Positions 1 through 64,000 of a stretch of 64,000 nucleotides of DNA are shown piece after piece. This DNA is from a virus. The notes below the pieces were generated by a model, which was not told the origin of the DNA, did no database searches, and saw nothing but the letters and a program-made list of their open reading frames with translations. The first letter of the stretch is position 1. Every line of letters begins with the position of its first letter. The DNA is taken from positions 32,001-96,000 of IMG/VR virus record IMGVR_UViG_3300050821_002963, one strand, 5' to 3'. The position numbers and the translations under genes are program-made.

Positions 1-3
1 GCG

Positions 4-198
4 ATGAGCATGGGCAAGGGAGAGTGGGGAGATAACTCGGTCTTCCTTTGGGTGGCTGCACACAGATACGATAAGCAGTATGTCGGGGCTCACGTTATCA
101 CGGACTACGACCGGGGCATATTCTACGACAGAGACGAGACTTTGAAAAGGGAGAAAATAGAACGTGCGAAAGCAACAGCGGCAGCAACGAAACCCTAA
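4..198 (+). CDS. hypothetical protein (probably truncated at the window edge)
   Basis: ORF track; same strand as all neighbours; no recognisable motif. Confidence 0.4.
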   Translation: MSMGKGEWGDNSVFLWVAAHRYDKQYVGAHVITDYDRGIFYDRDETLKREKIERAKATAAATKP

Positions 199-745
199 AA
201 TCGGTTACCATCATACGTCTTGGGAATGTTGGAAGCAGATACAGAAGGCTGGGGCTATCCTTCCTTATCGGCACATGAGACACGAACAGGAATTGGTAGA
301 CTCTGGATTCAAGCCACCAGTTCTGGGGGTTTGGATTTGGACTGAGCCTATGGATTTGGCTTCGGAATACGCCAACGTGTTTTGGCACGTGTGTACTAAA
401 AGGACGAAGAGAGTCGTGATACTACAGGTCGAGTGGTACGAGAGTGAGAGGTTGCTGACAGGGGATGGGAGAAACTATGTTTCCCTCTATCACAGAATCA
501 CGTGGGACAATGTGGTGGAGTTTCACGAGAACTCGATAGCGACCATCCTCGGTAGTCCGATACCACTGGCTGGAATAAAACTACTAAGGGAGTACGACTT
601 TTCAGATCATGTGAGGATAGTCCATGACTTTAATCGTTCCTACGGCGTACAGGCGCCTTTACTACCGGGAAAGGAAACAGAACATTTGCCTGAGGTGTTT
701 CAAGCCAGCCACAGTCGGCTTGAGATGCGACAAGTGCAGGGCTGA
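164..745 (+). CDS. hypothetical phage protein
   Basis: 193-aa ORF; YHHT...GVWIW could hint at an ART-like fold but this is not supportable by eye. Confidence 0.55.
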   Translation: MRKQQRQQRNPKIGYHHTSWECWKQIQKAGAILPYRHMRHEQELVDSGFKPPVLGVWIWTEPMDLASEYANVFWHVCTKRTKRVVILQVEWYESERLLTGDGRNYVSLYHRITWDNVVEFHENSIATILGSPIPLAGIKLLREYDFSDHVRIVHDFNRSYGVQAPLLPGKETEHLPEVFQASHSRLEMRQVQG

Positions 746-775
746 AAGAAAACAACAGAACGTTGGGAGGAAGAG

Positions 776-934
776 ATGAGAGTAAAAGTAGGAACTCATA
801 CGGTGACTGGTGGAGATATATGGGGTAGAGCAGCAGGCATCTTGGAAATGTTGAGAAACCGCGGTGATAAAATACTAGCTGTGGTATGTTGCGAGATGAC
901 GCTGGTGATTTATCACGAGTATGAGGAGAAGTAG
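776..934 (+). CDS. small hypothetical protein (52 aa)
   Basis: Read by hand: GGAGG SD, ATG 776, TAG 932-934 abutting the next ATG. Confidence 0.5.
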   Translation: MRVKVGTHTVTGGDIWGRAAGILEMLRNRGDKILAVVCCEMTLVIYHEYEEK

Positions 935-1108
935 ATGAACAACGATTACGCAGAAGATGCGGAAGAGATACTGGACACTGCTATCCAGAAGGTGCCAGAG
1001 GATGCCACGGAAGTGGACATCCATGTTACGTGGAAGACTCTGGAGAGCGATAACCTAGAATCGGAGTACGTGCCGGATGTAACGGTGAAATGGAAGAGGG
1101 GAGTATGA
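935..1108 (+). CDS. small acidic hypothetical protein (57 aa)
   Basis: Read by hand: GAGGAG SD, ATG 935, TGA 1106-1108. Confidence 0.55.
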   Translation: MNNDYAEDAEEILDTAIQKVPEDATEVDIHVTWKTLESDNLESEYVPDVTVKWKRGV

Positions 1109-1109
1109 G

Positions 1110-1226
1110 GTGTTTGACTTCTTCGATATCCTCTCCCAGCACGGGATTGAGGTAAAGGAAAGTTACGGCTCGGAAGACGAGTTCAGAATCAATTGTCTGT
1201 TCTGCACGGACATGGGAGTTAGTTAG
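1110..1226 (+). pseudogene. stranded 38-codon duplicate of the primase N-terminus
   Basis: GTG-started MFDFFDILSQHGIEVKESYGSEDEFRINCLFCTDMGVS* aligns without gaps to the primase start MFNFFELLSQKGIDIRENASSQDEYRICCLFCVDMG (22 of 36 identical, counted by hand). Confidence 0.9.
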
Positions 1227-1709
1227 ATGAAAGAAAAGTGGAGGCCAGTTTGCGGGGGAAAGTATCAGATATCTGACTCGGGAAGATTTCGTAATGCTAG
1301 AACAATGCAGCTACTGAAAATTGGTCATGGAGCTACAGGCGGTTATGCGACAGTTGTGTTTTATGATGAACAGGCTCGTCAAGTTACAAAAAGAGTACAT
1401 CGTTTGGTAGCAGCAGCCTTTCTCGGTCCTTGTCCAGTTGGTATGGAAGTGAATCACAAGGATACGAATAAAAGAAACAATTGTTTGGACAACTTAGAGT
1501 ACGTGACCTCGAAAAGGAATCATGCACACGCTAGGAGTAGAGGATTGTGGTCCTCTTGTAGAAATCGCTATTATCTTACTCCAGAATTGGTTTTGAGAAT
1601 TAGAAAGGAAGCAGCAACAAGGACTTGTGCTGACGTTGGAAAAGAATTTGGCCTAGCCCCTCAGACAGTTTCGAATATTAGAAACTACAGAGTTTGGAAA
1701 AATGTTTAA
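1227..1709 (+). mobile_element. free-standing NUMOD4-HNH homing endonuclease with C-terminal HTH
   Basis: EKWRPV..YQISDSGR (NUMOD4), VHRLVAAAFLG..EVNHKDTNKRNNCLDNLEY (HNH), C-terminal HTH-like helices. Confidence 0.9.
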
Positions 1710-2652
1710 CTTTTTTGAGCTGCTAAGCCAGAAGGGCATAGACATTAGGGAGAATGCCTCTAGCCAGGATGAGTATCGTATATGCTGTTTATTTTGTGTT
1801 GATATGGGCTACACACCTGATTTTAAGTTCAGACTTGGGTTCAACGTTCAATCTGGATTGGGGCATTGTTTTAACTGCGGTTGGTCTTCTAGAAAAGTAA
1901 TCATAGAGATTCTGAAAAAGCTGGGAGAAGGATACCAGGAAGTAACGACGGAGAACTACACCAAGCAGACTAGGAAAAGACCGGAGCCAGTTAAGTTACC
2001 AGAAGGATTTGAGCTATTAGCAGACACGGATGAAGACGACCCAATGTTCGGGGAAGCAAGGCGGTATGTGGCAAAGAGGGGAATTACCGAGAATCAGCTG
2101 AAAAAACACCTAATAGGAGCGACGGTAGCCGACTATCGTTACAAGAACAGTATCATCTTCCCCGTACCAATGGCGGATGGGAAGCTGGCTGGTATCGTGT
2201 CGAGAGACTACACGGGAAAGCGGGACCCAAAGTATTTGAACTCCATTGGTACGAAAGTAATCTATAACGTGTTTGGGGACTACTCGGAAGTGGCTGTGAT
2301 TCTCTCGGAAGGGATTACGAAGGCACTGGCCATAGAGAGGGCGGTAGGAGAGGGCATATGCTCTGGTGCGACTCTTGGCCACTCCATAACGGACACGCAG
2401 ATAGAAGGGTTGAAGAAATTCCGGGAAGTAATCCTTTTTCCAGACCCAGACTACGCCGGGCTGGTTGGGTTTATTGGCGTGGCGGCGAATCTGAGACCAG
2501 TGGTGAGGAAAGTAACAATGGCGTGGCCATGGCCACAGAGACAGGCAGACGACTTATCGGTAAAAGAAATCAGAGAGCACCTGAGAAATAGAAAAGAGTT
2601 TACCCCAGCGGTGCAGTTGCGGTTGAAGATGGAGTTGAGAGGTAGGGGATGA
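1702..2652 (+). CDS. DnaG-type DNA primase (Zn finger + TOPRIM)
   Basis: CLFC...HCFNC zinc finger; IIFPV..GIVSR..PKYLNS; TOPRIM ILSEG...LFPDPDYAG. Confidence 0.88.
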   Translation: MFNFFELLSQKGIDIRENASSQDEYRICCLFCVDMGYTPDFKFRLGFNVQSGLGHCFNCGWSSRKVIIEILKKLGEGYQEVTTENYTKQTRKRPEPVKLPEGFELLADTDEDDPMFGEARRYVAKRGITENQLKKHLIGATVADYRYKNSIIFPVPMADGKLAGIVSRDYTGKRDPKYLNSIGTKVIYNVFGDYSEVAVILSEGITKALAIERAVGEGICSGATLGHSITDTQIEGLKKFREVILFPDPDYAGLVGFIGVAANLRPVVRKVTMAWPWPQRQADDLSVKEIREHLRNRKEFTPAVQLRLKMELRGRG

Positions 2653-2813
2653 GTCAGAGTAAATGTTGGCAATGTCATCGGGAAGTTTCGACAACGTGCG
2701 ATTGTTGCGACAAGGCACTTTGTGATTACTGCTACGACCAAGGACAGGGCAAGTGCGACTACTGTGTAGAGAACTGTGACCAGAGGCACAACGATTGCAG
2801 GACGAAAGAATAA
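2649..2813 (+). CDS. small Cys-rich putative zinc-finger protein (54 aa)
   Basis: Read by hand: MSQSKCWQCHREVSTTCDCCDKALCDYC...KCDYC; ATGA overlap with the primase stop. Confidence 0.6.
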   Translation: MSQSKCWQCHREVSTTCDCCDKALCDYCYDQGQGKCDYCVENCDQRHNDCRTKE

Positions 2814-2815
2814 AA

Positions 2816-3706
2816 ATGGCGGAAGTAATCCTAGTGGACGGGAAAATGATGGGCTTCCGGGCTCACTATTCTCATCTGGCTCTAAGAACGAGGCAGGGAG
2901 AATCTTCTGGGATGCTGCACGGGTTTCTGGTGGAGTTGATGCAGATAAACAAGACCAAGCCAGAAGCCAAGATTGTGGTCTGCTGGGACGGACCGGGGAA
3001 GAATTGGCGGCATGGGGCGTTTCCAGCGTACAAGGCGAACAGAACCCATAACGCGGAATACAAGAATCTCATCTCCCAGTCGGAAATTCTTTTACACGCT
3101 TTGCAAGATTTGGGATTGAAGGTGGCGGTCGTTGCGGGTGTGGAAGCGGACGATATGTTGGGGGTGCTTTCCACTAGGCTTTCGGAAAAGAATGACGTGC
3201 TGGTGTACTCATCGGATAGGGATATGTACCAGTTAGCTGGGCCACGAGTAAAGGTGTGGCCTGGATACAAAAGTAATCCGATGGGTACTCAGGAGATAGA
3301 AAAGTGGTTGGGGGCTCCGTTCAGCTCGCTCATGGAAATCAGGGCCATGGCTGGTGATGCTGGTGATAACCTGAAGGGTTTACCGCGAGTTGGGTACAAG
3401 ACGGCGGTAAAATTGTGGAAAGGGGGTACGACGCTCAAGTCCTCTTCGCATGGCTTCGCACAAGAGGACTGGAACAGAATGCTAAAGGAACACAAATTGG
3501 CGTTAATAATCAGGGACGAGAATGCTCCATGCTGGACAGACGTGCAACGATTAAAACTCGGACAGTTGGTGCACGCGATTGTGAGACAGCCGGGTCGAGA
3601 TATGGTTTTGGCAGAGGAAAGGAAGCGGAAATTCTACGAGTTTCTGGGACGTTATGAACTCGAAGAAATCTTTCGCTCCCGAGCGAAACTTTATGCCATT
3701 CCATAA
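2816..3706 (+). CDS. 5'-3' exonuclease / flap endonuclease (Pol I N-terminal-like, T4 RNase H-like)
   Basis: ILVDG, VVCWDG..WRH...YKANR, VEADD, SSDRDMYQL, GDAGDNLKGLPRVGYKTA (H3TH). Confidence 0.92.
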   Translation: MAEVILVDGKMMGFRAHYSHLALRTRQGESSGMLHGFLVELMQINKTKPEAKIVVCWDGPGKNWRHGAFPAYKANRTHNAEYKNLISQSEILLHALQDLGLKVAVVAGVEADDMLGVLSTRLSEKNDVLVYSSDRDMYQLAGPRVKVWPGYKSNPMGTQEIEKWLGAPFSSLMEIRAMAGDAGDNLKGLPRVGYKTAVKLWKGGTTLKSSSHGFAQEDWNRMLKEHKLALIIRDENAPCWTDVQRLKLGQLVHAIVRQPGRDMVLAEERKRKFYEFLGRYELEEIFRSRAKLYAIP

Positions 3707-3735
3707 TTGACATTAGATAAATGACATACTAAAAT
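3707..3735 (+). promoter_or_regulatory. sigma70-type promoter upstream of the sigma-like gene
   Basis: TTGACA (3707-3712), 17-nt spacer, TAAAAT (3730-3735) in an intergenic gap. Confidence 0.75.
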
Positions 3736-3786
3736 CGGGCTACGTTGTTTCTCTCAAACAAATCAAATTACGGGAGTCGCGTCTCT

Positions 3787-4341
3787 ATGAGAAAGACAAA
3801 AGAGCAAAGGACGGTTGAATTGGTCGGGCAGTACCGGGGCCTGGCCATGAAGCTTGCGTGGGACTATTGGAAGCGGTTACCAGCAGCCACGAAGATGTGG
3901 GTGGACCCGGATGACCTGATAGCAGAGGCCATCTGTCATATCGTGACGTTCGTGTTGAACGATTACGATAAGAAGCGGGCGAGCCTGAGTACATTTATGT
4001 ATTGCAGTACGAATGGACATCTCATGAACTTCGCGTTGGCCCAGACCGCGGCCAAGAGATATGGATTCCGGGCGGACTTGGAAGACGCGTGGGGAGTGGG
4101 AGTCAAGGAGTCAAAATTCCAGTTGGTGGATGCCCTGAATGCTTTCGAGGCGGTTTACGGTCAGGCTTCGGAAGGATTGCAGGACGAGATTTGTCAATGG
4201 TTTGGCGTGGATAGAAAAGCCCCGAGACGGTCTGCGGAAGGGAAAGAGTTGATTCGGGAGTTCGGTCATCTGGCTTACCAGAACAGACTCTCTGAATCGG
4301 ATTGTCGGCTCTTATTGCGGAGCGGAGTATGGGTTCCATAG
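3787..4341 (+). CDS. phage sigma-70-like factor (region 2)
   Basis: LAMKLAWDY...DPDDLIAEA...YDKKRASLSTFMY...NGHLMNF resembles sigma region 2; ATG 3787 with GGGAG SD. Confidence 0.65.
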   Translation: MRKTKEQRTVELVGQYRGLAMKLAWDYWKRLPAATKMWVDPDDLIAEAICHIVTFVLNDYDKKRASLSTFMYCSTNGHLMNFALAQTAAKRYGFRADLEDAWGVGVKESKFQLVDALNAFEAVYGQASEGLQDEICQWFGVDRKAPRRSAEGKELIREFGHLAYQNRLSESDCRLLLRSGVWVP

Positions 4342-4601
4342 AAGACAAGCAGCTGCTGTGGTGTCTCCTTTGTAGCAACCGGTTCACGGTCCGGGACGCA
4401 GAGGAGGGAAGATATCGGGGAGGGACCGGTATCTGCATGGAGTGCTATACCAGCATGGCGAAAAGTACAAAGACTTGTTTCGGGAAACAATCAGGCGAAG
4501 GCTTGGCGGGGTATGACGAGTCAGCGGAGGAGTGCCTCCGGTTCTGTCCGGACCGGAAAGTCTGTAAAGAGTTCGTCACCATTCAAAAAAGGCTCGGTTA
4601 G
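4329..4601 (+). CDS. Cys-rich putative zinc-binding protein
   Basis: CLLC, CMEC, CFG...ECLRFCPDRKVC. Confidence 0.55.
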   Translation: MGSIEDKQLLWCLLCSNRFTVRDAEEGRYRGGTGICMECYTSMAKSTKTCFGKQSGEGLAGYDESAEECLRFCPDRKVCKEFVTIQKRLG

Positions 4602-4764
4602 GGAGAAAGCGTTCCACTTTCTACAGAAAGACAGGACGTTACCAGAGCTACGTACGTTCATCCGAAAGCTGGGGGCATCACCCCAGGACCTCCTGAGGTA
4701 CCTGAGGAAGTACGAGTTAATCATGGAGTTTCAAGAGAAAGTAACCTGGAAGTATCATGCCTGA
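4513..4764 (+). CDS. small basic hypothetical protein (possible winged helix)
   Basis: PFKKGSVREKAF...; fills the gap and overlaps the next gene start. Confidence 0.5.
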   Translation: MTSQRRSASGSVRTGKSVKSSSPFKKGSVREKAFHFLQKDRTLPELRTFIRKLGASPQDLLRYLRKYELIMEFQEKVTWKYHA

Positions 4765-5770
4765 GAAGAAAAAAGAGAATAAGCTGGTTCTGGCAAACGG
4801 GCCTGTGCCAAAAGTCGTGCCTCAGTCGGACGAGACCCCGATTGTGTATTTGTCCCATTCGATTGTGCATACCAAAGAACTGGAAAGAGAATTTCTGGAT
4901 TGCACGGGTGTGAGATACAGGTGCTGCTCATTTGTGTATCTGCACCCGGAAGCAATCTACTGGACTCCTAGAGCGTGGGAAGGCTACGAAGTAAATGTGG
5001 AACGGGGCAACCATATCATGATGGATTCGGGTGCGTTCTCGTTCCACACCTTTCTATTCAAGAACAAGAACATTCCTAATGTCAACCAACTCAGGGATAA
5101 GACGATAGAGCTGTACGTGGAGTTCTGTAAAAAGAGACAGAAGGAATGGGACTTCTATGTGACGTTCGACTACGTTAGAGAGGTGGAAGTGGTATGGAGG
5201 ATTACGAAAGAGTTGGAGGCCCATGGTATACGCCCAGCTCCGGTATATCACGGGGACAAGTCATTAGATTGGATGCGACGGTATCTGGATGCCGGTTACA
5301 AGAGAATTGGTATATCGTCTTTGCTGGGAGTGCGGTCGAAGCACACCACTTTGAGATTTTACCTGGACAGGTTATTCAAATTGGTGGAACCTTACAAAGT
5401 AAAGCTGCACGGATTTGCCATGACTTCTCTGTCAACGATGTATGCCTATCCTTGGCACAGTGTGGACTCGAGCAGTTGGAGCCGAACGTCTTCCTACGGT
5501 TGCATTTACCTAGTGGACGAAGGCCGAAACTCTTTACGCTCGATACACGTGTCTTTAGAAAATTCTACGAATACGAATTCGGTTTCCAAACTATCAAAGG
5601 AGAGCCAGAAGTCAGTCCGGGATTATGTGGAGGGCAAAGGCTTCGACTTCGACTTGCTAAGACGGTCGGTGACCTACAGACACATCTTTAACGGTTGGTT
5701 GTTCTCGCACTTAGGGAGTTTCAAAAAACAGATACAGGATACGCACGTAAAGTGGGGGACACTTCTATGA
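4757..5770 (+). CDS. DpdA/TGT-like 7-deazaguanine DNA transglycosylase (putative)
   Basis: MMDSGAFSF, YVTFD, PVYHG, LHGFA, SVDSSSW motifs of the TGT-fold family; translationally coupled to folE. Confidence 0.72.
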   Translation: MPEKKKENKLVLANGPVPKVVPQSDETPIVYLSHSIVHTKELEREFLDCTGVRYRCCSFVYLHPEAIYWTPRAWEGYEVNVERGNHIMMDSGAFSFHTFLFKNKNIPNVNQLRDKTIELYVEFCKKRQKEWDFYVTFDYVREVEVVWRITKELEAHGIRPAPVYHGDKSLDWMRRYLDAGYKRIGISSLLGVRSKHTTLRFYLDRLFKLVEPYKVKLHGFAMTSLSTMYAYPWHSVDSSSWSRTSSYGCIYLVDEGRNSLRSIHVSLENSTNTNSVSKLSKESQKSVRDYVEGKGFDFDLLRRSVTYRHIFNGWLFSHLGSFKKQIQDTHVKWGTLL

Positions 5771-6423
5771 GTAGTCTGATTATGCCGGTAACGACAACGG
5801 TCAAGATACCGGGACTTTCCAAAAAGGCTTTTGAACAGGACGTGGAGTTGGCGATGACGAATATCCTGCTATCACTGGAGAAGAATTCTGGAAAGAAGAT
5901 AGTAGGAGATGGGAACTTTTCTGCTACTCCGTCTAGGGTTGGAAGAGCGTATGTAGAATTGCTGGACGGAATGTTTCATGAAAATGGGGTGAAAGAAATT
6001 CTGGCTACGACGTTTCCAGCGAAAGGCGACGAGATGGTAACCGTTGGACCAGTAGACACGTGGTCAGTATGTGCCCATCATTTCTTACCAGTGCATCTGC
6101 ATGTATGGCTAGCATATATTCCAAGAAAGAAAGTGCTGGGGCTTTCTAAGTTGGCACGGTTGGCAGAGCTATTGGCTAAGCGGCCTGGATTACAGGAGGA
6201 TGTGACATTCGATATTGCTAAAACACTTTATGATGGGTTGAAACCATTGGGGGCAGCTTGTCTTATCAGAGGTAGACATCTCTGTATGGAGATGAGAGGT
6301 GTTAAGAAATCTTCGGTGACTACGACTACATCTTTACAAGGAGCTTTTAAGAAGAATGCTGCGGCCAAGTCTGAGTTCCTAGAAGCAGTCAGAGCAGACA
6401 TGGCAGATAATGGGAGATGGTGA
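5767..6423 (+). CDS. folE: GTP cyclohydrolase I
   Basis: TPSRV, SVCAHHFLP, GLSKLAR, LQE, HLCMEMRGV motifs. Confidence 0.95.
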   Translation: MSSLIMPVTTTVKIPGLSKKAFEQDVELAMTNILLSLEKNSGKKIVGDGNFSATPSRVGRAYVELLDGMFHENGVKEILATTFPAKGDEMVTVGPVDTWSVCAHHFLPVHLHVWLAYIPRKKVLGLSKLARLAELLAKRPGLQEDVTFDIAKTLYDGLKPLGAACLIRGRHLCMEMRGVKKSSVTTTTSLQGAFKKNAAAKSEFLEAVRADMADNGRW

Positions 6424-7517
6424 TGAACTGGGCGGAGGTTGAGAAGCAACAGTTACTGGATGCGGCATCCATCCTAGAATTGGTGCCACAGAGAGCGGGA
6501 GTTCCTTCCTCAGATTTCGTTAGAGTAAGGCATGGGAAGAAGTATATTGAGATGTCTCTGTCCTCAGTAGTGAATGCTGTGGTCAGGGTAGCGGGCAAGA
6601 ACTTGGAAGAAGCGAAAGACTTCTTCGTGGATAGAAGGTTGCTGATACCTTTTATTCAGGTGGGTAAGGGATGGAAGGGAGATTTCAAATTAGGGCTGGA
6701 GGATAGCAAATGGCTATTGAAACAGGGCAGTCGAACAGCGGAATTGACAATGCGGATGGAGCCGCTGGGGGGATATGGCTCATGGAGGGAAAAGGCTGGG
6801 TTGAAGGAAGTGAAGCTATCGGAAGAGTTGAGGAAGCTATTGCTCGTCTCGCAAGGGTGTGCGACGGCAGACCCATCGCTGCCTTTTCTCAACTGCGTGT
6901 ATATCGGGGAGAAGCTGGTGCTAGCCACCAATGGAACCTTAATGTTTGTTGGTTTGAGGCAGAAACAAGACAGCCTACGCTTCCCTTTTCCGATAGGAGT
7001 GATTCCACTAATAAGTGACAGTCTGGTTCAGGCGGTGGGCGTGGAAGGGGACCAGGTAATCCTGGATTGCGGAATAGGTTTCATCGAAGGCTCGGTCTCG
7101 GCCATCACGCGGAAAGACTTTCCAAAGAAAAGTATCGTCGAGAGGGCACAAGCAGCGAAGGCCTATCCAGTACTGACAAAGTTGCCGGCGGAGAGAGTAG
7201 CGAGGATGCTGGAAAGGTTATCTGGGTATCTGGCCAGTGTCAAGCGAGAAGACCTTATCCTCAGATTGGAAGTTGGGGGTGAGAAAGTAAAGGCTATCGT
7301 TAGGGTGCAGCAGGCGAAGTTTGAGGAGTCAATAGAGGTAGAAGACCTGAAAGGAGAAGGGACTTTGGACTTTCCTTTTGATCTTGTAAAACCTGTATTG
7401 GACTACATAGCTGAGCACGATGAAAAGATTACGATCCGGGTGGATGAGAAGAAGAAGTCTCCTTATCTGATTTCTGGGGCGAGTGTGGCACTGTTGGTGG
7501 CTAGAAGGGAAAAGTAA
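6423..7517 (+). CDS. DNA sliding clamp, DnaN/beta-like
   Basis: ~365 aa; ATADPSLPFLNCVYI..VLATNG resembles the beta-clamp domain II motif; sits directly upstream of the polymerase. Confidence 0.7.
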   Translation: MNWAEVEKQQLLDAASILELVPQRAGVPSSDFVRVRHGKKYIEMSLSSVVNAVVRVAGKNLEEAKDFFVDRRLLIPFIQVGKGWKGDFKLGLEDSKWLLKQGSRTAELTMRMEPLGGYGSWREKAGLKEVKLSEELRKLLLVSQGCATADPSLPFLNCVYIGEKLVLATNGTLMFVGLRQKQDSLRFPFPIGVIPLISDSLVQAVGVEGDQVILDCGIGFIEGSVSAITRKDFPKKSIVERAQAAKAYPVLTKLPAERVARMLERLSGYLASVKREDLILRLEVGGEKVKAIVRVQQAKFEESIEVEDLKGEGTLDFPFDLVKPVLDYIAEHDEKITIRVDEKKKSPYLISGASVALLVARREK

Positions 7518-9397
7518 TGGCTTGGCAATCTCTATTGAACTTCGACAAGAAAGAGAAGGCTTTTACTCCTGTCGAAAAGAAGGAAAAGAAGCCTAGGGAG
7601 AAGAAGGCGACTCCTGGTAAGAAAGAACGTGGTTGCGAACACTGTCCGCTGAACGAGGTAAAGGGTCTAAAGAAGGTAAAGAATCTCGACAAGATTAAGG
7701 GCAAAGCCATCATGGTGTGGGCTCAGAATCCTGGCGAGGAAGAGAATAGAGAAGGACGAGAGTTGATTGGAAGAGCTGGTCAGCTCTTGTGGAAGGTAGC
7801 GGCCTCGGTTGGATTGAAAAGAGAAGATTGTGATATTCAGAACGTGGTCAGGTGTTGGACCATCAGTAAGAATGAAATCGGTCAGTGGGAACCGAGAGAA
7901 CCTTCGAAGGAAGAAATACATGCGTGCTCAATCTACAACGAAGAAGCCCTTGAAATTGCAGGCGGAAGAACTAAGGTACATCTTGTCCTTGGCCTCGTTG
8001 CGGCGAAGCATCTTCTTAAGGGAGATTTTAGAAAAGACCAAAAAACGTTCTACTCGGAAAAACTCAAAGCGTGGGTAGTGTGTGCATCGCATCCTTCCTA
8101 TTTCCTCAGAGGGGCCCCAAGGTCGAAGTTGAAAGAGTTTAGGGACTCACTGGCCTCGGTAGTCCAGAAGGCAAATCTAAAAGGTGGTAAGTTTGCTTAC
8201 GTAGAAGGGTTGGATGCAAAAGCGATTGGTGTGAATGAACTGGACGAGGAAGAGAAGAGAATCAGGGCATCTGGTAAGAGGGTCATTTTCGATATAGAAG
8301 ACGGGACGGATGAGATTGGGAACAACGTCATCGTCTACGTTGGGTGGTCCTATGACAGGAACAAGGCCAGGGGGTTGTTCCTTTTTCACGAGAAGCTGAA
8401 GAAGAACAAAGAGATACTGCTAAAGAAACATTCCTTCCTAAAGAGAGTCCTGGAAGACCCAACGATTAAGAAAGGGTTTCAGCACGGAGTCTACGACGTC
8501 TGGAAGTTACTGGAGAATCTGGCGATAGCGGTCAAAGGATTCGACCACGACACTCAATACTCTGAGTACTTTAGGTTCTCCGGGCAGCGTTCCTATGGAC
8601 TGGCTGCGATTGCGGATAGGAGGTTCAAAGAGTTCGCTGGGTATAAGGGGATACTGGACCCATATCGGGATAAAGGTACGCAGTTGGTAAACTTCTTTAC
8701 GCTGCCTCCAAAAATCATCGTTATATATAATGGTGCAGATAACATCCTGACCAAGAGAATAGAAGAAAGCAATGATGGGAAGGTCCCGCAGGGCTTACTG
8801 AAAGTCTACGTACTGTGTGCCCCACAGTTGGCCAGGATGGAAGAGAGGGGACCATTATTCGATTCGGAGTACTCAAAGATACTGGAAGAGTGGATTCCAA
8901 AGAAACTGGAATTCCTACTGAAGAAGCTGCGGGGACTATCCGGTTCGGATAAGTTCAATCCCAATTCGCCGGTTCAGGTGGCAGAGCTCATCTACGACAA
9001 GCTAAAGTTGGGCAGATATCTGGATGACAAATGGAAAAAGGACTTCCCGCGTTCCACGGATAAGGATACGTTGCAGTTGTTGGAGTCTTTCAGTCCGGTA
9101 CCAAGATTGATTACAGACTTCCGTCAGCTCTCAAAGAAGAAGGGCACGTACATGGATGGGTACAAGAAGTCGGCAGAGATGTACGGAGGAAGGTTGCGGA
9201 CAAAGTGGTGGTTGACTGGTACGGTTACAGGTCGGTTGCGGTCTGGTGGGGAGCGCGGAGAGAAGGAAAAATCAAAAGGCATTATCAATCTACAAAATAT
9301 TCATGGAGAATCTGAAATCGAAAACCTTTTGGTATCGGATTTGAGATGGCGAGAGCTGTATGGACTATGGGAGGAGAAAAGACATGGTAAAAAGTAG
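7517..9397 (+). CDS. family-A DNA polymerase, N-terminal part (family-4 UDG-like domain + 3'-5' exonuclease + thumb)
   Basis: CEHCPL, QNPGEEE, GRAGQLL, NVVRC, HPSY (UDG-4); DIE, YD, YNGAD (ExoI-III); FNPNSPVQ, STDK, TVTGRLRS, NLQNI. Confidence 0.92.
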   Translation: MAWQSLLNFDKKEKAFTPVEKKEKKPREKKATPGKKERGCEHCPLNEVKGLKKVKNLDKIKGKAIMVWAQNPGEEENREGRELIGRAGQLLWKVAASVGLKREDCDIQNVVRCWTISKNEIGQWEPREPSKEEIHACSIYNEEALEIAGGRTKVHLVLGLVAAKHLLKGDFRKDQKTFYSEKLKAWVVCASHPSYFLRGAPRSKLKEFRDSLASVVQKANLKGGKFAYVEGLDAKAIGVNELDEEEKRIRASGKRVIFDIEDGTDEIGNNVIVYVGWSYDRNKARGLFLFHEKLKKNKEILLKKHSFLKRVLEDPTIKKGFQHGVYDVWKLLENLAIAVKGFDHDTQYSEYFRFSGQRSYGLAAIADRRFKEFAGYKGILDPYRDKGTQLVNFFTLPPKIIVIYNGADNILTKRIEESNDGKVPQGLLKVYVLCAPQLARMEERGPLFDSEYSKILEEWIPKKLEFLLKKLRGLSGSDKFNPNSPVQVAELIYDKLKLGRYLDDKWKKDFPRSTDKDTLQLLESFSPVPRLITDFRQLSKKKGTYMDGYKKSAEMYGGRLRTKWWLTGTVTGRLRSGGERGEKEKSKGIINLQNIHGESEIENLLVSDLRWRELYGLWEEKRHGKK

Positions 9398-9405
9398 GGT
9401 TAGAT

Positions 9406-9972
9406 ATGAAGATAGGAACGAAGAGTGTGCTGTACGGGGCACACTGTTTTTTCTTGCACCCGTGGTTTGTGGCAGCGGCGTGGTGGCAGTTGTTTGGGTT
9501 TCCGTGGGACCTTAGATTGTGGGTGGCCTTCTTCGTACACGATATCGGTTATTGGGGAAAGCCGAATATGGATGGAGACGAAGGAGAGGAACACCCAAGA
9601 ACGGGTGCTATCCTCATGTACAAGTTATTCGGGCATGAGTGGTGGAAATTTTGTATGTACCATTCTCGGTTTTGGGCAAAGAGACACAATGAAAAACCGT
9701 CAGCTTTGTGCATAGCGGACAAGTTGGCTATCTGCTTGACGCCAAGGTGGTTGTATCTGCCGATGGTAAATTGGACAGGAGAGATTGAGGAGTACATGAA
9801 GTTTGCAGGCAAGATGAATAACTTACCGCCTGGATTATCCCAACGAGCTTGGCACGATGGGATGGTGAAGTATGTCAGGGCTTGGGTGGAAGAACACAAA
9901 GACGGGAAGGAAGATACCTGGACCAAGCCAAAGTCGAAGCAGACTAGTGACAAGAATGGAGTTTGGACGTGA
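9406..9972 (+). CDS. HD-domain metal-dependent phosphohydrolase-like protein
   Basis: H...VHDIG...EHP...YHS...ADK spacing typical of the HD superfamily. Confidence 0.6.
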   Translation: MKIGTKSVLYGAHCFFLHPWFVAAAWWQLFGFPWDLRLWVAFFVHDIGYWGKPNMDGDEGEEHPRTGAILMYKLFGHEWWKFCMYHSRFWAKRHNEKPSALCIADKLAICLTPRWLYLPMVNWTGEIEEYMKFAGKMNNLPPGLSQRAWHDGMVKYVRAWVEEHKDGKEDTWTKPKSKQTSDKNGVWT

Positions 9973-10868
9973 GCCTGCTTTCCAGATTCGGGGATTTGGA
10001 TGTATTTCTATCGGCGGACAACAGCCAGCTGGAAATTAGAGTGCTGGCCCAGATGTCTCAGGACCAGAAGCTGATTGGCTTGATTCAATCGGGAGAGGAC
10101 ATCCATAGTTCAGTCGGTCATGTTCTAACTGGGTGGCCAATAGAGAAAATCAAAAAAGACCGTGATATGAGAACGACTGTGAAGGGAATTCACTTCGGAA
10201 TCATTTACGGGTTGTCGGGGGAGTCCCTGTACTGGAAGCTCAAGACGGAAGCAGCTGAGCAAGGTAAGCAGTTCAACATGAGTAAGGAGCAGGTGATGGC
10301 TCTGCACTCAGCTTACTTTAAGAAGTTTGCGGGAGTAGATAGGTGGCTGAAAGCTCAGGTGGAATTTGCACAGGAGCACGGCTACGTTCCTACGCTATTC
10401 GGATTCAAGAGAGAGATTTCTCCATTCGGGGATGAGGACAGGGCCACGTTCTGGGCGAATCAGTCCAAGAACTCACCTATTCAGGGAACGGCACACCAGT
10501 TGCTTCTCATTGCTTTGGCTATTCTGGAGATTAAGAAAAAGACTTACCATCTGTTACAGAGGTTGGCTATGGAAGGCCATGACGCATTGGTCAGCTTTGT
10601 AGCATTGCGAGATCTACTGGAAGCGTACAAACAGATAATGTACCTATTGGAAACAGACGTTCTCATCTATGTGAAAAAGTGGTGGCCGGAGATAGATTGG
10701 CAGGTACCGCTTAAGGCAGAAGCAAAAGTCGGGTTCAGATACGGGGTTAAGATAGACTACGCAGGTGAGTCGGTTGAGGAGTTCGTTGAGAAGTGGTGTA
10801 AAGAGAATTACGAGTTTGAGAAGAAGTTGAAGGAAGATATCGAGAAACCATTTGAGCTTTCTGTATAA
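9969..10868 (+). CDS. family-A DNA polymerase, C-terminal catalytic part (palm/fingers)
   Basis: motif A SADNSQLEIRVLA, DIH, motif B RTTVKGIHFGIIYG, NSPIQGTA, motif C GHDALV; GTG start overlaps the previous TGA. Confidence 0.92.
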   Translation: MSLLSRFGDLDVFLSADNSQLEIRVLAQMSQDQKLIGLIQSGEDIHSSVGHVLTGWPIEKIKKDRDMRTTVKGIHFGIIYGLSGESLYWKLKTEAAEQGKQFNMSKEQVMALHSAYFKKFAGVDRWLKAQVEFAQEHGYVPTLFGFKREISPFGDEDRATFWANQSKNSPIQGTAHQLLLIALAILEIKKKTYHLLQRLAMEGHDALVSFVALRDLLEAYKQIMYLLETDVLIYVKKWWPEIDWQVPLKAEAKVGFRYGVKIDYAGESVEEFVEKWCKENYEFEKKLKEDIEKPFELSV

Positions 10869-10877
10869 TATAGAGCC

Positions 10878-11372
10878 ATGATAAAGAAACTGCCTATCGG
10901 GGAAGTGAACATCAAAGAGATAGTGGACCATCTTGCCTTTGAGGAAGAGGACTTACAGACGGCGGCACTGGAACAAGCCAAGTTGTATATGGCTGCTGCC
11001 ACCTATCGTGTCAAACAGATGCGACACAGACAAGAAGCGGAAATGCATCTGGATAATCTTCGTGTGGACTACGGGCTGAAGTTAAGAATGAAGTACAAAG
11101 GACAAAAGGGAACGACAGAACGTTTCATCAACGATATGATTGAGCGAGTGCCCGAGATACGCACAGCAGTTTCAGAAGTAGCCAAAGCGAAGCGGTTCGA
11201 AGAGTGGTCAAAACTTCTCTTGGATGCTTTTGAACATAGAAGGTCTTCGTTAAAGATACTGTCTCAGTTCATCTTTATGCAAGACACTTTTACGGGGAAG
11301 TTCGAGACAGGTAAACTGAAAGCTAGACGGGCCGCGCTGAGGGGTCAGCTTGCTGAACAGGAGGAAGTATGA
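10878..11372 (+). CDS. UvsY-like recombination mediator (putative)
   Basis: Helical 164-aa protein, TERFINDMI...LLDAFEHRRSSL; next to SSB and RecA-like genes. Confidence 0.55.
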   Translation: MIKKLPIGEVNIKEIVDHLAFEEEDLQTAALEQAKLYMAAATYRVKQMRHRQEAEMHLDNLRVDYGLKLRMKYKGQKGTTERFINDMIERVPEIRTAVSEVAKAKRFEEWSKLLLDAFEHRRSSLKILSQFIFMQDTFTGKFETGKLKARRAALRGQLAEQEEV

Positions 11373-11581
11373 GCTGGCAAGGACAGTTTACTCTTTGGAT
11401 GCTTTCCGTAATATCATACGCATTCGTGAGTTTGGTTTGCGTAGCGGTATTAAAGCGAGCGGTAATCGCGGGATTAAAGGAGGTGGTACTTTTCTACTTT
11501 ACCGAGAAGGTGAAGTGGTTGGAGGAAGTGGAAAAGAAGTTTGGAGGTAAAGGTAGTCAGTTCGGTTCGGCACTTCACTAA
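11369..11581 (+). CDS. small membrane protein
   Basis: N-terminal hydrophobic helix; ATGA coupling. Confidence 0.55.
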   Translation: MSWQGQFTLWMLSVISYAFVSLVCVAVLKRAVIAGLKEVVLFYFTEKVKWLEEVEKKFGGKGSQFGSALH

Positions 11582-11608
11582 GAAAGAAGGAGTCTAAAAC
11601 GCTAAACG

Positions 11609-12646
11609 ATGGATAAGCGGGAAGCAATCAAACAGCGGTTGAAGGAACGTACGACCTCAAAGCGGTTCAAGTTGCCGGAAGGCGATACGACATTCCGGGT
11701 TTTACCGAACGCGAAGGGCTTAGATAAATTCGCATTTGTTGAATACGCTATGCATAGCAACGTCGGGGCGAGAAAAGCCTACCTTCGTTGCGGTGACAAG
11801 AAGGCCGGGGAAGGTAACTGCTGGCTTTGCACGAAAGTAGCTGAGTTGGGAGAATCGAAAAAGTCTGCGGCCAGAGAAGCTGCGGATAAGATGAAGAGAA
11901 AGGAAGCATGCGCAGTACAGATTGCCTACGTATCGGATGGAAAGTGGATTGGTCCGGTATTATGGGAAATGCCTGTCTCGATAGCGAACAAGCTGATGGG
12001 CATTATGAGTCGCAAGGAAGTGGAGAATCCTGAGAAGGGTTACAATATCACTATTTCCAGAGTCGGTACGGGAATGACTGACACCAGATACGGAGACATG
12101 GACAGGGACGATGAACCCTCTGCAGCTCCGGCAAAGGTGTTGGCGGCTTTACAGCCATTCGGGGAAGTCGTAAGGAAGTATGACGAGGCTCTCCAGAAGA
12201 AAGAGTTCTTCGGCCATGAGCAGACGGAGGATATTACAGAAGAAGAACCGGCTGAAGAAGAGGAAGTAAAACCGACAAGCAAGAAGAAGCCAGCCGTGGT
12301 GGAAGAAGAGGAAGAAGAAGTACAAGTAGCTAAGAAACCTGCCGCGAAGAAAAAGCCTGTAGTGGAAGAGGAAGAAACGACGGAAGCGGATGAAGACGGC
12401 TCTGCGGAGGACGACCTCTTTGGAGACGGCGACATCCCTAATTTGGATGACGAGACTGAAGGAGAAGAAAGTGGTCAAGAAGAGGAAGAAGAAACCCCTA
12501 AGCCCAGCAAAAAGCCAAGCGGCAAGCCGAGTAAGAAAGTCGAGCCAGAGCCAGAAGAGGAAGAAGAACCAGTCGCAGTCAGTAAAAAGCCGGCTGCGAA
12601 GCCAAAAGCCAAGCCCACCCCACCAACAGACGACGATGGCTTCTGA
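11609..12646 (+). CDS. gp32-like single-stranded DNA-binding protein with long acidic/Lys-Pro tail
   Basis: TFRVLP, H..C..CWLC zinc site, NPEKGYNITISR.GTG..TRY, acidic C-terminus ending DDDGF. Confidence 0.8.
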   Translation: MDKREAIKQRLKERTTSKRFKLPEGDTTFRVLPNAKGLDKFAFVEYAMHSNVGARKAYLRCGDKKAGEGNCWLCTKVAELGESKKSAAREAADKMKRKEACAVQIAYVSDGKWIGPVLWEMPVSIANKLMGIMSRKEVENPEKGYNITISRVGTGMTDTRYGDMDRDDEPSAAPAKVLAALQPFGEVVRKYDEALQKKEFFGHEQTEDITEEEPAEEEEVKPTSKKKPAVVEEEEEEVQVAKKPAAKKKPVVEEEETTEADEDGSAEDDLFGDGDIPNLDDETEGEESGQEEEEETPKPSKKPSGKPSKKVEPEPEEEEEPVAVSKKPAAKPKAKPTPPTDDDGF

Positions 12647-12809
12647 GGAACAGAAGCTTAACTTTGGTTTGGGACACGACCCGGGTCCAACGACGGAAAA
12701 AGAGGTAGAACATCTGTATAAGGAACCGGACGATACACCAGAACCAGAGCTTGAAGAGGATGTAGAAGAGGAAGAAGACGAGGAGTATATGGACCTACCA
12801 AAAGACTAA
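12636..12809 (+). CDS. small very acidic protein (57 aa)
   Basis: MASEEQKLNFG...EEDVEEEEDEEYMDLPKD, between SSB and RecA, TAATG coupling. Confidence 0.55.
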   Translation: MASEEQKLNFGLGHDPGPTTEKEVEHLYKEPDDTPEPELEEDVEEEEDEEYMDLPKD

Positions 12810-13732
12810 TGGCCAACAAACCAACGAGCTCGGTCTCCTATTCAGCGGAGGCCGAGCTTGCTTTAATTCGGAAGAAGCTAAAGCATTTTACCACCAAGCA
12901 ACCGACTAAGTACTGGTTAGATACGGGAGACAAACACCTGAACTCTACGTTTGGTTCAGAAAGAGATGGGGTTCCGTACGGTAAGCTGTTCGAGTTGGCT
13001 GGTTGGGAATCGAACGGCAAGACAGCACAGATGCTAAAGCTGATGGGTATGGCTCAGAAAGACGGGGCCAAAGCGGCGGAAGTGGATTTGGAAGGTAGCT
13101 GGGACCCTGAGTGGGCTCGGCAGCTAGGCGTGAACCCGGAAGAGGTGTTGGTCTTCCAGCCTGAGATTGGTCTATTCGGAGATGAGAAGGAAGAGAGGAT
13201 GCAGTACGGTGAGGAAGTTTTCGAGGAAGTAGACCTGTGGTTGAAAAGATGCAAGAAGCAGAACCCCAATGGCAGAATCTTTTTGGGGGTGGATTCGATA
13301 GCAGCCATCATGACAGAGGAAGACGAGGTAGCAGGAATTGAGAATCAGAACATGCGGACAAAGATTTCGCAAGCTACCTTTCTATCTAGATTGCTGAGAC
13401 GGTGGGTGGCTCTGGCACGGGCTACCAATGCCATGATGTTCTTTATCAATCAGCTCAGGGTTTCTCCGGGCGTAATGTTTGGCAATCCCGAGTACACACC
13501 AGGAGGAAATGCCGTTAGACTCTACTCATCGGTTCGGGTGAGGATGAGACGGAAGGGGAAGCCAATCTTGAAGGGCGGAAAGAAAGTTGGGATAAAAGGG
13601 AAACTCCAGAACTACAAGAACAAGGCTGGTAATGGTTCGCGAGAAGGGTTCGAATGCGGCTACAAGCTATACTTTGACGGTAAGCTCAAGTATGTAGACG
13701 TGGACGAGATAAAAATCGAGGGGACCGAGTAA
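12809..13732 (+). CDS. recA: RecA/UvsX-like recombinase
   Basis: GVPYGKLFELAGWESNGKT Walker A, DLEGSWD, VDSIAA, FINQLR, FGNPEYTPGGNAVRLYSSVR. Confidence 0.93.
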   Translation: MANKPTSSVSYSAEAELALIRKKLKHFTTKQPTKYWLDTGDKHLNSTFGSERDGVPYGKLFELAGWESNGKTAQMLKLMGMAQKDGAKAAEVDLEGSWDPEWARQLGVNPEEVLVFQPEIGLFGDEKEERMQYGEEVFEEVDLWLKRCKKQNPNGRIFLGVDSIAAIMTEEDEVAGIENQNMRTKISQATFLSRLLRRWVALARATNAMMFFINQLRVSPGVMFGNPEYTPGGNAVRLYSSVRVRMRRKGKPILKGGKKVGIKGKLQNYKNKAGNGSREGFECGYKLYFDGKLKYVDVDEIKIEGTE

Positions 13733-13733
13733 A

Positions 13734-14114
13734 ATGGAATCCAGCCTGAGAGCAAAAGCCATCCATCGTAGGATGGGAAGCATATTCCGAGCCTTAGTCG
13801 GTACAGGTAGGTTGAATCCGACGTCAGCTACGCTATCTTTTCGAGAATGGATGCATTACGAAGTGAGGCCGTGTGACAGGCCAATGGTTTTGAAATATAT
13901 GGAAGAGTCGTTGAAAGAAGTAGAGAGACGGGTAAGATGGATTAGGCAGGAGTTGCAAGATACTCAAGTGGAGGTTAGTGATGGCAAAGGACAACAAGTC
14001 CCTATACAGTTGGGACAAGATAATCTACGGGCTGGTATCAGAAGTGGGTTGCGGCACCATGAGTGCGAAGGAGGCCTCAGACAAGCTCAGAGAGTACGTC
14101 CAAGGCATGGATGA
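13734..14114 (+). CDS. hypothetical protein
   Basis: ORF track; 3' part overlaps the next ORF. Confidence 0.4.
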   Translation: MESSLRAKAIHRRMGSIFRALVGTGRLNPTSATLSFREWMHYEVRPCDRPMVLKYMEESLKEVERRVRWIRQELQDTQVEVSDGKGQQVPIQLGQDNLRAGIRSGLRHHECEGGLRQAQRVRPRHG

Positions 14115-14223
14115 GAAGGAGAGGGCAGAGTTCAGAGAAAAGGCCTTGGGTAGAGCCAGCACTATCATGCAAGTAGCGGAATTGTTCAAACAGGAGTTGA
14201 CGTTGATAGGAGCAGGGCAGTGA
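13978..14223 (+). CDS. hypothetical protein
   Basis: GGAGG SD; 81 aa. Confidence 0.55.
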   Translation: MMAKDNKSLYSWDKIIYGLVSEVGCGTMSAKEASDKLREYVQGMDEKERAEFREKALGRASTIMQVAELFKQELTLIGAGQ

Positions 14224-14392
14224 ATGAAGTGAAGATAGCAGTTTGGTTGTTTTGTTTTGGTGGGCTCGTTTATTCTCTGGTTAGGTTGGCAACGGAGAGT
14301 TGTAGACATTGTCACATGGCCAGAATGGATGGGCATACTCGAGATTGTCCTAGGTACAAAAGCAGTAAACGTTTCTATTAAGGAGAAGAACG

Positions 14393-14806
14393 ATGGAAAA
14401 TCTGGTTCGAGAGGCAGTAAAACCTTTGCAGCTAGTTGAAGTAGACATGGCTGAGAAGGTGTTGGCAGACAGAGCGATAAAGGAGTTGGGGTACAGCCCA
14501 CTTGCTAATGCGGTAGCTGAGAAATTGCGGTTGGCTGCCAAAGAAAACTATGCTGAGATTTTTAAGAAACTTGGCATTGAGCCATTCTCCAAAGAAAGTG
14601 TGGAGAAGTACAAGGCAGAGATGCTGAGAAAGGCCAATTTTTCGGGTGTGGTTAGAGAAGCACTTTCTGAAGACTTGGGCGCGTACCTTTTCTTCGCCTC
14701 TGCCTTTGTTACCTTTGTTACCGTTGTTGCTTTTGTAATTGTTGCCGTAGAGGCTGGTATAGCTCACCACGGTTGCCGAAGCACTATCTTGCTGAACTGG
14801 AAATGA
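14393..14806 (+). CDS. membrane protein, hypothetical
   Basis: AAGGAG SD; C-terminal hydrophobic helix. Confidence 0.6.
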   Translation: MENLVREAVKPLQLVEVDMAEKVLADRAIKELGYSPLANAVAEKLRLAAKENYAEIFKKLGIEPFSKESVEKYKAEMLRKANFSGVVREALSEDLGAYLFFASAFVTFVTVVAFVIVAVEAGIAHHGCRSTILLNWK

Positions 14807-15660
14807 TGGAACAGCAGTACAGACAGATTAGCTATTACGTCCCGCGGCTGTCTCCAGAAGAGGAAAGATTGCAGCAGATGCTTGAGGAACATCGGGTTAG
14901 CTTCGAACGTTGGTTTCGTCAATACATGAACCAGCAGCTGTGGTCTAGTTATTCTAATCCACATTTCGACCCATGGAAAGTGATACCAATACCGCCGCTG
15001 AAGATACGTTACCGGTTTTGTTCACTTCCTCAAGTATCTGTTCAGGCAGAAAGCGAACTACCTATGGCAACTATGACTATCGGAAATGTAACCGTGTGGC
15101 AGGAGTGGAATTCTCTTTACTATCAGTACCAGCTGCAAGGTACTGCAACAGCTGCCAATTCGATAAGTAACTACGGTACTGGTACGACAGCTCAGGATGT
15201 ATGGATGCAGTGGAACCAGTACTATCAGCAACAGACAGGCATGATGACTCCGCCAGTAAGTAGGGTAGCGGAAATAACTCCGGAACAGTTGGCTCAGCAG
15301 AGAGAGCTAGCTGCTAGACAACAAGAAGAAGCGAGAGTGGCTGCTTGTAAGAGAGACGAAGAACGGGCGGCGGCTAAACAGAAAGCCAAGGAGCTACTGG
15401 TCAGTGCTTTGGAAGCAGAGCAGAAGGCAAGCTTCGAGAAGAATGGTTACTTTGATGTGGTAGTCAAAGATAAGACCTACAGAATTAAGCCAGGCGAGAT
15501 GATTCTGCTGTTGAACGAAAAGAGGGTTGTGTGCAGGTACTGCATCCACCCTGAGCATGGGTCTCAGTTACCCCATGAAGATGTGGCACTGAGTCAGAAG
15601 CTGCTGTTGGAATCATCGGAAGAAACATTCTTGACGATTGCCAACAGACATTCTGTATAA
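14803..15660 (+). CDS. hypothetical protein (Gln-rich, coiled coil)
   Basis: ORF track; ATGA coupling; the real start may be the internal ATG near 15064. Confidence 0.6.
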   Translation: MMEQQYRQISYYVPRLSPEEERLQQMLEEHRVSFERWFRQYMNQQLWSSYSNPHFDPWKVIPIPPLKIRYRFCSLPQVSVQAESELPMATMTIGNVTVWQEWNSLYYQYQLQGTATAANSISNYGTGTTAQDVWMQWNQYYQQQTGMMTPPVSRVAEITPEQLAQQRELAARQQEEARVAACKRDEERAAAKQKAKELLVSALEAEQKASFEKNGYFDVVVKDKTYRIKPGEMILLLNEKRVVCRYCIHPEHGSQLPHEDVALSQKLLLESSEETFLTIANRHSV

Positions 15661-15684
15661 TTAGCTCAAGGGCGAAGGGAAAGC

Positions 15685-16698
15685 ATGAAGAGAACATTGG
15701 CGCATGTGCTACGGCCAAGAAAGCTTTCCCAGTTAATCGGGCAGCCAAAGCTGGTGGCTCAGATTCGGAATCAGTACAAGTCTGAGCGAGAGCCTCCAGC
15801 TTGGCAGTTTCAAGGTGTAACTGGTACTGGGAAGACGACGGTGGCACGGATACTGGCTTTGTCTTTGCAGTGCACTCATGCCGAGTTTGGTGAGCCCTGC
15901 GATGAGTGCTACGCCAACAGATTGAATTTCTCGATAAGAGATGTCAACGCTTCGCATCTTGGTGGTAAGGAAGATATGGCGAAGCTGGTAGATTCGGCGC
16001 AATACATGCCTGCCCCACCTTCCAGAAGAATAGTTATTATCTTGGACGAGGCTCAGAAGATTTCGGACTCTGGCCAGAATCTCCTACTAAAAGCAATGGA
16101 AGATACCCCGGATACGACAGTCTGGATTGTGGCTACGTCTGAGCCTACGTTGTTGAAGCCTGCCTTTGCTAGAAGATGTGAGATTGGGATTCTTAAGTTG
16201 CTCCAGGTGGAAGACATAAAGAAGTTGATACGCAGGGCTTTCAAGTACACGGCATACACGGGAGAATTGGAACCACTTTTGGATGCCTTGTGTGAAGCAA
16301 AGATTCAGTCTTCCGGCATCATCCTCAATGCAGTAGAGAAGTATGTGAATGGGATGGATGCGGCGGATGCGGTTAAGTTGGTTGGTGGTGAGGCAGATGT
16401 GTTAGCCATCTGTCGAGCGCTGGAGAAGGGAGATTGGAATGAAATCAAAAAGCAAACCAAAGAAGCTACGGGAGATGACCTCAGAGGAATTAGAGCTGCG
16501 GTTGCAGCTTATCTGCGTGGGGCACTTGAGTCGGCAATACCAGGACCTAGAGCTATGGATTGGGCAAGAGCGATTGACACTGTGGCGAGAGTCGATTCTT
16601 ATACAGACGCGACTCAAGGACCTGCAACAGTAGCAGCTTTGTATCAGCTTTGTCAGCAATTCACTGGACCTATAAGAGGGCAGGACGATGAAGACTAA
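15685..16698 (+). CDS. dnaX: clamp-loader AAA+ ATPase, DnaX (gamma/tau)-like
   Basis: LRPRKLSQLIGQ, GVTGTGKTTVARILA, C..PCDEC zinc module, IILDEA, NLLLKAMED, ARRC. Confidence 0.9.
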   Translation: MKRTLAHVLRPRKLSQLIGQPKLVAQIRNQYKSEREPPAWQFQGVTGTGKTTVARILALSLQCTHAEFGEPCDECYANRLNFSIRDVNASHLGGKEDMAKLVDSAQYMPAPPSRRIVIILDEAQKISDSGQNLLLKAMEDTPDTTVWIVATSEPTLLKPAFARRCEIGILKLLQVEDIKKLIRRAFKYTAYTGELEPLLDALCEAKIQSSGIILNAVEKYVNGMDAADAVKLVGGEADVLAICRALEKGDWNEIKKQTKEATGDDLRGIRAAVAAYLRGALESAIPGPRAMDWARAIDTVARVDSYTDATQGPATVAALYQLCQQFTGPIRGQDDED

Positions 16699-16888
16699 CA
16701 TGTTGGTCAGATGGATTTTGGAAATTTTTGTATTGGAGGAAGTTTGGAGGCATAGTCATTGGTCAGTGGCATTGACTTTGACTCTCTTTACGGTGCGGGT
16801 TGAGTTGCAGGATTGTGTGAAAGAGATACGTAGAAAGAATGACCAGGATTTGAAAGACAGATTGTTTCGTTTAGCAGGAATGAAATAA
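16688..16888 (+). CDS. small membrane-associated hypothetical protein
   Basis: ORF track; hydrophobic N-half. Confidence 0.45.
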   Translation: MKTNMLVRWILEIFVLEEVWRHSHWSVALTLTLFTVRVELQDCVKEIRRKNDQDLKDRLFRLAGMK

Positions 16889-16930
16889 GCCCTACGGGAG
16901 GAGTTAAAGCAACAAACAAGGAAGAACGAA

Positions 16931-17155
16931 ATGGCGAGAGGTTCATTGTTTCAATATGCGGTGCTGTACCATCCTAGAGAGAAGAAGGATGCAGCTGGTA
17001 ATCCAACAGAAACAAAGAAGTCAATTCTGGTGACGCCAGTAACGAATATCCTGGCTACGTCGGACAAGGAAGTTGGTATTCTAGCGGCGCGGTCTTTGCC
17101 GGAAGAGTATCTGGACAAGCTGGACGATGTGGAGATTATCGTCAAGCCTTTTTAG
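16931..17155 (+). CDS. small hypothetical phage protein
   Basis: 74 aa, good SD, compact beta-rich pattern. Confidence 0.6.
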   Translation: MARGSLFQYAVLYHPREKKDAAGNPTETKKSILVTPVTNILATSDKEVGILAARSLPEEYLDKLDDVEIIVKPF

Positions 17156-17454
17156 TGGCCCTTCCGGTCGGGCAAAAGAAAGAGGCTGGTAAAACAAAAG
17201 CAGCGAATGATGATTTGAAACAGCAGTTAGAAGACATGAAAGAAGCGTGGGAGTCAATGCCGAAGTTCTACGAGAAGCGAAAGGTCGAGAGACGGTTGCT
17301 TGGTGGTCTGGAGTTTTGGGGAGGATTGCAGGCGCCTGGCAGCTACTATGTTGGAGACATCTCCAATGCTGGTGGCAGTGGATTATCTTACACGGTGTCC
17401 AGTTCGGACAGTCCGTCTTACAGCGTGATAGCCTCACAAGCTCTGAAAGGATAA
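17155..17454 (+). CDS. hypothetical protein
   Basis: ORF track; exactly fills the gap. Confidence 0.45.
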   Translation: MALPVGQKKEAGKTKAANDDLKQQLEDMKEAWESMPKFYEKRKVERRLLGGLEFWGGLQAPGSYYVGDISNAGGSGLSYTVSSSDSPSYSVIASQALKG

Positions 17455-20250
17455 ATGAAGGCTCTATTCACGGCTGATACTCAGGCGGACTTCGAGAACC
17501 TGGAACTCTGTCGTAGGACAGTAGAAGAGATTCTACGTCTAAGGGACCGGCACGGGTTTCAGGTTCTCGTTCATTGCGGAGATTTAAAGCACGTTTACAA
17601 TCCAATTGACACGAGAGTCATTACGTTTTGGATGCGGGCAATAGAAAAGTTCAGAGAAGCTGGGTTGCGGGTTGTAATCTGTTTGGGAAATCACGATAGG
17701 GTGGGAATGCATGTCGATAAACAAAACTGGTTTCCAGTTCTTAGACGGGCAGGGGCTGATTGCTTTGATGACCCCCATCTTTTGGAATTGGGAGAGGGGG
17801 GTAGACTTGCAATTCTCCCTTACAGAAGAGATTCAGTCTTGCTTAGAAGGGAGGCATCTGACCTTGCAAAACTTGCCAAAGCTGGTAACACGGTGCTCGT
17901 CTTTCACGGCGACATTAAATCAGGACGCTATAACGTCCTATCAAGAAGTGAATCGGAGTTGGTGGCTAGTGATTTATGTCCAGAAAAGTACGTGTACTGT
18001 ATCGGTGGTCACGTACACTTCCAACAAAAAATTGTGGGAAACGTTTTCTACGTGGGTTCTCCCTTTGCAACGGATTGGGGAGAGGCCAATCAACATAAGG
18101 GATATCTCCTATACGATTTCGAACTGAAGAAGTTGAGTCGGGTTAGATCAGAGATTCCTGGTTGGTACGACCCTAGTTGGCCAGGTTTTATGGAATCGAA
18201 ACCAAAGAGTTGGAAAGGGACGCATGTTAGAATCAAAGTCAAGTGTGATGGGATACAGAACGTCAGAGAGAAACTTGCAGCAGCAGAACGTGAAGCGAGT
18301 GTTAAGTATGCTGGTGCAAAGCTTTTCGTCATTCCAGAGTTCACTAACGGAAGCCACGAAGGCCTTGGAAGAATTAAAGCGAGTTTTCCCGACGAAAAGA
18401 AAATACAAGTCTACCTGCAAGAGACGCTCCCAACTGAACTGAAGAAACACGAACAAAGAATAAAGACCTATTTACTTTCCAAGTTGGCTGCGGTTGGTGG
18501 GTTGCAGAGAGAACAGGGAGAGTTGCATTTTTGTTCTTGGAAGGCCAAGAACTTCCTCAGCTACAAGGAGTTGGAGTTCAGAATAGAAGATGGATTGTAC
18601 GTAGTTTCCGGTAAGAACATGGATTGGAAGAACAAATCCAATGGTTCCGGCAAGACAAGTTTTCTCCAGCCCTTGGCGGTAGCTGCTTTTGGTCAGACAT
18701 TCAAAGACCAGAAACATGATGGTTGGATGAGAAGCGGTACGGGTAAGACGGATGAGTCTTGGGTGAAGTTGTGGTTCTTGGACTCAGAGGGACGCGGGTG
18801 TCAGATATGGCGTGGAAGGCAGCCAAAGATTCTGCGGTTGAAAGTGAACAAGGAAATTATAGAAAGCGGCAACAGACCGGAATCCACACAGAAGCTGATT
18901 GAGCAGAGGATGGGATATACTTGGGAGACACTTTCCAACGCTATCTACGTAGACCAGTCGGCTTCGCATCTCATGTTGACGGGAACGGAAGCACAGAGGA
19001 AAGGATTCTTGGCTAAGCTCCAGAATCTGGAAAGATTCGAGCGGGCGGAGAAGCTCATCAAAGAAGAGAAAAACGATTTAGAGGCTCGATATAATGCGTT
19101 GGACTACGAGCTACAGAGGGTTTTGGGGGAAGAAAAGGAGCTCTACCGTACTATCACCGATGCCAAAGCGGTTCTGGGTGTAAACGCGTCTAAAGCCGAT
19201 TTACTCGCCTCTGCAAAAGAGTCGTATTTGACTAAGAAGGCTGAGCTGGATGATTGGGAAGCAAAAGCGGTAAAGAAGACAGAAGAACAGGATTCGAGGC
19301 TGACAAGACTGAGAGAGATTGAGAAGGATTACGAGGTTAAGTTAGCAAAGGTCCAGCTTAGAAGAAGCGATTTGGCGACACGCTTGGAGAGCTTAAAGAA
19401 CCTTAGTGGGGAGTGTCCGACCTGCCTACAAGACGTACCAGCTTATTTAGTGGCTGAAAGTTTGTTAGAGGTCAAACTAGCAATTAAGAATTTGGACGAG
19501 CAGCTAGCTAGCTGGGCTACTTTTCCTCAGCAGGTGGATAAGAAGTTTGCTGAAATAAACAAAGAGGCTGGCAAGTGGGTCAGGAATCAAAAGCTGGCAG
19601 CGATGGTTTCGGATTTGAGAGATGTCTGGCAGGAGTTGAAAGCGGAAGCAAAGGCTCAAGAACAGCAGGTGGAGTTGATTGAGAGGTTGAAGAAGCGTCG
19701 TGAGAAGATGATTAATCATATCTGTGGGTTGGAAGATAAGAAGAAGAAATTCGACAAATGGTTCACGGTAGTCAAGTATGCACAGACAGTTTTCCAAAGA
19801 GATGGATTGCCAGCTTATCTCAATGCTCATGTCTGCCCAGAGTTGAATCAGTCAGCGGCAGAATACTCAGAACTGTTTGCTCAGGGTGAGATTCAAGTTA
19901 GGTTTGAGGTGGACCAGGAAGGTAGCATGGACGTTGTGGTGGTCAATGCCCATGGCGGAGACAAGATAGAGGACCAGTCGGAAGGAGAGAAGAAGCTGGC
20001 TTCTCTGATTACTTCCTTCGCAGTACGGTCGATAGCACCGAAGACGAACCTATTGATATTGGATGAGCCGGGAGATGGACTGGACGCTATCTCGGCCAAG
20101 GCCTTTGCCAAAGGATTGCGAGAAGTGGCTGGTAGATTCTGTACAATAATAGTGGTATCTCATAACGAGCACATCCTTTCGGTCTTGTCAGGAGAGCAGC
20201 AAGTTTCCATTATTAAGGAAAACAAAGTGAGTAGGGTGGTGTCAACATGA
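17455..20250 (+). CDS. fused SbcD/Mre11 nuclease - SbcC/Rad50 ATPase
   Basis: TADTQ, CGDLKH, GNHD, GHVH phosphoesterase motifs, then NFLSY, NGSGKTS, coiled coil with CPTC hook, SEGEKK signature, LILDEP, VVSH, all in one 931-aa frame. Confidence 0.93.
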   Translation: MKALFTADTQADFENLELCRRTVEEILRLRDRHGFQVLVHCGDLKHVYNPIDTRVITFWMRAIEKFREAGLRVVICLGNHDRVGMHVDKQNWFPVLRRAGADCFDDPHLLELGEGGRLAILPYRRDSVLLRREASDLAKLAKAGNTVLVFHGDIKSGRYNVLSRSESELVASDLCPEKYVYCIGGHVHFQQKIVGNVFYVGSPFATDWGEANQHKGYLLYDFELKKLSRVRSEIPGWYDPSWPGFMESKPKSWKGTHVRIKVKCDGIQNVREKLAAAEREASVKYAGAKLFVIPEFTNGSHEGLGRIKASFPDEKKIQVYLQETLPTELKKHEQRIKTYLLSKLAAVGGLQREQGELHFCSWKAKNFLSYKELEFRIEDGLYVVSGKNMDWKNKSNGSGKTSFLQPLAVAAFGQTFKDQKHDGWMRSGTGKTDESWVKLWFLDSEGRGCQIWRGRQPKILRLKVNKEIIESGNRPESTQKLIEQRMGYTWETLSNAIYVDQSASHLMLTGTEAQRKGFLAKLQNLERFERAEKLIKEEKNDLEARYNALDYELQRVLGEEKELYRTITDAKAVLGVNASKADLLASAKESYLTKKAELDDWEAKAVKKTEEQDSRLTRLREIEKDYEVKLAKVQLRRSDLATRLESLKNLSGECPTCLQDVPAYLVAESLLEVKLAIKNLDEQLASWATFPQQVDKKFAEINKEAGKWVRNQKLAAMVSDLRDVWQELKAEAKAQEQQVELIERLKKRREKMINHICGLEDKKKKFDKWFTVVKYAQTVFQRDGLPAYLNAHVCPELNQSAAEYSELFAQGEIQVRFEVDQEGSMDVVVVNAHGGDKIEDQSEGEKKLASLITSFAVRSIAPKTNLLILDEPGDGLDAISAKAFAKGLREVAGRFCTIIVVSHNEHILSVLSGEQQVSIIKENKVSRVVST

Positions 20251-20678
20251 AAAAGGAAATCAACGACTTCTCTGGAGAGAACAAGTTTCTCTCCAATTTC
20301 TATCTGCATCCGCTGGCCTACGATGGCCTGATCTACCCAGCAGTAGAGAATGCTTTTCAGGCGCAGAAGACAATGGATGCAGATATCAGACTAACTTTTC
20401 GCGGCATGAAACCGGAAAGGGCAAAGCAACGTGGTCGTCAGTTGGACCTAAGACCAGATTGGGAGTTTCTAAAAGACGACTTGATGCTGGAACTCCTGCA
20501 AATCAAATTCAGGGATGGAGAGTTGGCTAGAAAACTCTTGGCTACTGGTAATGCCAATTTGGTAGAAGGAAATTGGTGGGGAGACGAATATTGGGGAAGA
20601 TGTAACGGCAAAGGCTTGAACAAGCTGGGCGTTTTGCTCATGCAAGTTCGGAGTGCACTAAATCAAAAAGGAGAATGA
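20247..20678 (+). CDS. NADAR (YbiA-like) family hydrolase
   Basis: FLSNFY, VENAFQAQK, RPDWE, KF...LLATG...LVEGNWWGDEYWG...GLNKLGVLLMQVR. Confidence 0.92.
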   Translation: MKKEINDFSGENKFLSNFYLHPLAYDGLIYPAVENAFQAQKTMDADIRLTFRGMKPERAKQRGRQLDLRPDWEFLKDDLMLELLQIKFRDGELARKLLATGNANLVEGNWWGDEYWGRCNGKGLNKLGVLLMQVRSALNQKGE

Positions 20679-20681
20679 ACT

Positions 20682-21605
20682 ATGGGCGGTGGAAGATGGG
20701 ATACAGGAAGTTACACCAGGTCAGCTTCGGCTAGGGCTGCCTGTGGTAAAAAAGACTTCGAGTATACGGAGTCGGAGGAAGCCAAGACAAAGGTCCACAG
20801 TAATTTGGACCCAAGACGAATCAACAAGAAACCATTCCAGAAATTGGAAAGTCGGGACAGCGATGAGCATCCGAATTCAAATGCTATCTTTATGTCCTTC
20901 GATGTGACCGGTTCAAATCTGCAAAATGCTCAGGTGGCTCAGAAGAAGCTGCCAAACCTGATGGAGATGCTGATCAGATACATCGACGACCCGCAAGTGT
21001 TGATTGCAGCTAACGACGACGATGAATATGTTGGAGAGAGGGCTCTCCAGATTTCGGACTTCGAGTCGGATAACAGAGTGGATGAGCATTTGAGAAATAT
21101 CATTCTGTTGGGCCAGGGCGGTGGCAACGATCACGAGTCCTACGACTTGGTTCTGTATGCGGCTGCTTACAGGACGGAGATAGACTGCTTCGAGAAGCGA
21201 GGAAAGAAGGGCTATTTCTTCATGTACGCGGACGAACCAGTCCCAACACATTTGGAAGCCTCCGCTGTGAAGATGGCTTTCGGTGGACAGGCGGATGAAG
21301 GTCGGGTGGCAATTACTAAGGTGATTGCAGACCTGAAGAAGATGTATAACGTGTTCATCATTTGGCCACAGAATGGCTACAAGCATGCTCGGAAGCAATA
21401 CGAGACTCTGTTTGGCAAAGAGTGCGTGGTTACTCTCCAGCATCCGAATCTCATCTGTGAACTGGTTGGTTCATTGGTGGGAATAATGGAAGAGAAAATA
21501 TCTGAGAAGGATGTAGTCCATGAGCTAGTAAAGTTCTGGGCTACTCCAGCGGCGGCTGCAGAAGTAAAGACGGCGGTCCATGGTTACTTGGTAGCGAGAG
21601 GCTAA
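20682..21605 (+). CDS. vWA-domain protein
   Basis: FDVTGS MIDAS-like motif, LQISDFESD, GQGGGNDHESY, FMYADE. Confidence 0.8.
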   Translation: MGGGRWDTGSYTRSASARAACGKKDFEYTESEEAKTKVHSNLDPRRINKKPFQKLESRDSDEHPNSNAIFMSFDVTGSNLQNAQVAQKKLPNLMEMLIRYIDDPQVLIAANDDDEYVGERALQISDFESDNRVDEHLRNIILLGQGGGNDHESYDLVLYAAAYRTEIDCFEKRGKKGYFFMYADEPVPTHLEASAVKMAFGGQADEGRVAITKVIADLKKMYNVFIIWPQNGYKHARKQYETLFGKECVVTLQHPNLICELVGSLVGIMEEKISEKDVVHELVKFWATPAAAAEVKTAVHGYLVARG

Positions 21606-21606
21606 G

Positions 21607-22845
21607 ATGGACAAGGCATTTGCTGTTGTTGGCTTGTGTTATGGGGATGAGGGGAAGGGTTCCATTGTCGATTACCTGACGTGGAAGCATAACCAACAGC
21701 ACTCTGCCTTGGTAGTGAGATTCAATGGTGGCGCTCAGACAGCGCATAACGTGGTTCTCCCCGATGGGCGCCATCATACTTTTTCCCAATTCGGTAGTGG
21801 TTCACTACAAGGTGCGGCCACATTATTGACAAAGCATGTGATTGTAAATCCACGGGCGATGATTCGGGAGTGGATGGAGTTGAAAGACAAGATTGGACCA
21901 GATGCTTATCCTATGCCGTACGTGGATATGGGCTGTCTTCTTACGACACATTTCCAGATAGCTTTGAACAGGGTGCAGATAAGAGTGGCTGGTGGCCATA
22001 ATAGTTGTGGTATGGGTATTGGACAGACGCGTCAGGACAATTTGGAATATGGAGATAAGGTTTTGTTCGTGAACGATTTGTTTACGGAGGAGCGGACAAA
22101 GAAGAAGCTGAGGTTTCTGCAGGAAGCGTGTAGAGGAGAAGCTCTGGCGAGATTGAACAGTGGGACAGTCCCAGAAGAGTTTTCGGTTTTGGATGTTGAT
22201 GACGATGAGCTGAATGAGATGGTCTGGATGTTGAGGAAATGGTTTCGCCATCAAATTTATCCTGTTAGAGACGGGATGATTAAGAAGCTATTGGACCAGA
22301 CAAGTTTGGTCATCTTCGAGGGAGCTCAGGGGCTGATGCTGGATGAGACTTATGGAGAGACTGGATACAATACCTGGACAAATACTACGCTTGAGAATAT
22401 GTATAATGTCTTTAGAAATTGCGGCTACCCGGATAACGGCGGAATTAGAATAGGTGTGATGCGGTCTTACATGACGAGACATGGAGATGGCCCTTTGTTC
22501 GGTGAGAAAAATTGGACCTTTGAAGAGCCCTACAATCCTGATTGGGGCTTTGCTGGGAAGTTTAGACATGGGGTGCTTGACCTACAAAAGATTTTGGCCT
22601 TCCTAAAGATATGTCCAGTGGATGGTTTGGCAGTGAATCACTTGGACCATACGTACGAAGCTCATCCAGTTCGGTTGGTGGATGGAGAAGTGACTTGCGT
22701 CTCAAAGATGGATTTTATTGACGTTATAGAAAGAGAGCTTGGTTTGCCGGTAGTGATAGTCGGAGTTGGTTCTACGTACAAAGATAAGAGTGACGGGTTT
22801 CACAAGTTGACAAGGAAAAAAGGAGAGATGTTATGCGAAAAGTAA
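21607..22845 (+). CDS. purA: divergent adenylosuccinate synthetase-like protein
   Basis: YGDEGKGSIVD, RFNGGAQTAHNV, SCGMGIG, FEGAQGLMLD, TRHGDGP; catalytic Asp retained. Confidence 0.85.
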   Translation: MDKAFAVVGLCYGDEGKGSIVDYLTWKHNQQHSALVVRFNGGAQTAHNVVLPDGRHHTFSQFGSGSLQGAATLLTKHVIVNPRAMIREWMELKDKIGPDAYPMPYVDMGCLLTTHFQIALNRVQIRVAGGHNSCGMGIGQTRQDNLEYGDKVLFVNDLFTEERTKKKLRFLQEACRGEALARLNSGTVPEEFSVLDVDDDELNEMVWMLRKWFRHQIYPVRDGMIKKLLDQTSLVIFEGAQGLMLDETYGETGYNTWTNTTLENMYNVFRNCGYPDNGGIRIGVMRSYMTRHGDGPLFGEKNWTFEEPYNPDWGFAGKFRHGVLDLQKILAFLKICPVDGLAVNHLDHTYEAHPVRLVDGEVTCVSKMDFIDVIERELGLPVVIVGVGSTYKDKSDGFHKLTRKKGEMLCEK

Positions 22846-24065
22846 TTTTCGGGCTGATAACGTTGCTGCTCTACTTTGCAGCATCGGCTTTGGGACAGGA
22901 TTGCGACAAGGTGGTGGCGGATTACAATGGGGCTTTGCACGGCAGAGATGCTCAGGTGGAACAAGCTGCTCAGGCTTTGATAAATGAGGGAGCAGACGTT
23001 CGTATTCGGGTAGTTGGCATCACGGCAAATCTGGATATGGACGAGAAACAGTTTCAGAAGAGCTGTCCTTCCTGGCAGTCAACGGATGGTGGGATGAAGA
23101 ACACCATGATTGTCTTGATGGCTTCTCCAGTTAGCCGGAAGATGGGAATGTACTATGGCAGTAATTGGCATAATGCTTTGGACCAACATTGGGTTAGGAT
23201 TAAGCAAGAGAGTATGGCCCCAAGATTCAGAGATGGAGACTTCGCTGACGGATTCATAGCGGCTGAGAATCAGCTTGCAGCTCGGTTGAAAGAATCAAAG
23301 AGCGAGGCCTTGCATCCTAATCAGACGGTGAATCAAGCTACAGACTTGAGTGGGCTGTGGACAGTCATGAAATGGGGACTTGGAGTTGCAGGGTTGTCAG
23401 CTCTAGTTGTTTTCCTATTTTGGTTTTTTGGTCGGAAGAGAAGAGAGGAAGAAGCTATCAGCCAAGCTCAACAATCAGGAGCAATGTATAAGGCGCGTGT
23501 CAGTGCACTGATTAACGATGCAAGGGACAACAAAGAACAATGGGTTGATAACTGGACGGAAAGATTCTCCGAGATGAGTCAATCGGAGAAACTAAACCCA
23601 GATACGCCCGGACTGTCCAAGGCTGAATACGAAACCATTGCTGAGCAGTGGAAGGATTTCTACGAAGCAGTTTACAATCTCCGGCTTGGAAGTAGTATGG
23701 CGTCGGCAGATAGAGAGACTTCCTCATTTCCACCCAAAGTTAAAAAGCAACACAGCAAACACGTGGCTACGGAAAGAGAAGCGGCAGCTTCAATAGGTGC
23801 AGCTTCGTCTGTGGCTTCCGGTAATTCTATATTTGCTCCTGTGATTATCAACGAGTCGACATACGGAGAGAGGCACGAAGAGGAAAGACATTCTCGTAGA
23901 AGGGACGATGATGACGAAGGGAGCTCAAGCAGTTCTTCTAGTAGTAGCTCAAGTAGCAGTGATTCTGGCGGCTCTTCGGACTTTGGCTCCAGCGACTCAG
24001 GTAGCGGTGGTAGCAGCGATTTTGGTAGCAGTGATTCTGGTAGTGGTGGTAGTTCAGATTTCTAA
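22833..24065 (+). CDS. TPM-domain membrane protein with Ser/Gly-rich tail
   Basis: signal peptide, MAPRFRDGDFADGF TPM signature, TM helix, GGSSDF-repeat C-terminus. Confidence 0.82.
   Translation: MRKVIFGLITLLLYFAASALGQDCDKVVADYNGALHGRDAQVEQAAQALINEGADVRIRVVGITANLDMDEKQFQKSCPSWQSTDGGMKNTMIVLMASPVSRKMGMYYGSNWHNALDQHWVRIKQESMAPRFRDGDFADGFIAAENQLAARLKESKSEALHPNQTVNQATDLSGLWTVMKWGLGVAGLSALVVFLFWFFGRKRREEEAISQAQQSGAMYKARVSALINDARDNKEQWVDNWTERFSEMSQSEKLNPDTPGLSKAEYETIAEQWKDFYEAVYNLRLGSSMASADRETSSFPPKVKKQHSKHVATEREAAASIGAASSVASGNSIFAPVIINESTYGERHEEERHSRRRDDDDEGSSSSSSSSSSSSSDSGGSSDFGSSDSGSGGSSDFGSSDSGSGGSSDF
23920..24062 (+). repeat. Ser/Gly low-complexity coding repeat (three GGSSDF units)
   Basis: SSSS..DSGGSSDFGSSDSGSGGSSDFGSSDSGSGGSSDF with synonymously diverged codons. 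Confidence 0.8.
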
Positions 24066-24082
24066 ATTAAGGGAGAAATAAA

Positions 24083-24769
24083 ATGACTACGTTAATGCAA
24101 AAGCTAAGAGTGGTAACGCTGGGTGCGGCACATGATCTACTGGACAAGGCCATCGACCTGGACTCGCCATCAGCAATTAGGCAATATGTGCGAGACTTGG
24201 AAGAGGCTTTGGATAGGATGCGGAATGAGGCGGCCGTGCAAGCGGGTGGTATCAGGACTCTGGAAAGAGAGATTGGAGACCTACAGTCAAAGATCGAGAC
24301 TGGCAAGCAGACAATCATCAAGCTGAGAGAGGGAGGCCATGATGACTTGGCCAGACCAAAGGCGGCTATGGTGGTCACGCAGCAGAGGACACTAGAGTCG
24401 GACCAGAACAATCTGACAGGGATGAAAAATGGTTTGGCGAGTCTGGATGCTGCTATCACTCAGGTGGACTCAAAGCATCAGGACATGGTGGCTCGGGTTC
24501 GTGAATTGGAGAGAATGGACCGGGACACCAAAGCCAAGGAACAGACGGCTTCTGCACTCCATGCTGCTGGAAGATTAGTTTCCGGTGGGGCTGATATGAG
24601 CGTGGACGACGTCCAAAAGCGGATGCAAGAGCGCAATGACGTCGCTACAGAGAAGTTCAACAGGGCTATGGGCTCTGTACAGACCACGGAAGATCCAGAC
24701 ACTACAGCAGCTGTGGATGACCTGCTAGACAGTTTGGCACCAAAAGCCAAGACAGCTTCCAATGTCTAA
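24083..24769 (+). CDS. pspA: PspA/IM30 (Vipp1/ESCRT-III-like) protein
   Basis: 228-aa coiled coil, LLDKAIDLDSPSAIRQYVRDLE, G.DDLAR pattern. Confidence 0.82.
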   Translation: MTTLMQKLRVVTLGAAHDLLDKAIDLDSPSAIRQYVRDLEEALDRMRNEAAVQAGGIRTLEREIGDLQSKIETGKQTIIKLREGGHDDLARPKAAMVVTQQRTLESDQNNLTGMKNGLASLDAAITQVDSKHQDMVARVRELERMDRDTKAKEQTASALHAAGRLVSGGADMSVDDVQKRMQERNDVATEKFNRAMGSVQTTEDPDTTAAVDDLLDSLAPKAKTASNV

Positions 24770-25088
24770 GTTGGAAGACATTCGTCGGATACCTTTACCG
24801 GAAGGTGCCGAGCGAGTAGAGACTGGGCCAATCAGATTCGGGGACGATTGGCCCGGTACATTCATTCGTGGCGACGACAGTTTCTTCCATCGCTATAATG
24901 TCGCCAGGGCAATCGAGTGGTTGAAAGCCAAAGAACATACGGATTCAAGCATGGACCTGTTTCTAGCCAGGAAAGGCTTGGAAGGTTTGGCAGAGATATT
25001 GGACGCTAGTAATCTCTATGAAAAGGTGCGCGGATATAAATGGACGAACACTTCTCAAAGTACGGCTTCCAAAGAGACGAAGACCTAA
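24762..25088 (+). CDS. hypothetical phage protein
   Basis: RVETGPIRFGDDWPGTFIRGD; ORF track. Confidence 0.6.
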   Translation: MSKLEDIRRIPLPEGAERVETGPIRFGDDWPGTFIRGDDSFFHRYNVARAIEWLKAKEHTDSSMDLFLARKGLEGLAEILDASNLYEKVRGYKWTNTSQSTASKETKT

Positions 25089-25825
25089 TCATGAAGTTCA
25101 TCGGCGGCTCTCAGTTGCATGGTGCAAAGCTGGAGGGTACGGATGATGAAGATTGGTACGGAGTTTATATTGAGCCGAGAGAACTGGCATTGGGCATAGA
25201 CTCGGAAGAGCATTTCGTCTTTACGACAGGTGGTCAGCGTGGCGGTAACGGTCCGGAAGATGTGGACGTTTGTCTCTACACACTGAGGAAGACAGCCAAG
25301 TTAATTGCCAAGGGTAATCCCTCAGTTCTACATTTCCTCTTTGCCAAGCCAGAGTTTCAGACGGTAGTTTGGGCAAAGTTTAATCAGAACAGAGAAGCCT
25401 TCCTGGCTAAGAATCAGGTGAACCAGTTTTTTGGGTTTGCTGAAGCTCAGCTTAGAAGATTGTACAATCAACAGGGACAAAAGAATGTGCATCGTGGTGA
25501 GCTGGAGGAAGCCCATGGTTACGATACGAAATACGCGATGCATGTGGTGCGCCTTTACGGAGAAGCTTTGGAATTTCTAAGGACGGGCGTAATCACCTTG
25601 CCCAGACCAAACAAGGATGAGTTGATTGCTATAAGACAGGGCAAGTGGAAGTTGCCGGAGTTTCAGAAGTATGCAGAGGAACTGAAAAGACAAGCTGAAG
25701 AAGAGAAAGATAAATCTCCGCTCCCGGATAGAGTGGACAGAAAGGAGATATCGAGGCTGGTTGCCCAAGCGTATGAGATGCATTGGGAGCAGGCCAAGTA
25801 CAGGAAGGTGGCAGCTATGAACTAA
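25040..25825 (+). CDS. Pol-beta superfamily nucleotidyltransferase (YcgL/T4 NrdC.11-like)
   Basis: GGSQLHG...TDDEDWYGVY, KGNPS, GYDTKYAMHVVRL, LIAIRQG. Confidence 0.85.
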   Translation: MDEHFSKYGFQRDEDLIMKFIGGSQLHGAKLEGTDDEDWYGVYIEPRELALGIDSEEHFVFTTGGQRGGNGPEDVDVCLYTLRKTAKLIAKGNPSVLHFLFAKPEFQTVVWAKFNQNREAFLAKNQVNQFFGFAEAQLRRLYNQQGQKNVHRGELEEAHGYDTKYAMHVVRLYGEALEFLRTGVITLPRPNKDELIAIRQGKWKLPEFQKYAEELKRQAEEEKDKSPLPDRVDRKEISRLVAQAYEMHWEQAKYRKVAAMN

Positions 25826-25863
25826 GGGCGAAATTAAAATACGGGAAGCATTGAGGGCAAGCC

Positions 25864-26271
25864 ATGAACGTCGTCGTGGTTGGTTCAAGAGATCGGAAGG
25901 ATTCTGAGAAGGACAAAGAGACAGTGGAAGAGTTAGTCCAGCAGCTAGTCAAGCAGCATGGCACAAGACTTCACATAGTCTCAGTTGGATGCGACAAGGG
26001 AGTTGGAAGATACGTAAGGGATTATTGCATGGCTAAAGATATCATCTTCGTAGAGAGTCGTATGAAGTTGGAAGGAAAGGCTGGGGCTATTCCAAGGTCT
26101 TTTTTCATTCAGGTGTTTCAGGCACGGAATCCTTCCTTGTTGGAGCTGGGTGATGAGTTCTTTATTTTCAAAGGCCCGTACGATAGTGGCATTGTAGAAG
26201 CACTGGCTCCGCAGGCTGTAAAGAAAGTTGGGCTGACGAGAGTCAAGACGTATGAGTGGGAGGACGTGTGA
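25864..26271 (+). CDS. SLOG-superfamily (YspA-like) protein
   Basis: VVVVGSRD, IVSVGCDKGV, ARN motifs. Confidence 0.65.
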   Translation: MNVVVVGSRDRKDSEKDKETVEELVQQLVKQHGTRLHIVSVGCDKGVGRYVRDYCMAKDIIFVESRMKLEGKAGAIPRSFFIQVFQARNPSLLELGDEFFIFKGPYDSGIVEALAPQAVKKVGLTRVKTYEWEDV

Positions 26272-26711
26272 ACCGTGTTTTCGTGGACATGGACGGTGTC
26301 ATAGTTGATTTTGAGAAGAAGATGAAGGAGCTCAACTTGCCATCGGTCGACTTCAAGAGGATGGTGGGTGCTTACAGGACACTGGAACCAATGCCAGATG
26401 CTCTGGCGGGTGTAAGGAGTCTGATTGGCATGGGCTACGAAGTATGGATAGCGACGAAGCCTCCTACGGGCGTAGCCTTTGCTTATGCTGACAAAGTGGA
26501 ATGGTTGCTGGAGCATCTTCCAGAATTGAAAAGAAGAATTATCATTACCCACGACAAAGGATTGCTGGGAGATGAGGGAGACTATCTCATAGACGACAGA
26601 CCACATAAGGCGAACTGTAAAGAATTCAAAGGTAGGTTGATTGTGTTTGGTAAAGGTGTTGCGTGGCCGGAAGTCTTGACAATGTTCAGGCAGTATGGAA
26701 ACGGAACTTAA
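26268..26711 (+). CDS. 5'(3')-deoxyribonucleotidase, HAD family
   Basis: FVDMDGVIVDF, WIAT, KVEWL, DYLIDDRP. Confidence 0.88.
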   Translation: MNRVFVDMDGVIVDFEKKMKELNLPSVDFKRMVGAYRTLEPMPDALAGVRSLIGMGYEVWIATKPPTGVAFAYADKVEWLLEHLPELKRRIIITHDKGLLGDEGDYLIDDRPHKANCKEFKGRLIVFGKGVAWPEVLTMFRQYGNGT

Positions 26712-26871
26712 ATGCTGGGTGGTGAAGTCGATGTCACCAGAATTGCAGGCTCAGTACTGGATTTCCATTGGCGAGCCATTTGTGGACAAGGGTAAATGGA
26801 TAGCGTGGCCGGAACACAAGATGAGTGAGTTTGGAAATTGTCAGAGATGCGGATGGAGGCCAAAGAAATGA
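26695..26871 (+). CDS. small hypothetical protein (58 aa)
   Basis: Read by hand; ends H..CQRCGW; ATGA overlap with the next gene. Confidence 0.45.
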   Translation: METELKCWVVKSMSPELQAQYWISIGEPFVDKGKWIAWPEHKMSEFGNCQRCGWRPKK

Positions 26872-27029
26872 CGGCAGAACAGATTAGAAGTTGGGACCTT
26901 CCAGCTTATCTAGACAGGGAAGGTAGACAGAGAAGGCAGATAGAAGTGTTGCAAGAGATAGCAGCACAGTTGGCAGAGTTCAATGAAAGATGTGCTCAGA
27001 ACTGTACGAAGATAGAGGAGAAGAAATGA
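26868..27029 (+). CDS. small hypothetical protein
   Basis: GGAGG SD; ATGA coupling on both sides. Confidence 0.5.
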   Translation: MTAEQIRSWDLPAYLDREGRQRRQIEVLQEIAAQLAEFNERCAQNCTKIEEKK

Positions 27030-27433
27030 ACGAGAATGCAAAAGCATGGATAGCGGCGTTGAGAAGTGGTGAGTACAAGCAGGGGCGGAAAGTTCTTAGA
27101 AACGAGAAGGACGAATACTGTTGCTTGGGTGTGGCTTGCGAGTTAGCGGCCAGGGCTGGGGTAATACCAAAGGCTGAGTTGGTAGTGGCTGAGTTGGTAG
27201 TGGCTGCAGGCAGCAATCCTATCCAGAGAGTTTATCGCTACGATGGGCAGGATTATTATTTGCCTGCATCAGTTGCGTCTTGGCTTGGAGTGGAAACGAT
27301 AGAAGCCAGCTATCAGCGGGAAGGAAGAGCAGCCAATTTGCCGATACACAATGACAACAAGAGAGACAACTTCGAGACCATAGCGGGTGTCATTGAGAAA
27401 GAACCAGAAGGTTTGTTCGTGAAGAATAAATAA
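27026..27433 (+). CDS. hypothetical phage protein
   Basis: WIAALRSGEYKQG..L..CCLGVACEL..ND..FETIA pattern; last gene of the left operon. Confidence 0.7.
   Translation: MNENAKAWIAALRSGEYKQGRKVLRNEKDEYCCLGVACELAARAGVIPKAELVVAELVVAAGSNPIQRVYRYDGQDYYLPASVASWLGVETIEASYQREGRAANLPIHNDNKRDNFETIAGVIEKEPEGLFVKNK
27172..27206 (+). repeat. exact 15-bp tandem duplication (in frame, AELVV x2)
   Basis: ggctgagttggtagt repeated 2.3 times. Confidence 0.85.
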
Positions 27434-27434
27434 C

Positions 27435-27463
27435 TTGACAGGTTTCGGTAAGACGGTTATCAT
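27435..27463 (+). promoter_or_regulatory. sigma70-type promoter
   Basis: TTGACA (27435-27440), 17-nt spacer, TATCAT (27458-27463) at the start of the longest intergenic gap. Confidence 0.8.
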
Positions 27464-27469
27464 GTAGTC

Positions 27470-27645
27470 GACCAATAGAAAAGTAAACAGCTCTCCAGAC
27501 GGGAACACCCCGAACAGCTGGGAATCTAAGCAGGCGCTAGGTTCCCAGCATCTCTTGTCTGAAGGGTTGAGTTTTAGAAAAAGCACGCCGGTCTATAACC
27601 AGTACGCAGACTAGGTGTCCACTGATGTAGCAAGGTGTGCTTTGA
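27470..27645 (+). ncRNA. candidate structured RNA / 5' leader
   Basis: 27488-27504 pairs with 27553-27569, 27517-27528 with 27538-27549, 27580-27589 with 27634-27643; several G-U pairs. Confidence 0.55.
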
Positions 27646-27646
27646 T

Positions 27647-27829
27647 ATGTCACAGCCAGCAACGCCAGGTTTTCCTGTTCCAGTTTCTCCAGCACAGTCT
27701 CCTTCCAAAGTAGTTCAACACGGTGTTCAGCAAAGTTGGGATGGAATCAAAGGTCTGTCCCAGCCGGGTAACACCACGCCAGTAGAAGCCCTCCAAAAAG
27801 ATCCTCGTAAAAATCCGGTTAAGCTCTAG
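27647..27829 (+). CDS. small Pro/Gln-rich hypothetical protein
   Basis: ATG 27647 directly after the structured leader. Confidence 0.5.
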   Translation: MSQPATPGFPVPVSPAQSPSKVVQHGVQQSWDGIKGLSQPGNTTPVEALQKDPRKNPVKL

Positions 27830-27836
27830 AAAGGAA

Positions 27837-28013
27837 ATGATGAGAGACCGGATACTGCAGAACAGACTGAATGGTAGAAAAGGTGGACAGAAAACTGCTC
27901 AGATGTATGGAAAAGAATTCACAGAAGAGAGAGCAAGGATTGCTGGCAACACTTGTCTGATGAGATACGGACGGGAGTTCTACAGGAACATAAGAAAGAA
28001 GAAGGTTGCATGA
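27837..28013 (+). CDS. small basic KGG-motif (general stress protein-like) protein, 58 aa
   Basis: Read by hand: GRKGGQKTAQMYGKEF...RYGREFY; AAGGA SD; ATGA overlap with the next gene. Confidence 0.6.
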   Translation: MMRDRILQNRLNGRKGGQKTAQMYGKEFTEERARIAGNTCLMRYGREFYRNIRKKKVA

Positions 28014-28579
28014 GAGCGGCACAGAAGTCCAGGCAAGTTAGGGTAACTTCGGGTAAGAGACCTAGTCCGAACCGTGGAAAAAGCTATATGCCTTTGCCGC
28101 AGCAGGTTCGGGTGATGAAGAAGTATGCAGATGGAAAAAGCATGAGGCAGATTGCAGCAGAAGAGAAGAAGGATGAGGTTACGATTGCCAGGGTGGTGAA
28201 GTCGGAAGAGATGCAGGCATTTGGGAAGTCTTTGTTGGAGAAGATTCTGGGTAGATGCGGGGATAAGTTGGTACTCAGGATTGAGCATGAGATAGAGGAT
28301 TGGGATACGAAGAATGGAGCATGGGTGGCAATGGATTTGGCGGAGAGGATTGGAGCAATCCCACCAAAGATACACAGACAAGCTACAGTGGTTGCGGATG
28401 TTAGTGGTTCAGATGTTGTGGGAGATGTAACGAATCCGGATACTTGGTTGCTGAGGATGGTGCAGTTGGCCAAGGAGAAGGGAAGGGTATTCGGTACGAG
28501 ACTTCCAGATATAGAGGAAGTGCTAACAAAGGAGGAAAGGGAGAAGTACGAGGCGGAGTTGGCGGAGGAACAGGAATAA
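28010..28579 (+). CDS. HTH protein, possible terminase small subunit
   Basis: YADGKSMRQIAAEEKKDEVTIARVV HTH followed by helical region; near the head of the right-hand operon. Confidence 0.5.
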   Translation: MRAAQKSRQVRVTSGKRPSPNRGKSYMPLPQQVRVMKKYADGKSMRQIAAEEKKDEVTIARVVKSEEMQAFGKSLLEKILGRCGDKLVLRIEHEIEDWDTKNGAWVAMDLAERIGAIPPKIHRQATVVADVSGSDVVGDVTNPDTWLLRMVQLAKEKGRVFGTRLPDIEEVLTKEEREKYEAELAEEQE

Positions 28580-28746
28580 TGGCCACAGATTGGTTGCGGC
28601 AAGAAGAGATGGTTCAGATAGAACTGAGTTGCGGACATCCTAATCAGAATGACGGCGAGAAGTGCGAACACTGTGGGGTGGTCATTCCCACTAAGGCGAA
28701 GGCGCCGGAGGATTCTGAGAATGGACGTGTACAGGAAGTACGATGA
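28579..28746 (+). CDS. small zinc-ribbon protein
   Basis: SCGHPN...KCEHCG. Confidence 0.5.
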   Translation: MATDWLRQEEMVQIELSCGHPNQNDGEKCEHCGVVIPTKAKAPEDSENGRVQEVR

Positions 28747-29221
28747 GCTCCATGGTGTAGAAGACCAGATCGGGCTCAGAGGTTGCTATCAGATTGCTCT
28801 GCTGGATGCAAAGACTGGCAGGGAGTTGCAGAGAGTAAAGATTGACAACGTGGTGGTTACCTCTGGGAGAAGATACGTTCTTTCCAGATTGGTCAGCAAC
28901 GCGCCACAGACGGATACGATGAACGCCATCTCGGTTGGGACCAGCACAACGGCTCCAGCAACGGGAGACACGATTCTGGGTTCGGAAGCATTGAGAATTG
29001 CCATTGCTTCTTTCGACACATCGAACATGACGAGCAATCCGCCAAGCTGGAACGCGCAGTGCACATTTGCGACGAACCAAGCTAACACAACTCTGGGAGA
29101 AGCTGGGTTATTCAACAGCACTGCCAGCAACGTTCAAACGATGCTGTCCCACGTGACATTCGCCATAATCAACAAGACGACATCGAACACGCTGGCGATT
29201 ACCTACACAATCAGCAACTAG
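28721..29221 (+). CDS. virion structural protein (tail-collar/fibre-attachment-like)
   Basis: NVVVTSGR, ISVGTSTTAPATGDTILGSE, EAGLFN, INKT...ITYTI pattern. Confidence 0.7.
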   Translation: MDVYRKYDELHGVEDQIGLRGCYQIALLDAKTGRELQRVKIDNVVVTSGRRYVLSRLVSNAPQTDTMNAISVGTSTTAPATGDTILGSEALRIAIASFDTSNMTSNPPSWNAQCTFATNQANTTLGEAGLFNSTASNVQTMLSHVTFAIINKTTSNTLAITYTISN

Positions 29222-29268
29222 GCCCCAATGGAAGATGGGGAGAGATTCCATTAGGGGAGGAACTAAAA

Positions 29269-29592
29269 GTGGGTCCACAAAAAATAGGAGAGTACGTAAA
29301 TGGAAATGGAATCAAGCGCTGGCATCTTGGTCTATCATTCTTGATAGCGCTGCTGGCGCTTGGTAACTCTTTTTTCTATCCCAGTAGCAATGGAGTTAAA
29401 GTAGAAGAACATCTGAGATATATAGACGCCAGATTGGACAAGTACGATTCCGATCTGGCTAGGAAAGATGTTCTCTACTCCAGATTTGAACAATACGACA
29501 AACAGCTAACTCGGCAAGAGGATACTATCAGAGAGCAGACCAAAGCGTTAGAGCAGTTGCAGGCCCAGTTGGCTAGGAGCAGGAGGAATTAG
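29269..29592 (+). CDS. single-TM coiled-coil membrane protein (holin-like?)
   Basis: GGAGG SD, TM helix then coiled coil. Confidence 0.55.
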   Translation: MGPQKIGEYVNGNGIKRWHLGLSFLIALLALGNSFFYPSSNGVKVEEHLRYIDARLDKYDSDLARKDVLYSRFEQYDKQLTRQEDTIREQTKALEQLQAQLARSRRN

Positions 29593-29595
29593 AGG

Positions 29596-29922
29596 ATGTC
29601 TATGGATAAGATGGGGATCAACTGGAGATACGATACGCTGGTGCTGGTTGTTTCCACCTGGCTACTTGGGTTGTTTAGCTTGGGTGTACTTGTCAGGCAG
29701 TTAAAAGTTAACAACCTAGCGAATCGAGCTACATTGGAAAGGGTGGCGACACAGATCATAGAAGCGAACAGTTCGGAGCGATTATTGATTCAGCAGGCCA
29801 ATGAGATACAGGTTAGACAAAGGGCTATCAACGATAACCTGGACGATAATCTGGTGAAGCTGAAAGAACTGCATGCCGCGTTGCAGAGAGAAGCTGGTAA
29901 GAGAAAGGAGAAGAATGAGTAA
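29596..29922 (+). CDS. single-TM coiled-coil membrane protein
   Basis: TM helix then coiled coil. Confidence 0.55.
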   Translation: MSMDKMGINWRYDTLVLVVSTWLLGLFSLGVLVRQLKVNNLANRATLERVATQIIEANSSERLLIQQANEIQVRQRAINDNLDDNLVKLKELHAALQREAGKRKEKNE

Positions 29923-30649
29923 CTTCCATCTGCACAGTCTGGTGGCAGAACAGGAGTTGGGTTGGAACTGGGATGGGAAAGCCTTTTTCAGAATAAGAAC
30001 GGGAGATTGGGATAGACAGGAGCCGGTAGACCCAGCACCGGCATACGGTCACGATAATTATCTGGCGGGGCAGATGCTGATGCTATCAGCAAAGACGTTT
30101 CCAATAGACAGAGACGTGACGATGTATCTATTGGACAGGGAGACAACGGATAGAACAAACGGATGTACTCACATCGGCAACAAGTATTATTCTGGTCTGC
30201 CTAAGGACAAGAACGATGAGTATCCGTGGGATGCAACGATAGTTCTATATGGCAAGAGAATTCCACCACACCCAGCAATGACAAGATATCTGGTGGCACA
30301 CGAATACGGTCATGTGGTCAAGAAGTACATCAGTTGGATGCGGGGAGAGAAGGAAGCAGACGATAAGTTGTACAAGGAGTATGGAGAAGTCAGGGAGATG
30401 GAGCAGGTCAAGAGCTATGGACCTGGCACGTGGCACAAAGCAGTATCGGAGTTGTTTGCGAATGATTTCCGGATGTTGGTTACAGGGGTAGAGAAAGAGT
30501 ATTGGCCTCATCCTGGATTCAAGAGGCCGGAAGAACTGGACAAGGTGCAGTTGTGGTGGACACACGCGAAAGAGCTGGCACACAAGGAGAATGAGAATGA
30601 GAAGGATGTTGTTGGCAGTGTTCCTGCTGCTGAGTTGCGTAACAGCTAG
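29915..30649 (+). CDS. zincin-like metallopeptidase
   Basis: VAHEYGH (HExxH) plus downstream ELFANDF third ligand. Confidence 0.7.
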   Translation: MSNFHLHSLVAEQELGWNWDGKAFFRIRTGDWDRQEPVDPAPAYGHDNYLAGQMLMLSAKTFPIDRDVTMYLLDRETTDRTNGCTHIGNKYYSGLPKDKNDEYPWDATIVLYGKRIPPHPAMTRYLVAHEYGHVVKKYISWMRGEKEADDKLYKEYGEVREMEQVKSYGPGTWHKAVSELFANDFRMLVTGVEKEYWPHPGFKRPEELDKVQLWWTHAKELAHKENENEKDVVGSVPAAELRNS

Positions 30650-30971
30650 ACCTCAGGCTCAGACCCAATCGAGACAGTTTTCCATCCAAGTGGTAGCGGC
30701 TGGCTCGAAGCGTTTGGTAAATCTCTCTTGGACGCCTGGTCCACCGGTAGCTTGCGGAACGGTAGTCGGCTACAAGATTTACAAAAGCACAGCCGCGACA
30801 ATAGATACTATGGAGTATCTGGCTTCCACGGCGACAACTATTTATGTAGATCAGGCGGTTACCTCTGGACACACTTATTTTTATCTGGTAACAGCTTACG
30901 TGGATAGTACGAGCAGTTGCTTTCCACCAGAGAGTAATCCATCTAATACGGTCTCGGCGGTTATTCCTTAA
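30591..30971 (+). CDS. exported fibronectin type III domain protein
   Basis: signal peptide; VNLSWT, GYKIYKS, YVD.AV.SG.TYFY.VTA, ESNPSN. Confidence 0.82.
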   Translation: MRMRRMLLAVFLLLSCVTARPQAQTQSRQFSIQVVAAGSKRLVNLSWTPGPPVACGTVVGYKIYKSTAATIDTMEYLASTATTIYVDQAVTSGHTYFYLVTAYVDSTSSCFPPESNPSNTVSAVIP

Positions 30972-30977
30972 GAGGGA

Positions 30978-31877
30978 GTGGACATGAAAGCATTATTGGC
31001 TATTTTGACGTTGATGGTTTTGTGGGGAGATCCGGTTCCACCGGCAGCTCCGATTCTATCCAGCGTGACACCGAGTAGGATTGCGGTTGCTTCACCGGAT
31101 ACGGGAGTAGCACTAGCTGGTAGCAACTTTCGTTCCAATGCCAGAGCGGTGTTAAACCAGACACAGCCATTGACAACGAATTTCATAAGCTCGACAGCAC
31201 TGAGGGCTATCATACCGGCGGTAAGCTTGAAGACGCCTGGAACGGCTTCCATTTTGGTTTCACAATCGACGGGTTCGAATCAGTCGGCTTCGAAGAGTCT
31301 GTCAATTACGATTGCGGCAGCCCCAACGCCAACGATTACCACAATCAGTCCGGCTCATGTGGTGTTGGGTAGTCCAGCATTTACGCTGACGGTTAACGGT
31401 ACGAACTTTTCCAGTTCGTCGGTGGTCATGTGGGACTCGACGGCACTGGTGACCACATTCGTAAGTGCTGCACAGCTGACAGCAGCAGTTCCGAATACGT
31501 TGTACAATCTGGTCGGCACTTCCAGTATCACGGTCAAAGATACTTCGGGAGTATCGGCACCAGCTACTATGACCAAGGTTGGGGTGCTGACGATTACGGC
31601 GGTAGCACTTCCTGGTGGACAAGTCAATACGGTATACCAGACGACAACGTTGACAGCCACGGGTGGCACGGCGCCATACACTTGGACTCTGGCTACGGGG
31701 AGCAGTTTACCTGCAGGCCTGACACTAAGCTCAGCAGGAGTTATCAGTGGCACACCAACGGGTGTTGGCATAACGACATTTCCTTCGACGGTTACGTTTA
31801 CGGTGGTGGTAACAGACGCTACTGGAACACTGGCAAGACGGAAGTTTACATTTGGTAAAGCGGTTTCGGGGAAGTAA
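30978..31877 (+). CDS. exported Ig-fold protein (two IPT/TIG + putative Ig domain)
   Basis: signal-like N-terminus; PTITTISP..LTVNGTNF..TTFVSAAQLTA; ATGGTAPYTW..GSSLPAGLTLS..GVISGTPT. Confidence 0.82.
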   Translation: MDMKALLAILTLMVLWGDPVPPAAPILSSVTPSRIAVASPDTGVALAGSNFRSNARAVLNQTQPLTTNFISSTALRAIIPAVSLKTPGTASILVSQSTGSNQSASKSLSITIAAAPTPTITTISPAHVVLGSPAFTLTVNGTNFSSSSVVMWDSTALVTTFVSAAQLTAAVPNTLYNLVGTSSITVKDTSGVSAPATMTKVGVLTITAVALPGGQVNTVYQTTTLTATGGTAPYTWTLATGSSLPAGLTLSSAGVISGTPTGVGITTFPSTVTFTVVVTDATGTLARRKFTFGKAVSGK

Positions 31878-31879
31878 AG

Positions 31880-32101
31880 ATGCGAAAAAGAAAAAGCAAT
31901 CCGGTGACTTTGGAGAGGTTGCTGAAGACAGCTCCTGAAAGTCACCGGTTGACGTTGATGGAAGTAAGAGCACTGAATTCAATTCAGAAGCAGTATAAGG
32001 TACAGATTAAGTTCATGATGGACTGTGTACAGTGGAAGAACAAGAATAAGATTACCCAGGCAATGCTTGAGCAGTTGGTGAACGGGCCTTGCTGGGGCTG
32101 A
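31880..32101 (+). CDS. small hypothetical protein
   Basis: ORF track. Confidence 0.5.
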   Translation: MRKRKSNPVTLERLLKTAPESHRLTLMEVRALNSIQKQYKVQIKFMMDCVQWKNKNKITQAMLEQLVNGPCWG

Positions 32102-32114
32102 GAGGAGAATAAGA

Positions 32115-32339
32115 ATGGTTATCCCAGCGGCAATGAATGTGGAGTCAGCGGTAGACATGCTGAAGGTAATAGACAAGGCAGTCATAGATGACCAGCTGAA
32201 AGAATTGCGGGAGGGACTGCCGGGTGTCAACAACGATATCGAGAAAGGTTATCTACTGGGACTGCAGACAGCGAGAAGTGTGATCAGAGGGAATGTGGCT
32301 ATCGGCTTGGCTGGCATAGATGCGGAGAACATACTGTGA
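32115..32339 (+). CDS. small hypothetical protein
   Basis: GAGGAG SD; ORF track. Confidence 0.55.
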   Translation: MVIPAAMNVESAVDMLKVIDKAVIDDQLKELREGLPGVNNDIEKGYLLGLQTARSVIRGNVAIGLAGIDAENIL

Positions 32340-32797
32340 GTAAGATAGGACTAGCGGCTTTGCTGTTGCTATTGACTGCTTGGCCGACAATGGCTGGGCC
32401 AAAGAAAGTGTTGACTTTCTTTACTAGACCATTTCGCGACCCTCTCTGGGACGTAGGAGAGTTTTTGAACGCGGCAGCAATCGGTACAGATGCTTACTCA
32501 ACAGTCTTGCGGACGAATAGGCAGGTGGAGACAAATCGTTTCCTGGGTAGGAATCCATCACGGGCTAGTGTGGTTGGTTTGGCAACACTTAGTTTCAGCC
32601 TACAGACTACTTATCACGCGGCGTGTTGGCATTTGACTACGGGTGAGAACGATACGAAGCCTTGGCGTATTGTTGGCTATACGGCTATACCGACTGAGGT
32701 TGTGATTATCTATGGATATTTTGGAGCAGTCCATAATTTTCAGCTGGAGTTTCCGAAGCTCAAAGCTCAGGACTCTATGATCCAGGTGAAACGATAA
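32336..32797 (+). CDS. exported/membrane hypothetical protein
   Basis: signal peptide, DAYST..ETNRFLG.NPS, hydrophobic helices. Confidence 0.6.
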   Translation: MSKIGLAALLLLLTAWPTMAGPKKVLTFFTRPFRDPLWDVGEFLNAAAIGTDAYSTVLRTNRQVETNRFLGRNPSRASVVGLATLSFSLQTTYHAACWHLTTGENDTKPWRIVGYTAIPTEVVIIYGYFGAVHNFQLEFPKLKAQDSMIQVKR

Positions 32798-32808
32798 GGA
32801 GAATAAAA

Positions 32809-33153
32809 ATGAACAGACGTGAGTGGATGAGACAGATAGGACTGGGAGCACTGGTAGGCTATGCAGCTACAAAGATAGGCTTGCCAGAAGATGCAGTAGC
32901 AGAAAGCAATGTGGATGTGCGAGTAAATACTAGGCCGGATGAAGTAATAGAACGATGTGGTTGGCGTGATGGGAAATGGATGCATGCGAAGGATGTAAGA
33001 TGCTTCGGGGCTATGGTTGATGGAGTTCATGACGATACGGAGGCGGTTCAGAAAGCATTGGATTGGGCAGCGTCAAAGCCCGCAGATGAAATTAGACGGG
33101 TCTGGCTTCCAGTTGGTAAGAAAGTAAGAATAGATGGGATAGTGAGAATATGA
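32809..33153 (+). CDS. Tat-signal protein with the N-terminal cap motif of pectate-lyase-like beta-helices
   Basis: MNRREWM twin-Arg leader; DVRCFGAMVDGVHDDTEAVQKALD..VWLPVG. Confidence 0.65.
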   Translation: MNRREWMRQIGLGALVGYAATKIGLPEDAVAESNVDVRVNTRPDEVIERCGWRDGKWMHAKDVRCFGAMVDGVHDDTEAVQKALDWAASKPADEIRRVWLPVGKKVRIDGIVRI

Positions 33154-33223
33154 TTACCGCAGCGTTTTTTATGGGGTTTGTAATTGGCCTCGTACTAGGA
33201 GCCAAGGTTGGCAGGGACTATCT

Positions 33224-34111
33224 ATGAAAGTTCTCTGCACATTCTCGGGAAAGTATGGGGATATACTTTGGTCTCTGCCAACAGCTAGGCAGATTGCAAA
33301 AGACATTGCCTGCGATCCGGTGGATTTTGCCATGATGCCTTACTACGAAAGTTTGTGTCCACTGATAGAAGCACAGGAGTACATTCGTAGATGCTTTGTG
33401 ATTCCGGATTGGATACGGACGCATAGCAATCATGGAGACGGGCCGTGGGAAGCTCCAACGTTCAAAGAACAGTACGAAGGCAGGGAATGGACGGCTACGG
33501 TCGGTCGGCATGAAGACTTTACAGCTGGTTATCTATACGACAAGGTGTATCAGCTAACGTACAAAGCCCATCCTGGCATATCAGCACCAAGTATGGCACT
33601 GGTAGACTTCGTAGCCTACCAGCAAGGAATACAGCTGCAGCAGCCGGTGGTTCCTTTTATAAGTACAGGAAAGAAAAGGATGTGGCATGAGAACGGACTC
33701 ATGGTCGCGGTGGCTTTCAACGAACAATACGATGAGCTGAAGAAACAGTTCATTAGGGAGTTGGCGGCTAGAGTTGGTGAGATGACGAGAGAGAATCATT
33801 ACACAGTGGACTTGCACGATGTGGCTAATCTGCCTTGGCTGGAAGCGGCTCAGGTAATAGAAGATGCGGATCTGTTTATCGGATGCAGATCAGCAAACTG
33901 GGTCATAGCGATGGGGCTGGGGAAGCAGACGATAACGTATGAGCCTCATCCTTCCAGACATGCCAGCTGCCACTTGGGAAAAGTCTTCGGTTGCCCTTAT
34001 GGGCAGGAGTATCCGTTGCCGTACATGATGCCACCAGCAGTGGCAGCAGAAGCGGCGGCAGGGATGATTAGAAAAAGAATAGAAGAAGTAAAGGAGAAAG
34101 TAACAGCATGA
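33224..34111 (+). CDS. GT9 (heptosyltransferase-like) glycosyltransferase
   Basis: GKYGDILWSLP; EAAQVIEDADLFIGCRSANWVIAMGLGKQT. Confidence 0.75.
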   Translation: MKVLCTFSGKYGDILWSLPTARQIAKDIACDPVDFAMMPYYESLCPLIEAQEYIRRCFVIPDWIRTHSNHGDGPWEAPTFKEQYEGREWTATVGRHEDFTAGYLYDKVYQLTYKAHPGISAPSMALVDFVAYQQGIQLQQPVVPFISTGKKRMWHENGLMVAVAFNEQYDELKKQFIRELAARVGEMTRENHYTVDLHDVANLPWLEAAQVIEDADLFIGCRSANWVIAMGLGKQTITYEPHPSRHASCHLGKVFGCPYGQEYPLPYMMPPAVAAEAAAGMIRKRIEEVKEKVTA

Positions 34112-34320
34112 AGAACTTTTCAGATTCGGAGTTGGTTGAGTTCGCGGACTGGGCAGAAGTAACAGAGAAGGACAACACAGCAACGGTAGAAGCAAGAAGA
34201 GCTGCATCAGCCATCAGGCAGGGTTGCGATTGGATGCTGAGACACAGGGCGAGAGAAAGACAGCAGCAGATAGAACAGGCAGGTAATGTTTCGGTGACTC
34301 AGCCACAAAGAAAGCAATAG
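34108..34320 (+). CDS. small hypothetical protein
   Basis: ORF track; ATGA coupling. Confidence 0.5.
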   Translation: MKNFSDSELVEFADWAEVTEKDNTATVEARRAASAIRQGCDWMLRHRARERQQQIEQAGNVSVTQPQRKQ

Positions 34321-34332
34321 AGGAGAACAAGC

Positions 34333-34635
34333 ATGATACTGAATAAGGCCGGACAGACGTGGAGTTTCAAATCGTGGCAAGAGCAGGAGTATCCGGAAGT
34401 CGTGGATGCGGTAGCTGCAATCAAGGTGCAGCCGAGAGAACAGTTCGTGAAGCAGATGCTGGAAGAACATGATTCGGTCAGGAAGTACGGCTATCCAGAT
34501 TTGCACTACCATAACAATATGGTAACGACAGCAGCGGTTTATCCCAGCGTAGAATACAGAAGTGGTTTTAGAGGTAAAGTAAGGTCGTCGTACAATACCA
34601 AAACAGGAATGATGGACCATACAGAGGAAAAGTAA
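34333..34635 (+). CDS. hypothetical protein
   Basis: GAGGAG SD; ORF track. Confidence 0.55.
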   Translation: MILNKAGQTWSFKSWQEQEYPEVVDAVAAIKVQPREQFVKQMLEEHDSVRKYGYPDLHYHNNMVTTAAVYPSVEYRSGFRGKVRSSYNTKTGMMDHTEEK

Positions 34636-35982
34636 ATGACGGTTTACAAAAATAGAACGGGATTAATGATTGGCGTTCCGCTGAGCGGTAATCCGCTGGT
34701 GCCGGAATGGGCATTTGCTTTCCATCAGTTGCATCCACCGATGGACTATAACGTTGAGTATGCCATGATTAAGTTCAGGCCGGTAGATGAAGCAAGGCAA
34801 ATCATGGCTGAGAATGCGGTATCGAAAGGGTGTAAGTATCTTTTCTTCATAGATGAGGACACTACGCCTCCAGCTCACACGTTGAGACAGCTTATCTACC
34901 ATCTGGAGCACTGGGACAATGCAGCGGTAGCGGCTGGCATCTATTGCCACAAGTCTCAGCCTTGCATGCCGATGGTGTTTAGAGGTAACGGAGCTGGACC
35001 TTACTGGGATTGGAAAGTGGGAGAAGTATTCGATTGCTCGGGAGTTGGAATGGGTTGTGCTCTTATCAGAGTGGACGCACTGAAGACCATTCCGAAGCCA
35101 TGGTTCAAGACGGTGGACTCGGTAGAAGCTTTCATGGAGAACATTCCACAGGGTGAGATGTGGACGGAAGACTTGTATTTCTGCGACAAGATTCTCAAAG
35201 CTACAGGAGAGGGTGTACCGGAAGGCGGTTGGAATATCCTGGCAGATGGGGGAATACTTCCGAATCACTGGGATGCAAAGACTGGGCAGAGTTACAATCT
35301 TCCACCAACAGCCAAGCCACTGAGACCGGTCAACTGGCAGGAAGGGACGAAGAAGATTGTGGACTTGGGTTGCGGTGAGCCGGAGAACAGCTACAACACG
35401 GAAGAAGGAAAGGTGTTGCGGGTGGACATCCGGGAAGAAGTCAAGCCGGATTATAGATGCGACCTGAGGAAGCTGCCCTTCGCAACAAAAGAATTCGACA
35501 TAGTCTTTTCCAGTCATGTATTGGAACACTTTGCTAGGAACGAGACAAAGGCTGTACTGGACGAGTGGATTCGGATTCTCAAAGAAGATGGTGAGCTGAG
35601 ACTGGTGCTACCGAATCTGGAGTGGGCGGCTCAGCATGTGATGAACAAGGAGATAGACACGGATGTAATGAATGTGTTCTATGGAGCGCAGAGCTACAAT
35701 GAGAATTTTCACAAGACTGGGTTTACGCCACAGATCATCGAGCAGCTACTGGCAGAGCGGGGGTTTAAGAAGTTCGTATGGGACTTCCACAATTACCACA
35801 TGTTTGTCAGAGCGTGGAAGATTGAGCCGGCGGAATCCATAGCAGCTATGCAAGTGAATCCAATAGTCAGACAGAAGACGGAGTTCGAGAAGTTGGGCGA
35901 ACCGATGTTGGAGAAAGTTCAGGAAATAAAAACAGAGAACACCAATCAGCCTTTGGAAATAGAGGTTCCAGCAGGAGACTAA
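34636..35982 (+). CDS. GT-A glycosyltransferase fused to class I SAM methyltransferase
   Basis: YLFFIDED, GVGMGCALI, TEDLYFC; then VDLGCG, DLRKLPF, SSHVLEH, RILKEDG. Confidence 0.85.
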   Translation: MTVYKNRTGLMIGVPLSGNPLVPEWAFAFHQLHPPMDYNVEYAMIKFRPVDEARQIMAENAVSKGCKYLFFIDEDTTPPAHTLRQLIYHLEHWDNAAVAAGIYCHKSQPCMPMVFRGNGAGPYWDWKVGEVFDCSGVGMGCALIRVDALKTIPKPWFKTVDSVEAFMENIPQGEMWTEDLYFCDKILKATGEGVPEGGWNILADGGILPNHWDAKTGQSYNLPPTAKPLRPVNWQEGTKKIVDLGCGEPENSYNTEEGKVLRVDIREEVKPDYRCDLRKLPFATKEFDIVFSSHVLEHFARNETKAVLDEWIRILKEDGELRLVLPNLEWAAQHVMNKEIDTDVMNVFYGAQSYNENFHKTGFTPQIIEQLLAERGFKKFVWDFHNYHMFVRAWKIEPAESIAAMQVNPIVRQKTEFEKLGEPMLEKVQEIKTENTNQPLEIEVPAGD

Positions 35983-37062
35983 ATGCTTTTATTTTGCGAT
36001 AGCTTTAGCCACTACACGACACTTTTACAGAAGTGGGACAATATTAACAGCGCTTCGCCAGTAATTTCTGCTACTGCGGCTCGAACACAAGCGGCCGGGC
36101 TACTGTTTAATGCTATTAGTGGACAGTGTGCCGTGCTAAAGAATTTTTCGGTTTCAAGAACGGTGATTTTGGGTTTTGCTTACCAAGTAAAAGTTTCTCC
36201 GTCCGCTGGAAATAATTGGGTGTTGTGTGCGTTCAATGATATAACAGGCGTTTCTCATGTATTTGTAAGGCTGAGTCCTTCCGGCACATTTCAATTTGTG
36301 CGGTCAACGGCAGCAAACAATACAACTGGTGTTGGGGCAAACATAGGGCCAGTATCATCTCTTGCGATAGGTGGTGGTTGGCACTATATAGAAATAACTA
36401 TAACAATAGACCCGGTTGTTGGAGCGGTGGAGATGCGGTTGGATGGGAACGTAATCATTACAGCACAGAATGTAAACACAAAGAATGCAGCCAATAATCC
36501 CAACAGCACCACTCAGCAGCTTGCTATAGGAAATTTATTATCAAATGATGCTGCTGTCGGGACACATTACTATGCAGATTTGTACTTGAACGATACGAAC
36601 GGTAACCAGTGCAACAGCTATCTGGGAGATGTGACAGTAGAAGCTCAGTTGCCTTCTGGTAATGGTACGGAGAATGACTTTACTCGTGGTGGCTCAGTTA
36701 TCAATGCACAGAATTGGATGCAGGTGGACGAAGTTCCACCAGATGACGATACGACATATAACTTTGATTCAGTTGTCGGGCATATGGAGCGCTATACTTA
36801 TCCAGCCTTGGTAGCAGCGTCGACGACAATCTATGCATTAGCAACTTGGCCCAGAGCGGAGAAGACTTCGGCTGGGGCAAGAAACTTTCGGCACATAGTA
36901 GCTTCGCAGGGAGTGGTGGTAGACAATGGAGTAGATATCGGATTGGCGGTTGGGTATACCTATCCTGGTATGGCGGCTTTTTATACAGACCCAGCTACAG
37001 GGCAGCTTTGGACACAAGCCGGGATCAATGCAGCGGAAACGGGATTTGAAATTACTCTATGA
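35983..37062 (+). CDS. virion structural protein, beta-sandwich/lectin-like
   Basis: beta-rich, WHYIE..VEMRLDG, YLGDVTV, DPATGQLWT..INAAETG. Confidence 0.6.
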   Translation: MLLFCDSFSHYTTLLQKWDNINSASPVISATAARTQAAGLLFNAISGQCAVLKNFSVSRTVILGFAYQVKVSPSAGNNWVLCAFNDITGVSHVFVRLSPSGTFQFVRSTAANNTTGVGANIGPVSSLAIGGGWHYIEITITIDPVVGAVEMRLDGNVIITAQNVNTKNAANNPNSTTQQLAIGNLLSNDAAVGTHYYADLYLNDTNGNQCNSYLGDVTVEAQLPSGNGTENDFTRGGSVINAQNWMQVDEVPPDDDTTYNFDSVVGHMERYTYPALVAASTTIYALATWPRAEKTSAGARNFRHIVASQGVVVDNGVDIGLAVGYTYPGMAAFYTDPATGQLWTQAGINAAETGFEITL

Positions 37063-39134
37063 GTCAGGCTTTACTACTACAGTTTGCTGAAACGCTAAGC
37101 ACAAACCAGCAAGACGGTTTCGCTCTAGTCAATCGGCCTGTTCAAGCAGAACTCTTTGACAGACTAATTCAGAATGATAAGTTCAGTTCGTTTCCTGGTC
37201 TATTTATAGTCGAGCAGTTGGTTCAGTCTGATGCCGTGAACTTTGTTAAAACGGCCGCTGGAGCTGGAACAGTAATTCAGATTTTGATTTCCCAGACAAT
37301 GGTCCAGAGTGATGCGATTGTGGTAGCGATGCCAATAGCTCGCCTTACTCAGATGACCAGAGAGGTGGTAAACAGGCCAATCAATTCAGTCACAAGACTG
37401 ACACAGTTGGCAAGAGAAACTATTTATCAGCCTCAGACGGTGGTGGTAAGACTGACACAGTTAGCAAGAGAAGTAATCTTTCTTACTCCAGAAGCGTTTC
37501 TGGCCCAGGAAGATTATCTAATGAGCATTACAGATCAGTTGTTCCAGCAGGATACTTTGATTGGGCAGAACTCTGGTTTGTTCTTCTTGACTATCGGAGA
37601 AAGTAATCAGCCCGGTATGTTTGATCAATCGGGACAGGACAATATAAAGGTCAAGAAGAATCAGGTAATCAAGGCTAATAATCTACAGACAGCAGACACT
37701 TCTCTGAATCACTGGCTGGATAGATTTAGTTTCAATTTTACCCCAGGCTCTTTTTTCCAGAGTTTCTCGGATACGCTAACGCTTTCAGATGCTTTTACAG
37801 ATAAGCTTCCAGTAGCGCTGACAGAGCAACTAAGTGATCAGACGCCCGGGCTTTCAGATGCTTATACGGCGTTGGCTCCTTTGATGCTATCTTTCATTCA
37901 GACATTAAACTTATGGCAGGAGTTTTTCGCCCAGCCCTATCTGGGAGTTTTTGCCGAGAGTAACGCAGACCAGTGGCAAGACAGTCTGGCTGGGCTTATG
38001 GCTTATTTCATGCCGCTGTCGGATGTGATGGCTTTGACGGATTCGTTCACGTTACCGTTGTGGCAAGTATCTTCGGATACGTTGACGATGGCGGATGGTT
38101 TAGGGGTTGGTTACGGACAGGGAGTTGTGGAGGCTTTGAATCTTTCGGATTCCAATTTTCTCGGTTACGGAGATCAGATATCGGAGCAGTTGGTATTATC
38201 GGAGCAGTTGATATTGGGTTATGGCCAAGGCAACGTAGATTCCTTGACTTTGTTGGATGCTATGGGAGTCAGCTACGGAGATATAGTCTCCGACCAGTTG
38301 GTTGCTTCTGACAGTATAGCTTTGCTGGAAGGCTTAATAGAACTTCTATCGGATGATGAGGGACCGAACTGGGCGGATGCTTTTGCTTTTTCCGGTGGCG
38401 TAAACCCTTATTCAGATCAGTTGGTGCTGTCGGACAGCTTCACATTGGGTTATGGGAACTTCCTACCAGACCAGTTGATAATGTCGGACTCGGAGAAGTT
38501 GCTTTTCGGTATTGGTCTAAATGTTTTCGAGCAAGTGGTACTGAGCGACCAGCTTGGACAGTTTCCTGGACTGTTCATAGTAGAGCAGTTGCAGCAACAG
38601 GATGCAGTTCAGTTTCCAGTGTGGTTGGTTCTGGCAGACCAGTTGGCACAAGCGGATTCGGTAGGAGCGGGATATGGAAGCAAAGTAACGGATAGCACCA
38701 ATCTGGCAGACTCTATGAATCTGGTGGAGTCGTTTGAGACCATGTTGGCGGATGCAACACCAACGATGTTGGAGAACTTGCAGCAGCTGTTCAATTATCT
38801 GCTGGCTATAGAAGACGGCCAGACGATGGTTGAGCAGCTGAATCTGATGTATGGTTTGCTCATAGACGGGCAGTTCCTGGAATTCGACGATGAGATAAAT
38901 GTAGTCGGAGTTGTTCTGCCCTTCTTGTCGGACGATATGAGTCAGAATTGGTTGGATGCAATCCTGACGGAGTTGGTATTTGCTCCTAGCGAGATAGTGG
39001 TAAGAGACTTTAAAGTACTGGCTCAGATACTGGCTAGTGTATTGGACACGGTGCAGGAACAGCAAGCGGATAGTTTCAAGTCGCAGGGAGAGCAACAAGC
39101 AACGTTCGATGTATTGCTGGATGGGGAAGTATAA
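37059..39134 (+). CDS. acidic repeat fibre-like virion protein A
   Basis: 18-20-aa units SDxLxLSD..GYG; three RLTQxxRE repeats near the N-terminus. Confidence 0.65.
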   Translation: MSQALLLQFAETLSTNQQDGFALVNRPVQAELFDRLIQNDKFSSFPGLFIVEQLVQSDAVNFVKTAAGAGTVIQILISQTMVQSDAIVVAMPIARLTQMTREVVNRPINSVTRLTQLARETIYQPQTVVVRLTQLAREVIFLTPEAFLAQEDYLMSITDQLFQQDTLIGQNSGLFFLTIGESNQPGMFDQSGQDNIKVKKNQVIKANNLQTADTSLNHWLDRFSFNFTPGSFFQSFSDTLTLSDAFTDKLPVALTEQLSDQTPGLSDAYTALAPLMLSFIQTLNLWQEFFAQPYLGVFAESNADQWQDSLAGLMAYFMPLSDVMALTDSFTLPLWQVSSDTLTMADGLGVGYGQGVVEALNLSDSNFLGYGDQISEQLVLSEQLILGYGQGNVDSLTLLDAMGVSYGDIVSDQLVASDSIALLEGLIELLSDDEGPNWADAFAFSGGVNPYSDQLVLSDSFTLGYGNFLPDQLIMSDSEKLLFGIGLNVFEQVVLSDQLGQFPGLFIVEQLQQQDAVQFPVWLVLADQLAQADSVGAGYGSKVTDSTNLADSMNLVESFETMLADATPTMLENLQQLFNYLLAIEDGQTMVEQLNLMYGLLIDGQFLEFDDEINVVGVVLPFLSDDMSQNWLDAILTELVFAPSEIVVRDFKVLAQILASVLDTVQEQQADSFKSQGEQQATFDVLLDGEV

Positions 39135-39586
39135 TGACTGGACTGGAATTAAAAGGTTTGGTAACGGTGAAAGATGGGATTGCGTATATAGACCAGAATC
39201 CACTGGTACAAGCTTTGGAACAGTTCAACGGAAGATATGTAGAGCTGAAGTTCCAGTTTCCGGAAGATGTGAAGTGGGAGATGGATGAAGGCATCAAGCC
39301 ATTGGTTACTGCTTTGCAGGGTATTGGGCTTACGACTTTAAGCAGTTGCGAAGGGTCGGAAGAATATCCTTACTCCTACGTGTCGTTAATCCGGGATAAC
39401 GCTGGTAAGTATATGACTGAGTACTGGCAGCAGACATTACTCGAGTTTGGAAAGAAAAGAGGTTGGAGTCTGGCGCATTATTCGGGAAAAGTTTGGCAGC
39501 TGCGGGCAAACGTAAAGAAGACGAGAGAAGAGATACTTGAGTTCGCAAATAAAATTCGAAAAACTTTCTCAGTTACAGCCAGGTAG
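39134..39586 (+). CDS. hypothetical protein with Tyw3-like D.GIKPLV..L...TLSSCEG motif
   Basis: motif seen by eye; inserted between the two repeat genes. Confidence 0.55.
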   Translation: MTGLELKGLVTVKDGIAYIDQNPLVQALEQFNGRYVELKFQFPEDVKWEMDEGIKPLVTALQGIGLTTLSSCEGSEEYPYSYVSLIRDNAGKYMTEYWQQTLLEFGKKRGWSLAHYSGKVWQLRANVKKTREEILEFANKIRKTFSVTAR

Positions 39587-39662
39587 GCCGGGTGGGTTAA
39601 CTCCTAAGGAGTTTCTACAGCTCTGTCTGAAAGAGCTTGGACAGTTGGAGTTTGCTTCGACT

Positions 39663-42011
39663 GTGGCTTTGACTAAAGCTTTATCGGACAGTGAGACGGC
39701 AAATTGGAATACGGCCGCTACTGTAGTTCTCGGCATAGTAGAAAAGTTATCAGATACTTTGACATTATCAGATGCTGTGGCGTTCACTCTGGTAATTCCA
39801 AAAACTCTTTCAGACAACGAAGGAGCAAACTGGGCGGATATAACTGCTAGTTTGCTAAGCATAGCTCTAGTTCTTTCAGACAACGAAGGTGCAAATTGGT
39901 TAGATGCTCTGGTCATTGGCTATGGCCAAGGTCAGGTAGATGCTCTGAGTTTTTCAGATAGTAGCTCATTGGGATTCGGCGACCAGATTACAGATTCGTT
40001 GAGTCAGAGTGATAGTGAAGCAGCAGTTTTGGGATTGCTAGAAACATTCTCAGACCAGTTGGTGTTGAGCGATGCGGAAGTCAATTTGTTTGGAATGACT
40101 GAAGCATTGTCGGATACGATTGTTTTTTCTGACAGTCTGGCTACCGGCTATGGCAACGCCACAGTAGACCAGTTAACATTCTTAGACAGTAGCAGTATGG
40201 GCTACGGAGACATCATCTCCGAGACTTTAGTCTTTTCGGATTCACTGGGTGTGGGCTATGGCAACGTAGAAGCAGATAGTTTGGTTCTTTCGGATAGCGC
40301 AACTGATATCCTTGGAATGTTGCTGGGCCTTTCGGATTCTCTGAACAACTGGCAGGATGCAGTACAGTCTCCGGTTGTTCCAAGTATCCCTTTGCTTTTG
40401 CTTGACCTAATCCAGCTGGTAGATGGAATTCCTGTCAACTACGTCGGGGACAATATCTACAACACCAGCTTAAGTCAGCCTGGCCACATATTTCCTTTGC
40501 TGGTGGTTCCGGGTGCTGGCTATAGCCCTTACTTTGGTCAGCAGAAGGCTTCTTCCATTTACTGGCAAGACTTTCTCTTGTTAGCTTTAGACGGAAATAT
40601 CTTTCTGCCACTAAAAGATGCAATGCCGGTGCTGGCTCTGCAAGCTGTGCAGACAACAGCTAATTTTCCAGCACTTAACTTTGGATTTGGTTCGCCGGTA
40701 TTCATGCAGGAGGCGGAGAGTAGTCAGCTCCTAGTTCCGCAAGTAGAAAGTCTGAGTGACCAGCTGGTGTTCTCGGATAGCGAGACGCTTGGATATGGAA
40801 ACGCTACCGTAGATAGCCTGGCCTTCCTCGATGCGAACGCGGTTGGTTACGGAGACTTGATAGCTGATACGTTGAGCATGAGTGATTCTCTGGCCAGCTT
40901 GTTCTCTATAGCGGAAGCTTTCTCAGATACTTTAGTATTGACGGACACGGATGCGGTTGGTTACGGCAACGTGGTAAAAGACCAGTTGGTGTTAAGCGAT
41001 TCAGAAGTAATCGGCTATGGTCAGGGAACAGTTGATTCGTTGACTTTCTCGGATACGAACGCAGTCGGGTACGGAGACCTGATATCGGATTCGTTTACGC
41101 TGACAGATAGTTTTGCTTTCAACAGCGGAGCGGCTTTAATCTCTGAACAGTTTTCAGACACGTTGAGTCTGACAGATTCCGACACCATCGGCTACGGACA
41201 AGGGCAAGTAGATAGCCTGACGTTCAGTGATAGTGCTGCGACCGGATACGGGAACGTTATCACAGATACGGTAACGTTCTCGGATTCGGAAGCCAATGCA
41301 CTGGGAATGTTGTCAACATTCTCAGACCAGTTGGCAATGCCGGACAGCTACGTAGACTTGCTGGCTGGTGCTGTGGCTTTATCGGATACGCTGACGATAG
41401 CGGATTCTTTGGCCATTGGGTACGGTCAAAGCTTAGTGGACCATTGCATTCTATCTAGTTTAGAAACACTTTCTCTGGCTATTTTCATTACGGACCCGGA
41501 AGAAGATTCTCTGAACAGTTGGCTAGATCAATTCCAGTTTTCGACAGGGCAGCCTTCGATATCGTTGCAGTTCTCGGACCAGATAGCTTTGTCGGAAGCT
41601 TTGGGTGCTGGCTATGGCAATCAGACGAGCGAACAGAATGTGATGAGCGATGTAATGAGTCTGATGGAATCGTTTGAGGTGCTACTGGCAGAAGCCACGC
41701 CAGCAATGGTGGATGCTTTGGCGGCCTTTATGACGCAGGCAATGGCTGCGGAAGACACGATAGCCTTCCTCAACGATACGTATTCGGCTATCGGTTCTTA
41801 CCTGGCTGGGTTGTCAGATGTGAATGCACTGACGGACCAGTTCAGGGATACGTTTGCTGCTCAGTTGAGTTTGCTATTACAGGATGCGGAAGGGGCGGAA
41901 TGGTTGGATGCGGTGCTGGCTGAGTTCGTGTTTGCTCCGGGTGTAATAAGAATGCAGGCTTTGGTTATACTGCAAGAGCTGGTGGGAGAGATTAAGGTCG
42001 GAGGTCAGTAG
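39663..42011 (+). CDS. acidic repeat fibre-like virion protein B (paralogue of A)
   Basis: many GYG/SD repeats; C-terminus WLDAVLAEFVFAP matches WLDAILTELVFAP of A; start uncertain (frame open from 39537, GTG 39663 has a GGAG SD). Confidence 0.68.
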   Translation: MALTKALSDSETANWNTAATVVLGIVEKLSDTLTLSDAVAFTLVIPKTLSDNEGANWADITASLLSIALVLSDNEGANWLDALVIGYGQGQVDALSFSDSSSLGFGDQITDSLSQSDSEAAVLGLLETFSDQLVLSDAEVNLFGMTEALSDTIVFSDSLATGYGNATVDQLTFLDSSSMGYGDIISETLVFSDSLGVGYGNVEADSLVLSDSATDILGMLLGLSDSLNNWQDAVQSPVVPSIPLLLLDLIQLVDGIPVNYVGDNIYNTSLSQPGHIFPLLVVPGAGYSPYFGQQKASSIYWQDFLLLALDGNIFLPLKDAMPVLALQAVQTTANFPALNFGFGSPVFMQEAESSQLLVPQVESLSDQLVFSDSETLGYGNATVDSLAFLDANAVGYGDLIADTLSMSDSLASLFSIAEAFSDTLVLTDTDAVGYGNVVKDQLVLSDSEVIGYGQGTVDSLTFSDTNAVGYGDLISDSFTLTDSFAFNSGAALISEQFSDTLSLTDSDTIGYGQGQVDSLTFSDSAATGYGNVITDTVTFSDSEANALGMLSTFSDQLAMPDSYVDLLAGAVALSDTLTIADSLAIGYGQSLVDHCILSSLETLSLAIFITDPEEDSLNSWLDQFQFSTGQPSISLQFSDQIALSEALGAGYGNQTSEQNVMSDVMSLMESFEVLLAEATPAMVDALAAFMTQAMAAEDTIAFLNDTYSAIGSYLAGLSDVNALTDQFRDTFAAQLSLLLQDAEGAEWLDAVLAEFVFAPGVIRMQALVILQELVGEIKVGGQ

Positions 42012-42013
42012 AG

Positions 42014-42340
42014 ATGGCGGTACAGAAGACTTACTATCTCAATCCACTGAACACGCAGGTGATTCAAGCCTTCGGTTTGCAGGACGTGGTCACGGGAAGT
42101 TTCCTCAATTCAGCTACGGTCACGGCTACGTTGCTAAATGACAGGGGTGTAGCAGACGGAGTGTTACAGGGTATAGTGCTTGGGTATATGGCGGCGACGG
42201 ATGGGAATTATCAGGGAACGGTGCCTGCAACTTTCAACGCTCCACTGGGCGGAGGATACATTCTCCAGATACTGGTGGAGCAGGGTGGCGTGCAGTCTCT
42301 CTTTTCTCTACAGACTATCGTGGAGTTGAGAAGAACATAA
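42014..42340 (+). CDS. small Ig-like/BppU-like virion protein
   Basis: LQDVVTGSFLNSATVTATL...TDGNYQG beta pattern after the fibre genes. Confidence 0.55.
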   Translation: MAVQKTYYLNPLNTQVIQAFGLQDVVTGSFLNSATVTATLLNDRGVADGVLQGIVLGYMAATDGNYQGTVPATFNAPLGGGYILQILVEQGGVQSLFSLQTIVELRRT

Positions 42341-42354
42341 AAGGAGAAATAGGG

Positions 42355-42693
42355 ATGGGAATGGAAAACAGAAGTGCGGTTGGTATTAGCAAGGCTAGAA
42401 TTGGGGTTAGCACACTTAGTAATGTAGCGACTCAGTCGGAGAAACCAGCCTCCCAGATTGAGCAAGAGTTGAGCAATATGGAAGCAGTGTTGGGAGACAT
42501 CTATCATTTGGCGGTGTCTTTGGAAAAAGCTCTTAGTCCTGTGTTGACAAGCTGTGCTCCAGATGGGGAAAGCCAAGCGGGTGAGTTGGCGCCAGGGCGG
42601 GCACCACTGGCAGACAAGTTGTGGGAACAATACCGGAAAGCGGCACAGACGAGAGACAGATTGCAGGATATGCTGCAAAGGGTTGCTCTCTAG
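42355..42693 (+). CDS. hypothetical helical protein
   Basis: AAGGAG SD; ORF track. Confidence 0.55.
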   Translation: MGMENRSAVGISKARIGVSTLSNVATQSEKPASQIEQELSNMEAVLGDIYHLAVSLEKALSPVLTSCAPDGESQAGELAPGRAPLADKLWEQYRKAAQTRDRLQDMLQRVAL

Positions 42694-42704
42694 AAGGAAG
42701 GGCA

Positions 42705-43325
42705 ATGATTACGCTGGCGGAGCTAGGGGAGTTGTACTTTGGCGGGCCGGGGTCTGGTTGCAACGGACCTCACTGCGGTCGCCCTCGTACTGCTCAGGGA
42801 AAGGTCCGCCAGCGAGTCAAACGGGGATTAAAAAGATACGCCAAGAAGTTTGATGTGCATCCGGTTCGGAAGGGTAAGCTACAGCCAGGCATACTGAGAA
42901 GAGGCGGCAAGGATATTATTCCAGTTAAGGCTCCGTGGGCTGGCAAAGTAAAAGTCAAGATGAAAGGCGCGAACGGAGAAGACATAGTTGTACTGAAGCA
43001 AGCCAAGACGTATGAGAAGCGTGGCAACGACTGGTTGAGGAAGCCGGACAAGTTCAAAGGTCAGTATCTGGTAGACCTTCCGGCACAGAAGACGTACGAC
43101 GACCCAAAGGAGATAAATCACTTCTTCATTCACCAGGCGTCACCGACGGAAGCAAGGTCGGTAGAGGTTCATAGAAATCTGGGCAAGCTGGGAGTCAACG
43201 TAATCGAAAGAGACTTGGGACAGTACCACGCGATAGAAAGACACAGAGAAATTTCATTCAACAACGTTGGCAGAGCTTCAGGTTTTTTGAATAAGCGGTA
43301 TGGGATAACTTTTCGACTCAAATGA
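42705..43325 (+). CDS. basic protein with N-terminal leader + GGPGSGC motif
   Basis: MITLAELGELYF-GGPGSGCNGPHCGRP; AAGGAAGG SD before ATG 42705. Confidence 0.7.
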   Translation: MITLAELGELYFGGPGSGCNGPHCGRPRTAQGKVRQRVKRGLKRYAKKFDVHPVRKGKLQPGILRRGGKDIIPVKAPWAGKVKVKMKGANGEDIVVLKQAKTYEKRGNDWLRKPDKFKGQYLVDLPAQKTYDDPKEINHFFIHQASPTEARSVEVHRNLGKLGVNVIERDLGQYHAIERHREISFNNVGRASGFLNKRYGITFRLK

Positions 43326-44032
43326 GACTAGCCGCGACATTGGAACTATATGCTGGTGGGGTAGGGTCTGGATGCCGCGGCCCACATTGCGGTCGTCCGC
43401 AGACTATGTATCACGGTACGGTTTTGGATTCAGCTAGAGATATTGTTGCTAAAGGTCTGAAGCCGAATCAAGATAGGCAGTTTGCTGTGGATGCCATTCC
43501 GATGGAGAAAGGATACGTATATGCTACGACGTCTCTCGAGACAGCGATAATGTTTGCGAATTTCCGGGCTGCGTATGAGAAGGCGGCACCAGGAAGCACC
43601 TTCCGTTTTGAGGATAGGTATGGGAATGCGAACATAGCGCATAAAGCTTTTACAGGTCCGGAAGATATGAATTACATGCTGCGGGATAACCCTGAGTTAG
43701 CGAAGGGGGCTTTTACTCCAGCTATCGTGACTTTGAATTTACCGGCAGAGGAAGTAAACAAGATGGAGGGGGATCCGGATTTTGGTACTGATAAAGAACC
43801 GGACGATCCGGACCAAGTAGCTTTTAGAAAGCAGGGAATCTTTCCAGCCAAGTACATAGCTAACGTATTGGTAAGAGGGAAGGATGGAGATTGGCACGGG
43901 TATAGTCCGAAAGAGATTAAGAACTTAAAAGCTAAGGCTTTCAGACAGGTGCACTTTGTGTACTTCGGTCCGGTGGATGAATTGAGAGAACACCTAAGGA
44001 TGGGAGGGCAAGTTGACGATAACGGAAGTTAG
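43322..44032 (+). CDS. ADP-ribosyltransferase-like protein with leader + GGxGSGC motif
   Basis: MRLAATLELYA-GGVGSGCRGPHCGRP then MYHGT..IVAKGLKP..YVYATT..A..FA..IFPAKYI (H-Y-x ART pattern). Confidence 0.72.
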   Translation: MRLAATLELYAGGVGSGCRGPHCGRPQTMYHGTVLDSARDIVAKGLKPNQDRQFAVDAIPMEKGYVYATTSLETAIMFANFRAAYEKAAPGSTFRFEDRYGNANIAHKAFTGPEDMNYMLRDNPELAKGAFTPAIVTLNLPAEEVNKMEGDPDFGTDKEPDDPDQVAFRKQGIFPAKYIANVLVRGKDGDWHGYSPKEIKNLKAKAFRQVHFVYFGPVDELREHLRMGGQVDDNGS

Positions 44033-44085
44033 AAAGTTGTTGACCAAGAAGGAACTGGATACAGTCACGGAGAAGGCCTTCGAAC

Positions 44086-44358
44086 ATGGCTCATTCACGG
44101 TCGAGAACGTCAGGAAAGAAAACGGCAAAAAAGAAGTCAGCATCAGATATCCGGATACAGGAGAAAGAGAAGATGTATCTGTGTAGCGGTGGTTGCGGTT
44201 ACGAGTTTGCGTTGCTAAAGGCTTTGGGCTACAAACCAAAAGGTCAGATGTTCTGCCTAACGTGTACGAAACAGAAAGAACGGGACGAGAAAATCAAGAG
44301 TAGAATCAAGCCACTTGGCAACAGTTGGGTGGAATATCAGATGGGGAGGACAATGTAA
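44086..44358 (+). CDS. small zinc-binding protein
   Basis: CSGGC...CLTC. Confidence 0.45.
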   Translation: MAHSRSRTSGKKTAKKKSASDIRIQEKEKMYLCSGGCGYEFALLKALGYKPKGQMFCLTCTKQKERDEKIKSRIKPLGNSWVEYQMGRTM

Positions 44359-45119
44359 TGCCAGATTTTTCTGGACACAAGTTAGGGAAGTTGGCACCAA
44401 AAACGGATGAGAAACGGCTGAAGCTTGGAAAATATCTCAAGCCAGAATTGGCTGCTCCCCCAGTCGAGCTGAATTGGGGTGACGGTGTTACGGATTGGGG
44501 AATGCTTGGTAATGACACGCTGGGCGATTGTACGATTGCAGGGGTGGGGCATGCGGTACAGTCAGCTATGCATGCGGTTGGGATTGCTTGGGACTCATCT
44601 GTGGAAACAGATGAAGTCATCAAGTACTATGAGTTCTGGTGCGGATACAATCCAGCGGACCCAACGACGGACCAAGGCGGAGTGGAAGTAGATGTCTTGA
44701 ACAACTGGAGGAAGCTTCGTTACGCGGGTCACCAGTTGGTTGCTTATGCAGACCCTGAAATCGCAGATACGTTACATATCAAGCAGTCGATAGCTTTGTT
44801 CGGGGGAGTGTATATTGGTCTGGCTTTACCACTATCGGCTCAGAACCAGGATGTGTGGCAAGTAGTGGGTGATGGTCAGACGGGAGCATCGGCACCGGGA
44901 AGCTGGGGTGGTCATGCGGTGTACGTGGTTGGCTATAGTCCAGAGTTTCTGACTTGCATTACTTGGGGTCAGGAATTGCAAATGTCTTGGGACTTCTTCC
45001 GGGCTTACGCGGATGAAGCACATACTTTGTTTCTGGGGATGTGGGTGGAGAACAAGACGGCTCCTTCGGGGTTCGACTGGGCTCAGTTGGAAACAGACTT
45101 AACAGCGATTGTGGGGTAA
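44358..45119 (+). CDS. papain-like (C1) cysteine peptidase
   Basis: MLGNDTLGDCTIAG catalytic Cys, GGHAVYVVGY His, ITWG. Confidence 0.82.
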   Translation: MPDFSGHKLGKLAPKTDEKRLKLGKYLKPELAAPPVELNWGDGVTDWGMLGNDTLGDCTIAGVGHAVQSAMHAVGIAWDSSVETDEVIKYYEFWCGYNPADPTTDQGGVEVDVLNNWRKLRYAGHQLVAYADPEIADTLHIKQSIALFGGVYIGLALPLSAQNQDVWQVVGDGQTGASAPGSWGGHAVYVVGYSPEFLTCITWGQELQMSWDFFRAYADEAHTLFLGMWVENKTAPSGFDWAQLETDLTAIVG

Positions 45120-45126
45120 AGGAAGA

Positions 45127-45558
45127 ATGGCGACACGAGCAACGGAAACAGTAGAAGTAAATATAGAGACGACGGACAGGGCAAAAGCATTTGCTCAGGC
45201 CATAGCTCATCAAGAGGGATTCTACGTGTTTGGTTCTATCCCTCACAGGGCGAACAATCCGGGCGACTTGGTTATACCGGGTTGGACTGGACTCTCTTTA
45301 GGTAGAGAAAGAATCAGTGTGTTGAAGTCGGACTCCATTGAAGAACCCTTTCCACCAGATGGTGGATGGTTCAGACTCTTGCACGAGTTGTGGCTGATAG
45401 AGTCGGGCCGGTCACACGTTTATACTTTGGACATGACGATTCTAGAGATGGCGCATAAATGGACGGATACTCAGCAAGACGATTGGGCTAGGAACGTAGC
45501 GGGGCAGTTGGGCGTTCCGCCAGAGACAACATTAAGACAAGTTTTAGTGGGAGACTAA
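45127..45558 (+). CDS. lysozyme-like protein (NNPGxL family), possible endolysin
   Basis: AIAHQEGF..RANNPGDL..MAHKW..WARNVAGQLGV. Confidence 0.65.
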   Translation: MATRATETVEVNIETTDRAKAFAQAIAHQEGFYVFGSIPHRANNPGDLVIPGWTGLSLGRERISVLKSDSIEEPFPPDGGWFRLLHELWLIESGRSHVYTLDMTILEMAHKWTDTQQDDWARNVAGQLGVPPETTLRQVLVGD

Positions 45559-45560
45559 CG

Positions 45561-46157
45561 ATGAGAGTACTGGAAGCAGCGGCGCTGGTTTCTCTCCGGG
45601 AAAGCTATCAGCCAAGAACCATCGACCAGAAGAAGACTGGGCGAGAGTTGGCTGTGGAACTGTTTGCGGAGGCAGAAGCCAGAGAAGAGCCGTTTATCTA
45701 CCACACGCCGGAGACGTGGAGGCGGAAATGGCTGCCGTCACGGGAATTCCGATTGATGCGGATTCCCTTGAATGCTGCTGCTCTGCCTTGTGAACCGAAG
45801 GGACGGAATCTGGTACTAAAAAAGATTCACGCCCGCGAAGATGGACCAATTCTGGTTGAGTACAACAAGAACAGAATTGGTGGAAGCATCTACGGGTTCA
45901 CGCCGGAAGTGATTGTGATAGACGGGAAGCATAGATACCAGGCAGCGGTACTCCGAGGCGATACGCATATCATGGCATTCGTCGGAGAGCTAGCAGCGGA
46001 AGTAATGGCAGTTGGTAGTGGGGGAGGGGGCCCGGCACCTGAAAGGACGACAGGGGCACCGGGCGCCTCTCTCATAGCAAGGATGAAAAAAGTAAAAGCG
46101 GCTGGTTCGAAACGGCTGAAGGAACTGGACGTAAAGAAAGGTAAGGAGGCGAAGTAG
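45561..46157 (+). CDS. ParB/Srx-like domain protein
   Basis: PILVE...VIDGKHRYQAA.LRG.THIMAFV. Confidence 0.7.
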   Translation: MRVLEAAALVSLRESYQPRTIDQKKTGRELAVELFAEAEAREEPFIYHTPETWRRKWLPSREFRLMRIPLNAAALPCEPKGRNLVLKKIHAREDGPILVEYNKNRIGGSIYGFTPEVIVIDGKHRYQAAVLRGDTHIMAFVGELAAEVMAVGSGGGGPAPERTTGAPGASLIARMKKVKAAGSKRLKELDVKKGKEAK

Positions 46158-46940
46158 ATGTCTACGACAACGATTCGAGATTTGTTCGGCGCGGCTCAGT
46201 TGAGATTGGAAGCGGGCGTTCCGCCGGTCAACCAGCAGGGTCCAGCTAGTGGTGGTGGGACGGGTGGTGGCGGTGGGATGCAAGACGACGGAACTGGTAT
46301 GGGGCCACAGATGCCACCGGAAGTGGCGAGTGCTCCCTATATCAAGCTGCTGACAAAGCTGGGCTACGAGTATCAGGGTGGAGACGAAGACATGGATGGA
46401 AACAGTTTCGGCCAGAGCTTTACCGGGTCGGACGGAGATTCCATTACGGTCAAGCCGGATGGTTCTTGGTCACGGACCGGGCCGGGTGCTACGAGGGCGC
46501 AGGGTAAATCGGTGCAAGACTTGGGTCAGGCACTGGTAAAGGATACTCTGCAACAGGGAGACGACCAGAATCACCATTACGCTCTGAGACAGGCCGGCTA
46601 CAACAAAGTCCACACGGATGCGAAAGGCACGAGCTACTACAAACATCCTCAGACGGGCAAGACGGTACACGTTACGAAGGACGGCAATTGGGGTTCCAGT
46701 ATCGGAACTGGGCGTGGTGCTTCGAAGTTGCGTGACTTCCTCGGCAACGAGCAATTGGAAGACACGGACCCGGTCATGCAGCAGAATAAGCTGAAGCAGG
46801 GCCAGATGAAGCAGCAGGCCCAGCAACAGAAGCAGCAGCAGCGATTCGGGAAGTTGACTCCCGGCACAAGGGGTACGACAGGGACACGTGGACCAGCTGG
46901 CGGTGGTGCCGGCGGTGGTATGAGTCGCGGAGGTTTCTAA
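46158..46940 (+). CDS. Gly/Gln-rich protein with two internal repeats (putative head-internal protein)
   Basis: LTKLGYE..SITVKPDGSWS and LRQAGYN..TVHVTKDGNWG duplicated module. Confidence 0.6.
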   Translation: MSTTTIRDLFGAAQLRLEAGVPPVNQQGPASGGGTGGGGGMQDDGTGMGPQMPPEVASAPYIKLLTKLGYEYQGGDEDMDGNSFGQSFTGSDGDSITVKPDGSWSRTGPGATRAQGKSVQDLGQALVKDTLQQGDDQNHHYALRQAGYNKVHTDAKGTSYYKHPQTGKTVHVTKDGNWGSSIGTGRGASKLRDFLGNEQLEDTDPVMQQNKLKQGQMKQQAQQQKQQQRFGKLTPGTRGTTGTRGPAGGGAGGGMSRGGF

Positions 46941-47528
46941 ATGGACTTGGCAGCTTCTATGGGGTTGCTGGCTAGTCGTGCTAAGGTAAGCGACGGCGAG
47001 CGCCCAATTCTTAAAGGTCATGTCGGTAAGGATGGTTACTTTGAATGTCCTACTGAATTCACGACCAAAGATGAAGTTCGTTGGGCTAAGAATAGAATGC
47101 GCTCAGCGCGCATTGCACAGTATGCCGACGAATCCTGTGGACTGCCAAATACTTATGACAAAGATGGAGCGTATTTATGCGGGGGTAGGGCGGATGGAGG
47201 CAGCGAGCCATGTAACATGTTGGTTGGCTCGGAGTGCCTCATCCGAATAGAGCTATTGCCTACTCCCCATGCCACTAGTTGTATGTGGTGGGAGAAACCA
47301 AACGCAGGAGACCCAGAAGGTCGTCTGTGTCCAAAGGGAAAACTTAGCGATGATAGGTTGGACTATGGGCCGACGAAGAACCCCAAAGGCTTTGGTTGCA
47401 TACGTTGCGAATATGGGCAGGGATTGCTACCGCGACCGGACAGCGAAGGTCGAAAAAGATGGTGTAAGGTAAAGGACCATTCTGTTTCGAACAATTCGTG
47501 TTGCGCTGACAATGACCCGGAAAAATAA
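46941..47528 (+). CDS. Cys-rich protein with MxLAA leader
   Basis: MDLAASMGLLA; many Cys including C..C and CC. Confidence 0.6.
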   Translation: MDLAASMGLLASRAKVSDGERPILKGHVGKDGYFECPTEFTTKDEVRWAKNRMRSARIAQYADESCGLPNTYDKDGAYLCGGRADGGSEPCNMLVGSECLIRIELLPTPHATSCMWWEKPNAGDPEGRLCPKGKLSDDRLDYGPTKNPKGFGCIRCEYGQGLLPRPDSEGRKRWCKVKDHSVSNNSCCADNDPEK

Positions 47529-47543
47529 ACGTGGAGGTTTCTA

Positions 47544-47753
47544 ATGGCAATGTTCTTTGACGCGGGTTCGAATCAATGGGTGAGTGCGGCGACTGGCAAT
47601 TACGTGTACAAGCCAGCACCGCATCCACCCACGACGTTTCCGGTCTTCGATCCGAGCATCAACGGTTGGACGAGTTCGGGAGACTACGGAACACAGCCTG
47701 CTCCAACGAAGCCGTACTTCTCTTTTCTATCAAACAGTTGGGTCACGAGCTAA
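47544..47753 (+). CDS. small protein with three aromatic repeats
   Basis: FFDAGSNQWVS / VFDPSINGWTS / YFSFLSNSWVT; GGAGG SD. Confidence 0.6.
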   Translation: MAMFFDAGSNQWVSAATGNYVYKPAPHPPTTFPVFDPSINGWTSSGDYGTQPAPTKPYFSFLSNSWVTS

Positions 47754-47762
47754 GGAGGGCAG

Positions 47763-48050
47763 ATGAGTTTGAGTATCAGGAGTATGATGGCGGCTGGTGA
47801 GTTGGCGATACAGGCTACTTACCAGCCACCAAAGAAGAAATGTAATTGCGGTTGCGGTCATTGCAAAGGAGAAAACAAGATGTCCAAGGAAATCAAGGCA
47901 GAGAGACAGAGTCCGAATTCGGTTTCTACTCCTGCGAAGAAGCAGGAACCGACGGCGGAAATCTGGAAGAAGGGTGGAGCGAAGTCCCCGGATGAGGCCC
48001 TCAGTACGGACAAGAACTCCGTCCGGCAACCTGTTAAGTGTGGTAAGTAG
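47763..48050 (+). CDS. small basic protein with CNCGCGHC
   Basis: AAGGAGG SD; ORF track. Confidence 0.55.
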   Translation: MSLSIRSMMAAGELAIQATYQPPKKKCNCGCGHCKGENKMSKEIKAERQSPNSVSTPAKKQEPTAEIWKKGGAKSPDEALSTDKNSVRQPVKCGK

Positions 48051-48111
48051 GGCTATTAAAGTGGGAAATAATCGCTCAGTAAAGCGTTCTGGAGGACGTT
48101 CGTAGGGGCCT

Positions 48112-48561
48112 ATGTCATACACTAAGACCGTCCTCAAAGAAACGCCAAGCGGACCAATCGAGATATCCTTCGATGGGGTCATGACGCGGGTGGAATTCAA
48201 CTGCAAATGTATAGACGCGGTAGAGATGTGTCGTGGTATGTGCTGCAGAATGCGGACTGGTTTCTCGGTCGAATTGGAACAGGATGAGCTGGAGAAGTTC
48301 AAGCATAGACCTCATCCTTCCAAGCCCGGCGTTACTCTACTGGCAGCTACGGAAGATGGGATGCAGTGTACGTACTTGAAAGAGCCGGGGCTTTGTTCGG
48401 TACATTTGGATAAACCAAAGATGTGTCGGCAGTGGGGTTGCTCACCGGGAACGGAATGGGAAGACTACACGATACCGGTCAGAGACGCGGGTTGGATGCT
48501 ATTCCCAGTACGAAGGGAGGAAGCAGCGTTTATTCAAATCCAGATGGCAAAGAAAGAATAA
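48112..48561 (+). CDS. YkgJ/CxxCxxCC Cys-cluster protein
   Basis: CKC..CRGMCC..CTYL..LCSVHLDKPKMCRQWGC. Confidence 0.8.
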   Translation: MSYTKTVLKETPSGPIEISFDGVMTRVEFNCKCIDAVEMCRGMCCRMRTGFSVELEQDELEKFKHRPHPSKPGVTLLAATEDGMQCTYLKEPGLCSVHLDKPKMCRQWGCSPGTEWEDYTIPVRDAGWMLFPVRREEAAFIQIQMAKKE

Positions 48562-48756
48562 ATGACTCAGCTTTGGAGCTTCATTCAGGCTCATCCGTTT
48601 GGCACTTTCTTCGTGGCGGCGATTTTGGTGGAGCAGTTGCCGCCACCGACAGAAGAGTCGTCGGAGTTTTACAAGTACATCTATTCAGTCTTGCAGGCAT
48701 TGGTGGCGAACTGGAGAAGAACAAAGGATGCGTATAAATTAATCGGGAGCAAATAA
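48562..48756 (+). CDS. small membrane protein (holin-like)
   Basis: hydrophobic helix, LPPP..FYKYIY. Confidence 0.5.
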   Translation: MTQLWSFIQAHPFGTFFVAAILVEQLPPPTEESSEFYKYIYSVLQALVANWRRTKDAYKLIGSK

Positions 48757-48909
48757 GAATGAACTGTGGACTTTGCGAGAAGGAAGCGAAGTGGAGAATC
48801 AACGACCAGGAAGGCGGCATCATCAGATACTGTTGCGACGAACATTTGGTAACGCTGGTGGCAAAGTTGAGGGTGTTCGTAGGGAGCAGAGTAGTCAAGG
48901 AACAACAGC

Positions 48910-49374
48910 ATGAGCATATTGAAACCAACGCCAGGTGAGCTGATAGACAGGGCAACGATCCTTTCCCTGAAGATAGTGTTCGGACATGTCAAGGGGATGG
49001 ACGTAAGCCATTTTAAGAAAGAAGAAGATGAAGTATGGGAAAGACTCAAAGAAGAAGGGTATGCGGTTATAGAGCAGTTGGACCCACATACGGATTACGC
49101 AGTGTGGGAAGATGAGACCAAGAAGATAATCGCAGAGCTACAGACGGTGAACGGCATCCTCTGGGGACTGGAAGATATGGTCAGGAAGACGGCTAAGCAC
49201 GAGTTCATGGAGTTGGGGAAACTCTGTGTAGGGATTGCGGCTTCCAATGATACGAGGAGTGAACTGATTCAGAAAGCCAACAAGCACTATTTTCTGGAGA
49301 CGAAGCCAGAGAAAGTCTACGACAAACCAAAGAAGAATTTCGTTTCAGATATTGACTTGGGAGATGCTGGGTGA
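48910..49374 (+). CDS. DUF6165-like helical protein
   Basis: GELIDRATILSLK..VNGILWGLED..NDTRSELI..EKVY. Confidence 0.65.
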   Translation: MSILKPTPGELIDRATILSLKIVFGHVKGMDVSHFKKEEDEVWERLKEEGYAVIEQLDPHTDYAVWEDETKKIIAELQTVNGILWGLEDMVRKTAKHEFMELGKLCVGIAASNDTRSELIQKANKHYFLETKPEKVYDKPKKNFVSDIDLGDAG

Positions 49375-49793
49375 TACTGGCTGCGGCAATAGAGTTGTGG
49401 TGTGGTGGGCCGGGTTCTGGATGTCACGGTGAGAACTGTGGCCGCCATAAGGTTGTGGAAGACTTGTTGAAGCATCATGATTCTATTGTCGAGGACCCTA
49501 GACGGATGAACGTTGAGTCGGTCTTTACCGGGAAGCAGAGAGCGGCTTTAGAGTGGCAAGGCAAAGCACTAAAAGGTTTGATGGATGACATTACAGACCG
49601 TGTCGGCCATCCGGATGCAAGGGAATACGTAAGGAAGGCGGCTAGTCGTTTGGATACAGCGGACGAAAAGATGGCTGCGGAACAGTACTCGGCAGCAATG
49701 CTACATCAAGAGGAAGCTTTAATGGATTTGCATGAGGCAATCAGAATCACGGATAGGTATCCATCTTCGATAAGGCAGGTGGCACACGCGTAA
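49371..49793 (+). CDS. helical protein with leader + GGPGSGC motif
   Basis: MILAAAIELWC-GGPGSGCHGENCGRH. Confidence 0.7.
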   Translation: MILAAAIELWCGGPGSGCHGENCGRHKVVEDLLKHHDSIVEDPRRMNVESVFTGKQRAALEWQGKALKGLMDDITDRVGHPDAREYVRKAASRLDTADEKMAAEQYSAAMLHQEEALMDLHEAIRITDRYPSSIRQVAHA

Positions 49794-50104
49794 TGGATAA
49801 GGGATTGGGAGATACGATTAGACGGGTTACGACCAGACTTGGGGTAAGGACTTGTGGTAGCTGTCAGAAAAGGGCGGCGGTACTGAACAGATACTTTCCT
49901 TACTACCACGGTGAGCCGACGAGGACGGTGGAACGGGAAAGTGAGGACGGCAAAGTAAAGCTGGTTCATCTATCCAGTGGGTACCTGGTGGTGGAATACC
50001 CGGAATCATTAACTGGTAACGTTATTCAAGTTCCTTTCCACGAAAGGCATAGAGAGCACGTAGAGAAGTTCTTCGACGCGGTAATCAAAGGAAGAAAAGA
50101 ATGA
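49793..50104 (+). CDS. hypothetical phage protein
   Basis: GLGDTI..CGSCQKR..LNRYFPY. Confidence 0.6.
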   Translation: MDKGLGDTIRRVTTRLGVRTCGSCQKRAAVLNRYFPYYHGEPTRTVERESEDGKVKLVHLSSGYLVVEYPESLTGNVIQVPFHERHREHVEKFFDAVIKGRKE

Positions 50105-51396
50105 AAATCACGGAAAGAAAAACCTGCCGGGCTTGCCAGATGGATTTACCGGAAGAGAATGTGTTGAGTCTAGGCAGCCACGAAGTGGTGGACTTCGTTC
50201 AGTTGCTGGATGAGGGACGGGGACAGGCTCCATTGGACCTGGTCGTTTGTCGGAACAGCCATTGCAACCTTCTTCAGCTCAGGCATACGGTTGACGCCGA
50301 CACGTTGTTCAGGAAATTTTGGTACAGGTCGGGCATCAACGAGCAAATGAAAGTTGCGTTAAAAGATGTTGTGGATTCTGTACAACATTATGTGACGCTA
50401 CAGGGCCACGATGTGGTGGGCGACATCGGGTCGAACGACGGGACTACGTTGGGCTTCTTTGGCAAGGAACTGAGAAGGGTCGGTTTTGAACCAGCGACGG
50501 AGTTGGCGCGAGAGTCACAGAAGCCTGGAACAAAAATAGTCAACGATTATTTTTCGGCCTTCGAAGCGCTGAAAGCTTCTCATGGTAGGAAGTACAAGTG
50601 CCTTTTGGCTTTGGCTATGTTCTATGACTTGGACCATCCGGAACAATTTTTACGGGACGTGGCCCAGGTGTTGCATCCGGAAGGTGTCTTCGTAGTGCAG
50701 ATGAATTACTTGGGGCTGATGCTGAGGAACTTAACGTTCGACAACATCGGGCACGAACATCTTTGCTACTACAGCTTGAGTTCATTGCAACCGCTGTTCT
50801 CCAGAGTCGGGCTTAGAATAGTGGATGTGGAAATCAACGACGTGAACGGAGGCAGCTTCCGGGTCTACGCTAAGCCGGGTCATCATCCAGTCGAGCCTAC
50901 GGTGGCTACGTTGCTGGCAGAAGAAGCAGAAGCGGTAAACCTGGACGCGATACTCAGATTCGGTAAACGGGTGGAACAGACTATAGGAGAGTTGCGGATA
51001 TTCATAGAGAAGTTGAACAAGCAGGGCAAGAAAGTTTACGCGTATGGGGCTTCGACTAGAGGGTCAACGTTGCTACAAGCAATGTTTCCGGATGGTAAGG
51101 CACATGACTATATCGCGGGAGTTGCTGAGAGAGACGAAAGAAAAGTTGGCAGAAGAACGGCTGGCACTTATCTGCCTATTGTTTCGGAACAAGCTGCAAG
51201 GGAAGATGCGGATTTTTTCCTAATTTTGGTTTACCACTTCTGGCACTCCATCAGTCAGAGGGAAAGGTCGTGGATGCTAACGGGTGGTCGGTGCATCATT
51301 CCTTTGCCGAGACCGAAGGTGGTGGCATTGGAGGAAGTAGGGCTTGGTGGGAAGTTCTTTCCAGTGGCAATGGATTTGCCACAGGTAGTAGCGTAG
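50101..51396 (+). CDS. NDP-hexose C3-methyltransferase
   Basis: CRAC..C..C zinc site, DIGSNDG, FDNIGHEHLCYYS, NGGSFR, YGASTRGSTLL. Confidence 0.9.
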   Translation: MKITERKTCRACQMDLPEENVLSLGSHEVVDFVQLLDEGRGQAPLDLVVCRNSHCNLLQLRHTVDADTLFRKFWYRSGINEQMKVALKDVVDSVQHYVTLQGHDVVGDIGSNDGTTLGFFGKELRRVGFEPATELARESQKPGTKIVNDYFSAFEALKASHGRKYKCLLALAMFYDLDHPEQFLRDVAQVLHPEGVFVVQMNYLGLMLRNLTFDNIGHEHLCYYSLSSLQPLFSRVGLRIVDVEINDVNGGSFRVYAKPGHHPVEPTVATLLAEEAEAVNLDAILRFGKRVEQTIGELRIFIEKLNKQGKKVYAYGASTRGSTLLQAMFPDGKAHDYIAGVAERDERKVGRRTAGTYLPIVSEQAAREDADFFLILVYHFWHSISQRERSWMLTGGRCIIPLPRPKVVALEEVGLGGKFFPVAMDLPQVVA

Positions 51397-51405
51397 GAGC
51401 AAAGA

Positions 51406-52398
51406 ATGACGAAAGCAATGGTTATTGGAGCAAACGGTCAGATTGGCAGCTACCTGTGTGAGCTGCTAAAAGAAAAAGGCTATGAGGTGGCTAGGGAGAC
51501 TTCTTTCTCTCTGCCTTTGAGCACGAAGTATCTCAAGCAGGAATTCAGGGCAGAGTTGGCTCGTCATATGCCGGACGAGATTTACAACATGGCGGCAATG
51601 AACTACGCACCAGATTCGTGGAACCTTCCGCTAACGTATGTGCAGGTAAACGGAATGGCACCATTGGTCATGTTGAGTGTCCTGGATGAACCTGGACACA
51701 GGCACATCAAATTTTTTCAGGCTGGTTCGGCGGAAGTGTTCGAGAAGGCTTCGGTTATGCAATCAGAGGATACGAACAGGTTGCCGGAGAATCCATATGG
51801 GTTATCGAAGATGCTGGCTATGGAGGCAGTTAGAATTTATAGAGAACGCGGTCTATTTGCGTGCACTGGAATATTTTTTAACGCGGAATCTCCGAGACGG
51901 AAAGATACTTTCTTTGCTCGGAAGGTAGCGAAGGAAGCGGTGAGGCTGAAGAGAGAGATGGAAGCTACCAGTGAAGAGAGAATGAGACATCCAGTTATGC
52001 CTATCGTTCTTGGCAAGCTGGAAGCGAGAAGAGATTGGGGTTGGGCACCTGAGTATGCGGAAGTGGCATGGAAAATGCTACAACATTCAATACCAATTGA
52101 TTTGGTCATTGGCACGGGTGAGTCGAGGACTTGTAGAGAGTTCGTTTTGGAATGTCTAAAGGCAGCTAAGCTTCCAGATCCAGAAGTGCACTTCGATTAC
52201 TACGTCAAGTATGAGAAAGTAAAAGAGTATACGGCAAGAGATACGATGAGAGCGTGTCCAGAACTAGCGAGGAAGGTGTTGGGATGGCAAGCACAGTACA
52301 AGTTCAGCGACGTAGCGAGGATGTTGGTGGAAGAGGAATCAAGGAAGTCCCAGCCAAGGGAAGAGTCTATAGCTGGATTGACCAGAACTATAGAATGA
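51406..52398 (+). CDS. divergent Gmd/Rmd-like SDR (sugar-nucleotide dehydratase or 4-reductase)
   Basis: GANGQIG, PDEIYN, QAGSAEVF, PYGLSK, FNAESPRR, RDWG. Confidence 0.82.
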   Translation: MTKAMVIGANGQIGSYLCELLKEKGYEVARETSFSLPLSTKYLKQEFRAELARHMPDEIYNMAAMNYAPDSWNLPLTYVQVNGMAPLVMLSVLDEPGHRHIKFFQAGSAEVFEKASVMQSEDTNRLPENPYGLSKMLAMEAVRIYRERGLFACTGIFFNAESPRRKDTFFARKVAKEAVRLKREMEATSEERMRHPVMPIVLGKLEARRDWGWAPEYAEVAWKMLQHSIPIDLVIGTGESRTCREFVLECLKAAKLPDPEVHFDYYVKYEKVKEYTARDTMRACPELARKVLGWQAQYKFSDVARMLVEEESRKSQPREESIAGLTRTIE

Positions 52399-52453
52399 TA
52401 ATGCTGGGTTGTATGCTGGTGGAACTTCTGATGATTGGATGGCTCTGCATAAA

Positions 52454-53443
52454 ATGAGAATAGCACTGGTAACAAATTGGGATGAACATTGTGCGGTGGC
52501 TGAGTACGCCAGGAACTTGACGGACTATTGTACAAGGGTGGATGAAGAAGTCTCATTCAAGGTGGTGACTAGACCTTTAACGTACGAAGCAATCTGGGAA
52601 CGGGTAAAGGATGTGGACGTAATCCACTTTAACTATTGTGCCCATGCTTTCTCTCAGATGGACCCATCGGCGTGGAAGAACTTTCAGACCATCAAGCCGG
52701 TGGTGATGACGGTGCACGAGTCTACGGATTGGATGGTTAGGAGACTGGCTAAGACGGAGATTGCGGATAAGTTCGTGATGCACGACAAGTTTAGGGATGG
52801 GATGCCTGCACCTGAGAACGTGGTTACGATTCCTTATGGCGTGCCGGAAGTGGATATATCGGATGTAAAAGTGGAAAGAAAGGTTGGTACATTCGGATGC
52901 GCGTTCCCTTGGAAGGGCTTACTGCCACTAGCATACGCGTGTGGACAGTTAGAGATACCACTGGATATGTATTTGTCGGAGCCGGATTCGGACAAAGGTC
53001 AGATGGATTGGCGGAGATTAATTACCGAGCTGGAGGAAGTCGGGGGACAGATAGGGATTTGGAAAGACTGGCAGATGCAAAAAGAAATCATCAGGAAGCT
53101 TGCATCCTGCGCCGTAATAGCTTTACCATTCGATCCTTGTTCACCGATTACCGGTATCAGTGCTTCGGTGAGATTGGCATTAGCCGCGAAGAGACCTTTG
53201 GTACTGACTAAGTTCTTTCACTTTGCGGACTTGTTTGACTTTGATGAAGACACTAATGACATTTGGTGGGTAGAAGGCAACTTAGAAAAGCAGTTGCAAT
53301 CTGTTATGAGACTTTTCGATCATGGTTGTGGCCTAAGTATTAGTGATCATCTTTATAACGATATGAAGTGGTCGGTGGCGGCACAGAAGTATGTAGAGCT
53401 TTACAAAACAGTACGAACAAAGGAGGCAGTACATGCCGGATAA
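52454..53443 (+). CDS. GT-B (GT4-like) glycosyltransferase
   Basis: MRIALVTNWDEHCAVAEY, IPYGVP, FGCAFPWKG, GISASVRLALAAKRP. Confidence 0.8.
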   Translation: MRIALVTNWDEHCAVAEYARNLTDYCTRVDEEVSFKVVTRPLTYEAIWERVKDVDVIHFNYCAHAFSQMDPSAWKNFQTIKPVVMTVHESTDWMVRRLAKTEIADKFVMHDKFRDGMPAPENVVTIPYGVPEVDISDVKVERKVGTFGCAFPWKGLLPLAYACGQLEIPLDMYLSEPDSDKGQMDWRRLITELEEVGGQIGIWKDWQMQKEIIRKLASCAVIALPFDPCSPITGISASVRLALAAKRPLVLTKFFHFADLFDFDEDTNDIWWVEGNLEKQLQSVMRLFDHGCGLSISDHLYNDMKWSVAAQKYVELYKTVRTKEAVHAG

Positions 53444-53642
53444 GTTGACAGAGTTGTTCAATACTTGGTCGGTTGATAATCCAGCGGGAGACTTGTTTCA
53501 AGCTTTTCAAGGTGGGCTTTCAGCCGGGTCGTTCAGTACTAGAATGAGAGCTGTGGCGATTGTGCAGAAGGCTCAGATAAGCAACGATGAGAAGAACGAG
53601 TTGCTGACTGCAATCGGCACGCTGTCGGATATTCCAGAATAA
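53433..53642 (+). CDS. small hypothetical protein
   Basis: AAGGAGG SD; TAATG coupling. Confidence 0.55.
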   Translation: MPDKLTELFNTWSVDNPAGDLFQAFQGGLSAGSFSTRMRAVAIVQKAQISNDEKNELLTAIGTLSDIPE

Positions 53643-55084
53643 TGGCTAAAGTCCTACTACTCGATAGCCCAAGCTGGCGGTTGTTTAACCCAAAATTGCA
53701 TTGCCATCTTGGTATCCTTTATCTGGCTGGAAGCTTGAGAGAAGCGGGACACGATGTGCGAGTTCTGGATTGTCACAGAGTCACAGGATGGGATGGCGAG
53801 AACCTGATTTTGCATAAGGAGCTGATGGAGCCTTGTGACATTCTTGGTATCTCAGCGACTACTGCCAACGTGAATTGGGGAATTGAAATGGCCAGAGATT
53901 GGCCAGCAAAAGTAAAAGTACTTGGCGGAACGCACGTTACGCATATCATGGAAGGGTCGCACGAGAAGTTCAAGAAGGCAAAGTATTTTCCAGTTTTTGA
54001 CTACTTGTTTGGTGGCGAGTGTGAAGAAATTTTTCCAATTTTTTGCACGCATTGGGAAAAAGGTTGGTTGGATAGCTGGAAGCAAAGATATATCCACGGT
54101 GTTGTGCACAAGTTGGGCGATTCTTTATTTTGGCACGGACCATTCCGAGAACCTGACGTTACTAAATTACCTGGACCGGCGTTCGACTTGTGGGAGGCAG
54201 GTTTTGAAAAAGGAGCCTTGAGCTCGACATCGGCTAAAGGTAAGGAACTAGATGCGAACAGCATGATGACGGCAAGTCTTTACACAGCAAGAGGATGTCC
54301 ATACGGTTGCACGTTCTGTGCGGATGCGAGGACGAAACTTCGTGAAGAGACCTTTGAGCAAATCGAGAAAGAAGCAAAGCAGTTGGCAGAACTTGGGGTA
54401 CAGGCCGTACGGTTACAAGATGATACATTCACCATCAAAGAAGATAGATGCAGAAGAATCTCTGACATCCTGTACAACTACGGATTCAAATGGCGTGCTT
54501 GCACCAGAGTTAACCTTAAGAATGAAAAACTATTTGAGTACATGGCAGAACACGGATGCACAGAACTTGGATTCGGAGTCGAACACGGCTCAGCAAGAAT
54601 GCTAAAGGCGATGAACAAGGGTACAACACCACAAGCTAACGAGTTGGGAATAAAGATGTGTCAGGATGCGGGCATGTTTGCGAGAGCGTTTCTGATGTTG
54701 GGTTTCCCAGGGGAGACTGAGGAATCCATTGAGGAGATGGAAAAATGGATTTTGAAAGTCCGCCCGTCGGCTGTGACACTATCCCTTTTTCAGCCATTTC
54801 CTGGCTCGGATGTTTGGAACCATCCGGAGAAATATGGTGTAGAGATTCCGGACGGGGCTTTCGACAAGTTCTGGCAATTGGGTGGAGACTCAGACCCGGA
54901 CATGATGGTCTTAAGTCTATCGACGATATCGAAGCAGTCTTTATATGCACACAGGCAGCGTCTGATTAAGGTGTTCGAGGCTGAGATTGGAAAGCTGGAC
55001 CGGACGCAGGTGCATGGCAACGTGGGGACATTTGGACCTATGGTAAAAGACGCTGGGTTCAATTCGGATTGTGTGACGGCATGA
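53642..55084 (+). CDS. B12-binding radical SAM enzyme (class B methyltransferase-like)
   Basis: HLGILYLAG..GH.V, VLGGTH, ARGCPYGCTFC, DDTF, GVEHGS, GFPGET. Confidence 0.92.
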   Translation: MAKVLLLDSPSWRLFNPKLHCHLGILYLAGSLREAGHDVRVLDCHRVTGWDGENLILHKELMEPCDILGISATTANVNWGIEMARDWPAKVKVLGGTHVTHIMEGSHEKFKKAKYFPVFDYLFGGECEEIFPIFCTHWEKGWLDSWKQRYIHGVVHKLGDSLFWHGPFREPDVTKLPGPAFDLWEAGFEKGALSSTSAKGKELDANSMMTASLYTARGCPYGCTFCADARTKLREETFEQIEKEAKQLAELGVQAVRLQDDTFTIKEDRCRRISDILYNYGFKWRACTRVNLKNEKLFEYMAEHGCTELGFGVEHGSARMLKAMNKGTTPQANELGIKMCQDAGMFARAFLMLGFPGETEESIEEMEKWILKVRPSAVTLSLFQPFPGSDVWNHPEKYGVEIPDGAFDKFWQLGGDSDPDMMVLSLSTISKQSLYAHRQRLIKVFEAEIGKLDRTQVHGNVGTFGPMVKDAGFNSDCVTA

Positions 55085-55554
55085 GACTACATCCGGCGCC
55101 AGAGTTGAAAGACGTGGACTACCGTTGGTATGCATCTAGATTGGAAGCAATGATAAGGGCTGGTGAGCCTAGTAACTTGTACACTAAGGAAGAAGGTTGG
55201 TTGGAAGAAGCTAAGATTTGCTTCAAGTTTCTGACTACAGTGCCGACGCACGAACTCGGCTTTAAGATTCTCAGATGGAAAGGTCTAAAGAATGAAACTC
55301 GGGATAGTTCTACCCAGCTACCTGTACAACGAGGAAAGGAAGAGATTAGCGGGGAACGCCTTCGTATCCCTAGCGAGAACGGACTCGTTACCGCAGACTT
55401 CCACGTTGCTGCTTCTGGTGAGGCGCGGGACTTCTCAGTCCTACACGGTGCCGATGGAGATGCTGCAAAAGAAATTCCATGTGATACTAAAGACGGACGA
55501 GGGGCTGGAAGGGACGGAACAAACCCTCGCGTTCGGAACTACTTGGTTATTTGA
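55081..55554 (+). CDS. hypothetical protein (3' part overlaps the next gene)
   Basis: ATGA coupling at start; only the first ~70 codons are non-overlapping. Confidence 0.4.
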   Translation: MRLHPAPELKDVDYRWYASRLEAMIRAGEPSNLYTKEEGWLEEAKICFKFLTTVPTHELGFKILRWKGLKNETRDSSTQLPVQRGKEEISGERLRIPSENGLVTADFHVAASGEARDFSVLHGADGDAAKEIPCDTKDGRGAGRDGTNPRVRNYLVI

Positions 55555-55975
55555 GAATAGAGATGTGGACTATGTGACTTGGATGGGAGACGACGCTCTG
55601 TTTAACCCTCTTTGGTTGTGGAGATTGGATGGGTTGATAAAGAGGCATCCGAAGGCGGTGAGTTGGTCGGTGTATCGTTCGGCTTTCGAGTTCGTGCACA
55701 GGACCATACAGGAGACAGAAGAAGATGTAATGGTTCGGTCTATTTGCGGTCATGGGTTGACATTCTCAAAGAAAGAATGGACGGAGTGGGGAATAGATTG
55801 GACAAAGAGAGGTTGGAATTGCCATCAAGGAGATACTTTGGATTTGGTTCACTCGGAGGAAAGGTCGGGTGAGAGATGGGTAACGAAACAGAGTTATGTG
55901 AATCACATGGGCAAAGTCGGCGTACATTGCACTCCGGATATCCCTGAGTACGCGAAAGATTTCCAGCCCGCTTAG
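55292..55975 (+). CDS. GT-A (GT2-like) glycosyltransferase
   Basis: IVLPSY, YVTWMGDDALF, SYVNHMG. Confidence 0.7.
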   Translation: MKLGIVLPSYLYNEERKRLAGNAFVSLARTDSLPQTSTLLLLVRRGTSQSYTVPMEMLQKKFHVILKTDEGLEGTEQTLAFGTTWLFENRDVDYVTWMGDDALFNPLWLWRLDGLIKRHPKAVSWSVYRSAFEFVHRTIQETEEDVMVRSICGHGLTFSKKEWTEWGIDWTKRGWNCHQGDTLDLVHSEERSGERWVTKQSYVNHMGKVGVHCTPDIPEYAKDFQPA

Positions 55976-55989
55976 AAAAAGGAGACTTC

Positions 55990-56241
55990 ATGGGAATTTT
56001 TATCAGTTTTTTGCTACTGCTTTTGAACTTGGTTATCATCGGTGTTTTGTATTGGGGTATAACTGAAATTCTAGCAGTCATACCTTTTATTCCACAGCCA
56101 ATCAAAAATGTACTGCTTACGATTCTTAAAGTGATTGTGGTTATCATCGCCGTAATCTGGGTAGCTAATTGGGTGATGGTAGTGCTGGCTAACGGAGCGG
56201 GCTTCGGTGTGCCAGTATTTATTCCGTACCATAGGCATTGA
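55990..56241 (+). CDS. two-TM membrane protein
   Basis: two long hydrophobic helices around IPQPIK. Confidence 0.65.
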   Translation: MGIFISFLLLLLNLVIIGVLYWGITEILAVIPFIPQPIKNVLLTILKVIVVIIAVIWVANWVMVVLANGAGFGVPVFIPYHRH

Positions 56242-56519
56242 GAACCAAGGATGTGAAAATGATTAGAGGAGAACGAAGAGAAACACTACGGACCACGGAT
56301 AGGAGGACAGTGGTCCGTACTCCAGGCAAGTTGAAAAAGATTTTGGATATTACGTATGCGACTATAAGGAGACAGAACGATGAGAGACGAGAAGGCGATA
56401 GTGGAAAAGAAAGAAGAGATTCTTGAGCTGGTTAGAAAAATGGGGACGGAAGAGGATGGGCACGATTACGTACAATCAGTAGCTATGGCTGGCGCAGAAT
56501 TAGTGGAATTGGAGAAGCA

Positions 56520-57452
56520 ATGAAGGTTGGACTGATATCGAATTGGGATGTGCAGTGTGGCAATGCTGAGTATGGACGGGCTCTTTGTCATGAGCTGAGG
56601 AAAGAGTTTGAGGTAGTGGAACTGCCACCTGATACCGGTCTGGCGCGGAAAGAAATTTCCCTCGACAAGGATATACGGTTGGTTATAATTAACTGGCACG
56701 GTGGAAGGGTCCAAGTCAGAAAAGAAGATACAGGGCAGATGCAGGATAAGGGTGTGAAAGTTATCGTCATTGACCAGAATTGTACTGGAGGTGCTGGGGC
56801 AGTGGGTTTTGGTGCGGATGGTTACGTGGCACATGAGCCGGCAAAAAATATAAGGTACAGTTTCATTCCGCACGGGATTCCAGAAGTGGAGACAAGCAAG
56901 GTCTTGTCCAAAGTGGCAATGGTTGGTACGGCCGGGTTTCCTTTTCCATGGAAGCGATACGATGTGGTGGCGGAGGTAGCAAAGAAGTTCAACATAATGG
57001 CTTTGATGATTGCTCCGAAGTCGGATCAGATGAACACGGATGTGTTTATGGATGGCATCAAAGGTCACATTCCTGGTTTGGCTTTGATTCACAGGGAGTG
57101 GTTACCGACTGCGGAAGTAGTAAGAATGCTTTCGGAATGTGTCTTGAACATCTTTTGGTTCCAGTCTATGGACTCATCGGATGAGTTGGGACAGTCGGGT
57201 TCGGTACGGTTGGGCATAGCAGCGAAGAGGCCAACGATTATCTCGACCCACAGGAAGTTGAAGACACTGTGGAAGTACGACGATGAGTTGTACATCTGTC
57301 CAAAGGAAGAGGATGTGTACAAGGCGGTAGAAGAAATTCTCTTGGCACCACATCTGGCTAAGATACCAGACAAGATTTTGAAAGAGCAGGGTTGGTCGGT
57401 GACAGGGAAGCAGTACAGAGAATTGGTAAAGGAGTTGGATTGCAATTCTTAA
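56520..57452 (+). CDS. GT-B (GT4-like) glycosyltransferase, paralogue of 52454
   Basis: MKVGLISNWDVQCGNAEY, IPHGIP, GFPFPWK, GQSGSVRLGIAAKRP. Confidence 0.8.
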   Translation: MKVGLISNWDVQCGNAEYGRALCHELRKEFEVVELPPDTGLARKEISLDKDIRLVIINWHGGRVQVRKEDTGQMQDKGVKVIVIDQNCTGGAGAVGFGADGYVAHEPAKNIRYSFIPHGIPEVETSKVLSKVAMVGTAGFPFPWKRYDVVAEVAKKFNIMALMIAPKSDQMNTDVFMDGIKGHIPGLALIHREWLPTAEVVRMLSECVLNIFWFQSMDSSDELGQSGSVRLGIAAKRPTIISTHRKLKTLWKYDDELYICPKEEDVYKAVEEILLAPHLAKIPDKILKEQGWSVTGKQYRELVKELDCNS

Positions 57453-58174
57453 CAGCCAACACGCCATTCGGTATGTTCAAGTACGTCTCGACAGACGACA
57501 TTGGACAAAGAATTGCCTCGAACAAGTTCTGGGATGAGCACCTTCGTTCAGCAATGGATAGGGTGGAGCCTGGAAAAGTTATGGTGGACATCGGGGCTAA
57601 CTTGGGATTCTTTGTTGTGTACTTGGCTAGGAAGGGAGTAAAGGTGCATGCCTTCGAGCCGTGCAATGGGGTGTTTGAGATGTTGGCTGACAACGTGGCT
57701 CTGAATGGTGTAGAGGATATGGTTACTCTACACAAGACAGCTCTTTACTCTAGAGAGACGGACTTGCACAAGAATACGGAGTGTGGTTGGACGTATCCTG
57801 CGACAAGTAATGGTGAGTTGGACTTCGAGCGTATAGTTAACTCCGGCCAGCTGTGTCTAAAACCAGGATTTGGCGGAGTCTACGCTATGCAGGGGAAAAC
57901 TTTGGATAGCTACAAGTTGGAGGACGTAGCGTTAATAAAATCGGATGCACAGGGATGTGACCTACAGGCTTTGAGAGGGGCACGGGAAACAATAGATAGA
58001 TGCAAGCCGATACTGTGTTTCGAGTTTGAGAGGATTCCATCTTTGGTGCATGGAGACACAAAAGCTTCTTACGAAGGGTTTGTGGAAGAGATTGGATATA
58101 GGATTGAGATGGCTTTCAATCCGGACCCATGTAGACATGACGACTACTCGGATTACGTGGCGGTGCCTAAATGA
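57440..58174 (+). CDS. FkbM-family methyltransferase
   Basis: VDIGANLG, HAFEP, TLDS..LIKSDAQGCD..LRGA..I..KP; TTG start with AAGGAG SD. Confidence 0.9.
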   Translation: MQFLTANTPFGMFKYVSTDDIGQRIASNKFWDEHLRSAMDRVEPGKVMVDIGANLGFFVVYLARKGVKVHAFEPCNGVFEMLADNVALNGVEDMVTLHKTALYSRETDLHKNTECGWTYPATSNGELDFERIVNSGQLCLKPGFGGVYAMQGKTLDSYKLEDVALIKSDAQGCDLQALRGARETIDRCKPILCFEFERIPSLVHGDTKASYEGFVEEIGYRIEMAFNPDPCRHDDYSDYVAVPK

Positions 58175-58893
58175 TTTTCTCCAGAACGATGAGGCTGGAC
58201 GACTACAACTATTTGACAGAGGAAAGCTTGTTGATGCAGCAGATAGTCAACGCTATCCAGATGTGGTATCCAGCTCAGCATCAGCATAGGAGATGGGAAT
58301 ACGCGCTGGCATTAAAAGCTTTCAAGCAAGTGTTTGGAGAACAGAAAGGTTTAACGGTTACTGACCACGGATGCGGAGCTGGATTCCTTAGTCCAATGAT
58401 GTACTGGTTGGGACAGAACGTTTGGATGTACGAGTGCTGGACGATGGGAAGTGCTGAGCAGTACATGATGGAGCAGATGAGGCGGGTGGGAGTTCACCGT
58501 GGGCAGGATGCTGGAACGTATGAGATGCGGACTAGGCCATTGGGTGAGTTGGTCGAGGCGGATGGTGGGGTCGACGCGGCCTTTTGCATATCGACACTTG
58601 AGCACATTGGAGAGTATCAAAAAGCTTTTCGGGATTTATTGAACACGGTTAAGCCCGGTGGATTGCTTGGGCTTACGACGGATTTCGCAGAGCACGAGTT
58701 GGATGACTATCAATACGCCGGCCTTAGGGCCGGCAAGATGTTTACTGAGAAAACGTATTTGGAATTGGAAGCTATAGGTGAAGAGAATGGATTTGAACTT
58801 TTAGGTGGCGCGGCCGATTGGGGTTGGTCGGAAGAGAATCGTTTGGTTAATAACTATGGCTTTGCAGCTTTATTCATGGTGAGGCATGAATGA
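58171..58893 (+). CDS. class I SAM-dependent methyltransferase
   Basis: RRWEY, DHGCGAG, CISTLEHI, VKPGG..TTDF. Confidence 0.85.
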   Translation: MIFSRTMRLDDYNYLTEESLLMQQIVNAIQMWYPAQHQHRRWEYALALKAFKQVFGEQKGLTVTDHGCGAGFLSPMMYWLGQNVWMYECWTMGSAEQYMMEQMRRVGVHRGQDAGTYEMRTRPLGELVEADGGVDAAFCISTLEHIGEYQKAFRDLLNTVKPGGLLGLTTDFAEHELDDYQYAGLRAGKMFTEKTYLELEAIGEENGFELLGGAADWGWSEENRLVNNYGFAALFMVRHE

Positions 58894-59393
58894 AAGAACG
58901 ATGGAAGCCTGTTTTTGGGGGCATATACGCTGTATCGGATAGAGGTAGAGTTAGAAGGGAAGCTCCAGGAATTAATACTTTCCCTGGAAAGATTTTGAGA
59001 CCTTGCCCAGTTCCAGATTGGTATGTAGTTGGCGTGGCTGTGGTTAATGGAAAAAGAATTTCGTACAACGTCCACGTTTTAGTTGCAGAGGCTTTTCTAG
59101 GACCTAGACCTAGAGGAAAGCAAGTGAATCATAAGGATGGAGATAAACACAATAACGTTTGGAAGAACTTGGAGTACAAGACACCTAAGCAAAACCAACA
59201 GCATTCTTCTAAGCTAGGATTAATAGCGTATGGGGAAAGAAACGGTAACTCCAAGTTGACTGAGAAAAAAGTTGCTGAAATGCGGGAAAAGTTTGCGATA
59301 AGTAAGCCTAGTTACGTTCAGTTAGGTAGACAGTTTGGTGTTACAAAAGAAATGGCAAGTCTGATTATAAGAAGGAAGAATTGGGTTAGATAA
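58890..59393 (+). mobile_element. free-standing NUMOD4-HNH homing endonuclease
   Basis: ERWKPV..YAVSDRGRVR, VHVLVAEAFLG..VNHKDGDKHNN..NLEY, GERNGNSKLT, HTH. Confidence 0.9.
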
Positions 59394-59436
59394 GAACGAA
59401 GGAAAGGAATTCAAATGCGGAACAGACGGAACAAGA

Positions 59437-60489
59437 ATGAAAACGGCTTTGGTTACAGGAGCATTGGGGCAGGACGGTACTTACCTAACAGAACATCTGT
59501 TGGGATTGGGTTACAGAGTAGTTGGTTTAATCAGGAGAACTCCTTGGTCCAGTAAGCAGGCAGTGAACTGGGCGTTGAAGCAAAGTTGGGCAGACAACGT
59601 GGAGTTCGTTTACGGGGATGTGAGAGACGAAGCTTCGCTCAGAAGTGCCATCAAGAAAGCATGGCCGGACGAGATTTACAATCTAGCGGGACAGGTGTAT
59701 GTGCCACTTTCTTGGGAACAAGCGGAACATACGTTCGATGTGAACGTTGGGGGCTTGGCTAGGATTCTGAGAATCGTGGAACAGGTGAAAGCGGATACGA
59801 AAGTCTACCAGGCTTCCAGTTCAGAGATGTATGGGAATCATGCGGGTGAATGTGATGACAAAACAGAGATGTGGCCAGAGTCCCCCTACGGAATCTCGAA
59901 ATTGGCGGCTCATAGATTGGTTGCCTTATACCGTAGTCGGGGTTTGTTCTGTGTTGCTGGAATTTTATTTAATCACGAAAGCCCTCGTCGTGGTCACGAA
60001 ATGGTTACAAGAAAGATTGCTAGGGCAGTAGCAGAGTGGTCTATGGGTTCGGATGAGATTCTTTCTTTGGGCAATATGGACTCGAGAAGGGATTGGGGCT
60101 TCGCTGGAGAATATGTAAAGGCAATGCACAAGATGTTGCAGCAGCCGGAAGCGGATGACTACGTGGTCGGTACGGGCGTATCACATTCGGTGCAGGAGTT
60201 TCTCAGTACGGCTTGTGAAGTGTTGGGAGTTGAGAAGCAGTTTGCAAACGAGCATACAAAGATAGATGAGAGATTTGTCAGGAAGCAAGAGATATTCGAT
60301 ATGAGGGCGGACAACAAAAAGATAAGAGAAAAGCTTGGATGGGAACCTAGAATCTCCTTTCGGCAACTTGTACAATGTATGTGTCAGGCCGAGGTGGATA
60401 AGATAAGGAACAGAGAGCAGTTTGGAGAACTAGAGGAGGCCCAGTCCAATGTCAATGAGCCAGGAGTTGTTCGCGCAGTTAGCGATTGA
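59437..60489 (+). CDS. gmd: GDP-mannose 4,6-dehydratase
   Basis: TGALGQDGTYL, PDEIYNLAGQ, QASSSEMYG, PYGISK, LFNHESPRRG, RDWG. Confidence 0.92.
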   Translation: MKTALVTGALGQDGTYLTEHLLGLGYRVVGLIRRTPWSSKQAVNWALKQSWADNVEFVYGDVRDEASLRSAIKKAWPDEIYNLAGQVYVPLSWEQAEHTFDVNVGGLARILRIVEQVKADTKVYQASSSEMYGNHAGECDDKTEMWPESPYGISKLAAHRLVALYRSRGLFCVAGILFNHESPRRGHEMVTRKIARAVAEWSMGSDEILSLGNMDSRRDWGFAGEYVKAMHKMLQQPEADDYVVGTGVSHSVQEFLSTACEVLGVEKQFANEHTKIDERFVRKQEIFDMRADNKKIREKLGWEPRISFRQLVQCMCQAEVDKIRNREQFGELEEAQSNVNEPGVVRAVSD

Positions 60490-60982
60490 GTACAGGCCAA
60501 AAATTCTTCGTGCGGCATTAAAGATGATGCATCATAAAGAAGATGCAGAAGATGTGGTTCAGATGGCTATGCTGCAAGCTTTCAAGCATAAGGATGACTT
60601 TAGCTATAGGTCTTCCTTTGGTACTTGGTTACATCGCATCATGTTAAATGAGTTGCGGATGTTCTACCGCGCTAGGAAGTGTGGTAGATGGAATGCTTCT
60701 CTGGAGAAGCCAATAGATTTGGTAGAGTACAACAAGTTAGTGGAGGATGAGAACCTTAGACCGGATATCTTATTCGCGAACAAAGCTATCCGGTTGGCTT
60801 TCGAAGATGCTTTGGATAGGCTCCCACCGTCTCAGAAAGATGTGGCTTTGCTAAGATTCGGTTTGGGTATGACATTGAAAGAGATGGCACAGAATCTGAA
60901 CAAGACGGAAGTGGCTGTGAAGGCTGCTTTGCACGTTGCAAGAGCCAAGCTAAAAGTACAGTTGGTGGGAGTCGAGACATGA
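60449..60982 (+). CDS. ECF-type RNA polymerase sigma factor
   Basis: DAEDVVQ..F..SSFGTWLHRI..N (region 2); LDRLPP.Q..LR..G...EMA...VKAALH.AR (region 4). Confidence 0.88.
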   Translation: MSMSQELFAQLAIEYRPKILRAALKMMHHKEDAEDVVQMAMLQAFKHKDDFSYRSSFGTWLHRIMLNELRMFYRARKCGRWNASLEKPIDLVEYNKLVEDENLRPDILFANKAIRLAFEDALDRLPPSQKDVALLRFGLGMTLKEMAQNLNKTEVAVKAALHVARAKLKVQLVGVET

Positions 60983-61413
60983 ATATAGAAACTTTAATCA
61001 GGAACATGAAGGCTTACGGTACACCAGAAGGGGTCAAGTTGGCGTGGGAAAGTAGACCACGAGCTCTGGGTAGGCCTAGACCACAGCTACTTGAGTCCAG
61101 GTACCTGTCTTTGGAATTAAGGAACTCACCCCTTCCGCACGTGTTTGAGAACTCGGACAAGACGAGTTGGCACTGGTCTTCGGACAAATCTAATCTAGTG
61201 GTGGAGACGGTGGAAGAGCCAAACACAGAAGACAGACCAAACGCCTTGGGTATGGAAATCAAAACGACGTACACTATTCCAGTAAGGAATATTACCTATT
61301 GGGGGCCGGAGCAGGAGTCTCCGATCTACTTAAAAAGAAAAGGCATGGAACCATCCAGCCAATACAAGACGGGATTCATGATGGGGATGAAAGGCAAGAA
61401 GAGGGTCAATTGA
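60979..61413 (+). CDS. hypothetical protein, possible leader-bearing head protein
   Basis: MNIETLIRNMKA-YGTPEGVKLAWESR. Confidence 0.55.
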   Translation: MNIETLIRNMKAYGTPEGVKLAWESRPRALGRPRPQLLESRYLSLELRNSPLPHVFENSDKTSWHWSSDKSNLVVETVEEPNTEDRPNALGMEIKTTYTIPVRNITYWGPEQESPIYLKRKGMEPSSQYKTGFMMGMKGKKRVN

Positions 61414-62396
61414 ATCTGGCTAATGCAATCAAGCTGAAGAGTCTGGACGGAGCGGCGGCCGGAACACAGGCTACGGTCCCAGACTCTCGTTCGGCGGACG
61501 ACTGGATTAAGAAGTTCCTGGACGACAAGAATAAGCGGTTGAATGCTCTGCGCAGAGAATTGAATCATCTTATCGGCCCTGAGAAGGGGGAATGGCACGC
61601 AGCGGTCAGAGAAGACAAGAAGTCAGCCTTTCCTCAGTCTCCTGGAAAAACGGCACAAGGTGGACGGTGGGCTGTAGTATCACCAGAAGATGAAATCATT
61701 TCCACTTGGCCCAGCAAAGAAGAAGCGTATCGAGCCGCGTTTCCCTATTGGCGAGGATTACTTCCCTCAGCAACGGGGCCAACTGGTGGGGCGAGAGTTA
61801 AAAGAGTTCGGGATGTGAGGGCTGGTGGGCCAGGTAGTGGGTGTCAGGGTGAGAACTGTGGAAGACCAAAAACTGTTAGTGAGGTTTTCCCACTAGAGCT
61901 CAGCAAGACTCTTATGGATGATGATTTGCGTGAGAGGTCTTTCGACGCTCAGTCAAAGTCGTCTGGAATGCGGCAGACGATTGACATTAACAAGTTAGTG
62001 GCTACGCAAGATAAGTTGTATCCTGAGGTGCTTGAGCAATACTATAGGACAGGAGCTATCAAAGATGCTCAGGGCGAGCTTCCAGTTTTGATAAAGGATG
62101 GAGAGAAGTACTACATTGAGGATGGGCATCATCGTATGGTTGCACAGAAGTTGATTGGTTTAAAAAAGGTGCGAGCTTTGGTGTACGATGCTTCACCAAA
62201 AGAAGTTCAGGCGGCAGACATCTTTGAAGACCCTGACCACGGAGACAGAACGAGGGCTAAATTTCTAAAGCACGCGAAACCTAAAGTCGTACAGGATGCG
62301 GACCAACTAAGAATGGCGGACAAAAGGCCCAGCTCACATGGGCAAGGAGCTGCTGGCACGGGTGGTGCGGCAGGACCGAGTGGGGGAGGAACGTAG
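61410..62396 (+). CDS. multi-segment protein: leader, internal GGPGSGC motif, ParB/Srx-like domain
   Basis: TTG start MNLANAIKLKS; VRA-GGPGSGCQGENCGRP; IDINKLVATQ..PVLIK..YYIEDGHHR. Confidence 0.72.
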   Translation: MNLANAIKLKSLDGAAAGTQATVPDSRSADDWIKKFLDDKNKRLNALRRELNHLIGPEKGEWHAAVREDKKSAFPQSPGKTAQGGRWAVVSPEDEIISTWPSKEEAYRAAFPYWRGLLPSATGPTGGARVKRVRDVRAGGPGSGCQGENCGRPKTVSEVFPLELSKTLMDDDLRERSFDAQSKSSGMRQTIDINKLVATQDKLYPEVLEQYYRTGAIKDAQGELPVLIKDGEKYYIEDGHHRMVAQKLIGLKKVRALVYDASPKEVQAADIFEDPDHGDRTRAKFLKHAKPKVVQDADQLRMADKRPSSHGQGAAGTGGAAGPSGGGT

Positions 62397-62412
62397 GAGA
62401 AAGAAAGGTCCC

Positions 62413-63447
62413 ATGGCTTTGAACAAATTTACGCATCACGCGACTTGCAAGTGCACGGAATGTATAGACCATCCTAGTCAGGCGAAGATAGGGATTCACG
62501 TACTACCGAACAGGTTGTACGTAGTAACGATGTTGGAGAATCCGCTTAGATGGAGGAAGAGATACGAAAACTACTGGGCGTTTGAGCAGCATATAGAAAA
62601 GTCTGGCGGGATTCTGTACACGGCGGAAGTAGCTTTTGGTGAAAGGCACTTTGAGATAACAGACCAGGATAATCCCAGACACCTGCAGTTGTATACCGAT
62701 TCAGATAACTGGAACTATGAGATTTGGCATAAAGAAAATGTGCTGAACCTTTTGATTAACCGGTTACCAGCCGATGCAAAGTATATAGCCTGGATTGATT
62801 CGGATGTGAGATTCGCAAAGCCTGATTGGTGTCAGGAGACAATGCATCTGTTGCAGCACTATCAGGTGTTGCAGATGTTTTCGCATACTTTGGATTTGGG
62901 TCCAGAAGACGAGCCGGTTGGTAATAGCATAGGCTACGTCTATAAGAAGATAACGGACCCGGACTACCCTTCGGACGGGTACTACTATGGAGGCAAGAAA
63001 GGGTTGTGGGTTCATCCTGGATTTGCTTGGGCGGCGAGACGAGATGCGTTGAATCATTTAGGTGGTTTGGTGGATTGGTGCATCCTTGGTTCGGGTGATT
63101 GGACAATGGGCGCGGCTCTATTCGGAGAAGTTGAGAAGTCGCTGAACCCGGGCTATTCGGAGACGTACAAACGGTGGGCGAGGCAATGGCAGGAACGGGC
63201 AGAGAAGTACATACGTAGAAACGTTGGTTACATGCCTGGCTTGGTACACCACAGATGGCACGGGAAGAAGATGAACCGGAATTACGATACGCGTTGGAGA
63301 CTTCTGATTGAGACTGGCTACGACCCAGAACTGGACTTGAAGCGTGACGTTCAGGGATTGTGGCAGTTGACGGACAGGTCGATAGCACTACGGGATGGCA
63401 TCAGAAGATATGCCAAGCTTCGTAATGAAGATGGAACAGAGGTATAG
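62413..63447 (+). CDS. GT-A-like glycosyltransferase (putative)
   Basis: WHKENVLN, YIAWIDSDV (DxD), HPGFAWA, GSGD, HRWHG. Confidence 0.65.
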   Translation: MALNKFTHHATCKCTECIDHPSQAKIGIHVLPNRLYVVTMLENPLRWRKRYENYWAFEQHIEKSGGILYTAEVAFGERHFEITDQDNPRHLQLYTDSDNWNYEIWHKENVLNLLINRLPADAKYIAWIDSDVRFAKPDWCQETMHLLQHYQVLQMFSHTLDLGPEDEPVGNSIGYVYKKITDPDYPSDGYYYGGKKGLWVHPGFAWAARRDALNHLGGLVDWCILGSGDWTMGAALFGEVEKSLNPGYSETYKRWARQWQERAEKYIRRNVGYMPGLVHHRWHGKKMNRNYDTRWRLLIETGYDPELDLKRDVQGLWQLTDRSIALRDGIRRYAKLRNEDGTEV

Positions 63448-63450
63448 GTT

Positions 63451-63732
63451 ATGATAACAATATTGGAAGCTCAGTTGGATTTTACGACTAGCAGTCTTTC
63501 GACAGTGGTTGTGCCGGTAGATTCGGAGATAGTGGCGGCAAGGTTGCTGCAGAAGGCGGAGGATGAAGTATTCATGCTATGGTTATTGGCCGACGAGACT
63601 TCGCCTTTGGTGCACGATAGGAAGTTTGCTCTACTCATTACAGGACAGCCTCTGCCGGGCAATTTGAAAAAGTACATCGGCACATTCTTAATGGGGACGC
63701 AGTACAAGCATGTGGTGGAACTGGAGATGTGA
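63451..63732 (+). CDS. hypothetical phage protein
   Basis: LW.L.D..TGQPLP..YIGTF..HV.E. Confidence 0.55.
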   Translation: MITILEAQLDFTTSSLSTVVVPVDSEIVAARLLQKAEDEVFMLWLLADETSPLVHDRKFALLITGQPLPGNLKKYIGTFLMGTQYKHVVELEM

Positions 63733-63864
63733 TGGCGACAGAAAAAATAATGATAGCGATTGGCGTTACCTTCGCGATGGCATACGTCGTGTTGGTAATA
63801 GCGGTGAACAAAGAAGCACTAAAGAACGTGGGCGAGTGGTTCAGAATTAGGTAAGAGGTGGGCA

Positions 63865-64000
63865 ATGCCTTTGCATGTAGCTCCAACAATTAGGGAAATG
63901 GAACAGTGCCGGGAAGGTCTGGGTAATATCCAGAATTTGGATTCGACAGCTTATACAGAGACAGTAGCTGCGGAAGGTGTGACGCGGCCTACGCCTCACG
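63865..64000 (+). CDS. 5' part of a gene running off the window
   Basis: GAGGTG SD, ATG 63865, open to the window end. Confidence 0.45.
   Translation, partial: MPLHVAPTIREMEQCREGLGNIQNLDSTAYTETVAAEGVTRPTPH

Follow-up and report, generated by a model that had tools for sequence, protein, structure and literature searches.

A second copy of the primase 5' end lies upstream of an HNH gene

How did a homing endonuclease gene come to stand between a full-length primase gene and a second copy of that gene's own 5' end? The question is raised by a locus in the genome of a soil phage, whose record is a metagenome assembly; the 64,000-nucleotide stretch that we analyzed is called the window. Three open reading frames (ORFs) follow one another on the plus strand: 1110-1226, which starts with GTG and encodes 38 residues, 1227-1709 (160 residues), and 1702-2652 (316 residues). 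In BLASTP, the 38-residue product aligns without gaps to the 316-residue protein (22/38 identical, 32/38 positive, E 3e-17). All 22 identities fall within the first 36 residues, in agreement with the original prediction of a gap-free copy with 22/36 residues identical. Codons 1-37 of the short ORF are homologous to the primase and are followed by a serine codon and TAG. The product ends ...CLFCTDMGVS*, five residues past the first CxxC of the zinc finger; a stop just beyond this motif had been anticipated. These alignments confirm that a stranded primase copy lies upstream of the HNH gene. Gene-end-replacement elements are characterized by an endonuclease ORF that separates a complete gene from a stranded second copy of its end, which is the arrangement found here.

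The 38-codon ORF was expected to have a Shine-Dalgarno sequence of its own. Indeed, a purine-rich tract of this type can be read at 1092-1103 on the plus strand (GGAAGAGGGGAG), with the GTG 6 nt further on, and presumably served the native primase as its ribosome-binding site. The TAG of the fragment abuts the ATG of the HNH gene, the two ORFs sharing one frame with a single TAG between them. GGGAG at 1214-1218 (plus strand), which is made of native primase codons 35-37 and lies 8 nt ahead of that ATG, likely serves as the ribosome-binding site of the HNH gene. At the far end, the primase ATG overlaps the HNH stop codon (ATGTTTAA), which is the overlap behind the proposal that the restored primase start is coupled to that stop.

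The downstream product combines a four-cysteine zinc motif with a DnaG core and is a DnaG-type primase. It scores 32 bits against Pfam DNAG_N (cut-off 26) and 20.6 bits against Toprim, below the cut-off of 23.1, and it matches PHROG 47, 'DNA primase', at E 3.7e-42. All 23 family members compared, the present primase included, share the zinc-binding cysteines C29, C32, C56 and C59. The working primase also keeps 39/39 columns that are invariant across these members, itself being one of the 23 rows. Since the upstream ORF duplicates residues 1-38, which are also encoded downstream, the pieces are not complementary, and we rejected an endonuclease-split 'gene in pieces'.

The HNH gene is free-standing

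The middle ORF (1227-1709, plus strand) encodes a NUMOD4 domain (27.8 bits against a Pfam cut-off of 23.4, E 2.9e-6), an HNH_3 domain (57.5 bits against 24.8, E 1e-15) and a C-terminal tail. The protein matches PHROG 59 (E 1.4e-44). Its sole solved relative, over residues 5-110 (E 2.6e-10), is PDB 1u3e, titled 'HNH homing endonuclease' by its depositors, which we take to be I-HmuI. Judged by its domains, the product is an I-HmuI-like HNH homing endonuclease.

I-HmuI, an HNH nicking endonuclease, is encoded within a group I intron of a DNA polymerase gene in Bacillus phage SPO1. The two enzymes have the same NUMOD4 plus HNH_3 front end, but the gene described here stands free: group I and group II intron models run over 800-2800 gave no match at E<=10. 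The gene is intact, with its own start and stop, a TAG before it and a TAA at its end, and these flanking stop codons rule out an intein. We rejected an intron- or intein-encoded endonuclease on these grounds, and the view that the HNH gene lies inside an essential gene with neither device holds. Searches of the locus for promoters, terminators and nucleotide repeats returned nothing relevant. The only Rfam row, STnc180, reached 21 bits, where the gathering score is 50, and was dismissed as chance.

Among the 102 long ORFs of the genome, the HNH gene has the lowest GC content at third codon positions (GC3, 0.33). None of the 14 other primase loci with the 5' end included carries an HNH gene or a second primase fragment. 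By distribution and base composition, the gene is sporadic among otherwise syntenic relatives and foreign to its genome, as homing endonuclease genes are.

The two copies diverged long ago and the stranded copy is native in character

The stranded and working 5' ends are identical at 61/114 nucleotides (53%), and their third codon positions agree at 11/38. Of 20 identical residues for which synonymous codons exist, four use the same codon, compared to 7.9 expected at random. Half of the 24 nt (12) in the eight codons that lead up to the junction differ, and no nucleotide repeat was detected. Synonymous sites between the copies are at or beyond saturation. The stranded fragment nonetheless has an intact start codon and reading frame and is still 78% identical to P0002, the nearest full-length relative of the primase. 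Saturation together with a copy that is still intact makes a recent duplication in place unlikely.

P0002 is 66% identical to the working primase overall. Its N-terminus, however, matches the stranded copy at 27/36 residues versus 21/36 for the working copy, and it shares with the stranded copy the GTG/V start and the 'DMGV' motif. Where the two copies differ, an alignment count has P0002 agreeing eight times with the stranded copy and once with the working copy. In a tree of 36 columns, the stranded copy and P0002 are sisters (support 99/80), with a terminal branch of 0.047 for the stranded copy versus 0.29 for the working copy. Residues 101-316 of the primase are also sister to P0002 (99% SH-aLRT). 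On the evidence of a single informative relative, the sister lineage thus resembles the stranded end more closely than the working one. The primase start expected of relatives lacking the HNH gene, one like the copy at 1110, is seen in this one putatively HNH-less relative, compared at the protein level. The more distant P0003-P0035 do not separate the two possibilities: 12 resemble the stranded copy more, eight the working copy, and 13 are equally close to both.

Protein trees discriminate poorly here, and the alternative topologies stay unrejected. In the AU test on 74 zinc-finger columns, a clade of the working copy and P0002 stands (p 0.51). On 36 columns, neither the pairing of stranded and working copies (p 0.30) nor that of the working copy and P0002 (p 0.19) is rejected. 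A calibration on 561 relative pairs gave weak deviations: z was -1.36 at the working N-terminus and +1.58 at the stranded copy. In favour of a replaced 5' end, a search scored on residues 1-80 alone did not have P0002 among its 18 matches. Sliding-window identity to P0002 is suggestive and noisy, and P0002 also drops from first rank at residues 261-300.

Wider searches added few relatives. A search for a donor of residues 1-80 found none, the best match reaching 64%. Megablast of 1-5000 against phages returned zero matches, and tblastn of the primase against phages returned relatives at 30% identity or less only. Scanning viral contigs with P0002 yielded one relative at 37% identity, and a metagenome scan yielded 11 loci at 53% or less, P0002's own locus not among them. 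A comparison of P0002 residues 1-45 with shorter proteins produced no candidate for a fragment-sized homologue. The sole match of the stranded copy in an exhaustive phmmer search, P0081, is a helicase with repeated modules and was judged spurious. The three ORFs in the 198-1110 spacer have no Pfam or PHROG match, and the spacer holds no further primase fragment; neither a second relic nor a cluster of older relics was found in the window.

Low GC content extends from the HNH gene into the primase gene

GC3 is 0.69 in the stranded fragment, 0.50 in primase codons 1-36 and 0.41 in codons 37-75, set against the 0.33 of the HNH gene and, for the genome, an average of 0.535 (sd 0.064; 102 ORFs). 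The original prediction had contrasted a stranded copy rich in C-ending codons with a T/A-rich working end. The direction of this contrast stands, but the working end taken alone is within the normal range of the genome (20th to 41st percentile). A synonymous-codon score over codons 2-73 goes in the expected direction and is not significant, as 12.6% of background windows score as high.

A GC and codon profile had been suggested as the means to map the junction. Change-point analysis delimits a low-GC block at 1259-1919 (GC 0.405 versus 0.501 outside, 2dLL 18.9), which spans the HNH gene and about 73 primase codons. Low-GC blocks of 700 nt occur at only three places in the genome, its three HNH genes. 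Relative to the primase body, codons 1-75 show the largest drop among 13 primase loci (GC -0.106, GC3 -0.123); in the same comparison, the stranded copy joined to the body would have a normal composition. The zinc-finger domains of relatives lacking the HNH gene dip in GC as well (mean -0.023, worst -0.086, n=12), so the block's genome-wide percentile of 0.4% overstates the signal.

The stranded fragment has genome-like codon usage, as does the primase body at 1920-2652 (GC 0.51, GC3 0.58). Phylogeny and composition together point to this plus-strand segment, with the linker, RNA-polymerase/Toprim core and C-terminus, as the native body. The preceding 1702-1919 (plus strand, about codons 1-73) appears to be a replacement 5' module; it holds all four zinc-finger cysteines, and its right-hand limit is only roughly placed, support extending over 1859-2159. 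The working full-length gene at 1702-2652 is a probable chimera, and the module probably arrived together with the HNH gene.

Proposed origin of the locus

We consider it probable that an HNH cassette from a diverged donor replaced the primase 5' end and stranded the native one; the first interpretation of the locus is supported in this respect. Through recombination with a diverged donor phage, and by means of neither intron nor intein, an I-HmuI-like, free-standing HNH gene would have come to interrupt the essential primase gene within its first zinc knuckle, near codon 37/38. The incoming DNA would have comprised the HNH gene and then the donor's primase 5' module, some 73 codons encoding the whole zinc-binding domain, with the right-hand crossover in or just past the linker. 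A crossover at the linker would have joined a foreign zinc finger to the native catalytic body, so that the working gene would be chimeric. What remains of the recipient's own start, namely its ribosome-binding site, start codon and first 37 codons, would have been displaced upstream and kept as the 38-codon relic.

With GGGAG ahead of the TAG-ATG step from the relic into the HNH gene, and with the HNH stop overlapping the primase ATG, the three ORFs would be coupled in translation as a single chain that draws on the signals of the native primase. The HNH enzyme is predicted to cut or nick HNH-less alleles near codon 37, and the replacement 5' end would be immune to it.

Alternative explanations

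Could the phage have generated the second copy itself? Insertion of the HNH gene might have doubled the primase 5' end in place, after which the downstream working copy diverged or was recoded. Such duplications do occur in the HNH family: at locus L054, an exact repeat of about 100 nt, holding the ribosome-binding site and 26 codons, lies on either side of a related HNH gene, and these identical flanks make an in-place origin mechanistically possible. The AU test also does not reject a sister relationship of the relic and the working copy (p 0.30). Synonymous saturation argues against this explanation, however, and over such a time an untranslated or useless relic should have decayed, but this one is intact and its branch is short. 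Because the relic differs from the working copy at 42% of residues and from P0002 at 22%, the duplication would have to predate the split from the P0002 lineage, and P0002 has a contiguous gene of the relic type. We regard duplication in place as improbable. An equally improbable explanation reverses the polarity, so that 1702-2652 is wholly native and the relic came in with the HNH gene from a P0002-like donor in which relic, HNH gene and primase were already so arranged. The protein tests (AU p 0.51, z -1.36) leave a fully native working gene standing. Homing donors are expected to be close relatives, which would render a P0002-like relic unsurprising. The relic is genome-like in composition, however, and the low-GC block that continues from the HNH gene over primase codons 1-73 is left unexplained; requiring the layout in the donor also moves its origin one step back.

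The remaining explanations concern what the short ORF is and whether the locus was correctly assembled. The 38-codon ORF could be functional, either as an exon joined by splicing or ribosomal bypass or as a selected small peptide or leader, given that its start codon, ribosome-binding site and frame are all kept. There is a precedent in phage ICP1, for which the available text of one report describes a short, unannotated N-terminal terminase exon beside a homing endonuclease gene that proved to be spliced (PMC10448857). In the present case, the intron search of 800-2800 was negative, and the ORF duplicates part of a gene instead of completing one. The working gene encodes a full N-terminus with four zinc-binding cysteines, so no exon is missing, and we hold a functional ORF to be very improbable. 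An artefact that joined two primase strain variants is the kind of error to consider in a metagenome assembly, and the junctions at 1220-1227 and 1702 are unbridged by independent reads. Yet a second assembly of the probable source run (X1) contains 1-6000 in one contig with zero differences. A run from another study (X2) holds seven identical short pieces, including sequence within the HNH gene (1389-1673) and the upstream ORF. The X2 pieces cross no junction, and the absence of an HNH-less joint from X1 and X2 therefore says nothing on such alleles. Two copies that are just 53% identical in nucleotides cannot arise from collapsed strain variants, which makes an artefact extremely improbable. 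Replacement of the primase 5' end by DNA from a diverged donor is the explanation that we carry forward.

Related loci and known systems

We also surveyed the HNH family. Flank duplication was found at 4/84 other loci, compared to 0/85 mismatched-flank controls, with L054 as the exact 5'-end case and L053 as a 3'-end case. This quick survey suggests that the layout is not rare in the family and affects both 5' and 3' gene ends. At L079, the flank similarity is on the reverse strand and away from the HNH gene. The genome's own two paralogous HNH genes have no duplicated gene ends below E 0.01, and neither do loci L023 and L024.

Gene-end replacement by homing endonucleases was said at the outset to be known from fungal mitochondria. 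A hybrid atp6 gene of Allomyces macrogynus reportedly arose via a mobile endonuclease ORF, a case attributed to Paquin et al. in 1994. For Glomus, the accessible portion of one study agrees, describing atp6, atp9, cox2 and nad3 as mitochondrial hybrids made by mobile endonuclease ORFs (PMC3630166). These hybrids resemble the phage locus in several respects. The chimeric gene that works and the stranded duplicate of its end flank an endonuclease ORF, and of the two ends it is the stranded native one that lies nearer to that of the sister taxon. The end in use is diverged, for which horizontal transfer was inferred. The mitochondrial cases differ in that the 3' end is replaced, the enzymes are LAGLIDADG or GIY-YIG, and the setting is an organelle, whereas the phage case involves a 5' end and an HNH enzyme. 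Unlike the mitochondrial hybrids, the phage primase has a new gene start, which must re-initiate through the overlap with the HNH stop codon.

The WHO elements at yeast FBA1 follow the logic of gene-end replacement, and their allele-specific cleavage was demonstrated experimentally (PMC7282813). An essential gene is cut there, its end is replaced by the element's resistant allele, and the former end stays behind next to the endonuclease gene, with no splicing involved. The phage locus is alike in these features, although its cleavage and resistance are predictions. Unlike the phage locus, WHO elements replace a 3' end, use an intein-derived LAGLIDADG enzyme, reside in a nuclear genome and form clusters by repeated homing.

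Among phages, the 'intronless homing' of the T4-like SegF, SegG and MobE offers a parallel, as presented in a review (PMC2988022). These also have a free-standing endonuclease gene beside the target, co-conversion of flanking markers and a sporadic distribution among relatives. The same review describes Aeh1 nrdA with mobE and T4 genes 39/60 with mobA as genes split by homing endonuclease insertion. There, too, an endonuclease gene lies inside an essential gene of replication or nucleotide metabolism, but the pieces are complementary and both are needed, whereas the upstream piece of the phage primase is redundant with the downstream gene. Unlike the T4-like cases, the invaded primase is neither split nor intact beside the insert; it would have been rebuilt by a carried-in 5' module, with a relic left behind. 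On effects on genome structure, the accessible text of PMC2988022 deals with split genes only, and the word stem 'duplicat' is absent from it. A literature search, made largely among openly available articles, found no description in phages of an invaded gene whose end is present in duplicate around the endonuclease gene. Gene-end replacement is thus known in fungal mitochondria and yeast, and a 5'-end case with an HNH enzyme in a phage is well supported here.

Implications

The locus would represent a third route into an essential phage gene that requires no intron, intein or split protein: the endonuclease gene would carry its own substitute for the gene end. The probable target of the enzyme can be read from the relic to within a few bases, at codon 37/38 in the first zinc knuckle, and its specificity is thereby directly testable. 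Short ORFs beside HNH genes may likewise be relics of gene ends and not novel small proteins.

We also raise, as a rather doubtful extension, the idea that the HNH gene, the replacement end and the stranded end form a self-contained phage mobile unit that homes repeatedly, like yeast WHO. The fragment would then act as the upstream homology arm in the next round of homing and, as a leader ORF, would give the endonuclease gene access to the promoter and ribosomes of the target gene. Engineered 'home-and-rescue' gene drives, whose target is an essential gene (PMC7968924), would have a natural counterpart in such a unit. A functional module would be exchanged between phages at each homing event. 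If that module is the primase zinc-binding domain, the result would be modular evolution of replication specificity. This domain is the part of a primase that reads priming sites. More generally, the locus suggests that selfish homing may move whole protein domains between phages, in this case the zinc finger of a primase.

The relic, the HNH gene and the primase

The 38-codon ORF at 1110-1226 (A) starts with GTG, follows an ORF that ends with TGA (935-1108) and a purine tract (1092-1103), and copies the start of the 316-aa DnaG-type primase at 1702-2652 (B). The alignment with residues 1-38 of B is gap-free (22/38 identical, 32/38 similar, E 3e-17), and A stops five residues past the first CxxC. 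Its TAG directly abuts the ATG of a 160-aa HNH homing endonuclease gene in the same frame (1227-1709), whose stop overlaps the primase start (ATGTTTAA). The HNH ORF matches NUMOD4 (E 2.9e-6) and HNH_3 (E 1e-15) in Pfam, and its sole solved relative is an 'HNH homing endonuclease' (PDB 1u3e, E 2.6e-10). In B, DNAG_N scores over its cut-off and Toprim slightly under its own, PHROG 47 matches at E 3.7e-42, and the four zinc-binding cysteines are retained along with all other columns invariant among 23 family members, B included. Every element of the locus described in the original prediction (ORFs, copy, HNH gene and primase) is present.

The source is a linear viral record from soil of 131.5 kb, estimated to be 82% complete, of which the window spans 32001-96000; its + strand bears 96 of the 102 non-overlapping ORFs of at least 150 aa. 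We found no nucleotide-level similarity to GenBank phage records, and the annotated primase relatives of B are at best 30% identical. The locus sits in a conserved module of replication genes: helicase, primase, flap endonuclease and ORF198. Spacing between helicase and primase is highly variable among the loci compared: 912 nt with three ORFs in the window (198-1110), 30-63 nt in five relatives (L012, L001-L003 and L011) and 2.3-3.7 kb in three others (L013-L015), with dCTP-deaminase-like and NADAR genes in the L013 spacer. None of the window's three spacer ORFs has a homologue in the relatives' loci or a match in Pfam or PHROG. Two gene junctions in succession (917-926 and 1101-1110) share the 10-mer GAGTATGAGG, each copy spanning one ORF's end and the next ORF's ribosome-binding region. 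On the other side, a very cysteine-rich 54-aa ORF with CxxC and CDxC motifs (2649-2813; no Pfam or PHROG match) begins on the primase stop through an ATGA overlap. Further on, a 337-aa ORF without a Pfam match (4757-5770) is overlapped at its end by a GTP cyclohydrolase I gene (5695-6423, Pfam E 6.8e-48). Phage-encoded GTP cyclohydrolase I is often part of a 7-deazaguanine DNA-modification pathway.

The stranded copy resembles the nearest relative

Among 79 relatives of B in a large protein database, one (P0002) is clearly nearest, at 66% identity against 55% for the runner-up, and is the sister of B over residues 101-316 (99% SH-aLRT). It is a contiguous 316-aa protein with an initial V, corresponding to a GTG start as in A, and reads VFDFFSILYQHGIEV...CLFCGDMGVEPD. 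The original prediction held that primases of HNH-less relatives should begin with the 1110 sequence; the start of P0002 is closer to that copy than to the 1702 one, with 27 of 36 positions identical to A and 21 to B. Of the sites that distinguish A from B, it agrees with A at eight and with B at one (manual count). A tree of the 36 columns pairs P0002 with A (99/80 support), with terminal branches of 0.047 for A and 0.29 for B. Calibrated on 561 pairs of relatives, B-P0002 lies only 1.4 sd under the trend and A-P0002 1.6 sd over it. The other 33 relatives, all more distant, favour neither copy clearly (A nearer in 12, B in 8, a tie in 13). AU tests did not reject B with P0002 on 74 columns (p 0.51), nor either A with B (p 0.30) or B with P0002 (p 0.19) on 36.

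Divergence and composition of the working primase start

A and B share 61 of 114 nucleotides and 11 of 38 third positions. At the 20 identical residues that allow a choice of codon they use the same one four times, where random draws would give 7.9, and no nucleotide repeat is detectable between them. This divergence appears too old to have built up in place, because the unused 38-codon relic retains its start codon and frame and is still 78% identical to P0002. Such reasoning, from an old divergence and an intact A, is the strongest argument that the start of B is foreign.

Composition agrees with a foreign origin. The HNH gene has the lowest GC3 (0.33) of the 102 long ORFs, and the genome's only three low-GC 700-nt blocks lie one at each of its three HNH genes. 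At the primase locus the best-fitting block is 1259-1919 (GC 0.405 vs 0.501; supported range of the right edge 1859-2159), and it therefore includes about 73 primase codons. Synonymous-codon scores, with the HNH-like side trained on the genome's other two HNH genes, are genome-like for A (-0.23) and for B codons 74-316 (-0.20); codons 2-73 score -0.01, towards HNH-like, a value reached by 12.6% of background windows. The first 75 primase codons are also lower in GC in 12 HNH-less relatives (mean -0.023, worst -0.086), and the drop in the window primase is the most extreme of the 13 both in GC (-0.106, a modest margin) and in GC3 (-0.123; worst relative -0.069). No donor of B residues 1-80 was found in the databases, the best of 18 matches being 64% and P0002 absent from them.

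We also tested other readings of the layout. Models of group I and II introns found nothing in 800-2800 even at E<=10, and an intein is excluded by stop codons, in line with the prediction. Nor is the primase a split gene, since the stretch in A is also encoded by B. Positions 1-6000 are identical in a second assembly of the probable source run, and a run from another study yields identical pieces within the HNH gene. We saw no HNH-less joint in these two runs, the pieces from the other study spanning no junction. Within the flanks compared, none of 14 other primase loci with a 5' end carries an HNH gene or a second primase fragment.

Gene-end duplications at other HNH loci

We searched for similarity between the 1.2-kb flanks on the two sides of the HNH gene (all frames, same strand, E<=1e-3) at 84 other loci: the best 80 of 549 confirmed relatives, among 584 pattern matches listed, plus L009, L010, L023 and L024. 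The window locus, our positive control, was detected. Flank similarity appeared at 4 of the 84, against 0 of 85 mismatched-flank controls.

One, on a related viral contig (L054), is an unambiguous 5'-end case. A 147-aa gene of unknown family (3209-3652) has its ribosome-binding site and opening 26 codons duplicated exactly, as a direct repeat of about 100 nt, across the HNH gene (2447-3169), which leaves a 32-codon ORF upstream (2321-2419); this fresh duplication looks very recent. Some 230 nt beyond the 147-aa gene lies a second HNH_3 gene (3885-4802). L053 has the 3'-end layout: the C-terminal half of a 63-aa ORF (2101-2292) recurs, at 52% over 33 aa, in a 37-aa ORF (3004-3117) just behind an HNH gene with a long N-terminal extension (2255-3019). 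Its neighbours are an ArsR-type HTH gene and a D12 adenine methyltransferase gene.

At L025, a weaker case, the upstream gene's end is repeated after the HNH gene, 67% over 21 lysine/arginine-rich residues. This HNH (2501-2998) is the closest relative (39%) of the studied one among the best 80 of 549, and a T7 gp4-like primase-helicase gene (Toprim_2 and DnaB_C; 3197-4819) begins about 200 nt downstream of it; this proximity may point to primase neighbourhoods as preferred sites, or it may be chance. At L079 (HNH ORF 1938-2915) the similarity is on the reverse strand, 42% over 48 aa, between sequence just upstream and 0.5-0.7 kb downstream; not adjacent to the HNH gene, it may stem from a paralogous domain and not from a gene-end relic.

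Two NUMOD4 and HNH_3 paralogues share the genome, at window 58890-59393 (L009 1501-2004; 39% identical to the studied HNH) and, outside the window, at G000 24777-25346 (L010 1411-1980; 47%). They rank 2nd and 5th lowest in GC3 of the 102 ORFs, and neither has a detectable duplicated gene end. The former is flanked by genes for a methyltransferase and a GDP-mannose 4,6-dehydratase.

Relation to known systems and a proposed mechanism

In yeast, WHO elements are described as swapping the 3' end of FBA1 for a resistant allele, with allele-specific cleavage shown and the old end stranded and later used as a homology arm (PMC7282813); WHO replaces a 3' end, whereas the replacement proposed at the window locus is of the 5' end of a primase. 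Mobile endonuclease ORFs in Glomus and Allomyces mitochondria are reported to carry a foreign C-terminus, the native one lying downstream and nearer to sister species (PMC3630166). C-terminal duplications of cob and atp6 accompany degenerate endonuclease ORFs in the account of Endoconidiophora (PMC6279837), and a review ties N-terminal duplication and partial foreign gene replacement in Tremella mitochondria to intron mobility (PMC8393795). For phages, a T4 review lists split genes as the only structural consequences and lacks the stem 'duplicat' (PMC2988022), and the passages searched in papers on ICP1, Skunavirus and a Xanthomonas phage describe no relic-endonuclease-gene layout. Full-text searches of a largely open-access literature yielded no phage account of an endonuclease flanked by the duplicated end of the gene it invaded.

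By analogy with systems where cleavage is established, the HNH enzyme would nick or cut primase alleles that lack the HNH gene, at a site near codon 37. A co-infecting phage that bears the HNH gene would then serve as repair template, and the HNH gene would be copied together with the adjoining diverged primase start. The right-hand crossover would fall after the zinc-binding domain, and the recipient's original codons 1-37 would be left stranded beyond the insert. The new start presumably goes unrecognised by the enzyme and is immune; over the eight codons before the junction, A and B differ at 12 of 24 nucleotides and share 6 of 8 residues. We infer a chain of translational coupling from the TAG of A to the HNH ATG (GGGAG 8 nt upstream), and from the HNH TAA to the overlapping primase ATG.

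The original prediction, that an HNH gene invaded the primase and brought a replacement 5' end, is supported by the P0002 start, the A/B divergence and the low-GC block reaching about codon 73, and we regard it as probably correct. The evidence supports a 5'-end, phage, HNH version of gene-end-replacement homing in which the whole zinc-binding domain of an essential primase has been swapped. The principle is already known and the present example is a clean one, marking a testable target site for the HNH enzyme; our survey suggests that gene-end replacement is not rare in phages.

Follow-up and report, generated by a model that had tools for sequence, protein, structure and literature searches.

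We analysed a window of 64,000 nucleotides taken from the genome of an uncultured 131.5-kb phage (131,524 bp). Four genes scattered across this window encode a Gly- and Cys-containing peptide, GG[PV]GSGCxGxxCGR, which we call the hinge. A second element, the leader, is an 11-residue N-terminal peptide with the consensus MNLATTIELYA. The tagged genes, their hinges and one further candidate are as follows.

42705..43325, + strand: P1, 206 aa; ORF with RBS; 12-residue leader MITLAELGELYF, hinge, body ending FNNVGRASGFLNKRYGITFRLK
42741..42785, + strand: hinge copy 1, GGPGSGCNGPHCGRP, pattern match in P1
43322..44032, + strand: P2, 236 aa; 11-residue leader MRLAATLELYA, hinge, body of predicted ART fold; start overlaps the upstream stop codon
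43355..43399, + strand: hinge copy 2, GGVGSGCRGPHCGRP, pattern match in P2
46941..47528, + strand: Cys-rich protein, 195 aa; weak leader-like start MDLAASMGLLA
49371..49793, + strand: P3, 140 aa; GTG start, 11-residue leader ILAAAIELWC, hinge, helical body; start overlaps the upstream stop codon
49404..49448, + strand: hinge copy 3, GGPGSGCHGENCGRH, pattern match in P3
61410..62396, + strand: P4, 328 aa; TTG start with RBS, overlapping the upstream stop codon; weak leader-like NLANAIKLKS, N-terminal domain, internal hinge, C-terminal ParB-like region
61824..61868, + strand: hinge copy 4, internal, GGPGSGCQGENCGRP, pattern match in P4

The sequences AAGGAAGG and AAGAGGG lie upstream of the starts at 42705 and 61410, respectively. 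The genes at 49371 and 61410 adjoin or fall within a sugar-modification cluster (50101-60489) and are not among structural genes. The window also holds a B12-radical-SAM gene.

A degenerate DNA pattern for GGxGSGCxGxxCGR matched the window at exactly these four places, where 100 dinucleotide shuffles gave a chance expectation of 0.00, and a six-frame scan of the whole genome returned the same four copies and no fifth. The four bodies are unrelated by BLASTP; the sole pair with E <0.2 has just another short motif in common. Four copies on unrelated bodies is what a first-pass annotation of this DNA had reported. Mean column identity across the four DNA copies is 72%, and the Gly, Pro, Cys and Ser codons vary between them (Ser, for example, is TCT or AGT). 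Since synonymous codons have diverged among the copies, selection acts on the hinge peptide, again in agreement with the earlier claim. The strong conservation of the hinge (GGPGSG-CxGxNC-GRP, invariant at 10 of 15 positions in 31 sequences) could mean that it forms part of one folded domain common to the four proteins, and a Cys placed after Ser-Gly, some 19 residues into the protein, recalls the GSGC lipobox of a Sec/lipoprotein signal. We regard this pair of explanations as extremely improbable. The shared domain, against which the first-pass annotation had set its own reading, was not borne out: the bodies are unrelated, the tag region is modelled with low pLDDT next to a confident body, and the motif may be N-terminal, internal or repeated up to eight times in a single chain. 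As for a signal peptide, the leader falls short of the length required, lacks a basic n-region and often contains Glu.

The body of P2, which begins YHGT right after the hinge, was modelled with AlphaFold (pLDDT 67.6; residues 1-20 near 50, body confident). The Foldseek PDB matches listed were all of ART fold, with weak scores: pertussis toxin S1 was the best (E 7.9e-4, TM 0.39/0.48), accompanied by TreX (TM 0.60 by target) and Tpt1. Y30-H31-x-T33 is invariant across 12 members of the P2 family, the later Tyr and Glu of the H-Y-E/R-S-E signature were not placed, and Pfam ART-PolyVal matches relatives below its cut-off only. Judging from the model, the assignment of P2 as an ADP-ribosyltransferase, made in the first-pass annotation, holds at the level of fold. 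The ParB-like domain proposed at 61410 fared less well, with sub-threshold profile matches only in the C-terminal region of P4 (TIGR00180, 20.3 bits where the cut-off is 58.45; ParBc_2, E 0.054; ParB_N, E 0.15). By eye this region has a DGHHR motif, and L038 runs from an InPase through a hinge to a region with LDGHHR as in P4, which we read as ParB-like. The body of P1 had no match in Pfam, PHROG or NCBIfam; tblastn matched P1 to the related genomes G005 and G004, and reading of sequences showed the same conserved C-terminal end in tagged ORFs L006, L007, L011, L019 and L020. P3 has tagged family members in P0055, P0061, P0099, P0129 and P0139. The Cys-rich protein at 46941 had no family match in a profile search, and its membership of the tagged set is uncertain.

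The leader was examined with a model trained solely on 86 outside proteins, at a threshold of 8 bits. Of the genome's 4,094 candidate starts, six reached it, each of them the start of a real gene on the coding strand; among 20 codon-shuffled genomes, 18 had no match at this threshold and two had one each. Two of the six lie in the window, at 43322 (24.4 bits) and 49371 (14.6 bits). The remaining four, at genome positions 97976 (26.3 bits), 96675 (22.6), 96050 (13.5) and 5535 (11.0), are outside the window, and in these genes the leader stands without the Cys motif. The first-pass annotation had placed a leader on three tagged genes. This stands for P2 and P3; that of P1 has 12 residues and is out of register with the model. 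Its additional leaders at 61410 and 46941 were not upheld, both scoring below 8 bits, the latter fitting a loose pattern; orthologues of 61410 do have leader-like starts, in G005 (9.0 bits) and in P0037, which begins MKLADTIKL. Related genomes contain further starts of at least 8 bits (G005 five, G002 nine, G003 three, G001 one, G004 three). Because the near-complete genomes bearing the leader all come from one capsid lineage, the leader may be a trait of that clade. Residue counts among the 86 leaders of exactly 11 residues described below were M 83, N 63, L 79, T 52, I/L/V 81, L/I/V/M 85, Y/H/F 64 and A/G 72.

We then consider how leader and hinge are distributed beyond this genome. A 38-column profile found 490 clusters at E <=1e-3 among 1.84 billion representatives. 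In the best 149 of these, the Cys motif falls within the first 20 residues in 106 and follows a leader of exactly 11 residues in 86. Small proteins carry the hinge directly after the leader, and large ones carry it between domains, in as many as eight copies per chain. Pfam matched 27 of 47 large hinge proteins, with NUDIX (9), ART-type (7), zeta toxin (6), Mu_F (4) and InPase (2) as well as Top1B, SprT, ATLF peptidase, SAM lyase and PI3/4-kinase. It matched 17 of 102 small ones, which yielded GNAT (5), ART-PolyVal (3), PI3/4-kinase (2) and ATLF (2), and zeta toxin, RelA_SpoT, Fic and Tpt1 once each. The leader proteins of this genome include an InPase (PF18823, E 2.4e-35) and a PI3/4-kinase-like protein. 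No cultured phage was matched by tblastn with P1 or with the capsid protein.

Leader and Cys motif are thus two separable parts and not one tag. The first-pass annotation had seen in them a single modular address tag; its modularity, on unrelated effector-type cargo, was confirmed, and its unity was not, given the leader alone on four genes and the internal hinges elsewhere. The preponderance of internal copies (119, against 86 after an 11-residue leader) favours another explanation, in which the hinge is the linker of polyvalent proteins and the leader a short helix left at the new N-terminus after gene splitting, serving folding, solubility or translation initiation and having no address role. 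Cys-free forms are interchangeable with the Cys form, and 80 of the 86 leaders encode Asn, Lys or Arg at codon 2; A-rich second codons favour translation initiation. A leftover linker, however, would not be expected to show conservation at 8 of 11 positions in the N-terminal leader against two upstream of internal copies, nor to occur hinge-free on an InPase, a kinase and two small proteins. We therefore consider a purely structural linker unlikely.

Only two Cys are invariant in each hinge and His is variable, so that the hinge lacks the four metal ligands within one motif that define a zinc knuckle or ribbon. Cys-free variants (GGPGSGRHPxGG) and a C-x6-C variant were found at the same place, which makes the Cys loop dispensable to whatever function the core has. 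Two Cys per motif do amount to half a tetrahedral site, and several copies occur per genome (four here) and up to eight per chain, as would suit an assembly tag that lets the effectors associate by bundling their helices and sharing a Zn(Cys)4 site or disulphide, to rebuild a non-covalent polyvalent complex of which one member or none contacts the capsid. Such a tag sits poorly with the Cys-free variants and with copy numbers that are often odd (three Cys copies in P0006 and P0007, seven in G002), and we judge it distinctly unlikely.

Several observations connect the hinge and leader with the virion head. Of 28 non-redundant IMG/VR ORFs bearing the motif, two are portals (PF06381), seven contain an XkdF prohead protease (PF14550), five carry a zeta toxin as cargo and one has an intein ahead of a zeta toxin. 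P0039 and P0043 share the order portal, MuF, hinge, ART or SAM lyase, hinge, with a zeta-toxin domain closing P0039. That a profile scan would return diverse cargo together with head genes had been expected in the first-pass annotation, and in other phages the hinge indeed joins cargo to portal, MuF and XkdF. The four tagged genes of G001 are placed between its portal and protease-scaffold genes. Of 20 loci examined from this capsid-protein lineage, six have leader or hinge genes downstream of the capsid gene, at a distance of at most about 2.5 kb. In the present genome, from which MuF is absent, leader gene 5535 directly follows the head-tail adaptor gene and is the sole tagged gene of the head module.

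The genome gene at 2142-3662 adjoins the capsid gene, an arrangement conserved in G001-G003 and G005. In its structural model (pLDDT 60-85, in the protease domain only), residues 31-169 matched the T4 gp21 protease (5jbl_A; Z 10.7, rmsd 3.7, 127 residues) and also the VZV and HCMV proteases (Z 7.7 and 6.1), and long helices follow the protease domain. On this model, the phage encodes a prohead protease of T4 gp21 fold fused to a scaffold.

Whether such a protease might cut at the hinge was considered from the residues preceding GG. The sole upstream feature common to N-terminal and internal hinges is [ILVM]-x-[A/K] just before GG; the leader junction reads [LIVM]-[YHF]-[AG]. The herpesvirus maturation protease cuts by the rule (V/L/I)-X-A|S, which the hinges resemble in pairing Ala at -1 with an aliphatic side chain at -3, and the phage protease has an assemblin-type fold. 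Position -1, however, is Lys in 40 of the 119 internal copies (Ala in 69), and other residues occur in other lineages, where portal and XkdF fusions have D, E, M, L or F. In the window copies the residue is F, A, C and A. Because it is not uniform, it fits a single cleavage rule poorly. Proteases of T4 gp21 type cut after Glu according to sequence logos, the T4 and phiKZ rule described in excerpts of PMC9026906. The end of the leader does not carry this motif (L/I-x-E, cut after Glu): 32 of 86 leaders have Glu at -4, and at -1 it is never among the commonest residues. In L013 and L037 the hinge precedes the Pfam-matched part of XkdF; as we read these sequences, the hinge itself lies in an insertion inside the protease domain, and cutting there would split the enzyme.

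The same junction recalls the double-glycine leaders of bacteriocins and RiPPs, amphipathic helices that end in GG, are hydrophobic at -4 and -7 and are cut by C39 peptidases. Here too a short amphipathic helix, hydrophobic at -4, -7 and -11, runs into GG, and gene 44325-45119, directly after P1 and P2, has papain-like Cys and His motifs by eye; it could be a cysteine peptidase that cuts after GG for export or activation, in a window that also contains the radical-SAM gene. Yet GG follows the leader at only two of the six model-passing starts, and Pfam scans of 97 + 44 ORFs revealed no C39 peptidase or ABC exporter. Even with profile searching, the family of the 44325-45119 peptidase was present in only one of five motif-bearing records, and none of its 26 IMG/VR loci had the motif within 10 kb. 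The cargo proteins, moreover, are enzymes, ranging from 76 to about 390 aa or longer, and portal fusions too contain the motif. A double-glycine-type leader is thus very improbable.

We propose, by analogy with the capsid-targeting sequence (CTS) of T4, that leader and hinge may together form a capsid-loading and processing label on solo polyvalent-type effectors, a reading to which we give an even chance of being right. The amphipathic leader, M-N-L-x-x-T-I-x-L-Y-A, would act like the CTS by binding the assembling prohead core, here the gp21-fold protease-scaffold fusion, and this would draw the downstream protein into the head. The hinge, GGPGSG-CxGxNC-GR[PK], would be flexible and exposed and could mark a processing site, and its small two-Cys loop might clasp a metal ion or form a disulphide. 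Packaged cargo (putatively the ART-fold enzyme, the InPase, the kinase and the ParB-like domain) would exit the capsid along with the DNA, then act on the host. The interpretation in the first-pass annotation, a label that loads a variable effector set into the head for delivery with the DNA, is in this sense partly supported. A bolder version, which we think unlikely, would make the 27-residue MNLxxTIxLYA-GGPGSG-CxGxNC-GRP a portable, sequence-defined plug able to load any protein into the capsid, in use throughout a large clade of uncultured phages with genomes near 120-130 kb: the leader would dock on the gp21-fold protease-scaffold, and Cys loops would pair through a metal or disulphide, tether the cargo and release it in the reducing cytoplasm of the host. 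If this were true, the several hundred tagged clusters, most of them with no known domain, would be a ready catalogue of injected anti-host and anti-defence effectors.

How does this arrangement compare with known systems? In encapsulins, a hydrophobic-patterned peptide with a flexible Gly-rich linker loads unrelated enzymes into a shell of HK97 fold. The leader and hinge are similar in being a short hydrophobic-patterned peptide and a Gly-rich linker on unrelated enzymes; the encapsulin peptides, in contrast, are usually C-terminal and of other sequence, and the shell here is that of a tailed-phage capsid. We rejected an encapsulin system on the presence of portal (PF04860), terminase and tail genes.

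The cargo repertoire (ART, NUDIX, InPase, zeta toxin, GNAT, MPTase-like peptidase, RelA/SpoT and ParB-like) is the same as that of polyvalent proteins and MuF toxins, as given in the portions consulted of Iyer et al. 2017 (PMC5512222) and PMC5576092, and the window's hinge serves as a separator inside such proteins, including portal-MuF fusions. The window proteins differ in being solo or two-domain and in having a leader instead of a covalent anchor. They fall outside the definition of 2 to 15 effector-type domains per polypeptide, P1, P2 and P3 having one body and P4 two; the hinge-sharing relatives P0004 (eight hinges) and P0039 (portal-MuF-ART-zeta) have that number. Coupling to portal or MuF of the polyvalent type was seen in other phages and G001; in the present genome the head module contains gene 5535 alone of the tagged set. 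Term searches within the text of PMC5512222 and PMC5576092 that they covered found no mention of hinge or leader, and the literature searched contained no description of a leader-hinge tag.

In T4, according to excerpts of PMC9026906 and PMC3012670, the first ten residues of IPIII are enough for packaging into the head and gp21 cleaves them off, and the otherwise diverse internal proteins have only the CTS in common. By eye the leader does not resemble the CTS of IPI-III in sequence; its junction is [ILVM]-x-A before GG in place of L/I-x-E, this phage adds a conserved Gly-Cys hinge that T4 does not have, and its protease is fused to the scaffold. The two are alike in that an N-terminal peptide of about 10-11 residues is common to unrelated proteins of one phage, in cargo that is host-directed, here putatively, and in that the phage encodes a gp21-fold prohead protease with a scaffolding core. 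Since the scaffolding core and gp21 are the machinery that reads and removes the CTS in T4, the protease-scaffold protein argues for the T4-like reading.

The first-pass annotation had proposed that four unrelated genes of the window share an address tag, made of an N-terminal leader and a glycine-rich motif with two cysteines that we call the hinge (GGPGSG-CxGxNC-GRP). A degenerate DNA pattern for GGxGSGCxGxxCGR found the motif in four genes, at window positions 42741, 43355, 49404 and 61824, and in 0/100 shuffled sequences; a six-frame scan of the whole genome returned the same four copies only. The genes are as follows.

Window 42705..43325 (+): P1, 206 aa
Window 43322..44032 (+): P2, 236 aa
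Window 49371..49793 (+): P3, 140 aa
Window 61410..62396 (+): P4, 328 aa

As had been claimed, the four copies are synonymously diverged (serine, for example, is TCT or AGT; mean column identity 72%), and the bodies of the tagged proteins show no mutual similarity. Three copies follow an N-terminal peptide of 11-12 residues, and the fourth is internal, in the two-domain protein P4. The starts of the tagged genes are supported by ribosome-binding sites or by overlap with an upstream stop codon. An ADP-ribosyltransferase had been named among the cargo, and for P2 this was borne out at the level of fold: all Foldseek matches listed for its model have the ART fold, with weak scores (best E 7.9e-4). 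The model (pLDDT 67.6) is confident in its core and near 50 over residues 1-20; YH-T directly after the hinge is kept in twelve members of the P2 family, and a word-index homologue search returned P2 itself as the sole match. The C-terminal part of P4 matched ParB profiles below their cut-offs only. Family scans gave no recognisable family for P1 or P3, and a Protein Atlas look-up of P1 scored 0.78, under the noise level. A second protein with a ParB/Srx-like motif, DGKHRY, seen by eye and followed by a Gly-rich tail, is encoded at window 45561-46157 (+); it has no leader, hinge or family match.

About ten genes of the genome begin with a leader-type peptide according to a first pattern scan. 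Since that list had been picked by eye, the leader model was rebuilt from 86 outside proteins only and run against all 4,094 candidate starts of the genome with a threshold of 8 bits. Six starts reached it, all six at real gene starts on the coding strand.

Leader starts at or above 8 bits (genome position, score, protein that follows)
97976, 26.3 bits, PI3/4-kinase-like protein
75322, 24.4 bits, P2
96675, 22.6 bits, InPase (PF18823, E 2.4e-35)
81371, 14.6 bits, P3
96050, 13.5 bits, small protein
5535, 11.0 bits, small protein directly after the adaptor gene

Among 20 codon-shuffled genomes, two gave one hit each and 18 gave none. The two further leaders of the first-pass annotation, at window 61410 and 46941, both fell below 8 bits; a leader-like start is present in orthologues of the 61410 protein (P4). 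The Cys motif is missing from four of the six leader genes, and leader and hinge are two separable parts of the tag. A third short module, GT[AS]EG[AV]xKGWD[TA]RGRGR, was noticed at genome 97976 and 5535 and, in the related genome G002, at 116175 and 99864. It lies directly after the leader in the kinase-like protein (97976) and inside the head-module leader protein (5535); these two genes form the one significant protein pair, their likeness being limited to GT[AS]EGAxKGWDxRGRGR. Basic and Arg-Gly rich, this module looks like another interchangeable hinge.

The tag was then followed outside this genome. Scanning IMG/VR with the hinge DNA pattern gave 40 loci and, from these, 28 non-redundant motif ORFs of at least 100 aa. 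By Pfam, two of the 28 are portal proteins with the motif within a C-terminal extension, seven have an XkdF prohead protease domain to which the motif joins other domains, five carry zeta toxin as cargo, one has an intein and then a zeta toxin, one has InPase, and 15 have no Pfam match. A profile of 38 columns, built from 31 motif segments and searched against 1.84 billion cluster representatives, matched 490 proteins at E <=1e-3 and 56 at <=1e-10. Among the best 149 of the 490, the Cys motif lies inside the first 20 residues in 106, and in 86 it follows a leader that is exactly 11 residues long (consensus M-N-L-A-T-T-I-E-L-Y-A). The same best 149 hold 119 internal hinge copies, up to eight per chain, and upstream of these the only conservation is an aliphatic residue at -3 (107/119) and Ala or Lys at -1 (109/119). 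Large hinge proteins had a Pfam match in 27/47 cases (NUDIX, ART-type, zeta toxin, Mu_F, portal, InPase, Top1B, SprT, ATLF-like peptidase, SAM lyase, PI3/4-kinase and GNAT domains) and small tagged proteins in 17/102 (GNAT, ART-PolyVal, PI3/4-kinase, ATLF, zeta toxin, RelA_SpoT, Fic and Tpt1). Three hinge variants, located after a leader or after a domain, are GGPGSGCNPxVGxCGR, the Cys-free GGPGSGRHPxGG and the GWDTRGRGR motif. In prokaryote genomes the motif scan matched at least 120 loci; among the matches listed, we read one (L199) as a true leader plus hinge and the others as probable chance matches in G+C-rich DNA.

The window covers bases 32001-96000 of a virus record that consists of one contig (131,524 bp); the record is 82% complete by CheckV, and nearly all of its genes are on the + strand. 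Outside the window, genome 103 to about 10,000 encodes the head module in the order portal (PF04860), 506-aa protein, 328-aa probable major capsid protein at genome 3702-4688, and head-tail adaptor; the terminase gene is at 113835-115613, and MuF is absent from this genome. Searches of cultured phages by tblastn gave no match for P1 or the capsid protein and matches only at <=25% identity for the terminase; on these sequence comparisons there appears to be no close cultured phage. Leaders or hinges are carried by the complete related records G001, G002, G003 and G005, the partial G004, and G006. The complete records have one common head module, with a capsid protein of 65-84% identity. In G001 all four hinge-bearing genes stand between portal and protease-scaffold gene, nine leader genes stand nearly in a row in G002, and at 6/20 loci of the capsid lineage leader or hinge genes lie downstream of the capsid gene by no more than about 2.5 kb. 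Because another record (G010, 84% complete), which encodes an intein, a hinge, a zeta toxin and, by our reading, MuF-like motifs, has the hinge without this capsid protein, the distribution of the hinge is wider than the capsid lineage.

Encoded in the window are functions of replication and nucleotide metabolism, repeat proteins that resemble tail fibres, a cluster of sugar and methylation genes, and an ECF-type sigma factor. A family A DNA polymerase is divided between two ORFs among window 7517-9397, 9406-9972 and 9963-10868 (+): the first combines UDG and exonuclease with the N-terminal PolA part, the second has the C-terminal PolA part, and between them lies a 188-aa ORF without family match. 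Window 21607-22845 (+) encodes a phage adenylosuccinate synthetase family member (PF00709, E 1.4e-41), which might be a PurZ-type enzyme for 2-aminoadenine DNA; QueC-, QueD- and QueE-like genes and a DUF5591 gene are present outside the window. Homologues of PspA/IM30 (PF04012, E 1.6e-12) and GrpE (PF01025, E 3.2e-10) and a weak Cpn10 match are located at window 24083-24769 (+) and genome 126666-127895 and 113229-113831. Two long proteins of 691 and 824 aa with degenerate repeats of the type ...SDS..(L/V)GYG... (window 37059-42011, +), whose sole match is phrog_12240, a family of unknown function, are probably fibre or surface proteins. The large cluster for sugar or other modification at window 50101-60489 (+) comprises a C-methyltransferase, two GDP-mannose 4,6-dehydratase-family genes, a B12-binding radical SAM gene, several methyltransferases and probable glycosyltransferases, and is interrupted by an HNH/NUMOD4 endonuclease gene (58890-59393).

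The 506-aa protein after the portal (genome 2142-3662) was modelled with three orthologues. Mean pLDDT was 49.6, with values of 60-85 over residues 34-168. In a search independent of Foldseek, its top structural match was the T4 prohead protease gp21 (5jbl_A; Z 10.7, rmsd 3.7, 127 residues), and varicella-zoster virus and cytomegalovirus proteases matched with Z 7.7 and 6.1. The part after the protease domain, with long helices, an acidic stretch and a small helical end, has a scaffold-like layout. His61 and Ser138, invariant in 4/4 orthologues, are a putative catalytic pair. In the closest relative (G005 4252-6392), two segments separated by about 600 bp match this gene, and the first ORF stops early; the gap may be an insertion or an intron-like element. 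The gene that immediately follows P1 and P2 (window 44325-45119, +) encodes a protein of 264 aa that has papain-like motifs by eye (LGDCTIAG ... GGHAVYVVGY ... ITWG) and matches phrog_19005 (E 5.7e-36), with no Pfam, NCBIfam or PDB sequence match. Considered as a dedicated tag protease it was rejected, as it does not co-occur with the tag: 0/26 IMG/VR relatives have the motif within 10 kb, it is in 1/5 motif-bearing records, and its family profile finds only this genome and G005.

The best-supported account, to which we give an even chance, is that solo effectors of the polyvalent type carry the tag as a predicted module for capsid loading and processing. The address would lie in the leader, and the hinge would be an exposed separator; the likely reader of the leader would be the gp21-fold protease-scaffold protein. 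The loop has only two ligands, which may point to a shared metal site or a disulphide. Several observations count against details of this account: P3 (49371) and P4 (61410) lie beside or within the sugar-modification cluster, some variants are Cys-free, and in L013 and L037 the hinge stands ahead of the Pfam-matched XkdF part, apparently within an insertion inside the protease domain. Whereas gp21-type enzymes are expected to cut at Glu, the residue before GG in the four window copies is F, A, C and A; elsewhere one internal copy in three has K there, and other lineages have D, E, M, L or F. Co-folding of the protease-scaffold, the capsid protein and P3 scored 0.00 in a run without controls, which speaks neither for nor against binding.

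NCBIfam has no model for the tag. A full-text literature search with the motif strings gave no phage paper among the matches listed, a search on ejection proteins, propeptides, polyvalent proteins and related topics gave nothing relevant, and term searches inside PMC5512222 and PMC5576092 met no motif described as a linker or by its glycines or cysteines. Both the leader and the hinge seem to be undescribed. A related phage linker may be GNxGHxGRPG. Should the tag be a capsid address, sequence alone would suffice to recognise proteins that uncultured phages inject, and the 490 tagged clusters (85/102 small proteins lack a Pfam domain) would provide a targeted set of candidate effectors for host takeover and counter-defence.

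The concept has precedents in the T4 capsid targeting sequence (CTS), polyvalent proteins, and MuF or portal fusions. The domain repertoire of the hinge-bearing and tagged proteins is the one known from polyvalent proteins, which occur in phages and in conjugative elements; according to passages of PMC5512222, such domains are also present in solo versions among late phage genes. The tag connects such giant proteins with sets of small solo genes; the same hinge serves within chains and at the starts of genes, so that phages seem to join and split a single arsenal. In T4, according to passages of PMC9026906 and PMC3012670, the first ten residues of IPIII, which gp21 removes, are enough for encapsidation into the core, and the CTS is the sole element common to diverse internal proteins. 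A loading peptide for an HK97-type capsid that is both short and defined could also be used in laboratory strains, much like the T4 CTS, to bring foreign proteins into phage heads.
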